This document shows positions 1 to 36,380 of a stretch of 36,380 nt of DNA, piece after piece. The translations under genes were made by a program, and so were the position numbers. Source of the stretch: an uncultured Candidatus Saccharibacteria bacterium (GTDB lineage Bacteria; Patescibacteriota; Andersenbacteria; UBA10190); the NCBI GenBank assembly GCA_964374055.1, contig CAYJWZ010000002.1, positions 1-36,380 of the forward strand. The letters run 5' to 3'. Every line of letters begins with the position of its first letter. Positions within the stretch are counted from its first letter, which is position 1. The notes beneath the pieces were generated by a model. It was given only the letters and a program-made list of their open reading frames with translations. It ran no database searches and had not been told where the DNA came from.

Positions 1-1767
1 TTGTAGGGGAATGACCGTGAGGAGAGGTTGGAGATATTCAGGTGCCGGTGGAACATAGATAACGTCATCAACATGGGCAGCGATGTCGCGATCGCCGGCG
101 GTAGCAATCGCAATCACCGGGCCGCCGCGCGCCTTTATTTCTTGCAGATTGCTCATTACTTTATCGTAAAGGGTACCACGCGGGTTGATGATGACTGAAG
201 GTGTATTTTTGTCAACAAGCGCGATTGGCCCATGCTTCATCTCGGCGGCGGGGTAGCCTTCAGCATGAATATAGCTGACTTCTTTTAATTTCAGGGCGCC
301 TTCCATGGCGATGGGGTAGTGATAGCCGCGGCCTAAATAGAGCATGGTTTGGGCAGCTTTATATTTAGTGGCCAGCTGTTTTATTTTTTCGTCGAGAGCC
401 AGTGTGGTTTTGATATGTCGGGGAAGCTCCAGTAATTCAGTGTACATTCTTGTGGCGGCGGCGGCACTGAGGTGGTGCAGCCGCCCGAGGTATAAAGTGA
501 GGAGCAGTAACGTAGTAACCTGGGCGGTAAAGGCCTTGGTAGAAGCAACACCTAGTTCCGGGCCGGCGTGTAAATAGATACCGCCATCAACTTCGCGGGC
601 AATGGAGCTGCCGACAACGTTAACCAGGCCAAGTGTAGGCAGGCCGCGGCGCTTGGCTTCGCGGATGGCGGCCAGTGTATCGGCCGTTTCGCCAGACTGG
701 CTAATGCAGGCGAGTAGGGTGTTGGTTTCAAACGGGGCGTGACGATAGCGCAGTTCACTGGCGTATTCGACTTCGACGGGCAGACCGGTTAGTTCTTCGA
801 TGAGATATTCACCAAGCAGGGCGGCATAATAACTGGTGCCGCAGGCGGTGAAGATGAGGCGTTTCGCAGAGCGCAGTTTATCTTCAGAAATATTTAGCCC
901 GCCAAACTTTGGCATGTTTTTTACTTCGTCCCACCGGCCCCGCAACACGTTTTGCACCGTTTCCGGCTGCTCGTACATTTCTTTTTGCATGTAGTGTTGG
1001 AAGTGGCCGAGGTCGGCTGCCATGGCGTGACTAATGGTCTCAATATGCGGGGTAACGTGACCGTTCGTGGCGTGATGAATAGTGAAGCCATCGCGGGTGA
1101 GCATGGCAATTTCGCTGTCGTTGAGGTAGACAACTTTTTTGGTGGTGGCAGGTAACCCGGCCTGTCCGGCAGGCAGGGCCGCGGTGTCGCTGGCCAGAAA
1201 ATGTTCATGATCGCCAATGCCAATCAGGAGCGGGCTGCCCAGGCGAGCGCCAATAAGCATGTCGGGGTGTTGGCGACTAACGATAGCCAGGCCGTAGGTG
1301 CCTTTGAGGAGGCGCAGGGTGGCCTCAATTGCTTTTAGTAGGTCATTATATTTTTTGAGATACAGGCCGAGTAATTGGGCAATTACTTCGGTATCAGTTT
1401 GGCTACGAAACGTCAGGCCTTTGGCTTCCAGCTTAGCTTTGATTTCGGCGTAGTTTTCGATGACGCCGTTATGGACAACGGCGATGGTGTTATCGCGATC
1501 GGTATGAGGGTGAGTATTGGCGACGGTGGGTGGGCCGTGGGTAGCCCAGCGGGTGTGAGCAATCCCGAGTGTGCCCGCGGCTGGAAAGTGGCTAACGGTT
1601 CGCTCAAGCGCTTCAACCCGGCCCACTCGTTTGCGTAACTCGAGTCGTCCTTCTTCCACCGTAACCAGGCCGGCACTGTCGTAGCCGCGGTATTCTAATT
1701 GTTTCAACCCAGCTACGAGGAAGGGCTGAGCCGGGCGTGAGCCAATATAGCCAACAATGCCGCACAT
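1..1767 (-). CDS. glmS: glutamine--fructose-6-phosphate aminotransferase (isomerizing); C-terminal ~20 codons cut off by the window edge
   Basis: Absent from the supplied ORF track because it has no stop in the window. Reverse-strand translation from ATG (1767-1765) gives MCGIVGYIGSRPAQPFLVAGLKQLEYRGYDSAG, then AHTRWATHG, VVHNGVIENY, FLASD, YMQKEMYEQPE, FTACGTSYYA, ISQSGETADT, GVASTKAF, MEGALKLKEVSYIHAEGYPAAEMKHGPIAL, and ends LLTVIPLQ at nt 1. The stretches I translated (1..1200 and 1441..1767) are open and in one phase. Confidence 0.95.
   Translation of the reverse strand, partial: MCGIVGYIGSRPAQPFLVAGLKQLEYRGYDSAGLVTVEEGRLELRKRVGRVEALERTVSHFPAAGTLGIAHTRWATHGPPTVANTHPHTDRDNTIAVVHNGVIENYAEIKAKLEAKGLTFRSQTDTEVIAQLLGLYLKKYNDLLKAIEATLRLLKGTYGLAIVSRQHPDMLIGARLGSPLLIGIGDHEHFLASDTAALPAGQAGLPATTKKVVYLNDSEIAMLTRDGFTIHHATNGHVTPHIETISHAMAADLGHFQHYMQKEMYEQPETVQNVLRGRWDEVKNMPKFGGLNISEDKLRSAKRLIFTACGTSYYAALLGEYLIEELTGLPVEVEYASELRYRHAPFETNTLLACISQSGETADTLAAIREAKRRGLPTLGLVNVVGSSIAREVDGGIYLHAGPELGVASTKAFTAQVTTLLLLTLYLGRLHHLSAAAATRMYTELLELPRHIKTTLALDEKIKQLATKYKAAQTMLYLGRGYHYPIAMEGALKLKEVSYIHAEGYPAAEMKHGPIALVDKNTPSVIINPRGTLYDKVMSNLQEIKARGGPVIAIATAGDRDIAAHVDDVIYVPPAPEYLQPLLTVIPLQ
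1156..1177. repeat. P1 palindrome copy inside glmS, in frame (LPAGQAG)
   Basis: Minus-strand reading ctg cct gcc gga cag gcc ggg. It sits between FLASDTAA and LPATTKKVVYL. Confidence 0.85.
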
Positions 1768-1802
1768 AGAGATAGCTTTTGAGTATACGGTGCGGTAGCA
1801 TA

Positions 1803-2813
1803 ATGTCTATGATTATTGTGACCGGGGGGGCGGGGTTGATTGGGAGTGCTTTGGTGTGGGCATTGAATAAGCGTGGCCGAACGGACTTGTTAGTTGTCGA
1901 TGATGTTGATCATCTAGAGAAAAAAAGAAATTTGCAGCCGCTCAAGTATGAGAAACAGGTTGGTATTAAGGAGTTTCGGGAAGAGTTGTTGGGAGGCCGA
2001 GTTAAGGCCGAAGCAATTCTGCACATGGGAGCGATCTCCTCGACATTTGAGAAAAATTGGGAGCGGTTGCAGGATTTAAATGTTTCGTATACGCAGGCTG
2101 TTATTCAGTGGGCGGTGAAAAATACTATCCGGTGTGTGTATGCCTCAAGCGCGGCAACGTATGGCGATGGGGTAAACGGTTATAGTGATGACCATGCTCT
2201 CTTTGATAAATTGCAACCGCTTAATTTGTATGGGAAATCGAAGTTAGCAGTTGATATGTGGGCACGTGATAATGGCTACCTAGAAGATGCAGTGGGGCTG
2301 CGCTATTTTAATGTGTTCGGGCCGAACGAGTATCACAAAGGTGAGATGCGCAGTGTGGTGACTAAGAAGTTTGACGAGTTACAACAGCACGGATTTATCG
2401 AATTATTTAAATCGAATGACCCGCAGTATGAAGACGGACAGCAGCCGCGCGATTTCGTGTATGTGAAAGATGCCGTGGAGGCTACACTCTTCTTTTTAGA
2501 TAAACCGAAACTGGGCGGCGTATATAACATTGGGACGGGGAAGGCCGAAACGTGGAACACAGTGGCACGGGCGATGTTCACGGCTGTGGGAAAACCAGCG
2601 GACATTCGCTATATTTCGTTGCCGGCGGCGTTGGCCCCACAGTATCAGAATTTTACGCAAGCCGATATTACTAAACTTACGGCGGCGGGATATAGCCGAC
2701 CTTTCATGCCGGTCGCCGCGGCCGTAACCGACTATATTCAACACTACTTGACCATTCGACAGGCTCAGGGTAAACCCACAGATAGACATGATCATAGACA
2801 TCTAGCAGAATAA
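1803..2813 (+). CDS. hldD: ADP-L-glycero-D-manno-heptose-6-epimerase-like SDR (HldD/RfaD family) with a repeat-derived C-terminal tail
   Basis: ORF 1779..2813. The Rossmann start [15 protein letters not shown] is at ATG 1803 (1809 is also possible). Colinear with E. coli HldD as I recall it: [73 protein letters not shown]. Confidence 0.8.
2750..2777 (+). repeat. P2 repeat copy at the 3' end of hldD, encodes (T)IRQAQGKP
   Basis: gaccattcgacaggctcagggtaaaccc; same reading frame as the asnB copy. Confidence 0.85.
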
Positions 2814-2817
2814 CTCT

Positions 2818-3684
2818 ATGAAAGGTATTATTTTAGCCGGCGGGGCGGGAACGCGGTTGCATCCGTTGACCTTGGCCGTCAGCAAGCAATTGTTGTCGGT
2901 GTACGACAAGCCGATGGTGTATTATCCGCTGTCGACGTTGATGTTGGCGGGGGTAAAGGAGATTTTGGTTATTTCGACGCCGCCGGATTTACCGCTCTAT
3001 AAAAAATTATTGGGTGATGGTTCGCAGTTGGGCATGCAGTTTTCCTATGCGGAACAGCCGCGGCCGGAAGGGCTGGCCCAGGCTTTTATTATCGGCGCAG
3101 AGTTTATTGGCTCAAACAGTGTGGCCTTAATTCTGGGCGATAACATTTTTTATGGCAGTGATATGAAAGAGACGCTAGCCAACGCGGTTAAAGATACGCA
3201 GGGCGGGGTGGTCTTTGCCTATCATGTTTCGGATCCAGAACGATACGGTGTCGTTGAGTTTAATAAAACAGGCACTGTGCTGTCGGTTGAGGAAAAACCG
3301 GCTCAACCAAAATCTCATTTTGCCATCACCGGACTTTATTTCTATGACAATTCAGTTGTCGAAATTGCCAGAAATCTTAAGCCTTCGCCACGCGGCGAGT
3401 TGGAAATTACTGACGTTAATAAAAAGTATTTAGAGCGGGGTGAATTGAAAGTGGTAGTGCTTTCCCGCGGCACTGCCTGGCTGGATTCCGGCACGCACGC
3501 TTCTCTTCTGCAATCAGCCACGTTTGTGCAAACCGTCGAAGAGCGGCAGGGTTTGAAGATTGGTTGCGTCGAAGAAATTGCTTATCGGATGGGCTATATC
3601 ACGAATGAGCAGCTCAAAAAACTAGCCGAGCCACTCACCAAAAGCGGCTACGGAAATTACCTGCTGCACGTGGCAGCGGAGTGA
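2818..3684 (+). CDS. rfbA: glucose-1-phosphate thymidylyltransferase
   Basis: [55 protein letters not shown], and EITDVN..YL..G.L all fit the classical RmlA pattern. The gene starts 4 nt after the hldD stop. Confidence 0.93.
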
Positions 3685-3705
3685 GGGGTGTGTTAGAGTA
3701 CATGC

Positions 3706-4035
3706 ATGAAGCGACCTCGGAACATACCAATCAACGGCCATGAGCCGGTTACGCAGACGGAGTTTAGTTCAACCATGCCGGCGATCAAGAAAGAGTTTGA
3801 TCGTATGGCGACGAAGGAAAATCTGGAAGAAGTGAAGGAAGAAGTTACTAATTTAAAAGAGGAGGTTAGGGAGTTAAAAGAGGAAGTAAGGCTTTCCCGG
3901 CGCGTGCAGGAGCGAATGTTGAAGATTCTGGAGTCAATCGAAGGGCGAATGAAAGAATCGGTCGATATTCCGCAACGCGTCGAAAAGCTGGAATACGAGG
4001 TTTTTCTGTTGAAGACGCGGCAGAAAAGTAAGTAA
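3706..4035 (+). CDS. hypothetical small coiled-coil protein (E/K-rich heptads)
   Basis: 109-aa ORF on the same strand as its neighbours, 22 nt after the rfbA stop. Heptad-like EEVKEEVTNLKEEVRELKEEVRL. No recognisable family. An antisense ORF (3693..4040) is judged a shadow. Confidence 0.5.
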   Translation: MKRPRNIPINGHEPVTQTEFSSTMPAIKKEFDRMATKENLEEVKEEVTNLKEEVRELKEEVRLSRRVQERMLKILESIEGRMKESVDIPQRVEKLEYEVFLLKTRQKSK

Positions 4036-4095
4036 GCCAAGAAAAAACCGCCCGTTGCATTGACAGAAAGAGCGTTTTTAGGTAGCGTGGCGAGG

Positions 4096-4115
4096 CCTGC
4101 CTGCCGGCAGGCAAG
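4096..4115. repeat. P1 palindrome copy (19/20 match to CCTGCCTGCCGGCAGGCAGG), intergenic
   Basis: cctgcctgccggcaggcaag read directly. It lies 4 nt upstream of TATACT (4120-4125). Confidence 0.85.
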
Positions 4116-4119
4116 CTGT

Positions 4120-4125
4120 TATACT
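4120..4125 (+). promoter_or_regulatory. -10-like hexamer TATACT, 6 nt upstream of ATG 4132 (possible leaderless transcript)
   Basis: tatact-accctt-atg read directly. The same hexamer-N6-start geometry recurs at 10328, 16551 and 16555. Confidence 0.35.
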
Positions 4126-4131
4126 ACCCTT

Positions 4132-5073
4132 ATGTCTATTAAATATAGTGTCGTTATTCCGGCGCGGGATGAAGAAAACGATCTGCGGCCGCTTTATGAC
4201 GCCCTGAAGGGTGTTATGGAGAGTATGACTCAAGAGTGGGAGCTGATTTTCATCGATGATGGCAGTCAGGATGGGACGTGGCCGGTGATGCAGGAATTGC
4301 GGGAGAAAGATCCGCGGGTGAAGCTGATTCGCTTCCGGCGCAGCTTTGGGCAAACGGCCGGCTGGTCAGCCGGGTTTGATCATGCGCAGGGCGAGTACGT
4401 CATTGTGATGGATGCTGATCTGCAGAATGATCCGAAAGACATTCCGGCTTTGATTAAAAAGTTAGAAGAAGAAAAATTAGATGTTGTTTCCGGCTGGCGG
4501 AAAAATCGGAAAGACGACGGCGTGTTGAAGCTGGGCAGCAAGATTGGCAATTGGATTCATCGCTGGGTGACGGGTGAGAAAATTCATGATCACGGCTGCA
4601 GTTTGAAGGTGTATCGCAAAGAAGCGCTGCAGGACTTGGAGCTGTACGGTGAGATGCATCGCTATATTACGGCGCTCTTATCGTGGAAAGGTTTTAGGGT
4701 GGGGGAGATCGTAGTTAGTCATCATTCGCGACAGCATGGCACAACGAAGTATTCGGTCAAGAAAAAGCTCAAAGGATTTTTGGATTTAGTAATCGTGAAA
4801 TTCTGGGTGCAGTATTCAGCCCGACCCATGCACTTTTTCGGGATGATTGGCGTTTTCTTCATTGCGATGGGATTTATTTTGGGCGGCACGTTGGGCGCGT
4901 TATGGTTGTTCAGGATTATCGGCTTGCAAAACCGCTCGACGCCGCTGTTAGCTGTCTTGTTTGTATTGCTGGGGTTTCAGTTCCTGTTGACGGGGGTACT
5001 GGCCGATGTGGTGGCCCATACCTATTACGCGCAGAAGAAAGCCTATTCCGTTCGAGAGACAAAAGGTTTCTAA
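4132..5073 (+). CDS. GT2 polyprenyl-phosphate glycosyltransferase (GtrB/ArnC/DPM1-like)
   Basis: ORF 4060..5073. The homologous part starts at M25 (ATG 4132): MSIKYSVVIPARDEE, ELIFIDDGSQDGT, VMDADLQNDP, and two C-terminal TM helices (FFGMIGVFFIAMGFILGG, LLAVLFVLLGFQFLLTGVLADV). The upstream 24 codons read through the P1 palindrome and are taken as spurious. Confidence 0.85.
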   Translation: MSIKYSVVIPARDEENDLRPLYDALKGVMESMTQEWELIFIDDGSQDGTWPVMQELREKDPRVKLIRFRRSFGQTAGWSAGFDHAQGEYVIVMDADLQNDPKDIPALIKKLEEEKLDVVSGWRKNRKDDGVLKLGSKIGNWIHRWVTGEKIHDHGCSLKVYRKEALQDLELYGEMHRYITALLSWKGFRVGEIVVSHHSRQHGTTKYSVKKKLKGFLDLVIVKFWVQYSARPMHFFGMIGVFFIAMGFILGGTLGALWLFRIIGLQNRSTPLLAVLFVLLGFQFLLTGVLADVVAHTYYAQKKAYSVRETKGF

Positions 5074-5076
5074 AAC

Positions 5077-6216
5077 ATGTATATTCTGCTTATCAATAAT
5101 GAGTTTCCGCCGATCGGGGGCGGGGGGTCGACGGTGACGGCCTATGCCTTGCGGCATTTAGCGAAAGCAGGATATAACGTGACGCTGATTACGTCGCGCT
5201 GGGGCGGTTTGCCGCATCGGGAACAGATTAATGGCGCCACCGTAATTCGTATTCCGACCATTCGGCGTTATAAGCAGTTTTGCTCGCAGTGGGAGTTGGT
5301 GGTTTTTGGTTTGTCAGCGCTGGTCTATACTTTTTTTTATACGCTGCGCCACCGGGTGGATTTTATTCAGGCGTACTTTGCCGTACCGGCCGGCTGGGTG
5401 GCGTGGTTGATCAAAAAAGTGCGCCATATACCCTACGCCGTTTATTTTGGCGGCTCGGATATTCCGGGGGCGAACCCGTCGCGCTATAAAAATATTTATC
5501 CCCTGCTCACTCCCCTGCTGCAGAAAATCTGGCGGAACGCCGAATTTCGGACGGTGTGTTCGCATGAGTTACAGCGCTTAGCAAAAGTGGCTGATCCGGC
5601 CACCAACTTCATTGTCATTCCGAATGGGGTGGAGACAGCTCGCTTTAAGCCGATTGATCGGCCGGCTAATCCGCAAGTGAAGATTTTGTTTATTGGCCGC
5701 TTAATTCCCCGCAAGGGTTTCCAGCGGGTAGTGCAGGCGTTGCCGCGGGTAAAGGAACTGGTTCAACAACCGTTTCAGGTGGAGGTGGTAGGCACCGGGG
5801 CGGCTAAGTCGGAGTTGGATGAACTGGCCCAGCAGCTAGGGGTGTCGGACCTGATTCAGTATGCCGGCACTGTTCCGTATGATCGGCTGGAACAGTCATA
5901 CCAGTATGCCGATATATTTGTCTTAACGTCGCTTTCCGAAGGCATGCCGTCGGTGATTCTGGAAGCTATGGGCTGCGGTTTGCCGGTGATTGCCAGTGAT
6001 GTCGGTGGCAATAACGAAATTGTATGGGAGGGGGAGAATGGCTTTTTGATTGAGGGGGATGATATTGAAACGTTAGCGCAGCGCTTAGCGGCTTTGATTC
6101 GTGATGCGGCTTTGCGGCGGCGCATGGGGCAAAAAAGCCGCGCATTGTCGCTCGACTACGACTGGGCAAAAATTATGGGCGAGTATACTAAACTGTATCA
6201 GCCCTATGAACGCTAA
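5077..6216 (+). CDS. GT4 family glycosyltransferase
   Basis: MYILLINNEFPPIGGGGS at the N-terminus. C-terminal GT-B motif LTSLSEGMPSVILEAMGCGLPVIASDVGGNNEIV..GENGFL (E-x7-E type). Confidence 0.85.
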   Translation: MYILLINNEFPPIGGGGSTVTAYALRHLAKAGYNVTLITSRWGGLPHREQINGATVIRIPTIRRYKQFCSQWELVVFGLSALVYTFFYTLRHRVDFIQAYFAVPAGWVAWLIKKVRHIPYAVYFGGSDIPGANPSRYKNIYPLLTPLLQKIWRNAEFRTVCSHELQRLAKVADPATNFIVIPNGVETARFKPIDRPANPQVKILFIGRLIPRKGFQRVVQALPRVKELVQQPFQVEVVGTGAAKSELDELAQQLGVSDLIQYAGTVPYDRLEQSYQYADIFVLTSLSEGMPSVILEAMGCGLPVIASDVGGNNEIVWEGENGFLIEGDDIETLAQRLAALIRDAALRRRMGQKSRALSLDYDWAKIMGEYTKLYQPYER

Positions 6217-7174
6217 AGTTTTAATTACCGGCGGGGCCGGTTTTATTGGTAGTAATTTGGCGCATGCGCTGGTGCAGCAGGGTGCGCAGGTGACGGTGTT
6301 AGATGCGTTGTTGCCACTGTATGGCGGCAACGAATTTAACTTAGAAGACATTCGCAGCCAGATTGAATTTGTTACGGGTGATATTCGGGATGAGGAGTTG
6401 GTGAAGAAATTAGTGACGGGAAAAGATTTGATTTATAACCTGGCGGCGCAGGTTAGTTATATTGATTCAAAAGATCAGCCGTTTTTGGATTTGGATATTA
6501 ATGGGCGGGGGCATTTACTCGTCTTGGAAGCGGTGCAACAGCTGGCGCCGGCGGCTAAAGTTTTCTTTTCTTCATCGCGACTGGTGTATGGCAAAATTCA
6601 AACCTTACCAGTCAAGGAAACGCACCCAACTACTCCCCTTTCGATGTACGGTATACATAAACTGCTGGGTGAAAAATATTATCGTTATTTTGCTGATACG
6701 TATAATCTACACACTGTGTCAATCCGTATTCCGAATCCGTATGGCCCGCGGCAGCAGATGAAGCACAGCAAATATTCGATTGTCGGCTGGTTTATCCGGC
6801 AGGCGATGGCGGGAAAGACCATCACTGTGTTTGGCGATGGCTCGCAAGAGCGGGACTATTTATATAGTGATGATATTGTTGATGCCTTATTGCAATTAAG
6901 TGACAAAGGCGAAAGGGGTGAGGTATATAACGTGGGCACGGATGAGCGGATTCGGTTTGTGGATATGGTGGATGAAGTGATTACAGCAGTTGGTTCTGGT
7001 AAAAAGGAACATGTGCCGTGGCCAGCTAACTATGAGAAAAATGAAACGGGCAACTATGTGGCCGATACCTCGAAGATTGAGTCGCTAACGGGTTGGAAGC
7101 CGCGTGTAAAGTTGGCGGATGGTATTGCCAAGACCGTGGAGTACTATAAAAAGTATCAGGCGCACTATTGGTAA
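6206..7174 (+). CDS. NAD-dependent epimerase/dehydratase (extended SDR)
   Basis: ORF 6101..7174. The Rossmann start MNAKVLITGGAGFIGSNL is at ATG 6206 and overlaps the upstream stop by 11 nt. Catalytic YxxxK is in SMYGIHKLLGE. Confidence 0.85.
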   Translation: MNAKVLITGGAGFIGSNLAHALVQQGAQVTVLDALLPLYGGNEFNLEDIRSQIEFVTGDIRDEELVKKLVTGKDLIYNLAAQVSYIDSKDQPFLDLDINGRGHLLVLEAVQQLAPAAKVFFSSSRLVYGKIQTLPVKETHPTTPLSMYGIHKLLGEKYYRYFADTYNLHTVSIRIPNPYGPRQQMKHSKYSIVGWFIRQAMAGKTITVFGDGSQERDYLYSDDIVDALLQLSDKGERGEVYNVGTDERIRFVDMVDEVITAVGSGKKEHVPWPANYEKNETGNYVADTSKIESLTGWKPRVKLADGIAKTVEYYKKYQAHYW

Positions 7175-7175
7175 T

Positions 7176-9548
7176 ATGTGGCTACGAAGCTGGTGGTGGG
7201 TGGCGGCGGGCGTCGTGCTGCTGGGATTACTACTGGTGCAGTTTGTGCGGGTCAACGAAAAAATATTTGAACAGGTGGCGTATACGGGGCATGCGGGGGA
7301 GCTCATTGGGGCGAAGATGGTTGGACAGACCTTTGTGGCCCCGGGAAATTATTTGTCGGGGGTGGCGGTGCAATTTGGGACGTATTCAGGCCGAAATAAT
7401 ACTCGGCCGGTGCAGTTTGGTTTGCGGGAATGGGGGAGTGCGGAGGATCTGCGAATAGCTAGGGTTATGCCGGCGGAGCTGGGCGATAATCAGCCGTATC
7501 GCTTTGATTTTGATCCAATAGCTGATTCAGCGGGCACAACCTATTTCTTTTATGTAACGTCTCCCGAAAGTACGCAGGGGAATGCAGTGACAGTCGGGAT
7601 TGATAACCGAGATCCGTATCCATCTGGCACAGCGTTTATTGGAGACGCAAAAGCAGTGGCGAAGTCGGGTAAGCCAGTGACCGATCTTGCATTCGCTTTG
7701 TATCAAGCGGTCCCGGTATCTGCGGCAGCTTGGCATTGGCTTATATCGTGGTGGCATAATTTCACCTTCGATCGGGCTTGGTTGCCAGGAGTATTGGGCG
7801 CGGTGGTGGTGACGCTGGTGTGGTGTTGGGCGGATCGTATTAAAACGCGCCGGGCTACTTTGGGTACGCTTGGTGTTTTATTTATCGCGGCATTGCTCTG
7901 GCGATGGTGGTATGCGCGGGAATTGCCGCTTACTAATGATGAAGGAAACTATTTGTATGATGCGTGGACATTGTTACATGGGAAGCTGGCCGGAGGCGAT
8001 GGTTATGTAAAGGCGCCATTGTTTATTGCGTGGATTGCGCTCTGGCAGTTGGTGGCCGGGCATACGGTGCTGGCGGGCCGAATGTCGTCGGTTGTTATTA
8101 GTTCACTGACGCTGTGGCCGGTGTATGTGTTAGCGGTATCTTTGTGGAATCGCCGGACCGGTTTAGTAGCGGCTGCTTTGTGGGCAGTTACTGGTGTGGC
8201 CGTGGTGTTTGGAATTTATGTACATACCCAGCCAGTAGCTCTGTTTTTCGCGGTGGCTGGAATTGCCTTATTAGCTCACACAGTGCGGCACAATACGAGA
8301 GCATGGCGCTTCGTGGCGGCTGGTGTGTTACTTGGACTAGGCGTAGCCTCGCGTAAAAGTGTGCTGGCGGTTGGCTTGGTGCCGCTCATTATGCTGCTGA
8401 TACCTCAATTCCACCCGTCGGGTGGAATTGAGGGTTATACGCGGAAGGTAAAGCAATTGGCGTGGGTTGGGTTGGGGTTTGTTGTGGTTATCGCATTGTT
8501 TTTGCTGGCGGCGCATAGCATGTACGGGACGATGGGTGTGCGGGAAGCGATTGGTATCGGGTCGGCGGAAGATAGTATTAATACTGACCCGGCCCAAGCC
8601 GAACAAGTACGGGCGTACTCGATTCGGGGGATGACGCCATTTTTCCGGGAATCATTGCCGCTTATTTTGTTATCGCTGATTGGTTTGGGTGTGGCTGGTG
8701 AACGTTGGGCGCGGCGCTGGGTGCAACCGGTGGTCGCAAAACTTGCTTGGCTGTTACCAGCCGCTATCTTCTACTGGGCGTGGTGGTTTTTCTTTGAGTA
8801 TGAAGGCGCGGTTTTTCATCGGTTTGGAATTCTCGAATTATGGTATATATTTCCAGCGGTTTTGTTGCTGCTTGCGGTATGGCCCTTCGACCCGCCTATG
8901 CCAAGGCTACGGCGGGCAGGCTCACTTCTAGGAACGTATGTGGTGGTTCCGCTGTGGGTTTTTGGCTTGGTAATTTTTTACACTAACTGGATTAAATTTC
9001 ACGCCAATTACATTGCCGAATTTATTCCGCCGCTGGTAGTGTTGTCGGCCTATGGGGCGGTTGCACTGCGTGATCGTTTGCCACGGTATCTATGTGAAGC
9101 AGTTTGGCTGGTCGTGATAGGGGCGATCGTCGTAACGGGGTATGTGACGTTTGTTTTTGAGCATACCGGAACGTTTCAACAGGAGGCGGTGGCGGAGGCA
9201 GCCGCCTGGGCTAAAGAAAATATTCCAGCTGACCAGGCTATTTTCACCGGGGCGGCAGTTGTACCGTACGTTTCCGGTCAGCATGTGGCACTCGACATTG
9301 CCCATCCCCGCTGGTATGCCTATGAATTTACCCGGAAAGACCCAGTGCGTTTAAACACGTTCTTACCATCAGCTGAAAAAATGCTTGAAGCCTTTCGTAA
9401 AAGCGAATGGGTGCTGATGGAGCAGCAAACTGGCTTTTCCTTCTTAATGGAATACAGCGAAATTGAAAAATCCATTAATGAAGATTTTCAAGCGGTGCAT
9501 GTGGTAGAGAACGGCTCGAACACACTGACGTTCTATCGGCGTCAATAG
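7176..9548 (+). CDS. GT-C fold glycosyltransferase (PMT/ArnT, PMT_2-like) with an N-terminal extracytoplasmic module
   Basis: ORF 7119..9548. ATG 7176 follows the upstream TAA (7172-7174) and gives the anchor MWLRSWWWVAAGVVLLGLLLV. A soluble module of about 110 aa (7320..7646) comes next, then many TM helices with the first-loop motif LTNDEGNYLYDAW. Confidence 0.75.
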   Translation: MWLRSWWWVAAGVVLLGLLLVQFVRVNEKIFEQVAYTGHAGELIGAKMVGQTFVAPGNYLSGVAVQFGTYSGRNNTRPVQFGLREWGSAEDLRIARVMPAELGDNQPYRFDFDPIADSAGTTYFFYVTSPESTQGNAVTVGIDNRDPYPSGTAFIGDAKAVAKSGKPVTDLAFALYQAVPVSAAAWHWLISWWHNFTFDRAWLPGVLGAVVVTLVWCWADRIKTRRATLGTLGVLFIAALLWRWWYARELPLTNDEGNYLYDAWTLLHGKLAGGDGYVKAPLFIAWIALWQLVAGHTVLAGRMSSVVISSLTLWPVYVLAVSLWNRRTGLVAAALWAVTGVAVVFGIYVHTQPVALFFAVAGIALLAHTVRHNTRAWRFVAAGVLLGLGVASRKSVLAVGLVPLIMLLIPQFHPSGGIEGYTRKVKQLAWVGLGFVVVIALFLLAAHSMYGTMGVREAIGIGSAEDSINTDPAQAEQVRAYSIRGMTPFFRESLPLILLSLIGLGVAGERWARRWVQPVVAKLAWLLPAAIFYWAWWFFFEYEGAVFHRFGILELWYIFPAVLLLLAVWPFDPPMPRLRRAGSLLGTYVVVPLWVFGLVIFYTNWIKFHANYIAEFIPPLVVLSAYGAVALRDRLPRYLCEAVWLVVIGAIVVTGYVTFVFEHTGTFQQEAVAEAAAWAKENIPADQAIFTGAAVVPYVSGQHVALDIAHPRWYAYEFTRKDPVRLNTFLPSAEKMLEAFRKSEWVLMEQQTGFSFLMEYSEIEKSINEDFQAVHVVENGSNTLTFYRRQ
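8403..8433. repeat. P3 hairpin: perfect 14-bp stem with 3-nt loop, in frame inside a CDS (encodes PQFHPSGGIEG)
   Basis: cctcaattccaccc-gtc-gggtggaattgagg read directly. It shares the core ATTCCACCC-N3-GGGTGGAAT with the hairpin at 35720..35750. Confidence 0.9.
8891..8916. repeat. P4 repeat: CCGCC-N14-GGCGG inverted repeat inside a CDS
   Basis: cccgcc-tatgccaaggctac-ggcggg. It has the same architecture as 19145..19170, with 9/14 loop identity. Confidence 0.6.
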
Positions 9549-9550
9549 GT

Positions 9551-10321
9551 TTACTTTATAAACCGGGCAAACTTACTACCTTTAAAGGAAACAGACTTCC
9601 AGCCAGTTTGAGCAGCGATCTTACGCATTGCTTGTTTACTATAAATGCTGACGTGGGTTTTTGGGTCTCTTAAGTAAAACCATTTATCCTGGTGGCGCTG
9701 ATATTCGGGGTCTTCCAGCCGATGTGTCTGGGCTAGTAGCAAGCCGCCTGGTTTCAAAATTCGGTTCAGTTCCTTAAATATTTCCAGGGGATTGGTGATG
9801 TGCTCGAATGTTTCAATGGCCATTATGCCGTCGAAATAGTCTGGGGGTAGCTTTGTTTCCATGAGGGAAGTGCGAATAATGGCCGGGTGACGTATAGGGC
9901 TGTAGGGATCTAGGCCATAAATATCTAACTGGTCCCGTTTTCTCAATTCCAGTAATGAAGTGCCATGGCCGCAGCCAAAATCGAGTAAGCGGCCAGTGCG
10001 CCGTAGAACGCCGGTATGTGTCAGACTGGTATAGCCCGGGATACGCTTGCACAGTTGGTGAATAGTGCGGGCATGCCAACGCAACGGTGAGTACATGAGT
10101 TCAAGTATTTCCCACCCAATTTTATACATGTACTCTCTCTGGCCGGCCGGCCAGAGATTGTCACGGGCCTCATCATTAATTGCCGTTTGGTCATTATTGG
10201 GGTGTTCTTCCCAATAAAAGTTCTGTAAAAATTGGCAGGTGGAGCACAGGAAGAACGTAACCCCGTTGATAGTGTGGCGGGGCTGAACTTGGCTGCCGCA
10301 GATTTTGCAGGTGGGATTCAC
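9551..10321 (-). CDS. class I SAM-dependent methyltransferase with an N-terminal CxxC...CxxC zinc ribbon
   Basis: GTG start. MNPTCKICGS...FLCSTCQF, SAM motif I LLDFGCGHGTSLLEL, and the post-I region AIETFEHITNP...LKPGGLLL. Confidence 0.8.
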   Translation of the reverse strand: MNPTCKICGSQVQPRHTINGVTFFLCSTCQFLQNFYWEEHPNNDQTAINDEARDNLWPAGQREYMYKIGWEILELMYSPLRWHARTIHQLCKRIPGYTSLTHTGVLRRTGRLLDFGCGHGTSLLELRKRDQLDIYGLDPYSPIRHPAIIRTSLMETKLPPDYFDGIMAIETFEHITNPLEIFKELNRILKPGGLLLAQTHRLEDPEYQRHQDKWFYLRDPKTHVSIYSKQAMRKIAAQTGWKSVSFKGSKFARFIK

Positions 10322-10327
10322 TGTGTA

Positions 10328-10333
10328 AGTATA
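10328..10333 (-). promoter_or_regulatory. -10-like hexamer TATACT (minus strand), 6 nt upstream of GTG start 10321
   Basis: Plus strand agtata at 10328-10333, spacer 10322-10327. It lies in a 33-nt divergent gap containing TAAGTATATAAG. Confidence 0.3.
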
Positions 10334-10354
10334 TAAGTATCGTACGGTTAGTCT

Positions 10355-12262
10355 ATGCGCTATCAGCTCTTATGGTTAGTCAGTCTGATCGGGCTCTTGG
10401 CCTTGGTCGTTCGGCTATTTGGTCTGGGATCATTTATGACGGCTGATGAGCCGAATTGGATGGTTCGTAGTAGTCAGTATTATCACAATTTCCGGAAGGG
10501 AGACACGGGCGGGACGTTTATGACCACCCACCCCGGCGCAACTGCCATGTGGCTGATCGGGGCTGGGGAAACAATCCAGGAAGCGCGGCTAGGTTTTAAT
10601 GTTGATACATCGAACTTACATTTTTTTCGCTTAGCGGCCACTTTACCGATTGCTTTAGTAACTGCTGCCTTGCTGGGACTGGCAACATGGTTTATTGCCC
10701 GATTATTTGGTTTTTGGCCGGCGCTGGTCAGTGGCGGCCTGTTAGCGCTCGATCCGTACCTGACTGGCATGAGCCAGGTAGCGCATCTGGATGCTTTGTT
10801 GGCGCTTTGCATGACGGCCTCGCTGCTGGCATTTTTGTTGTACCTCAAGCAACAGCGCATGTCGTATGCTGCGCTGGCGGGAATTTTTGCAGGGCTGGCT
10901 TTAGGAACAAAATTGCTGCCGGCACTGTGGTTGTTTGTTTTTTTTATGGTGGTGCTTGGATTGCATTTCCGGTATGCCTGGCGTGAGGTAGTGCGTAGTA
11001 TTTGTTTTGTCAGCGGCATAGCTGTATTGACTTTTTACATAGTGTGGCCGGCACTGTGGTTTACCACTGATTTAGATCGAACGTTTAAGCGTGATGTGCC
11101 AGCGGTTATCACGCAGGAACACGTAGCCTTGGAAGAATCAGATGAGCCAATTGCGCCGGTGACTTTTTACATCCGGACGTTGCTCGGGCGAGTGCCGCCG
11201 TTTGTATTGATTTTAAGCGTCGGGGCAGTGGTGGCGATGGGGATGGTGTGGTGGCGCTTTAAGAGGTTACCGACTGTTGGCTGGTTATTATTGTACGGAG
11301 CTGGTTATTTGTTGTTGGTGACAATGGCCGCAAAAAAGGCTGATCGCTACGCCTTGCCGGCCCTGGTTATACTGCCGGTGCTAGCTGGATGGGTAGGAGC
11401 GTTGATCTTAGCTCGTCTTAGGCCGGGCTGGCGGGTGACCATCACTGCGGTGATTACAATTGCACTCTTCGGGCAATTGTTGCCATGGGTGCCCTATACA
11501 CTTGCCTATAACAGCCCTTTTTTTGATGTCCGGCCGTTACCGCAGCAGGGGTGGGGTGAAGGGTTAGATGCCGCGGCGGCATGGTTAAATGCGCACCCGT
11601 TGGGTGATCGGTTGACAATTGCTTCGTGGTATCCGGCGGTCACTGGAACCTATTTTAATGGGAAAACGATGAGTTTAAGCTCGCGACGGGACCCGCGAGT
11701 GGGATACGTGGTGCTGTATCGGAACATGGAAGGCCGGGCGCGGGACACGATTGCCAGTGATGTGTTGGATGAATTTAAGAACAAAGAGCCAGTATCCATC
11801 GTGGACATTATGGGGAAGCCGTACGTGTGGATCTACGAAACGTTGGGTACGAACTATTTTCCCAAGCGCGCCCACGAGATTATTGGTACTGATGAAGTGG
11901 GCCAAACTATTCCCGCTGCACCGGCCCGCTGGAGCAGTCTTGAACTTGGCATGGCAAATTATAGCGGCCGAGCAAATACGCACGATGTTTTGTTGACAGT
12001 ACGAGAGCGGCCGGGTGGGCTGGTACTTCGACAGGTGACTACTAATGCAAGAAACATTGAAGATAGCTGGCACCGTTTTAATTTCGAACCGATTACGGAC
12101 TCGGAGGGTAAATCATATTACGTGGCACTCACCAGCCCGACTTCAGTGCCGGGCAATGCGGTGACGGTTCGCTATATTGATAAAGATATTTTGCCGGGAG
12201 ATATGTACCAGAACGGCGATCTCAAACAAGGCTGGGATATTGCCTATCGGTTGACAAAATGA
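10355..12262 (+). CDS. GT-C fold glycosyltransferase (PMT_2/ArnT-like), paralog group 1, with a C-terminal module
   Basis: LFGLGSFMTADEPNWMVRS, HPGATAMWL, KKADRYALP, PFF...QGWGEGLDAAAAWLN, YVVLYRNM and YVWIYE are shared with 15120..16544(-) and 19976..21928. The C-terminal 121 aa (11897..12259) resemble the N-terminal module of the 7176 gene. Confidence 0.8.
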   Translation: MRYQLLWLVSLIGLLALVVRLFGLGSFMTADEPNWMVRSSQYYHNFRKGDTGGTFMTTHPGATAMWLIGAGETIQEARLGFNVDTSNLHFFRLAATLPIALVTAALLGLATWFIARLFGFWPALVSGGLLALDPYLTGMSQVAHLDALLALCMTASLLAFLLYLKQQRMSYAALAGIFAGLALGTKLLPALWLFVFFMVVLGLHFRYAWREVVRSICFVSGIAVLTFYIVWPALWFTTDLDRTFKRDVPAVITQEHVALEESDEPIAPVTFYIRTLLGRVPPFVLILSVGAVVAMGMVWWRFKRLPTVGWLLLYGAGYLLLVTMAAKKADRYALPALVILPVLAGWVGALILARLRPGWRVTITAVITIALFGQLLPWVPYTLAYNSPFFDVRPLPQQGWGEGLDAAAAWLNAHPLGDRLTIASWYPAVTGTYFNGKTMSLSSRRDPRVGYVVLYRNMEGRARDTIASDVLDEFKNKEPVSIVDIMGKPYVWIYETLGTNYFPKRAHEIIGTDEVGQTIPAAPARWSSLELGMANYSGRANTHDVLLTVRERPGGLVLRQVTTNARNIEDSWHRFNFEPITDSEGKSYYVALTSPTSVPGNAVTVRYIDKDILPGDMYQNGDLKQGWDIAYRLTK

Positions 12263-12345
12263 AGCATCAAGAGTATAGTTTAACCCTCGCTAACTGTAAA
12301 AAAGCGTGTGCTTTTCAGGGCGAGAGGGTTCTTTTCCCCTTCACT

Positions 12346-12353
12346 AAGGGAGG
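12346..12353 (+). promoter_or_regulatory. Shine-Dalgarno AAGGGAGG, 6 nt before ATG 12360
   Basis: Read directly. Most neighbouring genes show no comparable SD. Confidence 0.6.
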
Positions 12354-12359
12354 TTTCCG

Positions 12360-13163
12360 ATGGTTTCGGACTTACAACGACTCACCTTTGTCCAAAAAGC
12401 CCTTCGCAGCGCCGCCGAAACGGCTACTACCACAAAGCTGGTGGCGGCCAAGACCCATTGGCACTACCTGGTAGAGAACGGTGTTATCGTGGCTCCGGCA
12501 GAGGCCAAGGCAGAAGGAATTGATTTTCGCCTCTTGCAAAGTGCAAAGGGCACTAACCAACCTCCGGCGGGTCCGCCTCTTCTGATCATCCCGCTCTACG
12601 AAGAAGATCAAGCAATCTCGGTAGCGCTGTTACCCTTGATAAGTAAGCAGCGGGTAACTGCGATGTTTCGCGGAGCTTGTAACACTATCTTCATGTGGCC
12701 CACTCGTGACCAAGAATCAGAGTTTGTCCGCGGAACGACTTTGATCCATGAGGCTGGGCATGCTCACAAGGCATTCGTGGAGAAACGGCTTTTTAGGGAG
12801 TTAGTTGGACGCGGTCCCCGCCCCGAGTGGCTTCTCCGAGAAGAAGCCGAGCTCAATCTTCTGACTGCTCGTCTGTGGAAGGAAAAGGGCGGTGCGGCTT
12901 ATGGTGCGCTTCTAGAGCAGGCTGTGCAGCAGCTCGCGCCCCATCTTATTGAACCCTCTTACGCTGTTTCTCCACCACTTCCCGATTGGTTGCGTACCAT
13001 GGATCAGATCTTTGGGCCCATTCCGCCGAGCGAAGAGGGTAATCGATGGGGGCACTTCTGGATTTACGCTCACTTTGAATATCTGGAACGATCTCCATGG
13101 AGTACTTTTCACCGTGATTGCGTAGACCTGATGCGGACGATCTACGCTCATAACCAGGTTTAG
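12360..13163 (+). CDS. hypothetical protein with an HExxH motif (LIHEAGHAHK); possible zinc metallopeptidase-like ORFan
   Basis: 267-aa ORF with a strong SD and its own terminator. Codon usage differs from neighbours (AAG 8 : AAA 2; ATC, CTC and TTC favoured). The HEAGH motif is the only recognisable feature. Confidence 0.6.
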   Translation: MVSDLQRLTFVQKALRSAAETATTTKLVAAKTHWHYLVENGVIVAPAEAKAEGIDFRLLQSAKGTNQPPAGPPLLIIPLYEEDQAISVALLPLISKQRVTAMFRGACNTIFMWPTRDQESEFVRGTTLIHEAGHAHKAFVEKRLFRELVGRGPRPEWLLREEAELNLLTARLWKEKGGAAYGALLEQAVQQLAPHLIEPSYAVSPPLPDWLRTMDQIFGPIPPSEEGNRWGHFWIYAHFEYLERSPWSTFHRDCVDLMRTIYAHNQV

Positions 13164-13177
13164 GTTAGTCTTCGTGT

Positions 13178-13209
13178 CCCCGGATATTTCCATCCGGGGC
13201 TTTTTATTT
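13178..13209 (+). terminator. rho-independent terminator
   Basis: ccccggat-atttcc-atccgggg (8-bp stem) followed by ctttttattt, 15 nt after the stop of the 12360 ORF. Confidence 0.7.
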
Positions 13210-13224
13210 GTACTGTTGCTTTGT

Positions 13225-15135
13225 ATGTGTGGCATTGTTGGTATTTGGAATAAACATCCGCCCCGCCAGCTGGCGGGTGGCGGACCAGTTGACCAGGGTT
13301 TGCTGGTTCGTATGCGGGATACGATGACCTATCGAGGGCCGGATGGGGCGGGGATATATCTTGATGGGGGAGTGGGCCTAGGGCACCGGCGGTTGAAAAT
13401 CATCGATCTGACCGAAGCCGGGGCGCAGCCAATGACCCTTCGACAAGCTCAGGGTAAACCCGATGGCAGGTACACAATTGTCTTTAATGGTGAGATTTAT
13501 AATTTTCGGGAACTGAAAGAGCAGTACTTGAAATCGTGGAATTTTAGATCGACCTCGGATACAGAAGTATTACTGTATTTATTGGCCGATAAAGGGGTAG
13601 AAGCTTTATCGTTATTGCGCGGCATGTTTGCGTTTGCTTTGTGGGATACGAAAAAACAAGAGTTATTGCTGGTGCGCGATCCGTTTGGTAAGAAACCGCT
13701 CTATTATGCTGTTGTTAACGGAACAGTTTTGTTTGCTTCAGAGATTAAAGCGTTGTTGGAATATCCGGGACTGTCGAAAGAGCTCGACCGGGCAGCCGTA
13801 GCCAAATACTTTTTATATGAATATGTCCCAGCGCCGGCCACACCGTATGCGGCTATTCGCCAAGTGCCGATGGGGAGCTATGTGCGCTTTACTCAACAGG
13901 GCGAAGAGGTAAAACAGTGGTGGCAGCTTGATTTTGCGCCCAAGCAGAGTTTGTCTTTTGGAGAAGCGAAAGATCAGCTTGATTATTTATTGCAACAATC
14001 AGTTAGCCGACGCATGGTGGCGGACCTGCCTGCCGGACAGGCAGGTGTGCCGGTGGGTGTGTTTTTGAGTGGCGGATTGGATTCAACGACAATTGCTTAT
14101 TATATGCGCCGCGTCAGTACGGAGAAGCTGCATTCCTTTTCGGTTTCGTTTCAGGAGCCAACATTTGATGAGTCGTCGTATGCGAAGAGAGCAGCGGAGG
14201 CGCTCGGAACGGAGCATCATGATATTCCGTTTACGGTGGAAACTTTTCACGCGGCACTTGGCGACATTACTTCACGTTTGGATGCGCCGCTGGCTGACGC
14301 GTCACTCTTGCCAACCTATGCTGTTAGTAAATTAGCGCGGGACCATGTGACGGTGGTGCTGGATGGTGATGGTAGTGATGAATTGCTGGGGGGGTATGGG
14401 TTGTTTCAAGCGGCTGGGGTAGCTGATGCATTACGGTGGTTACCGGCTGGTGTGATAGCCGGGCTGCAGCAACTGGCGGCGGAGCTGCCGACCAGATATC
14501 ATAATTTTTCGTTTGATTTTAAAGTGAAATCTTTTTTGCGGGGTTTAGCCTATGAGCGTTGGCCGCGGAACCAGGTATGGCTAGGGTCATTTTCGCCGAC
14601 AGAGCTGACAGAGTTACTGACTCCCGAATGGCAATGTGACGTTTTGGGTGATTTGATCGAGCCGAAAGAAATGCGGCGCTTGGGCACGTTTGATGCGGTC
14701 TCGGCTTTATTGCTACGCGAGTACTTACACAATGACTTATTGGTGAAGTTGGATCGAGCAGCCATGCTGGTAGCGTTGGAAGGGCGGACGCCGTTTCTGG
14801 ATGCTGACTTGGCGCAGTTTGTAGCCCAGTTGCCGGTAGCGATGAAGCGAAATAAGTTTTTGTTGAAGCAGGTGATGCGCGATAAAATTCCAGATGCGAT
14901 TATTGATCGGCCAAAGAAAGGGTTTGGTATTCCGCTCGGCTGGTGGCTCAAAGGGCCGTTGCATGGTTGGGCACAAGAAGTTTTGAGCGAAGATAAGTTG
15001 CAACGTGGGGGAGTGATTAATCCCGCAGTTGCCCAGCGTTTACTTCAAGAACATCGAGCCGGTAAAGCCGATCATCGCAAGAAACTATGGACGCTACTGA
15101 CGTGGCAGCTGTGGGTGGATCATTTTTTGGCGTAA
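13225..15135 (+). CDS. asnB: asparagine synthase (glutamine-hydrolysing)-like amidotransferase
   Basis: ORF 13174..15135. The functional start must be ATG 13225 so that Cys is residue 2 (MCGIVGIWN, Ntn amidotransferase). Motifs: HRRL.IIDL, IVFNGEIYNF, SDTEVLL, and the PP-loop VGVFLSGGLDSTTIA. The 13174 extension overlaps the upstream terminator. Confidence 0.9.
   Translation: MCGIVGIWNKHPPRQLAGGGPVDQGLLVRMRDTMTYRGPDGAGIYLDGGVGLGHRRLKIIDLTEAGAQPMTLRQAQGKPDGRYTIVFNGEIYNFRELKEQYLKSWNFRSTSDTEVLLYLLADKGVEALSLLRGMFAFALWDTKKQELLLVRDPFGKKPLYYAVVNGTVLFASEIKALLEYPGLSKELDRAAVAKYFLYEYVPAPATPYAAIRQVPMGSYVRFTQQGEEVKQWWQLDFAPKQSLSFGEAKDQLDYLLQQSVSRRMVADLPAGQAGVPVGVFLSGGLDSTTIAYYMRRVSTEKLHSFSVSFQEPTFDESSYAKRAAEALGTEHHDIPFTVETFHAALGDITSRLDAPLADASLLPTYAVSKLARDHVTVVLDGDGSDELLGGYGLFQAAGVADALRWLPAGVIAGLQQLAAELPTRYHNFSFDFKVKSFLRGLAYERWPRNQVWLGSFSPTELTELLTPEWQCDVLGDLIEPKEMRRLGTFDAVSALLLREYLHNDLLVKLDRAAMLVALEGRTPFLDADLAQFVAQLPVAMKRNKFLLKQVMRDKIPDAIIDRPKKGFGIPLGWWLKGPLHGWAQEVLSEDKLQRGGVINPAVAQRLLQEHRAGKADHRKKLWTLLTWQLWVDHFLA
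13258..13283. repeat. P5 palindrome (centre CCGCCAGCTGGCGG) in frame in asnB
   Basis: ccgccccgccagctggcgggtggcgg read directly; it encodes PPRQLAGG. It shares CCCCGNCAGCTGGCGGG with 30846..30863. Confidence 0.75.
13434..13461 (+). repeat. P2 repeat copy (26/28 identical to 2750..2777), in frame in asnB, encodes (T)LRQAQGKP
   Basis: gacccttcgacaagctcagggtaaaccc versus gaccattcgacaggctcagggtaaaccc. Confidence 0.85.
14025..14045. repeat. P1 palindrome copy inside asnB, in frame (LPAGQAG)
   Basis: cctgcctgccggacaggcagg; codons ctg cct gcc gga cag gca ggt, immediately before the PP-loop VPVGVFLSGGLDS. Confidence 0.9.
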
Positions 15136-16544
15136 ATCCAGATATAGGGTAAGCCGCCCAGGGAAATTATTTTTTCCGGCGGTTTGTTTTTGTAAAAATT
15201 TAAGATATCAGTTTCCACGGAGTCGGGGTCGCGTTCGAAGAGGGAACGATAGAGCACGACATAGTTGACGTTGTTTTCCTCATGCCGATTGAGGGGGGTA
15301 ACCTCACCTTTGAAGTTGTAGGCAAATTCGGTGGGGTAGGGGGCGGCTACTTTGAGTGACTGGCTGCCCGGCTTGGCATTCAAATAGGCGCCAGCTATAT
15401 CAAATCCTTCGCCCCAGCCGAGACGCCGGTCGCCAAAGAACGGTTTGGTTAGGGGATTTACATAGGCGAGATACTGCGGGTGCAATTGCCACAGGGTAGC
15501 GGCTTGAAACAGCAACCCAGCCGCGAGAATAATAATGGCTGCCTGTCGCCAGCGGGTGCGGAGTAACCAAAAGAAAACAACTACGACCAGGGCATCAAAC
15601 ATTAAAAAAGTGGGCAGGATGTAGCGATCGCCTTTTTTCGGGCTGAGCGTCATTGCGATGACGAACAACAGTGCAAAGAGGGCTAGCCAGGCGGCAGCGT
15701 GACGTTTTTTACTTTTCCAGAAAAAAAACGGGAGCGCGATAACGGCCAGCATGTGCAGAGGGGTTGAAAAGAAAACGAGCGAACGTAGGTAGTAGGTCGG
15801 TGGGGCCGTGCCGCGATCTGGCTCACAGCCGCCCTGGGTGACGCAAGCAGCGATACGGTTAAACGTAGTCGCTGGATGCGTGAAGAATGAGGGTAAAATT
15901 ATGGCCAAACTGATGAGAAAGACGAGCGACCAGATAGCGGTGAGCAGCGCTGTTTTTTTATATTTTTTGGTTCTCCAGGCGAAGACAGCGAGAAACAGTG
16001 CGGTGAAGGGAATGAGAATTATTCCCGGCAATTTGGAGAGAAGAGCGGCGGCCGTGGCAAAAGCCGAGAAATATACATAGCGTTGTTCTTGAGTTTTATT
16101 CCAAAGCAGTAAAAGGCCAACAGCCAGTAAGCAAAAAACCGCCAGTAGAGAATCCATGGCATAGACGCGGGTATGGGCAATGAGTAATGGATTCGTGGCT
16201 AGTAGCGTCGTAAGCAAGACGCTCGGCCATTTGCCCCATAGTTGCCAGAAGACATAGGGGACTAGTAGCAAGAGTACGCTTTGGCCGATGGCGAGTGGCA
16301 CTTTGCGAACCGCCCATGAATTAGAATGGACAGTGATCGCACCAAGCCATTGAGTAGTGATGCCCGGGTGCGGCTTCTGAACCAATTTTTCCCAATGCAG
16401 CGTGGCTAAGCCCTTCGTAAAACCAGCGGTGTTAGCCAGCCACCGCTTTTCATCAGCCGTCATGAAGGCGCCAAGATCAAATAGACGGGGCAGCAAAACA
16501 AGAATGACGAGTCCTGCGATCAGTAGCCAGTGCTGTTTTGACAT
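15120..16544 (-). CDS. GT-C fold glycosyltransferase (PMT_2/ArnT-like), paralog group 1, no C-terminal module
   Basis: LFDLGAFMTADEKRWLANT, HPGITTQWL, KKGDRYILP, PFFGDRRLGWGEGFDIAGAYLN, YVVLYRSL, YIWIY. It overlaps the asnB 3' end by 16 nt (convergent). Confidence 0.8.
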   Translation of the reverse strand: MSKQHWLLIAGLVILVLLPRLFDLGAFMTADEKRWLANTAGFTKGLATLHWEKLVQKPHPGITTQWLGAITVHSNSWAVRKVPLAIGQSVLLLLVPYVFWQLWGKWPSVLLTTLLATNPLLIAHTRVYAMDSLLAVFCLLAVGLLLLWNKTQEQRYVYFSAFATAAALLSKLPGIILIPFTALFLAVFAWRTKKYKKTALLTAIWSLVFLISLAIILPSFFTHPATTFNRIAACVTQGGCEPDRGTAPPTYYLRSLVFFSTPLHMLAVIALPFFFWKSKKRHAAAWLALFALLFVIAMTLSPKKGDRYILPTFLMFDALVVVVFFWLLRTRWRQAAIIILAAGLLFQAATLWQLHPQYLAYVNPLTKPFFGDRRLGWGEGFDIAGAYLNAKPGSQSLKVAAPYPTEFAYNFKGEVTPLNRHEENNVNYVVLYRSLFERDPDSVETDILNFYKNKPPEKIISLGGLPYIWIYAKK

Positions 16545-16550
16545 GTACTA

Positions 16551-16560
16551 AGTATATAAT
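16551..16560. promoter_or_regulatory. back-to-back -10-like hexamers (TATACT on minus, TATAAT on plus) in a 22-nt divergent gap, each 6 nt from its start codon
   Basis: agtatataat read directly. Minus TATACT = 16551-16556 leads to ATG 16544; plus TATAAT = 16555-16560 leads to ATG 16567. Confidence 0.4.
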
Positions 16561-16566
16561 GGTTTT

Positions 16567-17988
16567 ATGTCGAAACGAGTAGTTGTCTGGAGTTTATTCG
16601 TTTTATTTACGCTAACCCAAGTGGCGTATTTGCATCGGGTGCCGGGTTTGATGGGCGATGAGGCCTCCGAGGGAGAAAATGTGTATGAACTGTGGTCGGG
16701 CCAAAAGGCGTGGTTGGAAGGCGAGCGGTCGTATATTGGGCCGGCGATTGATTATGTGCGCATGCCGTTCTTTTTGGTAATTAAACATCCAGTGTTGGCG
16801 TTGCGCAGCGTGACTTTGTTGGCAGCGATTATCTCCTTTTGGTTAGCGATTGTTGTTTTTCGGCGCCTATTCGGCGAACAGGCCGGGTTGCTGGCGGCTA
16901 CAGCTGTACTCTTCTCGCCTGTTTTCATGCTGGAGCAACGGATGGCGTGGGCGATTTCACTCTCGCCATTTTTTGCCTTGCTGACCTTGTATTTTATGCA
17001 ACACCCTCGCTGGTGGGCCCCCGCATTCGCGGGGCTCGCCAGCGGGCTCGGCTTGAGTAATCATATTTTATTTTTGCCAGTGGTGGCTGGTCTTATGGGC
17101 GGAGGGTTGTTTTATTGGTTGAGTGGCCCCGTAAAATCCCGCCGCTGGCGGGATCACGGGGCGACCGCGCTGCTTTGCGCGGTCGGTTTTGCAGCGGCGT
17201 TCGCAACACAGGCTTGGCAGTTGTGGACATCGCCGGCCGGCGATCAAGGTGAGCCGGGCGCTGTGGCTGAATTATTTTGGGATCGTCTACAAGGTCTGCC
17301 GCAATTGATGCCTTTGGTTGTTTCCGGTTCATCGTATGTGGCGCGGTATACGGGCGTGGAGTTTAGTTTGAGTTGGCAATATGGAATTACGGCGCTTGTT
17401 TTGGGTTTAGTGATCGTGGCCGTACTATGGGGGACTAGGGCGGCGCGGCTGTGGTTTTTAGCGACGGTGATCCATCTTAGTGTGTTATTAGTTGTGATTG
17501 ATCGGTTCTCACTGCGCTATTTTGTGCCTACGATGTTGGCTGTGTGGGTGTTGGTCGGGGTAGGGGTGGGAATACTGTGGGAAAAATTTGGCCCCGTAAA
17601 ACTTCGTCACGGGGCTGCGCTGGCGCTGGCTGGCGTTTTATCGCTTTGGGTGGCCTTGGTTGTGTTAATACCATTTTTGCAGACAGGTGGGAGCACGAAT
17701 GATTTTTCGTTGGCCAATCGGACGGATAGTGCCTCGGCGCTGGTTGATGTGCGGCCATTGGTAACCTGTTTGCGCGCCCGCCTGCCGGACGGGCAGGGAC
17801 AGGGTACGGTTACGTCCGAGAGTGTGCATATTTTTAATCGCTTATGGTTTTTGCGCCACTACGAGTCGGAACTTCAGGTTGTGCGGGAGGGTGAGGATTC
17901 GCAGTGGTTGGTGAATTATCGCCTTAGTGACCAACCGGCTGGTGATTTATGCCCGCAACTTACGTACTTTCGGGTAGAGAAACGCTAG
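16567..17988 (+). CDS. GT-C-like polytopic membrane glycosyltransferase (distant PMT_2/ArnT-like)
   Basis: 473 aa with about 11 hydrophobic helices and an acidic first-loop motif PGLMGDEASEGENVY. Weaker family signal than the paralog group. Confidence 0.6.
   Translation: MSKRVVVWSLFVLFTLTQVAYLHRVPGLMGDEASEGENVYELWSGQKAWLEGERSYIGPAIDYVRMPFFLVIKHPVLALRSVTLLAAIISFWLAIVVFRRLFGEQAGLLAATAVLFSPVFMLEQRMAWAISLSPFFALLTLYFMQHPRWWAPAFAGLASGLGLSNHILFLPVVAGLMGGGLFYWLSGPVKSRRWRDHGATALLCAVGFAAAFATQAWQLWTSPAGDQGEPGAVAELFWDRLQGLPQLMPLVVSGSSYVARYTGVEFSLSWQYGITALVLGLVIVAVLWGTRAARLWFLATVIHLSVLLVVIDRFSLRYFVPTMLAVWVLVGVGVGILWEKFGPVKLRHGAALALAGVLSLWVALVVLIPFLQTGGSTNDFSLANRTDSASALVDVRPLVTCLRARLPDGQGQGTVTSESVHIFNRLWFLRHYESELQVVREGEDSQWLVNYRLSDQPAGDLCPQLTYFRVEKR
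17781..17804. repeat. decayed P1-like copy in frame (LPDGQGQG)
   Basis: cctgccggacgggcagggacaggg. It resembles the P1 half-sites but is degenerate. Confidence 0.4.
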
Positions 17989-19761
17989 GGCGATAGTTAT
18001 GAACGTAATAAGGAGGCCCAGCATAAAGCCGGGAGCATAATAGATGAATGTAAGATCGAAAGAGCCGGCTGTGAGGGACGCGCCGGGGCGGCCGGCAATT
18101 GAATGAGCAGCCTGTTTGTTTATTTTCCAACCGTCGGCGTAGTTAGTGTTAATCGTGAGGTCAGTTTTATTGGTGGCTGTGCCGGTAACGTGGACAGTGT
18201 TGGGTGACCAAATGAACTGTTTGATTTGCACGCCTTTTGGTTCGCTGAATTGCAAGATACCGGATGAGCCTTCGTCATGGATTGTCCGGATCATGGATGC
18301 TGGTCCGAGTGGAGGGCAGTAATTTAGAGCGCCGTAGCCGGCTAACACGGCGGCGTAGCTGCGGGTGTATTTCTCGCGATTTGGTGCTTCGAAATCATAG
18401 GTGCGGGCGGTGAACTCGAGTGGCGGTGTAGCGGGCGCGATGGCCGGCAGTACTGGCGGAACAGTAAAAGATTGCAGCGAGAGCGCATTGGCTAGCGTCA
18501 TGAGGTCAACGGCGGCGAGCGCGATCAGGAGATACATAAGCGGTAAACCGAGGCGCTTGATTAGCTGTATACGCGCCAGGCCAAAGCCGGCCAGCAGGCT
18601 CGTGGGCAGGATAGCGAACAAAACAAAGCGGGAAATGTTAGAGCGGGGTAAGAAAGGTGCGGCGTCAAAGAGCGGTTTCAAGATGGGGCCGGCTGAAGCC
18701 AGTAAGAGAGCGGCGATGGTAGCGATGACGAGACCGCGTATGAGCCGGCGGCTCCGATTGAACGCGCCGATGAGAGCCAGCCCGAGAATAATTAGTCCGA
18801 TATAGGCGCCATATTCATGCCAGCCGCTACCCTGGTTGGGCAAGACTTCGCTACCATGCAGATAGCGACCAAGCAAAATTTTATGCAAATAGGGGAGCGT
18901 GTACGTCGAACCGGCGTAAGCGATGTCCTGAAACTGGCGCAGCCACAAGAGAACAGGAATAAGTTTCAGGGCGGCGAAGCCCAGTGCCCACAACCCGGCT
19001 TGGATATTTATTTTCCACGCGTGCCGCCAGTTACCAGTCAGAAATGGCAGGAGTAAAAAAGCGAGACCGGTATACATGAGCAGATAGATACCAGCTTGGT
19101 AAAATGTTATGGCTAAGAACAAACCACATATCATTCCATACCGATCCGCCTTCACCGAGGCTTCGGCGGACCTCGCTCTATAAGAGCTCAACCACGCCCA
19201 AAAGATCCACGGAATCCACATGGCGGCAAAAATATTGACGTGCCCTTCCACGATTTCGAGCAGGTTCACGCTGCTGAACATATAGGCCGTAGCAGTTAGG
19301 AGAGCGGCCAGCACGGGCAATTTTAACTTTTTGCTGATGGCCAGCATGCCCACCCCGCCAACAATCGTTGCTAAAAAGATAGCCAGGCGCACTCCCCTTT
19401 CAATGCCGAAAATTAGTTCGAGCAGAAACGTTGGGGTGAAGATGGGGAATTCCGGGTCCGACAAGCCGGCTGTGCCGCCGCAGGTCACTGGGTTCCAAAA
19501 GGGAAACTGGTGATACTTTAGAATTATTTCTCTATACGTATGGTGGAGCGAGAAGTAGTAATCCCAGTCGGATATCCCCCACTGTTCCGGCGAAAACCAA
19601 AAGCCGCTTAGGGCAACCGGCGTAACAATGACCAGTAGAATACCCGCGGCGATCCATTGTTTTTTTGTGGGTAGCCAATGCAATCCAATTGCGCCAATGA
19701 TGAGGATGGCGGCAGCAAATAAGCCCGATTGGGTGGCGGCCGAAAAGAGGGGAGCGGTCAC
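17947..19761 (-). CDS. YfhO-like GT-C polytopic membrane protein
   Basis: 604 aa, GTG start. First loop WGISDWDYYFSLHH...FPFWNPVTCGG, many TM helices, an extracytoplasmic C-terminal region, then a final TM FMLGLLITFITIALAFLY. The topology resembles the YfhO family, from pattern memory only. Convergent 42-nt overlap with the 16567 gene. Confidence 0.55.
   Translation of the reverse strand: MTAPLFSAATQSGLFAAAILIIGAIGLHWLPTKKQWIAAGILLVIVTPVALSGFWFSPEQWGISDWDYYFSLHHTYREIILKYHQFPFWNPVTCGGTAGLSDPEFPIFTPTFLLELIFGIERGVRLAIFLATIVGGVGMLAISKKLKLPVLAALLTATAYMFSSVNLLEIVEGHVNIFAAMWIPWIFWAWLSSYRARSAEASVKADRYGMICGLFLAITFYQAGIYLLMYTGLAFLLLPFLTGNWRHAWKINIQAGLWALGFAALKLIPVLLWLRQFQDIAYAGSTYTLPYLHKILLGRYLHGSEVLPNQGSGWHEYGAYIGLIILGLALIGAFNRSRRLIRGLVIATIAALLLASAGPILKPLFDAAPFLPRSNISRFVLFAILPTSLLAGFGLARIQLIKRLGLPLMYLLIALAAVDLMTLANALSLQSFTVPPVLPAIAPATPPLEFTARTYDFEAPNREKYTRSYAAVLAGYGALNYCPPLGPASMIRTIHDEGSSGILQFSEPKGVQIKQFIWSPNTVHVTGTATNKTDLTINTNYADGWKINKQAAHSIAGRPGASLTAGSFDLTFIYYAPGFMLGLLITFITIALAFLYPKVRKLRA
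19145..19170. repeat. P4 repeat: CCGCC-N14-GGCGG inverted repeat inside a CDS (encodes SAEASVKAD on the minus strand)
   Basis: tccgcc-ttcaccgaggcttc-ggcgga read directly. Confidence 0.6.
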
Positions 19762-19828
19762 CTCTTTAAAATATAGAAAAACATTGACTATGCATACTAT
19801 TGTGGAATGGTGGAAGTAAGGTTCTTTG

Positions 19829-19897
19829 GTCCCCGGCGCACCGGGCGCGGCCTCCGGGAGGTGGCACTTTACACAGGTTCAACTCCTGTCGGGGACA
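19829..19897 (+). ncRNA. tRNA-like cloverleaf lacking an anticodon loop (candidate small RNA, tRNA relic or cis-regulatory leader)
   Basis: Perfect 7-bp acceptor-like stem GTCCCCG (19829-35) / CGGGGAC (19890-96). A perfect T-arm ACAGG-TTCAACT-CCTGT (19873-89) abuts it, followed by A97. The internal arms are GCGC-ACCGG-GCGC (19836-48) and GCCTCC-GGGA-GGTGGC (19850-65, GNRA loop with a U-U mismatch). At 69 nt it is too short for a canonical tRNA, and it has no 7-nt anticodon loop and no U8. Confidence 0.35.
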
Positions 19898-19907
19898 GTT
19901 TAGTACT

Positions 19908-19944
19908 TTCCCTCGTCCAGCGTGATGAGGGAATTTCTTGTCTT
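19908..19944 (+). terminator. rho-independent terminator-like hairpin downstream of the tRNA-like element
   Basis: ttccctc-(12-nt loop)-gagggaa followed by tttcttgtctt. There is no T-run on the opposite strand. Confidence 0.5.
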
Positions 19945-19975
19945 GTGGCTTATACTGTGGTAGAAGCAAGGCACT

Positions 19976-21928
19976 ATGACGTGGTGGCAGAAGTATCGAT
20001 GGGACATTATGTGGGCGGCGATTATTTTTGTGGCGGCAGCCGTGCCACGACTATTAGATTTGGGAATCTTTTTAACGGCCGATGAGAAGAATTGGATGAT
20101 GCGCGGCTATGAATTTGCGCGGGCGTTTAAGGATGGCCGGTTCAATGACATGCTGCAAACGACGCATCCGGGCGTAACGGTGCTGTGGCTTACCGGCATA
20201 GTTATTTACGCCACACTGTTTTTAAAGCATACGTTGTTTACTAACGACAGTTTACCGATATTTATTTACTCGACACAATTTGCCGTGGCGTTGTTAAACA
20301 CGGCACTCGTGCCGGTGATTTATTTGCTGTTACAGCGCTTGTTTAAAAACCGAGCTATTTCCGTAACCGCGGCGCTGCTGATCGCTTGGAACCCGTGGCT
20401 GGTTGGCTATTCGCGGGTGGTGCACATTGATGCGGTGGTGACCGGCTTCATGTTGGCAGCGGCGCTAAGCTTATTAATTTGGGCACAGGAGGGCTACCCA
20501 CGGCGCTGGCTGGTTTTTTCGGCAGTACTGGCCGCGCTGGCAGTTTTAAGTAAAGCGCCGGCGATATTTTTAATTCCCTATTTTTGGTTAGTTGTACTGG
20601 TGTTTGGTGTTCAACGCTGGCGCCGGCGATTACTGGAGTTTGTTTGGTGGCTGTTGATTATAATTGTTTTGTTTGTGTTGCTATGGCCAGCGATGCTGTG
20701 GGTGCCGGATAAAACTGGTAACGCTCGGGTGTTGAAGCGCGATTACATGGTGGCCGCCACCACACCGCATGATATCAGTGAAAGTTTTAGTACTAACCTG
20801 TGGCACTACCCAGCGACACTGATTACGCGGACGGAGCCGGCGGTACTGCTTCTTTGTTTGGTGCTGGTTGGTTTGTTAATTAGACCCCTACCCCGGCGCT
20901 TCGCGCCGGTACTCCCCCTTCGTAAGGGGGAGAAAAAGATCGAATGGCTACTAGCGGCATATGTTTTTTTCTTTATTGTCATGATGACCATCGGGGCAAA
21001 GAAGGGCGATCGGTATATTTTGCCGATTGCGCCGGTGATGGATATAGTAGCGGTGTTGGGATTAGCCGCGTTGCTCCGCGGCCGAAAATTTATTATAGCA
21101 GCGAGTATTTTAGTTCTCGTTAGCGCGGGCACAGTTATTTACCATCATCCTTATGCTTTAGCATATAGTAACCCATTTTTTCCCAATAATTTGAGCCAAG
21201 AGTTGGGGTGGGGTGAGGGTTTGGAGCAGGTAGGAGCGTGGCTTAACCAACAGGCAGGGAAAAGTAAAGTGGCGTCGTGGTATCCGGACGAGCTGGGGTA
21301 TTTTACAGAGGCGGCTGTGGTACACATCAATGCCCATGAACAGCCGGCCGTGCGCTATATCGTTTTATATCACAATATGTTTGGGCGCCCGGTCGAGCAT
21401 CCGGCTAATAATTTTATTGATGAATATTATAAGAAGTGGAAACCGGTGTTTGTGGCTCACGTTGCTCAAAAAGAATACGCCTGGGTGTATGAGAAGCCGG
21501 TGTTTGATAAGAATGTTGGTGAACTGACATCGGGCCGGGTAGTTAGGCAGACCATTTCAGTACGCGCGCCGCAGTTTATCGGGCTGGAGGTGTTAGCGGC
21601 CACCTATACCGGGCGGGCCACAGAAGGCGAATTGGTCGTGTCGATGAAAGACCTACATGAGTGGCGAGTGCCAGTAAGTAAGCTTAACGACACCGGTTGG
21701 ACACAGCTACTTTTACCAAGGCCGGTTGAGCTCGCCGGACAGGAGTTGACAGTCACTTTTTCAGGTGCGGGAACGAACTTCGGCAATGCACCAACTATTC
21801 GTTCGGGAACGTCTGGATTAGCTATCCGGCAGCTTTTTTCCCGGCCGGCCGGTCAGGCAGGGGTGAACGGCGTGATCGCGAACGAGTACGAGACCAAACT
21901 ATTGGAACAATCAGCAGGCCGAGAGTAA
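19976..21928 (+). CDS. GT-C fold glycosyltransferase (PMT_2/ArnT-like), paralog group 1, with a C-terminal module
   Basis: LLDLGIFLTADEKNWMMRG, HPGVTVLWL, KKGDRYILP, PFFPNNLSQELGWGEGLEQVGAWLN, YIVLYHNM, YAWVYE. The C-terminal module is at about 21539..21838. The last 29 codons start with a P1-like repeat and overlap the convergent gene. Confidence 0.8.
   Translation: MTWWQKYRWDIMWAAIIFVAAAVPRLLDLGIFLTADEKNWMMRGYEFARAFKDGRFNDMLQTTHPGVTVLWLTGIVIYATLFLKHTLFTNDSLPIFIYSTQFAVALLNTALVPVIYLLLQRLFKNRAISVTAALLIAWNPWLVGYSRVVHIDAVVTGFMLAAALSLLIWAQEGYPRRWLVFSAVLAALAVLSKAPAIFLIPYFWLVVLVFGVQRWRRRLLEFVWWLLIIIVLFVLLWPAMLWVPDKTGNARVLKRDYMVAATTPHDISESFSTNLWHYPATLITRTEPAVLLLCLVLVGLLIRPLPRRFAPVLPLRKGEKKIEWLLAAYVFFFIVMMTIGAKKGDRYILPIAPVMDIVAVLGLAALLRGRKFIIAASILVLVSAGTVIYHHPYALAYSNPFFPNNLSQELGWGEGLEQVGAWLNQQAGKSKVASWYPDELGYFTEAAVVHINAHEQPAVRYIVLYHNMFGRPVEHPANNFIDEYYKKWKPVFVAHVAQKEYAWVYEKPVFDKNVGELTSGRVVRQTISVRAPQFIGLEVLAATYTGRATEGELVVSMKDLHEWRVPVSKLNDTGWTQLLLPRPVELAGQELTVTFSGAGTNFGNAPTIRSGTSGLAIRQLFSRPAGQAGVNGVIANEYETKLLEQSAGRE
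20893..20909. repeat. perfect hairpin CCGGCGC-TTC-GCGCCGG in frame in a CDS
   Basis: Read directly. It is part of the extra loop segment PRRFAPVLPLRKGEKK, which is absent from the two paralogs. Confidence 0.8.
20912..20932. repeat. perfect hairpin CTCCCCC-TTCGTAA-GGGGGAG in frame in a CDS
   Basis: Read directly. It lies 2 nt after the previous hairpin and encodes LPLRKGE. Confidence 0.8.
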
Positions 21929-24728
21929 TCGGCAGGCTCACTCCGGTCAGCAGCTTAGCTTGCCTGATAGCGGGGGAGTCGTAGCGAAACGAGACGGTGT
22001 GTTGACCGGCGCCGACACGGGCGGCTTTAAAGACAGAATTGGCCACGTAATAGGGGGCCGGTTGATTATCAACAAACGTGCGCCACTGCGGGGTGGTGCT
22101 ATCGGTTACCACCAGCCAGGCTTCGCTCGGCGTGGTGACGGCGACCTCAACTTCAGTATCCTGATAGCGGGTGACGTTCACGGTAGCGCTCAATAGTTTT
22201 GTGTTACGGGCGGGGAGATCGTCGGGTAACTGATTGCCGCTGATGTAGACCACCTGTTTTGGATCATAGGCCGGGTCAGCGATGGCGACACGGGTTTCAT
22301 CGGCCGCGGCGTTGGGGATAGCGTTTCGGACCAGATAGGCCTTGGGATAGGCTTGCGGGTTGTGATAGAGGCGAAAGGAACCGTTGCTGGTGGTTTGTTC
22401 GCCGATGAGGGTGAAGCCGAGACTGGGCAAGCGGTCCTCGGTTTCTTTGGAAACAAACTGGGTGAGGTGGGTAATACTGGCACTGTCGAATAAGGCGCGG
22501 TGGCGTTGTAAAAAGTGACGGCCGTCGCCATCGATTAGATTGTCCTGATCATTTTGAAAGAAATCCTCAATGAATTCACGATACGGTTTAATGGAGAGAG
22601 CACCAATCCAGCGGGCACTGGAGGCGCCGGCGATGACATTGAGATGGCGACTGAGCGTACCGACTTCCGGATTGAGCCCGGCATCGGTGGCGGTACTACC
22701 TTCTTGCATAACGAGACGGACGTCTTTGCGCGAACGGGCCAGTTGCTCGGCTGTCGGGTTGGGTACGCGGATCAAATAGGCGCGGTTGTCGCCGGTGGCT
22801 GGTATGAGGTAGGGGTTAATGCGACTGTGCGGGGCGCTTAGGGCTATGACGTAGTGGCGGTTAGTTTCGAGGACCTGGTTAAAGCAGACGGGCGTATAGC
22901 CTTGATGATTAACGTTTGAGGGGCGTACGATGACATGCTCGCGGGCGGCGCCAGTTATTGTTTCTTTAAGGCTGACGGTAATGGCCTCATCGCTGGCGAT
23001 TTCAGCCGCATACAGCATGATACGGAGACAGTTGACGGAAGGTATAGTTGGGGTAAGAGGCTGCATAATAGTGAAATCGCGGGTGATGGCGTCAGCCGAG
23101 CGGATGTGTTTAATAAGCGCTTCAGTGTAAATCATGTCACGGCCGTAGAGGCGCGGCGGCACACCTGCCTGTCCGGTAGGCAGGCGTTCGGGCGAAATGG
23201 CAGTTCGTAACTGGTCAATCCATGTTGGTTCAGCCAGGGCAGTGACTCGGGGAATCAGAGGATTATAATTCCAGCCAAAAGCAAGCAGCGTAAGAGCGCT
23301 GAGGCTGACCAATCCGTAGGTGGCGACTGCGCGGACACGTGAAAAGCGCTGTAAAAAGAGATAGAGCGGAAAAACAAACAGAGCGATAAGACCTAAGATC
23401 CATTCGTAATTATAGGTGTTAATCAGGTGGTCAAGCTGTGCCAGGTAACGCGGCTCAACTTGCAGAGTGATAAAAAATGGGGCGAAGAGTGCCGCCACGC
23501 AAATCGGGCTTAAGGCCAGTGCCAGCAACCGTTGCCAGCGGGGGGTGGTGGAGAGAGAGCGGAGATCATCGAGGCCGACGGCGGCCAGGAGGCTGATGCC
23601 AACATTGAAAAAGAAGACAAAACGACCGGGCGTGGTGAGTGTGCTCAAAATTCTTTGTTCAACAAGGTAACGATAGAGTGGGGAGTATTGGCCGAGAGCA
23701 AAAACAAACGTCACTACCAGTAAACTTATTCCGAAGAGGCGCAGGGAGCGCTGGCGGCGCGTTTGCCAGGTGAGGAGCGCGCTACTGGCCAGCAGGAGCG
23801 GTAGTACGCCGGTGTAGGCCGCTAATTCCTGAAAGTTTTTGGCACCCCAGTAATTGGTTTTATCACCAAAAAATGTCGGCAGAATAAGCGTGATGGCATG
23901 ACTTGGCGGATAGCTGAACTCAAATAATTCAATGGGCGATAGATCCTCGCCCCGCTCGGTCAACGGCTGGAACTCCCGCAGCGGTAGAATCGCAAAAGCC
24001 GAAAGACCGAGGAAAAGCAGGGCAGCCAGCAAGACAAGGCTGGTTGGTTTGAGTAGTTTCATTTTACGCCGGGGTAACAGAATTCCCCAGCGGAATAAAC
24101 CGTAGAGAGTAGCGATGATGAGGGTGTAGAGCACAATTTGGGGTTGGCCACCGAGGGCGGTCGCGGCAGCTACGAGGGCCACCGCGGCGCTGCGGGGAAG
24201 AGTCGGCTTGATAAGAAGTGCTTCAATAGCCAGTAGCAACAGGGGGAGCAGTGTGCTGGCGGTATAAAAGTTAACGTGATTCAAGTGGCCGATCATGAAG
24301 CCGGAGAAAGCAAACACGATGGCACCCAGCGCCGCCGCCGCGGGCGAAAGCCGGCGGTAGCGCAGGAAGGCAAACATGCTGACTATGCCAACCAGGAAAT
24401 AAGCGATGACGGAGATCTGCAGGAGCGTGATGGGGTGAATACTGAGGGCGCGCAAGAGGAGGTGGAGCGGGGTGAAGAAGCCGAGTTGGCCCCAAGCAAT
24501 GACGGGCTGACCAAAACCGAGGAGATTGCTCCAGACCGGCAGGGTGAAGTTGGCCTGGGCAGCGGCGTAGATCACCTCAAGCGGATAATAGATAATTTTT
24601 AAGTCGTCGAGGAAATAAAAGTATTGCCCGCTGATGGTGCGAATAAAAAAGATGAACCAGGTCATGAGAACGAGGCCGAGGCCAAGAGCATGCGGCTTTA
24701 ACTGCTTAGTTATTTGTCGGATTGACAT
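21822..24728 (-). CDS. YfhO-like GT-C polytopic membrane protein (968 aa) with a large extracytoplasmic region
   Basis: First loop YFYFLDDLKIIYYPLE...VWSNLLGFGQP, about 13 N-terminal TM helices, a roughly 440-aa soluble region, a final TM VSLPITLGLLIVPIVW and a basic tail. It overlaps the upstream small gene by 19 nt and the convergent 19976 gene by 107 nt. Confidence 0.7.
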   Translation of the reverse strand: MSIRQITKQLKPHALGLGLVLMTWFIFFIRTISGQYFYFLDDLKIIYYPLEVIYAAAQANFTLPVWSNLLGFGQPVIAWGQLGFFTPLHLLLRALSIHPITLLQISVIAYFLVGIVSMFAFLRYRRLSPAAAALGAIVFAFSGFMIGHLNHVNFYTASTLLPLLLLAIEALLIKPTLPRSAAVALVAAATALGGQPQIVLYTLIIATLYGLFRWGILLPRRKMKLLKPTSLVLLAALLFLGLSAFAILPLREFQPLTERGEDLSPIELFEFSYPPSHAITLILPTFFGDKTNYWGAKNFQELAAYTGVLPLLLASSALLTWQTRRQRSLRLFGISLLVVTFVFALGQYSPLYRYLVEQRILSTLTTPGRFVFFFNVGISLLAAVGLDDLRSLSTTPRWQRLLALALSPICVAALFAPFFITLQVEPRYLAQLDHLINTYNYEWILGLIALFVFPLYLFLQRFSRVRAVATYGLVSLSALTLLAFGWNYNPLIPRVTALAEPTWIDQLRTAISPERLPTGQAGVPPRLYGRDMIYTEALIKHIRSADAITRDFTIMQPLTPTIPSVNCLRIMLYAAEIASDEAITVSLKETITGAAREHVIVRPSNVNHQGYTPVCFNQVLETNRHYVIALSAPHSRINPYLIPATGDNRAYLIRVPNPTAEQLARSRKDVRLVMQEGSTATDAGLNPEVGTLSRHLNVIAGASSARWIGALSIKPYREFIEDFFQNDQDNLIDGDGRHFLQRHRALFDSASITHLTQFVSKETEDRLPSLGFTLIGEQTTSNGSFRLYHNPQAYPKAYLVRNAIPNAAADETRVAIADPAYDPKQVVYISGNQLPDDLPARNTKLLSATVNVTRYQDTEVEVAVTTPSEAWLVVTDSTTPQWRTFVDNQPAPYYVANSVFKAARVGAGQHTVSFRYDSPAIRQAKLLTGVSLPITLGLLIVPIVWSRTRSRSRRSPLPDRPAGKKAAG
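21841..21863. repeat. decayed P1-like copy (PAGQAG) in the convergent overlap zone
   Basis: ccggccggccggtcaggcagggg. Plus-frame codons are ccg gcc ggt cag gca ggg. Confidence 0.55.
23163..23183. repeat. P1 palindrome copy inside a minus-strand CDS, in frame (LPTGQAG)
   Basis: cctgcctgtccggtaggcagg. Minus-strand codons are ctg cct acc gga cag gca ggt (aa 516-522). Confidence 0.9.
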
Positions 24729-25117
24729 TGCATTTCGGTTCCACCGCAGACGCGGTAGAGTATTTGATTATTTTCGTTGAGCACACGGAAATGATACTTG
24801 CGTTTTTCGTCCTCGTCGAAGCCACGCGTGTCAGCCTGAGGGCGTTCCATGTGAGCTTCGAGGTAGTAGCCCTGGGTATGCATAGCGGCGGTATCAGTCA
24901 CGACATAGCGATAAGGCGAGGGCAGCTGATCGGGGTAGTATTCGTGTTTATTATAAAAATCCTCGGCTTGGCGCTTAAGGGTGGCAATAGCCTGGCGCTT
25001 TAGATCATCACGGACTTCCGTTCGTTGCCTGAGGAGTGAGGGCACTAGTGCGACGAGCAGTAGCACGACGAGAGCCGCGAGGGATATGGTTTCTTTCTGG
25101 GCACGTGAGAATCGCAT
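24710..25117 (-). CDS. small membrane-anchored protein, possibly pilin/pseudopilin-like with a non-canonical N-terminus
   Basis: ORF 24710..25237. ATG 25117 gives MRFSRAQKETISLAALVVLLLVALVPSLL (one TM). Then VRDDLKRQAIATLKRQAEDFYNKHEYYP, which resembles the post-helix segment of type IV pilin-like proteins, and a C-terminal Cys pair VCGGTEMQC. There is no G/FTLIE prepilin site. Confidence 0.45.
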   Translation of the reverse strand: MRFSRAQKETISLAALVVLLLVALVPSLLRQRTEVRDDLKRQAIATLKRQAEDFYNKHEYYPDQLPSPYRYVVTDTAAMHTQGYYLEAHMERPQADTRGFDEDEKRKYHFRVLNENNQILYRVCGGTEMQCQSDK

Positions 25118-25162
25118 AGCTTCATATTGCCATGGGGGAACATCTTGTTCTATTCTAAACGC

Positions 25163-26395
25163 ATGAAAACCCGCATGAAGGTGGTGGCCGAGCACTCGCC
25201 GGCAGTAAAGAGTATACAATGCCTTCTCTGCGATCAAGACTCCACCGTTGAATTTATGAATTTAGGGCAGCAGCCGCTGGCCAACAAATATCCGAAAGCG
25301 GCTGATTTTAAGACGGAGGACTTCTTTCCACTTACGGTTTTATTCTGCACGCAATGCAAAAATGTTCAGCTTGGTACGGTAGTTTCCCGGGTACGAATGT
25401 TCGAGGATTACTATTATTTATCGTCAGTTAATCCGGGGTTGGTGCGACATTTTACTGAGTTGGCCAAGCAGCTTAAGGAGGCGCACTTTGTTGTCGATAT
25501 CGGATCAAATGATGGTATATTATTAAAACCGTTACAGGAGTTGGGTGTTAAAGCTCTGGGGGTGGATCCCGCGATCAATGTTTCAAGGATTGCTAATGAC
25601 CTTAGGCTGACGACGCTGACAGCCTTCTTTGACGCGGCCACGGCGGCCAAAATAACGAAGGAATGGGGGAAGCCTGACGTCGTGGTGGCCAGCAGTATCT
25701 TTACGCATCTGGATGATCCGCATCAATTTATTGATGCGGTGCGCGATCTTATGACCGACGATGGATCTTTTATTATTGAAGTGGAGTATATCGGAAATAT
25801 CCTGAAAGACGTTCAATTTGAACGGTTTTATTTGGACCGAATATTTTATTATTCATTGACGTCATTGCGGGATTTATTTGCCCGGCATGCCATGTACATC
25901 GCTGATGTAGAAGAAATTGAGCCCCATGGCGGATCACTCCGGGTGACAACGCGTAATGCAGTGGCCGGAGCGCAACCTTCAAAAAATGTTATGCGTTTGC
26001 TGGCTGAGGAAGAGAAGACTTTAACCGAACCGGCTTTGGAAAAATTTAGACAGACAGTGGATAAATACATAACGGCGTTTCGCGATAAGCTCACCGAGTA
26101 TAAGCACTCTGGTGTACAAGTCGCCGGGTATGGAGCACCGGCCCGCGTTACTACCATCTGTAATTACGGCAGGATTGGCCCAGAACTCCTTGAGTTTTTG
26201 ATTGATGACAGCCCGTTGAAACAGAATAAGTTTAGTCCGGGAACACACATCCCTATTTTTCCAAAAGAATACTTAGAAGATCACAAGCCGGATATTCTGG
26301 TGGTGTTTGCCTATGAGTACTTCGATGATATTAAGAAAAAAATCGAGGGTGCCTATCGCTACTTAATACCGATTCCACCGCGCGAGGTAACCTGA
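25163..26395 (+). CDS. SAM-dependent NDP-sugar C-methyltransferase-like protein (Zn-binding N-domain + class I MTase + C-terminal domain; TylCIII-type architecture)
   Basis: ORF 25127 (TTG)..26395; the first ATG is at 25163. Motifs: CLLCDQ...FMNLGQQPLANKY...LFCTQCKNVQL (Cys4 domain), VVDIGSNDGILL (motif I), GYGAPARVTTICNYG and LIDDSPLKQNKFSPGTHIPI (C-terminal domain). Confidence 0.78.
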   Translation: MKTRMKVVAEHSPAVKSIQCLLCDQDSTVEFMNLGQQPLANKYPKAADFKTEDFFPLTVLFCTQCKNVQLGTVVSRVRMFEDYYYLSSVNPGLVRHFTELAKQLKEAHFVVDIGSNDGILLKPLQELGVKALGVDPAINVSRIANDLRLTTLTAFFDAATAAKITKEWGKPDVVVASSIFTHLDDPHQFIDAVRDLMTDDGSFIIEVEYIGNILKDVQFERFYLDRIFYYSLTSLRDLFARHAMYIADVEEIEPHGGSLRVTTRNAVAGAQPSKNVMRLLAEEEKTLTEPALEKFRQTVDKYITAFRDKLTEYKHSGVQVAGYGAPARVTTICNYGRIGPELLEFLIDDSPLKQNKFSPGTHIPIFPKEYLEDHKPDILVVFAYEYFDDIKKKIEGAYRYLIPIPPREVT

Positions 26396-26401
26396 TTTAC
26401 T

Positions 26402-27508
26402 ATGTCTGCCTCACCTTTGATTACTGAAGATATTGAGACAATTGCTCGTGGAATTTCCGACCATACGCATCATTTAGCCGGGCGGACAGTGCTGATTAGC
26501 GGAGGAGCGGGTTTTTTGGGTAGTTATTTTGTGGGGGTGTTTAAGTATTTGAATGCGCATGTGCTGGACAAACCGGTGCGGGTGATTTCAGTGGATAATT
26601 TTATAACGTCGGCGAGGTCTTCGCAGGCGAATGAGCACGATGAGAACGTTCTCAGTGTCTGGGGTGATGTGACCTATCCGCTGCCGGTGCGGGAGAGATT
26701 AGATTATATTATTCACGCCGCTGGTCTGGCTTCACCGGTGTATTACATGCAGTATCCTCTTGAAACGATTGAAAGCGCGGTGACGGGCGTGAAAAATTTA
26801 CTGGAGTTGGCCCGGAAGAATTCACTGGAAGGCTTTTTGTTTTTCTCATCGAGTGAAATTTACGGTGATCCGATACCAGAAGCGGTACCGACACCCGAGA
26901 CGTATTATGGGAATGTTTCCAGCGTGGGACCGCGGGCGTGTTATGACGAATCAAAGCGCTTAGCCGAAACGATTTGCAGTATTTATCATGATCGGTTTGG
27001 CATACCGGTGTCGGTCGTGCGGCCCTTCAATGTGTTTGGGCCGGGCATGCGGCATAATGATCGGCGGGTGATCCCGATGTTTGCCTACCAAGCATTAAAT
27101 GGAAAAGTTTTGCCGGTGCATGGTGGGGGACACCAGACGCGTACTTTTTGCTACATTACTGACGCCATGATTGGTTTCTTAAAGACGCTGCTGATTGGTC
27201 AGCGCGGGGAGGCATATAATATTGGAAATGGGGAAAATGAGATTTCCATGCGTAATTTAGCCGGTTTGTTCACGGAGTTAGTCGGCGATTACGTGCGTAG
27301 CGAAACAGTCCCTTATCCGGAAACGTACCCGGCCGGTGAGCCACAGCGACGGTGCCCCGATTTAACAAAGTCACAGGCACAGTTGGGTTATGGAGCACAT
27401 GTCGGCTTGCGGCAGGGGCTGGGCCGCTTTTTGACGTGGGCACGGGAAGCTGGCTCGTACTTGGATACTCCTGAACAAGCGTTGGCCACACCCAAGGTTC
27501 GGGCGTGA
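26402..27508 (+). CDS. UDP-glucuronate decarboxylase-like SDR (UXS/ArnA-C-terminal type)
   Basis: VLISGGAGFLGSY, FFSSSEIYGDP...PTPETYYGNV, CYDESKRLAETI (YxxxK), VRPFNVFGPGM. Confidence 0.82.
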   Translation: MSASPLITEDIETIARGISDHTHHLAGRTVLISGGAGFLGSYFVGVFKYLNAHVLDKPVRVISVDNFITSARSSQANEHDENVLSVWGDVTYPLPVRERLDYIIHAAGLASPVYYMQYPLETIESAVTGVKNLLELARKNSLEGFLFFSSSEIYGDPIPEAVPTPETYYGNVSSVGPRACYDESKRLAETICSIYHDRFGIPVSVVRPFNVFGPGMRHNDRRVIPMFAYQALNGKVLPVHGGGHQTRTFCYITDAMIGFLKTLLIGQRGEAYNIGNGENEISMRNLAGLFTELVGDYVRSETVPYPETYPAGEPQRRCPDLTKSQAQLGYGAHVGLRQGLGRFLTWAREAGSYLDTPEQALATPKVRA

Positions 27509-28383
27509 TTCGACTTGGTTTACTAGGCCTGGGGCGGTGGGGTACGAACATTGCGCGTACGCTCAAGGAATTTCCAGAAGTTGAGTTAATGACTGACAGC
27601 GCGGCTGCGGCACAGCTTGATGGTGTGCTGATTGCAACACCCGGCAGTACCCATGCGGAAGTGGCTGAACCTTTTATTAAAAAAGGCTTAGCGGTGTTTG
27701 TAGAAAAGCCGTTTACTACGAAGCTTGCTGATGCCAAGCGTTTACAGCAACGAGCGGAAGAAAGTGGAGCAGTGGTGCAAGTTGGCCACGTGCATTTATT
27801 TAACCCGGCGTATCGAGCGGCAAAAAAACTGGTACAGGCAAGTGGGGCACCACATTATATTTTATTTGAGGGCATGAATAACGGGCCCTATCGCGATGAT
27901 ATGTCGGCGTTGTGGGATTGGGCGCCTCACGATGTCGCGGTGTTGTTGGATCTTACGGGTGAGTTGCCGAAGAGCGTGCAGGCATGGGAGGTTGATGCGT
28001 TGCGGCCGGGTAAAAATCTTTTTGATATGGTGACTGTTCGTTATCAGTTTTCGAACGGAATGGTAGCTGTATCGTTGGTCAGTTGGTTGGCACCCGAGAA
28101 GAGAAAGAAAATTACCTTTATCGGGGAGCGTGATTCGATTGTGTTTGATGATACGGCACAGCAGAAAGTTACGCTGTACAAGGATTTCCGGCAGGAGCCA
28201 GTAGTGTCGTATCCGGAATATGCAGCCGATGCGCCGCTGAAACTTGAATTAGAGGCGTTTATGAAAGCAATAAAAACACGACAGGTTCCAGTGGCTGACT
28301 TGCAGCATGCGGTGGATAGTGTCCGCGTGCTGGCCGCGGCCGAACAATCAATTAAGCTTGACGGGCAATCCGTTAAGCTGTAA
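27505..28383 (+). CDS. Gfo/Idh/MocA family oxidoreductase
   Basis: MIRLGLLGLGRWG, VLIATPGSTHAEVAEPFIKKGLAVFVEKPF. ATGA-type 4-nt overlap with the upstream stop. Confidence 0.85.
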   Translation: MIRLGLLGLGRWGTNIARTLKEFPEVELMTDSAAAAQLDGVLIATPGSTHAEVAEPFIKKGLAVFVEKPFTTKLADAKRLQQRAEESGAVVQVGHVHLFNPAYRAAKKLVQASGAPHYILFEGMNNGPYRDDMSALWDWAPHDVAVLLDLTGELPKSVQAWEVDALRPGKNLFDMVTVRYQFSNGMVAVSLVSWLAPEKRKKITFIGERDSIVFDDTAQQKVTLYKDFRQEPVVSYPEYAADAPLKLELEAFMKAIKTRQVPVADLQHAVDSVRVLAAAEQSIKLDGQSVKL

Positions 28384-28437
28384 TAGTAGGGCAACACAGT
28401 TTCGATCGATGTTTGACAACTCAATTGCCCCTAGGGC

Positions 28438-28443
28438 AGGAGG
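28438..28443 (+). promoter_or_regulatory. Shine-Dalgarno AGGAGG, 6 nt before GTG 28450
   Basis: Read directly. Confidence 0.6.
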
Positions 28444-28449
28444 ATTTCA

Positions 28450-29133
28450 GTGGCATGGGAAGACGGTGCATGGTTTGGGTCGATTTCGGAAGCCGAGCAG
28501 AAGGCCGGCGGTGCGTGGGTTATTGGCAATAAGCCGCACTGTTCTGGTCCGGACTTTCCTGGATTGGTTGATATGGCTTGTTATCCATTAGTGAAGATCT
28601 GGTTTGCCACACCTGATCGATATGGCAAGGGTAGGTACCCCTTGAAGGACCGGTTGGATATTCAGCGCGGAGAGTATGTTCGTGTCTTAACAGGTAGGCT
28701 TGACTGCCTGGTCTGTATTGCGGGACGGCCATTCAAAACGTGGCGGCTGGAATATCCGGCCGATGGTATTAACTTGCCTCCGAACTGGCAGCGTCAGTGG
28801 GAGTTGCCGAACGATGTTTCTCATGCAACTGGGATCACGGTTTGCCACCATGAGTTGACTCCGTGGGGGAGTGTGAGTGATTTGTATGAGCTGCTCTTTT
28901 GGGATACCGCGGCAGTCTCCAGTCTTCTGGCGCTTGAGGGACCGGTTAACATGCGAACCTGGCGATATCAATTGATCGTGCCTTTTCACGGTGGTTGCTT
29001 TCTCTCTCCTGGACTTTGTTCGTCGAACCGCCCGGTTCTGTCTGGCGAATATGTTTTTCTACGGGTGGCTGAACGGCCACAATGGACGGTTCAGCCCAGC
29101 TTTCAGGCTCGGGGTGTGGTGATCTACTTTTGA
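28450..29133 (+). CDS. hypothetical Trp/Cys-rich protein (ORFan)
   Basis: 227-aa ORF with a GTG start, a perfect SD and its own terminator. About 11 Trp and 7 Cys. AAG 5 : AAA 1, unlike neighbours. No family recognised. Confidence 0.55.
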   Translation: MAWEDGAWFGSISEAEQKAGGAWVIGNKPHCSGPDFPGLVDMACYPLVKIWFATPDRYGKGRYPLKDRLDIQRGEYVRVLTGRLDCLVCIAGRPFKTWRLEYPADGINLPPNWQRQWELPNDVSHATGITVCHHELTPWGSVSDLYELLFWDTAAVSSLLALEGPVNMRTWRYQLIVPFHGGCFLSPGLCSSNRPVLSGEYVFLRVAERPQWTVQPSFQARGVVIYF

Positions 29134-29140
29134 AGTTAGT

Positions 29141-29173
29141 GCCAGGTGCAGAATATTGCGCCTGGCTTTTTTT
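29141..29173 (+). terminator. rho-independent terminator
   Basis: gccaggtgc-agaatatt-gcgcctggc (9-bp stem with one G-U pair) followed by ttttttt, 7 nt after the stop. Confidence 0.75.
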
Positions 29174-29197
29174 GTTGTGTTACTCTATCTTTGAGCG

Positions 29198-31135
29198 ATG
29201 AAAAATTATCAGCGGCAGCTACTGGTAGTGGGGTTATACGCCTTGGTAGCCCTTGTAATGACATGGCCGGTTATTGGGCATTTTACGACTTATGTGGCCG
29301 GGCAGGGTGGGGATCCGTATCAGACCTTATGGCGGTTTGATGAAAAGCTACGTTCGTTTAATTGGCAAACGGAATTCTTGGGAGGAGGCGAGCCGCGCCT
29401 GGTTAACCTCACCGTTTGGCCATGGATGTGGGCGCATGTGTTGTTTGGTGAACCGACTGGGTATAACGTAGCTTGGTTACTGAGCTTTATTTTGGCTGGC
29501 GTTGGCATGTATTTACTGGCCGGAGACCTATTTAAGAAATACGGCGCAGCCGCGTTCTTAGCCGGACTGATGTACATGTTGTTGCCTTTCCATGTGGCGC
29601 ATTCGTTCGGGCACTTCGGTGCCATGCAGGTGCAGTGGATTCCGCTGATTATTTGGGCTTTCTTACGCTGGCAGAGAAGTGGCGATGTCCGCTGGGGCGC
29701 GGTAACGGGGTTACTGGTCATCATTCAGGCATGGAGTGAGCATCACTACCTGTTATGGCTGCTCATTTTTGGAGTGATTGCGTTGCTTTATTTCCGCACA
29801 TGGCCGAAGCAGTGGCTCGGGGTAGCGATTGTAACCAGCTTACTGGTTTTGTTGCCCTATTGGCCAACGGTGCGTTTGGCGCTTGCCCCGGAGAATAGTT
29901 TGGAGTTGGGACAGGAACAGACAATCCGGTTTTCGGCCGATACGTTGTCGTATATTACGCCGGCACCATTTCATTCTCTGTGGAGCGGCTGGATACACCG
30001 CCTGCTCGGTTGGCGTTTTCGGGAGAGTACAACGGAGGCAACGCAATTTGTGGGGTGGCTACCGCTCCTGTTGATATTGTTTTTTCATCAGTCGATCCCA
30101 GTCAGGCAAAAAAAGTTTTGGATAGTGGTGGGAGTGATATTTTTTGTGCTTAGTTTGGGGCCAGTTTTAAAAGTGGGTGGATGGGTGACTGGGTTGCCGT
30201 TGCCCTACGCGCTTGTCGGCTGGTTACCGGGGTTTGCGGCCGTTCGGGCGGTAGGGCGTTCCAGCATTTTTGTCATGATAGCGATGGGTATTTTGTTTGG
30301 CTGGGTAGTGCATACTCAAGTTGGGCGACCGCGGACAATTGGACTGGTGGCTGGCTTGTTGGCACTTGAGTTCTTATTTGTACCACTGCCCATGCAGTCG
30401 GCCCGTTTGTCACCGGCGTATGATTTTGTACAGACGTTGCCGGGGAAAGCAGTGGTGGAGCTGCCCGCGGCGACTAATTATACGGCGGCTTCGCGGGCGC
30501 TGCTGGCCAGCCACGTGCACGGTAAAGAAGTAGTGGCGAGTATTGCCCTGGAGCGGGGGGCGGATCCGGAGGCACCAGCTGAAGTGAAGGCGTTGCCGGG
30601 GGTGAAGCAGTTATTGTATTTACGCACAACCGATTTACAGCAGGATCGTAAAGAATTTTTTGGGCAGGATATAGCCGAGACGTTACCCGACGCGCTGCGC
30701 TGGCTGGGGGTAGGGGCAGTGATAGTTAACACTGATTCACTATCGGCGCTACAGCGAGAAACACTGCAGAATTTTTTGGAGAAAAAGCTAGATTGGAAGG
30801 CAGAATCGTTTGGGGATGTGCTGGTATACCCGGTACCAGCTGGTGCCCCGACAGCTGGCGGGGGTGATGGCATAATTATTCGGCGCGGTGAGGGCTGGGA
30901 GACCGTTACATACGATCAGGAGAAAAACCTGACTTTGGCGGCGTATCGCGGGCGTGCTGACGTGGTACTTATCAATACGGGCACGCAACCGCAATGGGTG
31001 GTGTTGTCATATACTCTGCTGGGGCGACAGTCGGTTACGGTTGAAGCGGCGCCGGGAGAGACGGTCTATACGTTTACTTCATCCGAAGAGCGGACGGTTA
31101 TTGCTAATCCGACCTATGCGATTACTGATAATTAA
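29198..31135 (+). CDS. GT-C-like polytopic membrane protein (YfhO/DUF-type), C-terminal soluble domain
   Basis: 645 aa. First loop GQGGDPYQTLWRFDE, about 11-12 hydrophobic helices, and a roughly 230-aa C-terminal soluble region. The family call is tentative. Confidence 0.55.
   Translation: MKNYQRQLLVVGLYALVALVMTWPVIGHFTTYVAGQGGDPYQTLWRFDEKLRSFNWQTEFLGGGEPRLVNLTVWPWMWAHVLFGEPTGYNVAWLLSFILAGVGMYLLAGDLFKKYGAAAFLAGLMYMLLPFHVAHSFGHFGAMQVQWIPLIIWAFLRWQRSGDVRWGAVTGLLVIIQAWSEHHYLLWLLIFGVIALLYFRTWPKQWLGVAIVTSLLVLLPYWPTVRLALAPENSLELGQEQTIRFSADTLSYITPAPFHSLWSGWIHRLLGWRFRESTTEATQFVGWLPLLLILFFHQSIPVRQKKFWIVVGVIFFVLSLGPVLKVGGWVTGLPLPYALVGWLPGFAAVRAVGRSSIFVMIAMGILFGWVVHTQVGRPRTIGLVAGLLALEFLFVPLPMQSARLSPAYDFVQTLPGKAVVELPAATNYTAASRALLASHVHGKEVVASIALERGADPEAPAEVKALPGVKQLLYLRTTDLQQDRKEFFGQDIAETLPDALRWLGVGAVIVNTDSLSALQRETLQNFLEKKLDWKAESFGDVLVYPVPAGAPTAGGGDGIIIRRGEGWETVTYDQEKNLTLAAYRGRADVVLINTGTQPQWVVLSYTLLGRQSVTVEAAPGETVYTFTSSEERTVIANPTYAITDN
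30846..30863. repeat. P5-like copy (CCCCGACAGCTGGCGGGG) in frame in a CDS
   Basis: It shares CCCCGNCAGCTGGCGGG with 13261..13277. It encodes part of PAGAPTAGGGDG, in a different frame from the asnB copy. Confidence 0.55.
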
Positions 31136-32261
31136 TTTTGAATACCCGCCGTTAGGTGGCGGCGGGGGTGTGGCGACCAAGCAGGTTGCCGAAGAGTTGG
31201 CCAAACGACATACCGTTTATGTGTTAACAACACACTTTACGGGTTTAGCGCGTCGGGAGGTGTGTAATGGTGTTACGATCCATCGTCTGCCAGTGCTAGG
31301 GCGTAAAAGTTTGCCAGTTGCCTCATTGATTTCGCTGCTCACTTTTGTGCCAGCAGCGCTGTGGCGAGGGTGGTGGTTGTGCCGCCAGGAGCGTTTTGAT
31401 GTTATCAACGCGCAGTTTGCGGTCCCGTCAGGGCTGGTGGCCTGGCCGCTGGCCCGCTGGTTGGGGGTGCCATTTATTTTGAGTTTTATTGGTGGTGATG
31501 TGTATGACCCCAGCAAAGGAACTTCGCCCCACCGGAGTATTTTATTACGTTGGTTGATCCGCCGGCTGGCGGAGTCGGCTGGCGGGCGAACGGCGATTTC
31601 GTCTGATGTAGCCCGCCGGGCGCGCGAGTTGCATGGGGTGAAGCAACCAATTACGGTGGTGCCATTGGGGCTTATTCCGACGAAAGTGACGGTGAAGACG
31701 CGGACTGAGTTAGGTTTGCCGGAACATGTGCCGCTCTTTATTTCAGTGGGACGACTTATCCCGCGTAAGGGTTTTGAGGATTTGTTGCGCGCTTGGCCGG
31801 ATATACCAACAGCTCATCTGGTTATAGTGGGCGATGGTCCACTGCGCAGTCGATTAGAAAAGGTTATTCAGGAGTTGGATATTGGTGGCCGGGTGCATCT
31901 TTTGGGTTTTGTGGATGAGACTAAGAAACAGAAGCTATTACGAGCGGTTGATGTCTATATCTCTGGGGCCGAACATGAGGGATTTGGAATTGTTTTTCTG
32001 GAAGCAATGGAAGCTGGTTTACCAATTATAGCTACTGATACGGGCGGGCAGACGGATTTTCTAGTTACCGGAGAAAATGCAGTTCTCGTGCCAGCGCGGC
32101 AGCCCGAGCAACTGCTGGGAGCGATCAAGCTCATATTAAAAGATTCCCGACTTCGTGAAGCGCTGGCGCGTAACAATCGGGAGAAGGTGCAGCAGTATTA
32201 CCTGGAAAAAACGGCCGCGCAGTTTGAAACCGTTTTGCAACAGTATGCGCATCGCACTTGA
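31116..32261 (+). CDS. GT4 family glycosyltransferase
   Basis: ORF 30954..32261. ATG 31116 gives MRLLIINFEYPPLGGGGGVA, parallel to MYILLINNEFPPIGGGGS of the 5077 gene. EHEGFGIVFLEAMEAGLPIIATDTGGQTDFL. 20-nt overlap with the upstream gene. Confidence 0.85.
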   Translation: MRLLIINFEYPPLGGGGGVATKQVAEELAKRHTVYVLTTHFTGLARREVCNGVTIHRLPVLGRKSLPVASLISLLTFVPAALWRGWWLCRQERFDVINAQFAVPSGLVAWPLARWLGVPFILSFIGGDVYDPSKGTSPHRSILLRWLIRRLAESAGGRTAISSDVARRARELHGVKQPITVVPLGLIPTKVTVKTRTELGLPEHVPLFISVGRLIPRKGFEDLLRAWPDIPTAHLVIVGDGPLRSRLEKVIQELDIGGRVHLLGFVDETKKQKLLRAVDVYISGAEHEGFGIVFLEAMEAGLPIIATDTGGQTDFLVTGENAVLVPARQPEQLLGAIKLILKDSRLREALARNNREKVQQYYLEKTAAQFETVLQQYAHRT

Positions 32262-33324
32262 AACACGAGCGCTGGCGGCGCAGGGTGGGGGCGTGCGGCG
32301 GTATGTGGAGCACATACTGCACGAGCTTACACGGCACCCTGAGCACACAGTTATGCAACTTAGTTTGTCGAACGAGCTGTTCGTCGCGCCGTGGCTCAAG
32401 TGGTATGTGCCGCGGGTAGTAAAAAAACTGCAACCGGACGTCGTACATTTTACAAAAGCGGACGTCCCGCGGCGAAAAGTAGTGCCGACGGTGGTGACGA
32501 TCTACGATGTTATTCCTTTGTTGTTTCCTGAAGGTCAAAAGACGTTACAGCGCTGGTATTGGCCAGGCGCTTTGGCTCGGGCGGCACGCTTTAGCGATGC
32601 GATTATAACAATTTCAGGGGCCAGTAAACGTGATATTGTTGAGAAGTTACAAGTAGCGCCGGAGAAAATTACGGTGACGCCGTTGGGGGTTGACGCTGCC
32701 CGTTTTCGCCCTCAAGGTGTCAGGAACTCTGGCGATAAAGTTCCTGACACCCTCACTCCTTACATTCTTTTTGTCGGGACGTTGGAACCGAGAAAGAATG
32801 TCCCGCTGTTGATCCGGGCGTTTGCGCGGATAGCGCGAGATATTTCTCATCGCTTGGTCATTGTAGGTAAACGTGATAACGATTTTGGTGCAGTGCGAAC
32901 GGCTTTACGGGAAAGCGGCTTGGGCAATCGGATTGAGCTTAAAGACTTTGTGTCGAGTGAGGAGTTATCACACTTATATGCCGGCGCTGATTTATTTGTC
33001 TGGCCATCGGTGTACGAAGGCTGGGGGTTGCCCCCGTTGGAAGCGTTGGCCAGTGGGGTGCCGACTATTGTGAGTGATGGAGGTTCTTTGCCGGAAGTAG
33101 TTGGTGAAGCCGGTGTCATCGTGTCATTTACTGAACCAGGCATACAGAAGCGGATGAGTGATGCGGTGTTCGAAGTAAAACTGGCGGAGGCAATGCGGGC
33201 GGTCTTAACTGACTCGGCGCGGCAAGAAAAGTTACGAGCAGCTGGGCCACAGCAAGCGGCGAAATTTACTTGGGCCGGAGTGGTGGAAAAGACACTGGAA
33301 GTATATAAGAAAGTAGCGATATGA
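32245..33324 (+). CDS. GT4 family glycosyltransferase
   Basis: ORF 32155..33324. ATG 32245 gives MRIALETRALAAQGGGVRRY. ILFVGTLEPRKN, PSVYEGWGLPPLEALASGVPTIVSDGGSLPEVVG. Confidence 0.85.
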   Translation: MRIALETRALAAQGGGVRRYVEHILHELTRHPEHTVMQLSLSNELFVAPWLKWYVPRVVKKLQPDVVHFTKADVPRRKVVPTVVTIYDVIPLLFPEGQKTLQRWYWPGALARAARFSDAIITISGASKRDIVEKLQVAPEKITVTPLGVDAARFRPQGVRNSGDKVPDTLTPYILFVGTLEPRKNVPLLIRAFARIARDISHRLVIVGKRDNDFGAVRTALRESGLGNRIELKDFVSSEELSHLYAGADLFVWPSVYEGWGLPPLEALASGVPTIVSDGGSLPEVVGEAGVIVSFTEPGIQKRMSDAVFEVKLAEAMRAVLTDSARQEKLRAAGPQQAAKFTWAGVVEKTLEVYKKVAI

Positions 33325-34439
33325 AAATTGCTTATTTGACAAATGCTGGGGCAAGCAGTGGAGTGGGGCACTATGCGGCAGAGCTTAAGCAGCGTTTACT
33401 AGCATTTCCTGACCTTGCGTTCTCTGACTTTATACTTCCAAGTACTAGTGGAAAGTGGCCATGGCAGAAAAAGACGTTTGGTTGGATCCGGCAAGGTCGT
33501 AAGCTAAAACGTGCGTTACGGCGGGGTGATTTTGATGTCGTGCATGCGACGAATCAAACACTGAGCTTTATAGTGTCGCGTCGGGTTCCAGCGGTGGTAA
33601 CAGTGCATGATTTGATTGAATTATTAGAGCCGCAGCAGGGGTTAAGCGGCTGGGCGGCGCGGTATTTGTATAGCGGAATCAAGCGAGCTAACCATCTGAT
33701 TGCCGTGTCTGAGTATACCAAGCGTAGTATTATCGAAGTTTACGGGATTTCGCCGGACAAGGTTTCTGTTATTCATAACGGGGTGAGCCAAATTTTTCAT
33801 CCGATTGATGGTTTTCGGAATACGATTGGGTATAAAACATTGCAGCAAGAAATAAAATTACTGGCTGGCGCGGAAGTCGTTTTATATGTTGGCTCGGATC
33901 ATCCGCGGAAGAATCTGGCGACGGCTTTGCGGGCATTTTCCGAGTTACACCATAGTCACCCGGAGGTGATCTTCCTGAAAGTAGGGGAGGCGGGGATTGC
34001 GGCTGGTCGCGCCGAAACATTATGTGTAATCGACGAGTTAGGTTTACGTGAGCGAGTACGTTTTATCGGAGCAGTTTCTTTGGAGCGCTTGAATGAATTA
34101 TATAACCTGGCCAGCGCACTGATTTTTCCGTCACGTTTTGAGGGTTTTGGGTTGCCGCCCTTACAGGCTATGGCCGCCGGTACGCCGGTTATTGCGGCCA
34201 GCACGACGTCGATCCCGGAAGTGGTCGGGGAAGCAGGGCTATTGCATAGCCCGGATGATGTGCATGGTTTTGCCACGAGCTTACAGCGGGTATTGGATGA
34301 TAAAAGCCTGGCACAGAGTTTGCGGCAACACGGGTTTGAACGAGCTAAACTTTTTTCGTGGGAAAAAGCGGCCGAACAGACATTGGCAGTGTATCGATCT
34401 ATTTGTCCCCTCGCCCCTAACGGGGAGAGGGCGGGGTGA
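33321..34439 (+). CDS. GT4 family glycosyltransferase; last ~11 codons read into a repeat hairpin
   Basis: ATGA overlap with the upstream stop. VLYVGSDHPRKN, PSRFEGFGLPPLQAMAAGTPVIAASTTSIPEVVG. The tail is ICPLAPNGERAG. Confidence 0.85.
   Translation: MKIAYLTNAGASSGVGHYAAELKQRLLAFPDLAFSDFILPSTSGKWPWQKKTFGWIRQGRKLKRALRRGDFDVVHATNQTLSFIVSRRVPAVVTVHDLIELLEPQQGLSGWAARYLYSGIKRANHLIAVSEYTKRSIIEVYGISPDKVSVIHNGVSQIFHPIDGFRNTIGYKTLQQEIKLLAGAEVVLYVGSDHPRKNLATALRAFSELHHSHPEVIFLKVGEAGIAAGRAETLCVIDELGLRERVRFIGAVSLERLNELYNLASALIFPSRFEGFGLPPLQAMAAGTPVIAASTTSIPEVVGEAGLLHSPDDVHGFATSLQRVLDDKSLAQSLRQHGFERAKLFSWEKAAEQTLAVYRSICPLAPNGERAG
34408..34431. repeat. REP-like hairpin (10-bp stem with 1 mismatch, loop TAAC) spanning the 3' end of the GT4 gene
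   Basis: ccctcgcccc-taac-ggggagaggg read directly. Confidence 0.6.
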
Positions 34440-34467
34440 GGGGTGTTATGGCTGACAATAACCCTCA
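34437..34467. repeat. REP-like imperfect hairpin
   Basis: tgaggg(gtg)ttat-ggctgaca-ataaccctca: 6+4 bp with a 3-nt bulge. Confidence 0.4.
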
Positions 34468-34469
34468 TC

Positions 34470-34489
34470 CCTGCCTGCCGGCAGGCAGG
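34470..34489. repeat. P1 palindrome, perfect 20-nt copy, intergenic
   Basis: cctgcctgccggcaggcagg equals its own reverse complement. Confidence 0.95.
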
Positions 34490-34493
34490 CTAG

Positions 34494-34517
34494 CCTTCTC
34501 CCTATCCAGGGAGAAGG
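34494..34517. repeat. REP-like perfect hairpin (9-bp stem, 6-nt loop)
   Basis: ccttctccc-tatcca-gggagaagg read directly. Confidence 0.8.
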
Positions 34518-34529
34518 GATAATGTAGCG

Positions 34530-35711
34530 ATGAAGTTGCTTTTCTTATCTGCCTTCTATCCCCCACTGACACGCGGGGGAGCGGAGATATCAACATCGCT
34601 TTTAGTAGAAGCTTTACAGCAACGCGAGCACGAAGTTACGGTGATTATGAGTGATGAGCAGTTGCCGTTTACAGCTAAGCCGTTATTAGAGAAACGTTTT
34701 AGCCGGGGTTTGGCACGAGTGTTGGCTAAACGGATGGGTAATCCGGCACAGTACGATATTATCAATGCGCATGATTTTCGGACAGCGTTAGTGCTAGCCG
34801 AACTTGGCTGGGAAAATTCAGTTGTGACGCATCGGGACTACGCGGCGATTTGTGGCACCACGAATGAGTTTTTGGCGAATGGCGAGCCGGGGGATTGTTG
34901 CATGTGGCCGAACTTGTTGACTAATAATCCGCGAATTCAGGAGGCTTCGCTATTCCGGAAACCGGCTCGGATGTGGCAATACAAATGGAATCTCCCCTAT
35001 CGCCGGGCGGCTTTCGCATCTTTTCCGGCGCATATATTTATTTCCAAAGCGCAGCAGGATTTAATCACGACGCGAATGGATCTTAGCGGCAAACAAACGG
35101 CAGTTATTTATAACCCAGTGCCGCCGGAATATTTATCAGCCGCGCCCGTCAGCGGTCAGCCGGGAAGTGTGTTGTATGTCGGGCGAGTCGAATTTTATAA
35201 GGGCGTTGGTTTATTACTCGAAGCGTGGCGCGAAGTAGTGAAGCGGCAATCAGGAGCACACCTCAAGATAATTGGCGGAGGCGCACAGCTCAATGATTAT
35301 CAGCACCTAGTTGAGCGCTGGGGGTTAGGTTATAGTGTTAAATTTGAGGGGCAAGTACCGTGGAATCGTTTACAGCGCATGTATGATGAAGCGTCTATCG
35401 TTGTGGCGCCGCACTTGTGGGTGGAACCGTTTGGGCGGACTGTGGCCGAGGCAATGGCGAGAGGCAAGGTGGTTGTGGCAGCCAACACTGGTGGGCCGGC
35501 AGAAATGATTCAGCATGAGAAAACGGGTTTTTTGTTTGAGCGTGGCTCACGTGAGGCGCTTATTCAGCAACTGACCACTGCTCTAGCTCTCCCCGACCCC
35601 AAACGCACTCTCGTCGGTACTGCTGCCCGCGACTGGACCCGCCAACATCTTGCGCCCAATATTATTGCCGAACAATACGAAAAATTTTATCGAGAACTTG
35701 CTCGGGTTTGA
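34530..35711 (+). CDS. GT4 family glycosyltransferase
   Basis: MKLLFLSAFYPPLTRGGAEIS, VLYVGRVEFYKG, EPFGRTVAEAMARGKVVVAANTGGPAEMIQHEKTGFLF. Confidence 0.85.
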   Translation: MKLLFLSAFYPPLTRGGAEISTSLLVEALQQREHEVTVIMSDEQLPFTAKPLLEKRFSRGLARVLAKRMGNPAQYDIINAHDFRTALVLAELGWENSVVTHRDYAAICGTTNEFLANGEPGDCCMWPNLLTNNPRIQEASLFRKPARMWQYKWNLPYRRAAFASFPAHIFISKAQQDLITTRMDLSGKQTAVIYNPVPPEYLSAAPVSGQPGSVLYVGRVEFYKGVGLLLEAWREVVKRQSGAHLKIIGGGAQLNDYQHLVERWGLGYSVKFEGQVPWNRLQRMYDEASIVVAPHLWVEPFGRTVAEAMARGKVVVAANTGGPAEMIQHEKTGFLFERGSREALIQQLTTALALPDPKRTLVGTAARDWTRQHLAPNIIAEQYEKFYRELARV

Positions 35712-35719
35712 GGGTAGTA

Positions 35720-35750
35720 CCATGATTCCACCCGAAGGGTGGAATCATGG
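35720..35750. repeat. P3 hairpin: perfect 14-bp stem with 3-nt loop, abutting or overlapping the RAYT-like gene start
   Basis: ccatgattccaccc-gaa-gggtggaatcatgg read directly. ATG 35747 lies in the right arm. Confidence 0.9.
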
Positions 35751-36283
35751 TTTATAGTGTAGATATGCGGCGTAAGGAGGCACTCGAGGTAGGCGAAGTT
35801 TATCATGTGATGAATAAAAGTATTGCCGGATATACGATTTTTAATACTGACGAAGATTACGCGAGGATACTACAAGCGTTAGAGTACTTTTCGATTGCTG
35901 AGCCGCTGCCAAAGTTTTCATATTTTCTTCAGCGGAGCAGAGAAGTTGGCAAAACGTTTCCAGTTTATCTTGATCAGTGTTTTCCTAAACCAAGGCGACT
36001 CATTCGGATTGTTGCATACTGCTTTATGCCGACGCATCTCCATCTTCTACTAGTTCCGCTAGCCAAAAATGGCGTGGCTCATGTGATGAGTAACGTATTA
36101 AATAGCTATGCTCGGTACTTCAATATAAAGCATAAACGGCAGGGTCGGCTGTGGGCTGGCCCCTATAAAGATGTCTATGTGGGGTCAGACGAGCAATTGT
36201 GGCACTTAACGCGCTATATTCATCTTAATCCGGTGACAGCCCATCTGGTTGAACGAGCTGAAGAGTGGTCCTTCTCTTCCTAG
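35747..36283 (+). CDS. IS200/IS605-type HUH-Y1 transposase-like protein (REP-associated tyrosine transposase, RAYT-like); possibly truncated by an in-frame TAG
   Basis: YHVMNKSIAGYTIF, the HUH motif in CFMPTHLHLLLVP, and the catalytic-Tyr region LTRYIHLNPVTAHLV, then EEWSFSS-stop. An alternative start is ATG 35765 (MRRKEAL). Confidence 0.75.
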   Translation: MVYSVDMRRKEALEVGEVYHVMNKSIAGYTIFNTDEDYARILQALEYFSIAEPLPKFSYFLQRSREVGKTFPVYLDQCFPKPRRLIRIVAYCFMPTHLHLLLVPLAKNGVAHVMSNVLNSYARYFNIKHKRQGRLWAGPYKDVYVGSDEQLWHLTRYIHLNPVTAHLVERAEEWSFSS

Positions 36284-36380
36284 CGTGAATATATAACGTC
36301 CTCACAGGTAAAACGACCACACTGTGACTATCGCGGGTTGTTTGAGATTAATCCCCGTGTATATAGTTAATTTGTGTAGG

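Follow-up and report, generated by a model that had tools for sequence, protein, structure and literature searches.

A 20- to 21-nucleotide palindromic repeat inserted between genes and, in frame, within genes: a probable REP-like mobile hairpin

The 36,380 nucleotides of contig CAYJWZ010000002.1 analysed here (hereafter the window) raise the question of how one short palindrome came to lie both between genes and, in frame, inside genes for conserved proteins. An initial annotation, made from the sequence alone, had described a 20-nt palindrome scattered over the window. The repeats are real, but none of the three clear copies inside genes is the 20-mer: the element, here called P, occurs as P20, a perfect 20-nt palindrome (CCTGCCTGCCGGCAGGCAGG), and as P21 (CCTGCCTGCCGGACAGGCAGG), a 21-nt derivative with one additional central base, whose length, unlike 20 nt, is a multiple of three. 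The P hairpin has an 8-bp G+C-rich stem and a loop of 4 or 5 nt, with DNA hairpin energies of -8.0 kcal/mol (P20) and -8.9 kcal/mol (P21). When the 20-mer was searched with up to three mismatches, matches were obtained solely at 34470-34489, where it is exact and lies between the GT4 glycosyltransferase genes 33321-34439 and 34530-35711, and at 4096-4115, where it has one mismatch (…GGCAAG) and is situated, as had been stated, just 5' of the GT2 start (16 nt from the ATG at 4132). The supposition that the motif exceeds its frequency in shuffled sequence holds, since 0.00 copies of the 20-mer are expected in the dinucleotide-shuffled window. A second hairpin (34494-34517) directly follows the copy at 34470-34489.

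While both P20 copies of the window lie outside genes, all three clear P21 copies are located within genes and in sense orientation. The exact copy (14025-14045, plus strand, the position originally given) is in an asparagine-synthase-family amidotransferase gene (asnB, 13228-15135), where it immediately precedes the VPVGVFLSGGLDS PP-loop strand. The other two are better placed than before at 1157-1177 (minus strand, one mismatch, …CAGGCCGG) in glmS (1-1767, minus strand, leaving the window) and at 23164-23184 (minus strand, one mismatch, CCTGCCTACC…) in the gene of a 968-aa YfhO-like membrane protein (21822-24728, minus strand). As the initial annotation had recognised, the three share one codon phase, C/CTG CCT RCC GGA CAG GCN GG/N, and read LP(A/T)GQAG, namely LPAGQAG in asnB and glmS and LPTGQAG in the membrane protein, and direct reading confirms that the 20-mer is free of stop codons in all frames. 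Together with two decayed 21-nt relics, the 36 kb thus contain five clear copies (two P20, three P21). Several further in-frame mini-insertion families besides P are also present in the window.

Comparison with orthologues shows that every intragenic copy in the window is a genuine insertion. The seven residues had been suspected to be extra in two conserved enzymes, and indeed an exact 7-residue gap is seen at the asnB site in 118 of 120 AsnB-family homologues and at the glmS site in 120 of 120 GlmS homologues, including those with 85, 84, 82 and 72% identity. The AsnB exception is the closest relative, whose asnB site carries a decayed copy; otherwise the orthologues lack LPAGQAG-like residues at the insert sites. 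A YfhO-like orthologue (68% identical) likewise has a gap at the P21 position. Both decayed copies reported earlier proved real, with their boundaries refined to 17776-17796 (plus strand, GCCCGCCTGCCGGACGGGCAG, reading ARLPDGQ in the membrane-protein ORF 16567-17988), an exact, window-specific 7-codon insertion relative to two orthologues, and 21840-21860 (minus strand, CTGCCTGACCGGCCGGCCGGG, reading LPDRPAG near the C-terminus of the 968-aa protein), an exact 7-codon insertion specific to the window relative to the orthologue. At the DNA level, the empty asnB site reads GCY GAT/GTG CCG compared to GA-P21-T GTG in the filled one, the relatives L276 and L277 carry an empty glmS site, and further pairs of empty and filled sites exist within L005 and in a hairpin family of L159. 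The exact 7-residue gaps and the clean empty sites show in-frame inserted repeat DNA rather than ordinary coding sequence, and because three unrelated proteins use identical codons, convergence at the protein level is ruled out.

The presence/absence polymorphism that had been anticipated was found: close relatives have both gained and lost copies of P. The asnB copy is shared only with L120, where it is decayed; L120, assembled independently from a different sample, has it at the identical codon and with three substitutions, a divergence similar to that of the flanks. The glmS copy is confined to the window (among the 120 homologues), and upstream of GT2 the site is empty in L276 and L122, while L277 has an exact P20 3 nt downstream of the position of the window copy.

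Predicted structures place the inserts of both enzymes in coil of reduced confidence between secondary-structure elements, with pLDDT blocks of 70 and 81 compared to 97-98 nearby in the AF2 model of AsnB, and a block of 60 compared to 88-89 in the AlphaFold model of GlmS; in these models the seven P21-encoded residues occupy structurally tolerant positions. Across the wider set of sites, the 21-nt form is found in open frames of at least 600 nt at 11 of 19 sites, compared to 21 of 103 for the 20-nt form (odds ratio 5.4, p = 0.0015), and the other 82 of the 103 20-nt copies are held by short open spans. LP..QAG is the reading of 9 of the 12 P21 copies within long open frames; a point against the reading favoured here is that some copies of apparently 20 nt within such frames read LPAGRQ. 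We suggest that the 20-nt form persists in non-coding DNA, while in genes its insertion would shift the frame, so that only rarer frame-restoring forms, chiefly the 21-nt one, would survive. These survivors would mainly be in the Leu-Pro-Ala-Gly-Gln-Ala-Gly phase and at loops between secondary-structure elements, with the additional central base in the wobble position of a Gly codon.

The range of the element extends far beyond this genome, the exact sequence being present over many phyla and in phages. At least 119 stretches with exact P were found in GTDB species genomes from about ten phyla; among the listed matches, tallied by record title, are ~33 from Patescibacteria, 43 from Bacteroidota/Ignavibacteria, 9 from Omnitrophota, 8 from Planctomycetota/PVC, and others. 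The carriers include cultured Bacteroidota isolates, as well as some assemblies that, from their record titles, we take to come from long-read projects. In IMG/VR, 65 stretches of viral contigs contain P, compared to 1 and 0 matches for two arm-shuffled, composition-matched control palindromes, and one 29.5-kb phage contig encoding a terminase has up to six copies. The G+C of P-bearing loci ranges from 0.31 to 0.72. The same 20-mer in many phyla and phages indicates horizontal spread. Where related phages carry P at the same site, the central base varies (T or G); it would be the third base of the Gly codon if the LP..QAG phase applies. This cross-phylum and phage spread had been overlooked in the earlier reading, as had the 21-nt form, the other mini-insertion families and a RAYT gene on the contig with a different REP.

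The flanking sequences of P sites are unrelated to one another, and insertion is clean, usually without target-site duplication: an exact flanking direct repeat of 5-16 nt is absent at 180 of 187 sites, and wherever an empty allele is known, the site is clean and lacks a duplication. Flanking direct repeats of 7 bp are seen at about 10% of sites (5 exact and 7 with one mismatch, where 0.06 and 0.39 are expected), and other exact repeats comprise one of 8 bp and one of 14 bp. In a flank logo of 140 sites, position -1 shows a weak preference for A (41%), and a GTAG or CGTC tetranucleotide tag is absent.

The RAYT-like gene (REP-associated tyrosine transposase; 35765-36283) is shortened, with a TAG stop in place of a conserved Tyr codon. 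It scores 28.9 bits with Pfam PF01797 (cut-off 23) and 59.7 bits with NCBIfam NF047646, which is under the equivalog cut-off of 80, and the HLH and RYIHLNP motifs are conserved. On these sequence features of the Y1/HUH type, and with REP hairpins flanking its homologues, the ORF is assigned to the RAYT type. The homologues carry their own hairpin type (..CACC-loop-GGTG..) on both sides, which varies from locus to locus, and one copy of this type lies in frame within a PMT_2 gene (8403-8433). P does not border the window RAYT or any of the 80 homologues; it occurs near 6 of the 80, never as the bordering hairpin. Since the cognate hairpin of the contig RAYT is a different palindrome, this gene gives no enzyme for P. 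Furthermore, Y1 homologues were found in only 2 of ~390 loci, most of them P-bearing, and no recurrent transposase gene was found near P.

On balance, we consider it probable that P is an orphan, REP-like, ultra-short mobile hairpin that is moved in trans and filtered by selection within genes. P would be a non-coding, self-complementary REP-type element copied into new sites as a unit, and an enzyme of the HUH/Y1 type (RAYT/IS200-like), or one with a similar function, may mobilise it in trans as a hairpin of single-stranded DNA: among bacterial chemistries that are well characterised, HUH/Y1 is, to our knowledge, the only one by which hairpins move without duplicating the target. The empty sites and orthologue gaps support the original proposal of a REP-type element that colonises ORFs in frame, comparable to Rickettsia palindromic elements. 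Against a REP/RAYT mechanism, neither the RAYT homologues nor the Y1 scan tied an enzyme to P, and the 7-bp flanking repeats are not a Y1 product. Each lineage has its own classical REPs, which co-vary with the RAYT, whereas P is invariant across phyla, contrary to what this model predicts. More tentatively, P, maybe with a few sibling motifs, could represent a new class of minimal selfish DNA, a 20-bp hairpin that passes between phyla and phages, is moved by a conserved unrecognised machinery or through structure-only recognition by many HUH enzymes, and routinely remodels protein loops by seven residues. If so, no smaller mobile element with a host range spanning phyla would be known.

Spread without a dedicated enzyme, through template switching of the polymerase or templated repair at ectopic sites, appears unlikely. 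An arm-like nascent end would anneal to another, often single-stranded, hairpin copy of P, copy the remainder and return to its own template. In its favour, the empty glmS site of L276 already reads CTGCCTGCC, the same as the P arm, its empty GT2-upstream site ends in GGCAGG, and GTGCCG directly follows both the asnB and the membrane-protein copy. Copies of P nested in P at 11/12 or the mirror position 9/10 (L049, L023, L026) would also fit, as would the variable centre of the element (CCGG, CG or CCGGN) between constant arms. However, P-arm 5-mers show no excess in the adjacent flanks (13.2% compared to 11.9% at 60 nt distance, ~160 sites), and most insertions are base-exact at both junctions. 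Template switching also leaves unexplained why one 20-mer, identical across phyla, is spread rather than local palindromes, and the arm-shuffled palindromes are practically absent from the viral contigs.

The constancy of the arms around a variable junction is also in line with two 8- to 10-bp TIRs placed head to head, such that P would be the minimal remnant (TIR-only MITE or excision footprint) of a DDE-type cut-and-paste transposon with 7-bp target duplications. The sharp peak of the flanking repeats at 7 bp speaks for this origin, and the heptamer tandem arrays around several copies (L136, L053, L100, L077, L162) are possibly accumulated footprints. Yet the duplication is missing at ~90% of exact copies and at all sites with a known empty allele, ~3.5 Mb of loci contain no longer arm-bounded (CCTGCCTGCC…GGCAGGCAGG) element with a target duplication, and a recurrent transposase gene is lacking, so that we regard this origin as improbable. 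We assign the same low probability to P being a selected functional site (protein-binding site, RNA or terminator hairpin, or DNA-uptake-type signal) that accumulates by recombination, with the coding copies as tolerated by-products. Such a role would suit the strict conservation across phyla, the mostly intergenic position of 20-nt copies, often just past a stop codon (e.g. 34470), and the frequent occurrence of P in or adjoining other hairpins; uptake sequences of other bacteria also occur as inverted pairs and favour particular reading frames. By contrast, the window copies decay, with mismatches that break the stem (from -8.9 to between -4.8 and -6.1 kcal/mol) and no compensatory changes seen, and where close relatives lack a copy, or have lost it, nothing replaces it. 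The hairpin at 34470 is not followed by a T run, the window has no Rfam match, and the coding copies are length-changing insertions rather than point-mutational drift. P could be taken for a synthetic, self-complementary linker built around a GCCGGC site, and its carriers are mostly metagenome-assembled genomes, but an artefact of assembly, library or linker, like chance similarity in ordinary coding sequence, is scarcely credible. The asnB copy recurs at the same codon in the independent L120 assembly, diverged like its flanks; orthologous phage copies vary in their central base; ORFs are enriched for the 21-nt form, in a single reading phase; identical codons recur in three unrelated proteins; and P is found in cultured isolates and presumed long-read assemblies.

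As a REP-like mobile hairpin, P can be compared with several known systems. The mobile G+C-rich palindromic clusters of fungal mitochondria are strain-optional, intergenic and occasionally in frame in genes, and move by an unknown mechanism; P resembles them as a very short G+C-rich palindrome with occasional in-frame intragenic insertions, whereas the clusters are organellar, 30-50 bp long, in A+T-rich context and in lineage-specific families. Rickettsia palindromic elements (RPEs) are about 100-150 bp long, and on this length P, with 20-21 nt, is excluded from the family. RPEs, as far as they are cited in PMC3733652, are in-frame palindromic repeats in conserved genes with a tolerated peptide, and longer RPE-1 inserts are mentioned there. 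P21 is likewise in frame in conserved genes, absent from orthologues and at structurally tolerant positions, but RPEs are described from Rickettsia, while P has a cross-phylum range and inserts no more than seven residues. A length of 70-300 bp, TIRs of 15-30 bp and regular target duplications characterise MITEs (PMC3733652). Like them, P is non-autonomous with inverted-repeat ends and would be mobilised in trans, but it has 20 bp and lacks the duplication at about 90% of copies, and it was rejected as a MITE given the ~3.5 Mb of loci without a parent element and duplications at only ~10% of sites. CGTC-tagged REPs form a super-family without a dedicated transposase, some of whose families extend to several species and into genes (PMC3733652); they carry a tag that P lacks and are mainly alphaproteobacterial. 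Compared to REPs of 20-40 bp in general, P has neither a GTAG nor a CGTC tag, borders none of the RAYT genes examined, is perfectly palindromic and as short as REPs get, and is identical over about ten phyla and phages, whereas RAYT-flanking hairpins differ locus by locus. REP families that have no dedicated transposase have been described, as have occasional REPs inside genes (PMC3733652), so that the kind of element is known, although this one is not. P shares with REPs the short G+C-rich hairpin, apparently mostly intergenic near gene ends and sometimes nested or clustered, the occasional intragenic copies, the insertion without target duplication and, on its own contig, a RAYT-type gene whose homologues are flanked by hairpins.

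The palindrome under study (P) is present in the window in two forms. Its 20-nt form (P20, CCTGCCTGCCGGCAGGCAGG), searched for with up to three mismatches, matches two sites, exactly at 34470-34489 and with one mismatch at 4096-4115, and none of 100 dinucleotide shuffles of the window contained a copy, in agreement with the expectation of the initial annotation that the motif exceeds its frequency in shuffled sequence. An edit-distance search revealed a P20 derivative with an extra base at the centre (P21, CCTGCCTGCCGGACAGGCAGG), which lies on the plus strand in the AsnB-family gene (14025-14045, exact) and on the minus strand in glmS (1157-1177, one mismatch) and in a YfhO-like membrane protein gene (23164-23184, one mismatch). 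The initial annotation had taken all five sites as clear copies of one 20-nt palindrome, which holds for 34470 and 4096 but not for the three intragenic copies, which are the 21-nt P21. Its reading of these three as LP(A/T)GQAG in a common codon phase is confirmed, since all are in the sense orientation of the host gene and in one phase, C|CTG CCT RCC GGA CAG GCN GG|N, giving LPAGQAG in the AsnB-family protein and GlmS and LPTGQAG in the YfhO-like protein. Folded as single strands of DNA, P20 (-8.0 kcal/mol) and P21 (-8.9 kcal/mol) form hairpins whose stem has 8 bp and whose loop has 4 or 5 nt, and the mismatched window copies are less stable (between -4.8 and -6.1 kcal/mol). No Rfam family matches anywhere in the window. 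The window is an entire contig of 36,380 nt, and it bears a cluster of genes for cell-envelope glycosylation (glmS, GT2 and GT4 transferases, PMT_2, YfhO-like membrane proteins and sugar epimerases), and the named homologues of the window proteins are annotated as Patescibacteria, several of them as Candidatus Andersenbacteria. On the plus strand, where most genes lie, the GC skew is strong and positive throughout (about +0.19 over all 36 kb).

The proposal that the intragenic copies are in-frame insertions absent from orthologues is borne out by protein comparison. In an alignment with the AsnB-family protein, the solved structures 7ylz and 1ct9 lack precisely the seven residues LPAGQAG, directly before the VPVGVFLSGGLDS strand. 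The identical gap is found in 118 of the 120 best homologues; of the other two, one is the window protein and the other its closest relative (P0002, 78 % identity), where the residues are LPAGKAG. In two relatives the empty DNA site reads GCY GAT|GTG CCG, and the filled site of the window is GA[CCTGCCTGCCGGACAGGCAGG]T GTG, that is, 21 nt placed within an Asp codon without duplication. Since the contig of P0002 holds a decayed P copy (CCTGCCTGCCGGCAAGGCGGG) at the same site, the asnB insertion is old and inherited. The glmS insertion is younger; E. coli GlmS has a gap opposite the insert, and the seven residues are absent from 120/120 best homologues, including those of 85, 84, 82 and 72 % identity. 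For the YfhO-like protein, an orthologue of 68 % identity has an 11-residue gap that spans the P21 copy. Two further copies that had been described as decayed are real, and each is an exact 7-codon window-specific insertion (17776-17796, ARLPDGQ; 21840-21860, LPDRPAG). Placement of the inserts in loops is likewise supported by AlphaFold2: the AsnB-family insert lies in a predicted coil (264-276) between a helix (245-263) and a strand (277-280), with block pLDDT values of 70 and 81 compared to 97-98 around it (model mean 94.1), and the GlmS insert (198-204) lies in a predicted coil flanked by strands 189-192 and 211-214, with a block pLDDT of 60 (model mean 83.0). Upstream of the GT2 gene the window reads GAGG[P]CTGTTATACT, the relative L277 carries P three bases further on (GAGACTG[P]TTATACT) and the site is empty in two other relatives, a pattern that reflects either separate insertions into a hotspot or the loss of P followed by its return.

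P is not the only small insert of the window, which contains 16 perfect hairpins with a stem of at least 8 bp (4.35 expected) and, compared with three relatives, 19 window-specific insertions, most commonly seven codons long. TTCGACARGCTCAGGGTAAA is present in frame in two unrelated genes whose orthologues lack it, at 2755-2774 (IRQAQ) and 13439-13458 (LRQAQG), and its core recurs within the consensus CCCTTCGACARGCTCAGGGYGARCGG in at least 120 IMG/VR stretches whose flanks are unrelated, in a collection where the chance expectation for a 16-mer is not negligible. The G+C-rich palindrome CCCGCCAGCTGGCGGG (13262-13277) falls in a window-specific insert of 4-6 residues at the asnB N-terminus, two more G+C-rich palindromes, ATCCCGCCGCTGGCGGGAT and ATCGCCGGCCGGCGAT (17136-17154 and 17229-17244), lie in ORF 16567-17988, and two window-specific insertions of one membrane-protein ORF share GGCCCCGTAAAA (17119-17142, LSGPVKSR; 17584-17604, KFGPVKL). 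TCTCTGGCCGGCCGGCCAGAGA is a G+C-rich palindrome in a methyltransferase gene (10136-10157, LWPAGQR), and the near-identical TCCGCCAGCTGGCGGA adjoins P in two loci from other phyla (L014, L021).

Outside the window, a scan of 185,579 species genomes for P20 and P21 gave at least 119 stretches. By record title, the matches listed comprise about 33 from Patescibacteria, 43 from Bacteroidota plus Ignavibacteria, nine from Omnitrophota, eight from Planctomycetota/PVC, eight from uncultured "Gammaproteobacteria," six from Deltaproteobacteria-type bacteria, Bdellovibrionales and Thermodesulfobacteriota, four from Nitrospirota/Thermodesulfovibrionales, two from Chloroflexota, one from Elusimicrobia and five unclassified, with no title from Bacillota, Alphaproteobacteria, Cyanobacteria or Archaea among them. 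Cultured Bacteroidota are included (Winogradskyella echinorum, Flagellimonas yonaguniensis, Longitalea luteola, Aquiflexum lacus and Agriterribacter humi). The P loci range in G+C from 0.31 to 0.72 and have unrelated flanks. IMG/VR yielded 65 P stretches, and one contig with terminase and adaptor protein genes carries up to six copies in 29.5 kb; no exact copy was found in 50,697 GenBank phages or in 72,556 plasmids (PLSDB). Two control palindromes, in which the arms of P were shuffled while their composition and the centre were kept, matched 1 and 0 IMG/VR stretches against 65 for P, and therefore P is a specific sequence and not G+C-rich hairpin background, which could have supplied about 100 matches in 596 Gb. 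Together with the shuffles of the window, these controls rule out a chance origin. P is shown to be inserted DNA that is polymorphic among relatives, sequence-specific and common to phyla and phages. A literature search did not find the 20-mer or the peptides PACRQAG, LPAGRQ, CLPAGR, FDKLRAN and RPELVEG, and keyword queries returned nothing specific. As far as could be found, the range and minimal size of P are undescribed.

The junctions of these insertions are mostly clean. In the flanks of P20 (140 unique sites) the only signal is a weak preference for A at -1, a conserved tag being absent, and at 180/187 sites an exact flanking direct repeat of 5-16 nt is absent. In locus L005, a tandem repeat with one copy filled by P provides an internal comparison in which the junctions are exact to the base. 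A phage contig (L159, IMGVR_UViG_3300037242_000417) contains a hairpin family, CCCATCCTTG-loop-CAAGGGTGGG, whose loops are plain, filled with P or filled with another palindrome (TCCGCCGCGGCGGA), giving an empty/filled series that is again clean to the base. P is frequently located in the loop of another hairpin and several times is nested in a second P copy (at 11|12 or, mirrored, 9|10). Because of the clean junctions and the association with hairpins, we infer that an enzyme of the HUH/Y1 type, or one like it, would move P as a single-stranded hairpin. A TIR-only DDE element, or the footprint of one, would explain part of the data and fails elsewhere. A minority of sites (about 10 %) have 7-bp flanking direct repeats, with the length sharply peaked at 7 (five exact and seven with one mismatch; 0.06 and 0.39 expected), at L136, L053, L100, L077, L160, L162 and L124, and also at L097, L129, L154 and L186; such repeats are frequently inside heptamer tandem arrays. 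No longer parent element bounded by both P arms was found in about 3.5 Mb of loci. Template switching at P-like microhomology likewise covers some of the observations and fails for others; despite suggestive cases in the window lineage, a general preference for a P-like target sequence is not supported across about 160 sites. A tandem array with a 21-nt period was seen at L183 (3935-4124), each unit containing the P arm GGCAGGCAGG.

Insertion into working tRNA genes was also considered, with P found in tRNA-like D-arm sequence in five genomic loci (L019, L044, L035, L103 and L118), and rejected, since deletion of P in silico leaves ARAGORN with no intact tRNA at these sites, which resemble pieces or incomplete duplicates of tRNAs more than functional genes. 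Among viral copies, two related phages carry P in a tRNA-Met-like variable loop (L125 8616, L163 2284), and the viral contig L177 carries it at 515 on the 3' side of a D-loop.

Across copies, the arms of P are constant and the centre varies; the viral centres, counts of which are biased by the preceding scan, are CCGG (39), CG (13), CCGGA (11), CCGGT (9) and CCGGC (7). In the species genomes, P21 lies in open frames of at least 600 nt at 11/19 sites compared to 21/103 for P20 (odds ratio 5.4, p = 0.0015), and 9 of 12 P21 copies in such frames are in the LP(A/V/G)(G/R)QAG phase. Same-site copies of related high-G+C phages differ at the central base alone (T or G), which would fall on a Gly wobble position in the LP..QAG phase. 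Some 20-nt copies are in long open frames as well, reading LPAGRQ. That P is a selected functional site accounts for some of the data and breaks down elsewhere. For a mobile hairpin, the moving form would be the 20-nt unit, and variants with a length that is a multiple of three would be kept in genes, in a phase coding small flexible residues and at loop positions; the coding copies are read as filtered for frame, phase and loop position.

A candidate enzyme is encoded at the end of the window, where the last ORF (35765-36283) is a relative of REP-associated tyrosine transposases (RAYTs). It matches Pfam Y1_Tnp (28.9 bits, cut-off 23), NCBIfam REP_Tyr_transpos (59.7 bits, below the equivalog cut-off of 80) and, weakly, E. 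coli TnpA-REP (4er8), and retains the HUH (HLH) and Tyr (RYIHLNP) motifs, but is truncated by a TAG at the position of a conserved Tyr (in W..SSY.EY), whereas its homologues have 223 residues. The ORF is preceded by a 33-nt palindrome, ACCATGATTCCACCCGAAGGGTGGAATCATGGT (35719-35751), so that 35719-36283 looks like half a REPtron (a RAYT gene with flanking REP hairpins). Homologues at 80 metagenome loci have the classical REPtron layout, with hairpins of the ..CACC(C/T)-loop-(G/A)GGTG.. type, to which the 33-nt window palindrome also belongs, on both sides of the gene; these differ in sequence between loci. P-like copies occur at 6/80 of these loci and are the bordering hairpin in none, which excludes P as the REP of this RAYT. 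A RAYT-clade HMM found a Y1 homologue in 2 of about 390 loci, mostly P-bearing. As its hairpins differ from P, the RAYT accounts for the second palindrome family of the window, and not for P. To this family belongs a 31-nt palindrome, CCTCAATTCCACCCGTCGGGTGGAATTGAGG (8403-8433), which is in frame inside the PMT_2 gene (7119-9548) opposite a 7-residue gap in three orthologues, and the family behaves like P. The search for an enzyme gene adjoining P, by all-against-all BLAST of ORFs from 184 loci, recovered related high-G+C phages only and no common enzyme.

P has entered essential enzymes, GlmS and the AsnB-family amidotransferase, where it adds seven residues to a loop. If correct, the findings would define a mobile unit that is very small and has a very wide range of hosts, provide a natural experiment on insertion-tolerant protein loops, and offer a simple means of tracing horizontal exchange between uncultured lineages. 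A practical consequence is that metagenome-assembled genomes are annotated with spurious "lineage-specific" indels and with low-complexity peptides (LPAGQAG, PACRQAG, LRQAQG) that such inserts create. Because P is easily traced and synthesised, the mover of orphan REPs becomes testable.

The usual view of REP-type repeats is that they are specific to a lineage, lie outside genes and are linked to a RAYT of the same genome. With P, one exact 20-mer is common to Patescibacteria, Bacteroidota, Omnitrophota, Planctomycetota, other phyla and phages, with no linked transposase. The classical REP/RAYT picture is a poor fit, since P has neither a tag nor a linked gene, is invariant across phyla and is flanked by 7-bp repeats at some sites. 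Both intragenic REPs and REP families that lack a transposase have been described before (PMC3733652), and the description that suits P best is that of an orphan, REP-like mobile hairpin.

Follow-up and report, generated by a model that had tools for sequence, protein, structure and literature searches.

Short GC-rich repeats as in-frame insertions in an AsnB-like amidotransferase gene and neighbouring genes of a Patescibacteria lineage

The window, by which we mean the whole stretch of 36,380 nucleotides analysed here, carries a glycan-biosynthesis cluster with GT2, GT4 and epimerase genes and five PMT_2 genes, and within this neighbourhood lies a gene for an AsnB-like glutamine-dependent amidotransferase (Table 1). 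Its true start is the Met-Cys at 13225, the protein beginning MCGIVGIW. Homologues from Patescibacteria/Andersenbacteria are annotated as asparagine synthase (glutamine-hydrolysing); the closest is 78% identical, and the window protein stands alone in its cluster (n=1). Precomputed Pfam assignments are PF00733, PF13522 and PF13537 (Asn_synthase plus GATase_6/7). At least 90% of 120 homologues retain the Ntn nucleophile Cys2, which does not vary in a set of 26 sequences; the PP-loop SGGLDS (residues 282-287) is invariant. With a cysteine following the initiator Met, the SGGxDS motif and these domains, the protein belongs to the class II (Ntn) glutamine amidotransferases. Its sequence matches in the PDB are 7ylz (4e-55) and 1ct9 (4e-43), with Foldseek TM values of 0.74-0.82 and 0.60-0.80, respectively, and the predicted model is confidently assigned an AsnB/TsnB9-like fold. 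In view of the surrounding glycan-biosynthesis genes, the putative enzyme may plausibly be a WbpS-like sugar amidotransferase instead of a true asparagine synthetase acting on aspartate.

A dN/dS of 0.06-0.09, the catalytic motifs and the predicted fold mark the gene as intact, functional and under strong purifying selection, one of two readings that the first-pass annotation had offered. That annotation had also placed three repeats, named P5, P2 and P1, in the gene. All three are found there in one open reading frame, the P2 copy starting at 13433, and they encode PPRQLAGGG, (T)LRQAQGKP and LPAGQAG. The AlphaFold (AF2) model of the protein with its inserts has a pLDDT of 90.6 and loses confidence nowhere but at the three inserts (at residues 15-19 of site 1 and 269-271 of site 3 it is below 50). 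All three fall in loops in the model, at tolerated positions. In the orthologue P0004, which lacks the inserts, the secondary-structure elements follow one another in an unchanged order, with offsets of +6, +6 and +7 residues.

Table 1. Coordinates of the AsnB-like gene, its three inserts and related repeat copies in the window
Feature	Position	Strand	Reading, context or basis
P1 copy in glmS (gene runs off left end)	1157..1177	-	LPAGQAG inside ...FLASDTAA/LPATT...
Second P2 copy, 93% identical, C-terminal tail of HldD-like epimerase	2749..2777	+	IRQAQGKP
Intergenic P1 copy, 20-nt form without central base	4096..4115	.	upstream of true start of GT2 gene
Further hairpin family TACCTCAATTCCACCCGTCGGGTGGAATTGAGGGTTATA inside PMT_2 gene	8401..8439	+	second, intergenic copy at 35718-35756
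P2-like CCCTTCGAC...AGGCTCA, interrupted by CCGCC...GGCGG segment, PMT_2 gene 7119-9548	8883..8927	+	
AsnB-like glutamine-dependent amidotransferase gene, 636 aa, carries all three inserts	13225..15135	+	ORF, Met-Cys start, homologues
Site 1, expanded P5 palindrome TCCGCC-CCGCC-AGCT-GGCGG-GT-GGCGGA	13257..13284	+	filled versus shorter orthologous sites
Site 2, P2 copy TGACCCTTCGACAAGCTCAGGGTAAACCC	13433..13461	+	codon alignment, 120 homologues
Site 3, P1 21-nt palindrome CCTGCCTGCCGGACAGGCAGG	14025..14045	+	filled versus empty sites
GGCCCCGTAAAA repeat (second copy 17590-17601), then P5-like palindrome CCCGCCGCTGGCGGG, ORF 16567-17988	17125..17152	+	
P1 copy CCCGCCTGCCGGACGGGCAGG in ORF 16567-17988	17777..17797	+	ARLPDGQ, element frame unlike asnB copy
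Degenerate P1 copy in ORF 19976-21928	21841..21861	+	SRPAGQAG
P1 copy in ORF 21822-24728 (minus strand)	23164..23184	-	LPTGQAG
P5-core copy CCCGACAGCTGGCGGG in ORF 29198-31135	30847..30862	+	other frame, APTAGGG
Intergenic P1 copy, perfect 20-nt palindrome	34470..34489	.	followed by second, unrelated palindrome at 34494-34517

The sites were defined by codon alignment of the window with three syntenic relatives (L001, L002 and L003) and by comparison with the 120 homologues. At site 1 the P5 palindrome (13258-13283) reads ccgccccgccagctggcgggtggcgg, forms a DNA hairpin of -12.2 kcal/mol (z -3.0) and encodes a loop after strand 1 of the Ntn domain. L002 holds the canonical 16-mer P5, TCCGCCAGCTGGCGGA, at this position and is 12 nt shorter than the window; L001 and L003 are without a palindrome and 18 nt shorter. 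Against the canonical form, both arms of the window palindrome are symmetrically duplicated (+5 and +7 nt). The loop from W8 to V22 has 15 residues in the window, the longest among the 120 sequences compared, and 7-11 in all full-length homologues. At site 2 the net gain is 18 nt (13438-13455, LRQAQG) between QPM(T) and (K)PDGRYTIVFNGEIYN, in an event that seems to have brought in 22 nt and removed 4 nt. The segment from P69 to D80 has six residues in 116 of the 120 homologues and 12 in the window only, the insert being missing in all 119 others. At site 3, where the P1 hairpin has an energy of -14.5 kcal/mol (z -4.9), the palindrome splits an Asp codon (GA/T becomes GAC...GGT) and adds its seven residues between RRMVAD and VPVGVFLSGGLDS. 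The empty site in L002 and L003 is GAT GTG CCG, giving a gain of exactly 21 nt without target duplication, and L001 carries a decayed P1 copy, CCTGCCTGCCGGCAAGGCGGG, here. Between D267 and V275, 118 of the 120 homologues have a contiguous DV; the seven extra residues occur only in the window and its nearest relative, P0002.

The net insertions range from 12 to 21 nt. Alignment with relatives in the PDB, the kind of check that the first-pass annotation had recommended, shows 7ylz and 1ct9 to be gapped at sites 2 and 3 as well. It had further claimed that the motifs flanking the inserts are normally contiguous or nearly so; this is borne out at sites 2 and 3, but site 1 lies in a naturally variable loop of 7-11 residues. 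Its own proposed refutation, equally long segments in homologues that lack the repeats, was looked for: the segments are shorter in these homologues, and the finding that they are genuine insertions relative to homologues therefore stands. The sister genomes, to which it had also pointed, do provide empty sites, but the inserts are not all private to the window, as the decayed P1 of L001 and the canonical P5 of L002 show.

The history of the sites is not a simple one. P1 is common to the window and L001, the P5 core to the window and L002, and a 27-nt deletion to L001-L003; from these conflicting characters it follows that at least one site was hit twice, precisely lost or recombined. The dS of asnB between the window and L001 exceeds 2, yet the window P1 copy still has the consensus sequence, a state that would require the copy to have been inserted independently and recently, to have been homogenised or to be selected as a palindrome. 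Rooting of the four genomes was tried as a means of timing the insertions and abandoned: quartet sites weakly favour (window, L001)|(L002, L003) at 59:40:36, the asnB NJ tree instead gives (L003,(window,(L001,L002))), and the indels conflict too. Three repeat hits in one gene are a mild excess over expectation (Poisson p ~0.04). The gene is not singled out, since glmS and at least four other genes of the window likewise carry inserts.

The description of three different repeat families was upheld, each being dispersed beyond chance in the window (shuffle expectations of 0 for P1 and P2 and 0.02 for the P5 core). P1, with the consensus CCTGCCTGCCGG[N]CAGGCAGG, has seven copies in both orientations against none expected (100 shuffles), five of them intragenic. 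All five coding copies are seven-codon inserts that are missing from orthologues or from E. coli GlmS (4amv), the alignment with the latter having a 6-aa gap exactly at the glmS copy. The copy at 17777 is a 21-nt insertion inside a Gly codon, at a site that is empty in L002 and L003. The L003 orthologue has a seven-codon gap at the 21841 copy and an 11-codon gap at the 23164 copy, whose right flank, TGTGCCG, is common to the asnB copy. The gains in asnB and ORF 16567-17988 involve two codon phases and two element frames, with no loss and no evident microhomology. The intergenic copy at 4096 precedes the true start of the GT2 gene, where homology to L001 and L003 begins at ORF residue 20-21.

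All five coding P1 copies are 21 nt long and both intergenic ones 20 nt (Fisher p = 0.048), and all six frames of the 21-nt form are free of stop codons. Any 21-nt P1 insertion therefore keeps an open reading frame open. The earlier inference from in-frame insertion to selection on frame accordingly holds only in part: the gene is selected, but the frame itself is weak evidence of this. Frame preservation is largely built in, and the filter acts on surviving length variants and positions. Four coding copies read LP(A/T/D)GQ(A)G, and an internal CCTG periodicity accounts for the similar peptides from two element frames.

P2 has two clear copies in the window (0 expected) and an interrupted one at 8883-8927. 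The tail of the epimerase that carries the second clear copy lies past the domain aligning to 1eq2. At the interrupted copy, L001 has TTTCGGCAAGCTCAAGGTAAACC, read FGKLKVN, and L002 and L003 are 3-7 codons shorter. P2 is no palindrome, and its DNA fold (-2.6 kcal/mol, z -0.6) gives no stable hairpin. Its sequence corresponds to a single arm of an inverted repeat that is larger and widely distributed, and its 18-nt core, CCTTCGACAAGCTCAGGG, is itself widespread. The 16-nt core of P5 recurs at 30847 and, as a variant, at 17138-17152. All P2 and P5 copies in the window are intragenic.

These families are part of a wider pattern. The window has 16 perfect hairpins, against 1-6 in shuffled sequence. 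It also has 11 insertions specific to it, of which GC-rich hairpins make up 9-10; the corresponding counts of specific insertions in the three relatives are 1, 0 and 0. Gene 16567-17988 alone holds six hairpins, and both the GGCCCCGTAAAA repeat and the CCCGCCGCTGGCGGG palindrome lie within window-specific insertions of this gene. The 39-nt hairpin unit at 8401 added a net 21 nt (PQFHPSG) and replaced about 18 nt of target; it differs from the 35718 copy by compensatory stem changes. Sister genomes with the same gene order are without almost all copies. Three hairpin copies lie in about 2 kb of intergenic DNA and about 12 in about 34 kb of coding DNA, and this higher intergenic density fits purifying selection against most coding insertions. 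An Rfam search of the window matched no family; a known RNA family was likewise rejected at other loci, which gave only tRNAs and one Acido-Lenti-1 match. Intergenic copies in the window are not followed by a T-run, and the copies as a whole show no regular placement with respect to the starts or ends of genes. No transposase or other mobilising gene is present in the window or the syntenic loci.

The same cores occur far beyond this lineage, in Patescibacteria, Bacteroidota, Planctomycetota, Omnitrophota, Proteobacteria and viral contigs, and also in cultured isolates and one curated complete genome. P1 was found in at least 119 genome stretches of many phyla and in 65 viral stretches, and the P2 core in at least 120 viral stretches; the reversed sequences, taken as controls, had 0 hits in each case. 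The full window P2 22-mer had no match in viral contigs, the 18-nt core alone being widespread. In 2.5 Mb there are seven occurrences of canonical P5 and 0 of its control. Across phyla P1 has identical 20-nt cores within unrelated flanks, some copies being in non-coding DNA. Long open frames hold 29 of 49 cross-phylum 21-nt copies versus 34 of 130 20-nt copies (p = 8e-5). Tandem repeats of 7-11 nt surround P1 at 22 of 110 sites versus 5 of 287 controls, and perfect 7-8-nt flanking direct repeats were seen at only 6 of 194 cross-phylum sites. Among the nearest genes of 149 such sites there was no Pfam family in common and no RAYT. In L026, L029 and L052 one P1 is nested within another. Several cross-phylum copies lie in tRNA-like D-arm sequence, and we considered whether P1 interrupts functional tRNA genes. 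With the element removed, ARAGORN reported a tRNA in L038 only, and this is a duplicated 5′ fragment beside a real tRNA-Val; L022, L047 and L121 are also 5′ fragments, and intron-like behaviour is unsupported. Targeting of existing hairpin tips was also rejected as a general rule: many flanks looked complementary on inspection, but measured pairing of the immediate flanks averaged 0.6 bp with few cases of 5 bp or more.

P1 and P5 are hairpin-forming palindromes. By sequence comparison each of the three asnB segments is extra DNA relative to orthologues, with the same sequences recurring in unrelated genes and in intergenic DNA. We consider it probable (roughly 0.7) that the three segments are independent insertions from dispersed GC-rich repeat families of 16-29 nt that have proliferated in this Patescibacteria lineage. 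The inserts, rich in Pro, Gly, Ala, Gln and Leu, merely lengthen surface loops of a selected host gene. They are probably tolerated passengers, which imply no function for the host protein. With about 94% of the genome coding, insertions would land everywhere, and the survivors would be those with a net length that is a multiple of three, no stop codon and a position in loop-coding DNA. Being stop-free in six frames, the 21-nt P1 would be pre-adapted to coding insertion.

Movement is read solely from filled and empty orthologous sites in genomes about 75-80% identical in protein; no polymorphism for insertion or excision was seen. It would most likely proceed through a single-stranded hairpin that is copied or transposed by an enzyme encoded elsewhere, for which RAYT or IS200/IS605-type HUH transposases offer a precedent; alternatively, a repair or gene-conversion process might paste copies in. 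Some events may replace a few target bases, and some palindromes may be nested in, or have grown from, earlier ones. As P2 forms no hairpin, the families may need more than a single mechanism.

That the inserts were pasted in by DNA repair or ectopic gene conversion, without transposition, is unlikely, if not negligibly so. Break repair would copy a short template from another genomic copy, GC-rich hairpin-prone sequence being preferred, and palindromes would grow by arm duplication or template switching. The replacement of target bases by P2 in asnB (22 in, 4 out) and by the PMT_2 hairpin fits such a process as well as it fits transposition. The symmetric arm duplication that separates the window P5 from that of L002, the lack of a target-site duplication in any event and of a nearby transposase, and short shared flanks (TGAC...CCC for P2 and ...TGTGCCG for two P1 copies) that could be microhomology all point the same way. 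However, the P1 copies in asnB and ORF 16567-17988 are exact 21-nt blocks gained with no loss or evident microhomology, and filler hardly explains why many phyla and phage contigs hold identical 20-nt cores amid unrelated flanks. That exact conservation across phyla would in turn suit functional nucleic-acid motifs under selection, spread by their benefit and not by selfish mobility, such as mRNA hairpins that influence translation or decay, or protein-binding, uptake/recognition or methylation/restriction sites (central CCGG, CAGCTG). So would the compensatory stem changes between the 8401 and 35718 hairpins and the consensus state of the asnB palindrome despite saturated synonymous divergence from L001, and in HIP1 the cyanobacteria offer a precedent, an over-represented palindrome that is selected but has no known function (PMC5861425). 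We nevertheless regard this explanation as improbable. Syntenic sister genomes lack almost all copies, which are therefore dispensable; the copies in L001 and at 21841 are decaying; and a regular placement relative to gene starts or ends, a T-run after intergenic copies and an Rfam match are all wanting in the window. The copies also arise as insertions, the orthologue gaps being as long as the element, unlike HIP1 or uptake sequences, which originate in place by substitution with no change in length.

Selection at the level of the peptide, with LPxGQAG, LRQAQGKP and the like as convergent functional modules (linkers, processing or interaction motifs), could draw on the likeness of the four coding P1 peptides and on the (L/I)RQAQGKP of both clear P2 copies. 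Against this, the identity is at the nucleotide level, synonymous positions included, and the same sequences lie in intergenic DNA (4096, 34470) and in non-coding DNA of other phyla. P1 is read in two element frames, a P2-like copy is read FGKLKVN in L001, and the inserted residues are the sole low-confidence, unstructured parts of the AsnB model; this reading is already largely refuted. It is just as hard to credit an assembly or sequencing artefact or a chimeric contig. The window is a single metagenomic contig, and palindromes are hard for polymerases and assemblers; but all coding copies are in frame and vary in sequence, an independent sample (L001, SRR22388048) has a decayed P1 at the codon of the asnB copy, another sample (L002) has the canonical P5 at site 1, and the same cores occur in the cultured isolates and the curated complete genome.

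Insertion from dispersed repeat families, the reading we favour, has partial parallels in known systems. Rickettsia palindromic elements (RPEs) are in-frame palindromic inserts in housekeeping genes that stay functional (PMC10969869; PMC3733652). As there, the genome is small and reduced, the host frames are functional, and the peptide is added in frame at structurally tolerated, fold-compatible positions. RPEs, however, are about 100-150 bp long, encode a conserved peptide of 30-50 aa and occur in Rickettsia only, whereas the units here are 16-29 nt (4-7 codons) with net insertions of 12-21 nt, and they belong to several unrelated families with cores shared across phyla. REPs, mobilised by RAYT transposases, include some members inside ORFs and have GTAG- and CGTC-tagged super-families (PMC3733652). 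They are 20-40-nt imperfect GC-rich palindromic units in many copies. P1 (20-21 nt) and P5 (16-28 nt) may be comparable, both having significant hairpin energies and copies in ORFs, with seven P1 copies in the 36 kb of the window; P2 has no such energy. The intergenic mosaic of different palindromes at 34470-34517 resembles BIMEs. In length P1 and P5 just reach, or fall short of, the minimum for REPs, and neither tag is present in P1, P2, P5 or their flanks. No cognate RAYT was found in the window or the syntenic loci (one 36-kb contig). REPs are predominantly extragenic and their families species- or genus-specific; here, five of seven P1 copies and all P2 and P5 copies are inside genes, and the cores are identical across phyla.

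Dispersed, hairpin-capable repeats of about 20-27 nt with filled and empty orthologous sites also recall the small dispersed repeats (SDR) of Nostocaceae cyanobacteria, said to have been described by Elhai et al. in 2008, in Genome Res 18:1484, as cited in PMC5861425 and PMC2884548. SDRs are reportedly hairpin-capable repeats of about 20 nt that were judged mobile from filled and empty sites, have no encoded function or known mobilising enzyme and are associated with short tandem (heptamer) repeats, much as cross-phylum P1 copies sit in 7-11-nt tandem repeats. SDRs were reported from one cyanobacterial family only; the host here is a member of the Patescibacteria, and routine in-frame colonisation of conserved enzymes is, unlike in SDRs, the dominant pattern. 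Organelles also have GC-rich palindromic mini-elements, such as the yeast mitochondrial GC clusters, the palindromes of Volvox and Chlamydomonas and the double-hairpin elements of Allomyces. They share with the present repeats the very short GC-rich hairpins, compact AT-richer genomes, nesting and an occasional presence in coding or rRNA genes; but their genomes and sequences are others, and some need translational bypass or sit in variable rRNA regions, whereas the inserts here are simply translated. MITEs have terminal inverted repeats with target-site duplication and are typically 70-300 bp, unlike these exact 21-nt gains without duplication. A literature search on these sequences, their peptides and palindromic insertions in CPR bacteria found nothing relevant.

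A broader and more tentative proposal, which we think possible but doubtful, is that P1, P5 and the P2 core are widely distributed 'nano' mobile elements, moved by a widely distributed hairpin-handling activity with phages as plausible carriers. At 16-21 nt they would be the smallest mobile DNA known, with identical cores spanning Patescibacteria, Bacteroidota, Planctomycetota, Omnitrophota, Proteobacteria, Chloroflexota and phage contigs, and bacterial proteins in general would owe short loop insertions to this overlooked source. That exact cores of 16-21 nt recur in many phyla and viral contigs, amid unrelated flanks and neighbour genes, demands some mechanism that mobilises or generates them; the literature searched contained none, and candidate enzymes can be screened by phylogenetic profiling with the cores as probes.

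Recent indels in the conserved enzymes of this CPR lineage are mostly copies of a few tiny repeats and are not random, which makes the repeats a main source of new loop residues. Odd peptides in metagenomic proteins, such as LPAGQAG and LRQAQGK, are then footprints of DNA repeats and not protein motifs. In-frame palindromic colonisation was already known from RPEs of about 150 bp and from some REPs; here the unit is 4-7 codons. One family, P1, occurs as a 'coding-safe' unit of 21 nt and, between genes, as one of 20 nt, which clearly illustrates how selection fits a selfish repeat to a nearly all-coding genome.

The asnB-like gene carries insertions of three dispersed repeats, P5, P2 and P1, at exactly the positions read by the first-pass annotation and, as it also held, all in frame (Table). 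The gene lies on a 36.4-kb contig of 51% G+C, nearly all coding, whose content is a cell-envelope glycan-biosynthesis cluster (glmS, an HldD-like epimerase, a nucleotidyltransferase, GT2 and GT4 glycosyltransferases, methyltransferases and five PMT_2 (ArnT-like) membrane glycosyltransferases). A terminator-like hairpin precedes the start codon, so the long GTG-started ORF from 13174 is an over-extension. The homologues are asparagine synthases (glutamine-hydrolysing) of Patescibacteria, many labelled Candidatus Andersenbacteria, and the three nearest share 78, 76 and 72% identity with the window protein.

Table. Positions of the asnB-like gene, repeat copies and other palindromes in the window; L001–L003 are the syntenic loci of the three closest relatives
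Position	Feature	Sequence or peptide	Remark
8401	39-nt hairpin unit		further hairpin family; stems of the two copies differ by compensatory changes
10136–10157	perfect palindrome, 22 nt	TCTCTGGCCGGCCGGCCAGAGA	in methyltransferase gene
13178–13209	hairpin	CCCCGGATATTTCCATCCGGGG then CTTTTTATTT	resembles intrinsic terminator of gene 12360–13163; ~15 nt upstream of asnB start
13225–15135 (+)	asnB-like gene		Met-Cys start; product 636 aa
13258–13283	P5, site 1	PPRQLAGGG	in asnB
13434–13461	P2, site 2	LRQAQGKP	in asnB
13522–13548	27-nt (9-aa) segment	QYLKSWNFR	deleted in L001–L003
14025–14045	P1, site 3	LPAGQAG	in asnB
16567–17988	ORF with P1		site empty in L002 and L003; hairpins/repeats at 17125, 17138, 17162, 17229, 17590, 17777, 3 of 6 in window-specific insertions
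19976–21928	ORF with P1		site empty in L003
20912–20932	perfect palindrome	CTCCCCCTTCGTAAGGGGGAG	within ORF 19976–21928
21822–24728	ORF with P1		site empty in L003
25718–25739	perfect palindrome	CCGCATCAATTTATTGATGCGG	in a gene
34470–34517	two different perfect palindromes, back to back	20-nt P1, then CCTTCTCCCTATCCAGGGAGAAGG	intergenic
35718	39-nt hairpin unit, second copy		intergenic
	P1 in glmS	...FLASDTAA[LPAGQAG]LPATT...	gap versus E. coli GlmS
	further repeat family among window insertions	GGCCCCGTAAAA	

In an alignment of 120 AsnB sequences, P69 to D80 (site 2) spans 6 residues in 116 and 12 in the window alone, Asp267 and Val275 (site 3) are adjacent in 118 and have 7 residues between them in the window and homologue P0002 alone, and the loop W8 to V22 (site 1) has 15 residues versus 7–11 in all other full-length sequences. 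Gaps at sites 2 and 3 recur in the solved structures 7ylz (TsnB9) and 1ct9 (E. coli AsnB). Repeat-free homologues are thus not equally long at all three sites, and relative to them the segments are insertions. Four other Patescibacteria homologues (P0044, P0099, P0103 and P0105) have private insertions elsewhere, such as FVRGGNYHSLLPLTKG in P0044 and GGVNFGDLVRG... in P0103 and P0105, which may be footprints of other repeat families. The P0044 insert ...SLLPLTKGE... may resemble another repeat-derived peptide.

Codon alignments with L001–L003 reveal the individual events. At site 3 the empty state is GAT GTG CCG and the filled state in the window GA[C CTG CCT GCC GGA CAG GCA GG]T GTG CCG; an exact 21-nt palindrome stands within the Asp codon with zero duplication and zero loss; P1 entered cleanly, without target duplication. 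L001 has a decayed P1 copy here, CCTGCCTGCCGGCAAGGCGGG. At site 2 the window exceeds each relative by 18 nt; similarity to P2 runs some bases into each flank, and the event corresponds to a gain of about 22 nt with a loss of 4 nt. At site 1, L002 has the perfect 16-nt palindrome TCCGCCAGCTGGCGGA, which the window repeats with each arm duplicated (+5 and +7 nt), whereas L001 and L003, 18 nt shorter, lack any palindrome. As DNA, P1 (−14.5 kcal/mol, z −4.9) and P5 (−12.2 kcal/mol, z −3.0) form stable hairpins; folding of P2 gave no stable hairpin (−2.6 kcal/mol, z −0.6).

The indel characters do not agree on one history. P1 is common to the window and L001, the P5 core to the window and L002, and the 27-nt deletion, whose segment is kept in the window and 115 more distant homologues, to L001–L003; the deletion conflicts with the asnB tree, which places L003 outside the window, and the species quartet is poorly resolved. 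At least one site has taken an independent hit, undergone a precise loss or been swapped by recombination. Two P1 copies have the right flank TGTGCCG in common, which hints at a target preference, five sites being too few to tell.

The gene is alive. Its dN/dS is 0.06–0.09 against the three relatives (dS being saturated at 1.7–2.2), Cys2, the glutamine-site residues and the SGGLDS PP-loop are all conserved, and the AlphaFold model (pLDDT 90.6, pTM 0.92) matches TsnB9 and AsnB. The only poorly predicted stretches are the inserts (residues 15–19 and 269–271 with pLDDT <50, block 71–80 with a mean of 63), all in coil between secondary-structure elements. The comparison with and without inserts leaves the order of elements unchanged: P0004, a natural orthologue lacking all three, has no low-confidence segment, and the window elements are merely shifted by +6, +6 and +7 residues, with a further 9 for the ancestral segment deleted in the three relatives. 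Because it precedes the strand leading to the PP-loop, site 3 is predicted from the fold topology to sit at the strand end away from the ATP site.

Each of the three families is present beyond what shuffled sequence yields. The window holds seven P1 copies (none expected), two clear P2 copies and an interrupted one, and two P5 cores and a variant. Every coding P1 copy outside asnB is likewise a 7-codon insert without counterpart in orthologues. When twelve shared genes were scanned for private insertions of at least 3 aa, the window had 11 and the relatives 1, 0 and 0; GC-rich hairpins account for 9–10 of the 11. The sole private insertion in a relative (L001 at ~12379, in the PMT_2 gene 11921–13378 (−), reading RLKSGL) is also a hairpin (…GCCCGCCTGAAAAGCGGGC…), so the process operates in sister lineages too, far less often. 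The window has 16 perfect hairpins whose stems reach 8 bp or more, versus 1–6 in shuffles. Six of the hairpins occupy the ORF at 16567–17988, the most heavily colonised gene, which is without assigned function, its L002 and L003 orthologues having no Pfam match on record. Coding copies number about a dozen over 34 kb, which makes three in the 1.9-kb asnB only mildly surprising (Poisson p ~0.04); AsnB is not special.

The first-pass annotation took the intact frame to argue either for strong purifying selection on frame, and hence a functional gene, or for an insertion mechanism biased towards tolerated events. This interpretation is supported in part: the gene is functional by its dN/dS, motifs and fold, but the intact frame is poor evidence of selection on frame. 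P1 has its 21-nt form in all five coding copies and, in both intergenic copies, a 20-nt form, a perfect palindrome without the central base (Fisher p = 0.048). All six frames of the 21-nt form are free of stop codons, so an ORF stays open whatever the phase or orientation of insertion, gaining a heptapeptide rich in Pro, Gly, Ala, Gln, Leu, Arg and Cys. Two element frames are used, LPAGQAG and ARLPDGQ. Together these features suggest that the in-frame state is mostly a property of those variants that a genome nearly devoid of non-coding DNA can retain. Copies landing in structured regions would then be removed by selection. Per unit length, the ~2 kb between genes holds about five times as many hairpin copies as coding DNA does.

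The exact P1 core CCTGCCTGCCGGCAGGCAGG, a 20-nt palindrome, matches at least 119 stretches (L004–L122) of GTDB species-representative genomes; hosts among the matches listed are Patescibacteria, Bacteroidota, Omnitrophota, Planctomycetota, Gammaproteobacteria, Chloroflexota, Nitrospirota and others. Cultured Bacteroidota isolates and a curated complete WWE3 genome are represented. A further 65 stretches (L123–L187) come from IMG/VR viral contigs, of which some carry 3–6 copies (e.g. IMGVR_UViG_3300037242_000417). A reversed P1 control, palindromic and of the same composition, gave no matches, and flanks are unrelated among cross-phylum copies. The P2 core CCTTCGACAAGCTCAGGG occurs in at least 120 viral stretches versus none for its reversed control, usually as ...GCCCTTCGACAAGCTCAGGGCGAACGG and often as the right arm of a ~55-nt imperfect palindrome, of which the window P2 is thus one arm only. 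This palindrome, CCGTTCGTGGTGAGCCTGTCGAACCAT..GCCCTTCGACAAGCTCAGGGCGAACGG, is widespread (e.g. L205, L188, L191, L209 and L213 among stretches L188–L267) and is presumably the DNA behind the recurrent 'VSLSNHE...PFDKLRANG' peptides of metagenomic ORFs. One stretch (L224) has a 23-nt unit in three tandem copies. Canonical P5 occurs seven times, twice within 50 nt of P1, in 2.5 Mb of loci retrieved for other purposes, versus zero for its control.

Across phyla, 29 of 49 21-nt P1 copies lie in long open frames versus 34 of 130 20-nt copies (p = 8e-5, genome and viral copies pooled; neither collection is significant alone, and ORF calling is crude in GC-rich viral contigs). Genes nearest 149 P1 sites have no common Pfam family and no transposase. 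P1 lies within short tandem repeats of period 7–11 at 22 of 110 cross-phylum sites versus 5 of 287 control positions (p = 2e-9; e.g. L005, L009, L041, L061, L070, L080, L103), and between perfect 7–8-nt direct repeats at 6 of 194 versus 0 of 970; the window sites have neither. Some copies lie in the D-arm region of tRNA 5′ fragments (L022:4041, L047:2127, L121:5992, L038:3628), that of L038 being a duplicated 5′ half just upstream of an intact tRNA-Val. As these four hosts are only fragments, P1 as an interrupter of intact tRNA genes was rejected. A viral region dense in P1 and other hairpins contains an Acido-Lenti-1 RNA (L159:10903–10948; RF01687, 49.5 bits).

We propose that the hairpins would be copied or moved by a trans-acting activity, on the precedent of REPs, which are mobilised by RAYT/IS200-IS605-type HUH transposases acting on single-stranded hairpins without creating a duplication (PMC3733652). 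A serious rival is repair-linked pasting or gene conversion, favoured by the replacement of target bases in some events and by the window P5, which looks like a canonical element with duplicated arms.

Selection of the hairpins as functional motifs is less likely, since nearly all copies are absent from relatives of identical gene order and some show decay, although these arguments leave unexplained that P1 in the window asnB is still consensus at dS >2 from L001. Peptide-level selection is effectively excluded, the likeness of LPAGQAG and ARLPDGQ being attributable to an internal CCTG periodicity of the element; an assembly artefact is effectively excluded too. The host genes, which are under purifying selection, tolerate these insertions of dispersed repeats in their loops.

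Like the window repeats, Rickettsia palindromic elements lie in frame within functional genes, but they are ~150 bp and lineage-specific (PMC10969869). Intragenic REPs are of the same size order, but REPs are tagged, mainly extragenic and species-specific (PMC3733652). The small dispersed repeats of Nostocaceae share the size (~20 nt) and, with cross-phylum P1, the association with short tandem repeats, but are reported from one cyanobacterial family. The palindrome mosaic at 34470–34517 is reminiscent of enterobacterial BIMEs. The window repeats thus work like these systems but depart from the features that define each of them (no tag, no TIR or TSD, wrong size, wrong lineage), and so are not assigned to any named family; a literature search found no paper with the P1, P2 or P5 sequences. 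The asnB inserts exemplify how tiny hairpin repeats have colonised coding DNA genome-wide; what was not expected is the cross-phylum, phage-borne distribution of the exact repeat cores.

Follow-up and report, generated by a model that had tools for sequence, protein, structure and literature searches.

The 36380-nt stretch of DNA analysed here (the window) is an entire contig from an uncultured ultra-small bacterium (CPR, Andersenbacteria-like), and a Y1 transposase gene, present in a single copy, lies at its end. Together with the hairpin in front of it, this gene is best explained as a REP/RAYT-type (REPtron-like) system, in which a single-copy class-2 Y1 HUH gene is bracketed by its cognate hairpin, a reading to which we assign a probability of about 0.7. 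Systems of this type are ordinary, but the lineage in which it would occur is unusual. The features on which the reading is based are listed in Table 1.

Table 1. Positions of the Y1 gene, its hairpins and associated features in the window.
Feature	Position	Strand	Description
Solo hairpin CCTCAATTCCACCCGTCGGGTGGAATTGAGG with shared 3' GTTATAC	8403..8441 (hairpin 8403-8433)	+	in-frame in GT39 ORF
Cognate hairpin 5' of the Y1 gene	35719..35751	.	ACC-ATG-ATTCCACCC-GAA-GGGTGGAAT-CAT-GGT; perfect 15-bp stem, 3-nt loop
TATAGT, -10-like hexamer	35753..35758	+	6 nt before ATG 35765; abuts right foot of hairpin
Y1 HUH catalytic core of RAYT-like gene	35765..36283	+	172 codons, from homology-supported start to premature TAG
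HuH motif His-Leu-His	36035..36043	+	within PTHLHLL; invariant in two homologue alignments
Y motif YIHLNP	36215..36232	+	catalytic Tyr 36215-36217; context RYIHLNP
Premature TAG	36281..36283	+	replaces near-invariant Tyr (FSSY.EY); TAC or TAT in orthologues
C-terminal tail remnant	36284..36380	+	still alignable to homologues up to window end

Protein class and genomic slot of the Y1 gene

The initial annotation had recognised in this ORF the HUH and Tyr regions of IS200/IS605 TnpA and RAYTs, and had described the protein as RAYT-like; both proposals are borne out. No record of the exact protein was found. The two motifs are intact and the protein passes the Pfam cutoff for Y1_Tnp (PF01797; 28.9 bits, cutoff 23), as expected for the HUH-Y1 superfamily. 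The Y, H, N and P of the YIHLNP motif are invariant in 45 homologues, and Y---NP is the signature of class 2 (TnpAREP-like), as opposed to the Y---Q of IS200 (PMC6006769). The HuH motif is preceded by Thr, compared with Asp/Asn in the described subclasses (subclass table of PMC6006769). The sole NCBIfam match is REP_Tyr_transpos (NF047646), which covers only residues 83-177 and, with 59.7 bits, does not reach the curated RAYT equivalog cutoff of 80 bits. When a profile of the family was compared with the PDB, TnpAREP (4ER8) was retrieved with E = 3.9e-7 in an alignment that extends across the Tyr helix and W.FS, whereas ISDra2 TnpA (2XM3; E = 2e-3) aligned around the HuH motif only. P0002, an orthologue of full length, is 81% identical to the window protein over the full-length alignment; its AlphaFold model (pLDDT 91.5) likewise gave 4er8_A as top Foldseek match (E = 5.6e-8), ahead of IS608 and ISDra2 (~2e-4) and with all other matches at 1.8e-4 or worse, the predicted fold matching all three at a probability of 1.00.

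The position of the gene is conserved as well. The slot after the GT4 gene is occupied in two of three related contigs (L001 and L003), where the orthologue is located between the same 391-393-aa GT4 gene upstream and a convergent GT9 gene downstream; the window has these neighbours in common with both, and such a stable slot is a trait of REP/RAYT systems. The proteins of these same-slot relatives are 72% and 81% identical to that of the window over their full length. Copies of the gene within one genome are likewise far from identical: two copies on one 532-kb contig (L090/L111), each with its own hairpin, are 60% identical, and copies in the genome of L020 are 37% identical, which is at odds with the canonical IS200 TnpA in multiple identical IS copies that had been named at the outset as the competing outcome. 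Traits of IS200/IS605 elements were thus not encountered in the loci compared, neither Y---Q, nor a tnpB beside the gene (in the neighbourhoods of L001 and L003), nor near-identical intragenomic copies. The Y---NP motif, the NCBIfam match, the profile and predicted-fold comparisons, the fixed slot and the 60%-identical intragenomic copies together support a RAYT/TnpAREP-like protein rather than an IS200/IS605 TnpA. Its core is under strong purifying selection, with dN/dS values of 0.07-0.10 against the orthologues.

The cognate hairpin and its dispersed copies

The hairpin upstream of the gene consists of two arms, ACCATGATTCCACCC (35719-35733) and GGGTGGAATCATGGT (35737-35751), that are 100% complementary; it is therefore perfect, as first described, with a stem of 15 rather than 14 bp. 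Folded as ssDNA it reaches -16.8 kcal/mol, compared with -4.2 +/- 1.5 kcal/mol for shuffled sequences (z = -8.5), and none of 200 shuffles was as good. The mechanical ORF (35747-36283, 178 aa) begins at an ATG that does form part of the right arm. Homologues start instead at ATG 35765 in the same frame (MRRKE...); this is probably the true start codon and is located outside the arm. A GTAG at 35714-35717, 1 nt from the stem, might be taken for the 5' GT[AG]G guide tetranucleotide of canonical REPs, but it occurs in the window only, and we treat it as chance because it is absent from the orthologues (GCAG in L001, GCGAG in L002, GTAAGG in L003) and from the solo copy (CTGAT). Conserved in its stead between the window and the orthologues are the ACC...GGT feet and a 3' GGTTATA.

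Since the window is the entire contig and the 3' side of the gene falls past its end, the downstream partner of the hairpin was sought in orthologues. In each of the orthologous loci (L001, L002 and L003) the gene has the core ATTCCACCC-NNN-GGGTGGAAT both upstream and downstream, as the initial annotation had anticipated for a matching hairpin 3' of the gene, although the downstream copies in these relatives are already degraded. The same core brackets the gene in three distant MAG loci (L012, L019 and L020) whose proteins are only 29-44% identical. More generally, the family comprises at least 579 loci in JGI metagenomes, and in 72 of the 74 that were evaluable a repeat specific to the locus, at least 11 nt long and in most cases a hairpin of 17-40 nt, occurs in both flanks, compared with 10 of 74 when the upstream flank was matched to the gene interior as a control. 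The flanking hairpins differ between loci. The paired flanks, together with the solo insertion and the solo copies in MAGs described below, support the proposal that the upstream hairpin is the cognate element of the Y1 gene; flanking hairpins alone would equally fit the ends of an IS200-type element.

A second hairpin in the window, also a perfect 15-bp stem, lies within the ORF of a GT39 (Pfam PMT_2) membrane glycosyltransferase (7119-9548). It matches the core at 21 of 21 positions and shares the flanks, so that the window contains two core matches against an expectation of 0.00. The copy makes an inter-helix loop seven residues longer, the DNA alignment showing a net difference of +21 nt, and these residues are absent from all 20 aligned GT39 orthologues, including one that is 75% identical. 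Judged from these alignments, the solo copy is a lineage-specific in-frame insertion. Elsewhere the exact core is dispersed more widely, with 13 copies on eight contigs of an Omnitrophota MAG, eight copies in a Roizmanbacteria MAG and at least five in a third MAG, mostly extragenic, and in these three MAGs solo copies outnumber the gene-flanking ones. Matches to the 21-nt core in Microbacteriaceae, which belong to a conserved coding stretch, and in Aliidiomarina, which have longer stems with their own flanks, were set aside. In the lineage of the window the hairpin appears to be rare (two in 36 kb), and 43 kb of a relative contain only the two gene-flanking copies. Classical REPs are dispersed in more than 100 extragenic copies per genome. 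Given the low number here, this defining high copy number is not shown for the window lineage.

Perfect hairpins with stems of at least 9 bp are more frequent in the window than in shuffled sequences (10 compared with 1.6 +/- 1.1), but the initial description of the locus was too generous. The cognate hairpin, said to pepper the adjacent 35 kb, has exactly one further copy (8403-8433), and the claim of at least five other palindrome families is unconfirmed, since apart from a single recurrent family, CTGCCTGCC..GGCAGGCAG with five copies, the remaining palindromes are singletons. These palindromes are unrelated in sequence to the cognate hairpin; that of the CTGCCTGCC family also adjoins family members of the Y1 gene with a different cognate hairpin (L090). 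The suggestion that the gene is a candidate mobiliser of the repeats in this locus may hold for its own hairpin, but a link to the others was rejected, and the Y1 gene should not be assumed to mobilise them.

Under the REP/RAYT reading the Y1 gene has long resided at one position within a cluster of glycosylation genes, common to two related contigs. By analogy with E. coli TnpAREP, its protein would bind the folded hairpin on ssDNA, for example at the replication fork. Cleavage would occur nearby via a 5'-phosphotyrosine, with Tyr157 as well as His97/His99 and a metal ion involved (numbering of the 178-aa ORF), and rejoining of the strands would copy or move short hairpin units to new sites; one such event would have left the solo copy at 8403-8441 in the GT39 gene. 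On the same reading the TATAGT may act as promoter for a leaderless mRNA, and the upstream hairpin, which adjoins this hexamer 6 nt before the start codon, may serve as promoter or operator of the Y1 gene in addition to its role as cognate element. Counting against the REP/RAYT reading are the NF047646 score below the cutoff, the lack of a conserved guide, the low copy number, three nonsense codons, and the Y and SS motifs of the family, which most resemble those of Quentin subclass 2.1, a group around which REPs were not found.

C-terminal lesions and alternative explanations

Homologues are ~223 aa long, and 36283 is not the natural end of the window gene. The premature TAG is followed by two further nonsense codons at 36368-36370 (TAA from TTA) and 36377-36379 (TAG from GAG), and the contig ends before the natural stop. 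As the sequence reads, the TAG removes the C-terminal ~50 residues of the window copy (about 45 when counted on the 178-aa ORF). Since a near-invariant Tyr is replaced and two more stops follow, either this copy of the gene has been cut short or the end of the contig is in error or misassembled. Recoding of the in-frame TAG was rejected, as all three stop codons terminate other long ORFs of the window (TAA 10, TGA 10 and TAG 4). Because three nonsense codons fall in the last 100 nt, present-day activity of the window copy appears doubtful. E. coli TnpAREP binds and cleaves REP DNA and has an autoinhibitory C-terminal tail, the removal of which raises cleavage (PMC3479197). A truncated copy may thus be inactive or, alternatively, catalytically competent but deregulated, like the C-terminally truncated E. 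coli enzyme.

The lesions also lend some weight to the possibility, in our view unlikely, that the system is extinct in the source genome and that both hairpins are fossils. In keeping with such a relic, nucleotide changes unique to the window are 2.6 times denser in the tail (9%) than in the core (3.5%; Fisher p = 0.027), and only one solo copy is visible. However, the 172-codon core is free of lesions and its rate of unique changes is the same as in L001 and L002, whose genes are intact, both window hairpins are still perfect whereas the downstream copies in relatives have decayed, and all lesions are located within 100 nt of the contig end, where assembly errors concentrate. Truncation of the tail, moreover, increased the activity of the E. 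coli enzyme (PMC3479197). A comparison of dN/dS for relaxed selection on the tail was uninformative, with dS saturated and tail omega values of 0.13-0.24 as in intact pairs; an excess is seen in the count of unique substitutions only.

It is improbable that the hairpin is mainly an expression signal, whether it terminates transcription of the upstream GT4 gene, stabilises the mRNA of that gene or acts as promoter/operator for the Y1 gene, with the Y1 protein being a domesticated, non-mobilising ssDNA-binding enzyme or regulator and the copy at 8403 having arisen by another route. The layout would suit such a function: the hairpin lies 8 nt past the GT4 stop codon and directly precedes the -10-like hexamer, which is found at the same 6-nt spacing in the orthologues (TATAAT in L001 and L003, TATACT in L002). 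The arrangement is repeated in the family, often as TGgTATAAT, and in 38 of 74 family loci a -10-like hexamer precedes the inferred start by no more than ~13 nt. A single-copy gene under strong purifying selection is also reminiscent of domesticated RAYTs (PMC5581495). Yet no T-tract follows the stem, and scans for intrinsic terminators and generic sigma-70 promoters called no terminator and no full promoter at the hairpin, so that both functions in their generic form were rejected; an Rfam scan of the window at gathering thresholds gave no matches. A pure expression signal would furthermore leave unexplained the matching downstream copy, the dispersed solo copies in three MAGs, and the complete core match with shared flanks in GT39 that 20 orthologues lack.

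L002 contains a 48-nt duplicate of the end of GT4, located 3' of the right hairpin and derived from the 3' side of that gene, which places the cassette boundary ~45 nt off that in the window and L001. Least probable of all is an autonomous minimal IS200-type IS that transposes as a whole hairpin-gene-hairpin unit with the hairpins as left and right ends, for which this shifted boundary, the subterminal hairpins on both gene sides as in IS200/IS605, the GC content of the gene (44.5%, compared with 51.5% for the window, an offset kept in relatives) and the break of the contig within the gene, as at repeats, can be adduced, but which is contradicted by the common slot of diverged orthologues, the Y---NP motif, the better scores of 4ER8 over every IS200/IS605 TnpA by profile and fold, the divergence of intragenomic copies, the excess of solo hairpins over gene-associated ones and the lack of an adjoining tnpB.

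Significance and comparison with known systems

To our knowledge, REP/RAYT systems have been characterised almost solely in Proteobacteria, Cyanobacteria and Bacteroidetes, from complete genomes. CPR and Omnitrophota are unmentioned in the 2018 classification of TnpAY1 proteins (PMC6006769), and the literature searched yielded no report of TnpAREP with Parcubacteria or Omnitrophota; in one preprint REP elements and the candidate phyla radiation are each named a single time, and matches for RAYT with Patescibacteria were unrelated word matches. Tentatively, the family might constitute an undescribed RAYT-like Y1 subclass that is widespread in CPR/Patescibacteria and Omnitrophota. Its proteins may be distinguished by T-HuH, by YIHLNP and by a C-terminal tail that is helical and conserved, and its hairpins by a GTAG-less, double-footed design, (A)ACCAT-N-CCACC-loop-GGTGG-N'-ATGGT(T), the right foot of which may run directly into an extended -10 (TGgTATAAT) that drives transcription of the gene as a leaderless mRNA. 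If so, each dispersed hairpin could be a portable promoter/operator that is able to land in frame within genes of tiny genomes. If the pairing of gene and hairpin is conserved over hundreds of lineages without cultured members, the range of these persistent replicators, which are inherited vertically, would extend to streamlined genomes of ultra-small size, in which spare DNA is scarce, and the locus-specific co-variation of the hairpins constitutes a natural data set on how Y1 enzymes read them. The practical message of the window gene itself, a truncated member of a recognisable family, is modest, while the in-frame insertion in GT39 indicates that such elements can remodel surface-glycosylation proteins.

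Palindromic elements of Rickettsia are likewise inserted in frame into coding genes. In-frame insertions of REPs in genes are also known (PMC6006769). In all these cases a short repeat is accommodated in a surface or loop region and the ORF remains unbroken; the element described here differs in being only ~39 nt long, in lengthening the gene by a net 21 nt and in having a candidate enzyme gene 27 kb away on the same contig.

With the TnpA of IS200/IS605 elements (IS608, ISDra2 and IS200) the family shares the HUH-Y1 fold, presumably the recognition of subterminal ssDNA hairpins, and the presence of hairpins on both sides, whereas Y---Q, obligate dimers, multi-copy near-identical elements and the frequent presence of tnpB characterise that group and were not encountered here. 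Subclasses 2.6 and 3 resemble it in that RAYT-like genes are flanked by non-canonical hairpins also found elsewhere in the genome, described as "atypical secondary structures" without GT[AG]G, but they carry NH[LIV]H with YIH[QN]NP, or YV..EQ, and belong to Bacteroidetes or to Planctomycetes, Acidobacteria and Proteobacteria (PMC6006769). Subclass 2.1 (Bertels group 1; TIRYT-like) agrees with the window family in the Y[IV]HLNP motif, in the SS motif of the proximal tail, in protein length (~220-240 aa, C-terminal extension included) and in its low copy number, but contains NH[VYF]H instead of THxH, ends in HTH-type C-terminal domains where the tail here has no detected Pfam domain, and is found without the REP-like hairpins that almost always adjoin the genes of the window family (PMC6006769).

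A further close counterpart is E. coli TnpAREP/RAYT (4ER8; Quentin subclass 2.2, Bertels group 2). Identity to it is only ~14%, with Thr here but Asp in E. coli before the HuH, and with 223 aa and a distinct helical tail (YQRELA.IK) here compared with 165 aa. The hairpin lacks a conserved 5' GTAG and has the symmetric foot ACC(AT)...(AT)GGT instead, the copy number is low where E. coli has hundreds of copies, and the family stays below the NCBIfam equivalog cutoff. Nevertheless, the E. coli enzyme is the best match of the family by both profile and fold, and the two share the Y1 HUH core, Y---NP, W.FS(S) after the Tyr helix, a C-terminal extension past the IS200 core, and a single-copy gene with cognate flanking hairpins and solo hairpins elsewhere.

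The Y1 gene: family, setting and state

The motifs read as HUH (THLHLL) and Tyr region (RYIHLNPV) in the initial annotation are borne out by the 178-aa mechanical ORF, which contains PTHLHLL and RYIHLNP and passes the Pfam Y1_Tnp model (28.9 bits, cutoff 23); its sole NCBIfam match is REP_Tyr_transpos, at 59.7 bits and thus under the model's cutoff of 80. The Tyr motif has the Y---NP form that marks class 2 (TnpAREP-like) Y1 proteins, whereas IS200 transposases have Y---Q (PMC6006769). A profile of 45 homologues matches 4ER8, the E. coli TnpAREP structure, with E = 3.9e-7 and an alignment that takes in both Tyr helix and W.FS motif, while the best IS200/IS605 transposase, ISDra2, reaches 2e-3 and is aligned around the HuH only. 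The confident AlphaFold model (pLDDT 91.5) of the full-length orthologue P0002 likewise has 4ER8 as its top structural match (E = 5.6e-8), with IS608 and ISDra2 three to four orders of magnitude behind. By motif, profile and predicted fold, the proposed assignment as RAYT-like rather than IS200 TnpA is therefore supported.

Full-length Y1 proteins from two related contigs are 81% (L001) and 72% (L003) identical to that of the window, and their genes occupy the same slot, after an orthologous 391-393-aa GT4 glycosyltransferase gene and before a convergent GT9 gene; in the window, the neighbours are GT4 enzymes. In a third close relative, L002, the Y1 protein has 81% identity to P0002 and 86% to the 178-aa ORF of the window. 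Judging by the named relatives of the window's GT39 protein, the host is probably an Andersenbacteria-like CPR bacterium. Core dN/dS against the orthologues is 0.07-0.10. Identity is only 60% between two family members that share a 532-kb metagenome contig and 37% between two on a Roizmanbacteria contig (L020); in the latter pair the second gene is 4.3 kb away from the one flanked by hairpins, and no obvious flanking hairpin of the cognate type was seen around this second gene. Such a low-copy, stable and diverged pattern has been described for RAYTs (PMC6006769; PMC5581495), and the genomic behaviour of the Y1 gene is of this kind and not that of an IS. The GC content of the gene is 44.5% vs 51.5% for the window; the corresponding values in the relatives are 42 vs 50 and 40 vs 52, so that the gene is 7-11 points lower in all three genomes. 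The GC skew is uniformly and strongly positive (0.10-0.28 in each 2-kb bin, 1-36380) and the long ORFs are mostly on the + strand; apparently, the entire contig belongs to a single replichore and its genes run in the direction of replication.

Neither boundary first assigned to the gene could be retained. Instead of starting at the ATG inside the hairpin arm, the homologues begin at the in-frame ATG 35765 (MRRKE...), and instead of ending at 36283 they are ~223 aa long: TAG at 36281 stands in place of the near-invariant Tyr of an FSSY.EY motif, and homology continues across two more nonsense codons to the last base of the window, which is the complete contig. Recoding of the in-frame TAG is excluded, because TAA, TAG and TGA each terminate other ORFs in the window. 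The Y1 core is intact, with 3.5% window-unique changes, and is no more diverged than intact orthologues; in the last 100 nt the window-unique changes rise to 9% (p = 0.027) and three codons are nonsense. Either a genuine truncation followed by relaxed constraint or errors at the end of the contig would account for this. [quoted passage not shown]

The cognate hairpin and its overlap with a putative promoter

The perfect hairpin noted at the 5' end of the gene is real: its arms, ACCATGATTCCACCC and GGGTGGAATCATGGT, are 100% complementary around a GAA loop, and as single-stranded DNA it folds at -16.8 kcal/mol vs -4.2 +/- 1.5 for dinucleotide shuffles (z = -8.5). The predicted 3' partner was sought in the orthologues and found, as the core ATTCCACCC-NNN-GGGTGGAAT lies on both sides of the gene in L001, L002 and L003, the downstream copy 10-40 nt past the stop codon. 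In a scan of one genome per species, the exact 21-nt core occurs in 57 stretches. Three MAGs (L012, L019, L020) carry it on both sides of a Y1 member whose protein is just 29-44% identical to the query. Other contigs of these MAGs have further solo copies, away from the gene: an Omnitrophota MAG has 13, a Roizmanbacteria MAG 8 and the third at least 5. These are mostly outside long open frames, and some form tandem or overlapping dimers that recall REP doublets, REPINs and BIMEs. Of 80 family loci from metagenomes (42-67% identity), 74 were evaluable, and in 72 of these an exact word of 11 nt or longer occurs both upstream and downstream of the gene (control 10/74). The shared word is usually a 17-40-nt hairpin which varies in sequence between loci but is built to one scheme, (A)ACCAT - spacer - (Y)CCACC - loop - GGTGG(R) - complementary spacer - ATGGT(T), with both direct and inverted loop orientations; these cognate hairpins have no conserved counterpart of the 5' GT[AG]G tag that marks canonical REPs. 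The hairpin is the cognate element of the Y1 gene.

Two other groups of core matches were seen. Those in Microbacteriaceae and other Actinomycetota (L008, L013, L018, L033, L037) belong to a conserved stretch whose flanks are alike in the five genomes; it is probably a protein-coding motif unrelated to the Y1 hairpin, and was rejected as a repeat. Aliidiomarina halalkaliphila (L014, L021, L040, L044) has four copies of TTCCACCCCWGGGGTGGAA, some embedded within longer perfect stems (aacaacaa...ttgttgtt), perhaps a REP-like family of its own in this gammaproteobacterium.

The right foot (ATGGT) of the upstream hairpin directly abuts a -10-like hexamer, TATAGT in the window, TATAAT or TATACT in orthologues and elsewhere often TGgTATAAT. 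The distance from hexamer to ATG is exactly 6 nt in the window and three orthologues, and 38 of 74 family loci have a similar hexamer no more than ~13 nt from the inferred start. A generic scan called no sigma-70 promoter or terminator at the hairpin. The layout suggests that the transcript is leaderless and that the hairpin overlaps the gene's own promoter. A purely regulatory hairpin is improbable, since it would leave the downstream partner, the solo copies and an intragenic insertion without explanation.

Coordinates of features in the window and in related loci
Feature	Position	Detail
Mechanical ORF	35747-36283	
Upstream hairpin arms	35719-35733; 35737-35751	
Foot-hexamer-ATG layout	window 35749-35767; L001 2905-2924; L003 9940-9958	also many of the metagenome loci L063-L142
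Nonsense codons beyond TAG 36281	36368; 36377	TAA (from TTA); TAG (from GAG)
Y1 gene spans compared for GC	window 35765-36380; L001 2922-3593; L003 9956-10627	
Solo copy	8403-8433	within GT39 ORF
Second palindrome family	1158, 4097, 14026, 23165, 34467	CTGCCTG(C/T)C-CGG-(R)CAGGCAG; ~19-22 nt each
Second-family copy in asparagine synthase	14024-14046	ORF 13174-15135
Hairpin in GT4	32716-32751	ORF 32155-33324
Hairpin dimers, tandem or overlapping	L034 5767-5805; L052 5034-5072; L019 6797-6834	copy-rich MAGs
Second Roizmanbacteria Y1 gene	L020 6087-6743	
GT4-end copy	L002 800-875, 1-45	

Insertion in GT39 and the other palindromes

The cognate hairpin had been thought to pepper the adjacent 35 kb, but exactly one further copy is present (2 matches vs 0.00 expected in the window). 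It lies within the 809-aa GT39 (PMT_2) ORF and leaves the frame unbroken. Compared with 20 orthologues, one of them 75% identical, the window's GT39 alone has 7 extra residues at the hairpin site, in a short loop between hydrophobic segments; the gene is alignable at the DNA level apart from a net +21 nt. Solo and gene-proximal copies have in common a 5' (T)ACC, the full core and a 3' GG(G)TT(T)ATA, so that the mobile unit is ~39 nt. REP insertions in frame are a known phenomenon (PMC6006769). In two segments, 43 kb in total, from the 125-kb contig of a relative, the only copies are the two that flank the gene; the element is rare in the window's lineage.

Perfect hairpins with stems of at least 9 bp number 10 in the window vs 1.6 expected, and are singletons bar one other recurrent family, CTGCCTGCC..GGCAGGCAG, with 5 copies. 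This family is present also in unrelated metagenome loci and adjoins Y1 family members having a different cognate hairpin (L090), and no link was found to support the Y1 gene as mobiliser of the locus's other palindromes. Its copies elsewhere are in L034, L062, L066 (twice), L069, L090, L104, L123 and L140, which are unrelated metagenome and MAG loci. The copy in asparagine synthase codes for LPAGQAG, 7 residues that are in the L061 orthologue and missing from that of L062, and is therefore another in-frame palindromic indel. The GT4 hairpin, with a perfect 13-bp stem and a 10-nt loop, may be another intragenic palindrome insertion; at its spot the L003 orthologue differs, with unrelated residues and small indels that leave gaps of 2 and 3 residues.

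Downstream of its right hairpin, L002 repeats the GT4 3' end, stop codon included, in a near-exact copy of 48 nt, so that its cassette boundary differs by ~45 nt from that of the window and L001; a weaker resemblance is seen upstream of the left hairpin. This shift may reflect movement of the cassette or a rearrangement mediated by the hairpins, and could be taken to favour an autonomous IS200-type element made up of gene and hairpins, which is unlikely given the low-copy, stable and diverged gene, its Y---NP motif and the lead of 4ER8 over the IS200/IS605 matches.

Mechanism and comparison with known systems

Beyond the observed anatomy, family relationships, gene-hairpin co-variation and single insertion, the enzyme of this probable REP/RAYT system would, if it acts as E. 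coli TnpAREP does (PMC3479197), bind the folded hairpin on single-stranded DNA, cleave near it via a phosphotyrosine link and rejoin the strands.

REP/RAYT systems, atypical GTAG-less hairpins and in-frame REP insertions are already described; the window's system belongs to a lineage and a protein subfamily not sampled by published classifications. In the literature searched, TnpAREP was not found together with Parcubacteria or Omnitrophota; a single paper touches on the candidate phyla radiation as well as on REP elements. The T-HuH motif, the double-footed hairpin and the hairpin-promoter fusion are subclass-level features that may deserve their own description. The Thr preceding the HuH in this family is found in none of the twelve published subclasses (PMC6006769). 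By features (Y motif, SS motif and length) rather than by tree, the closest is subclass 2.1, around whose genes no REPs were found, whereas members of the present family usually have flanking hairpins.
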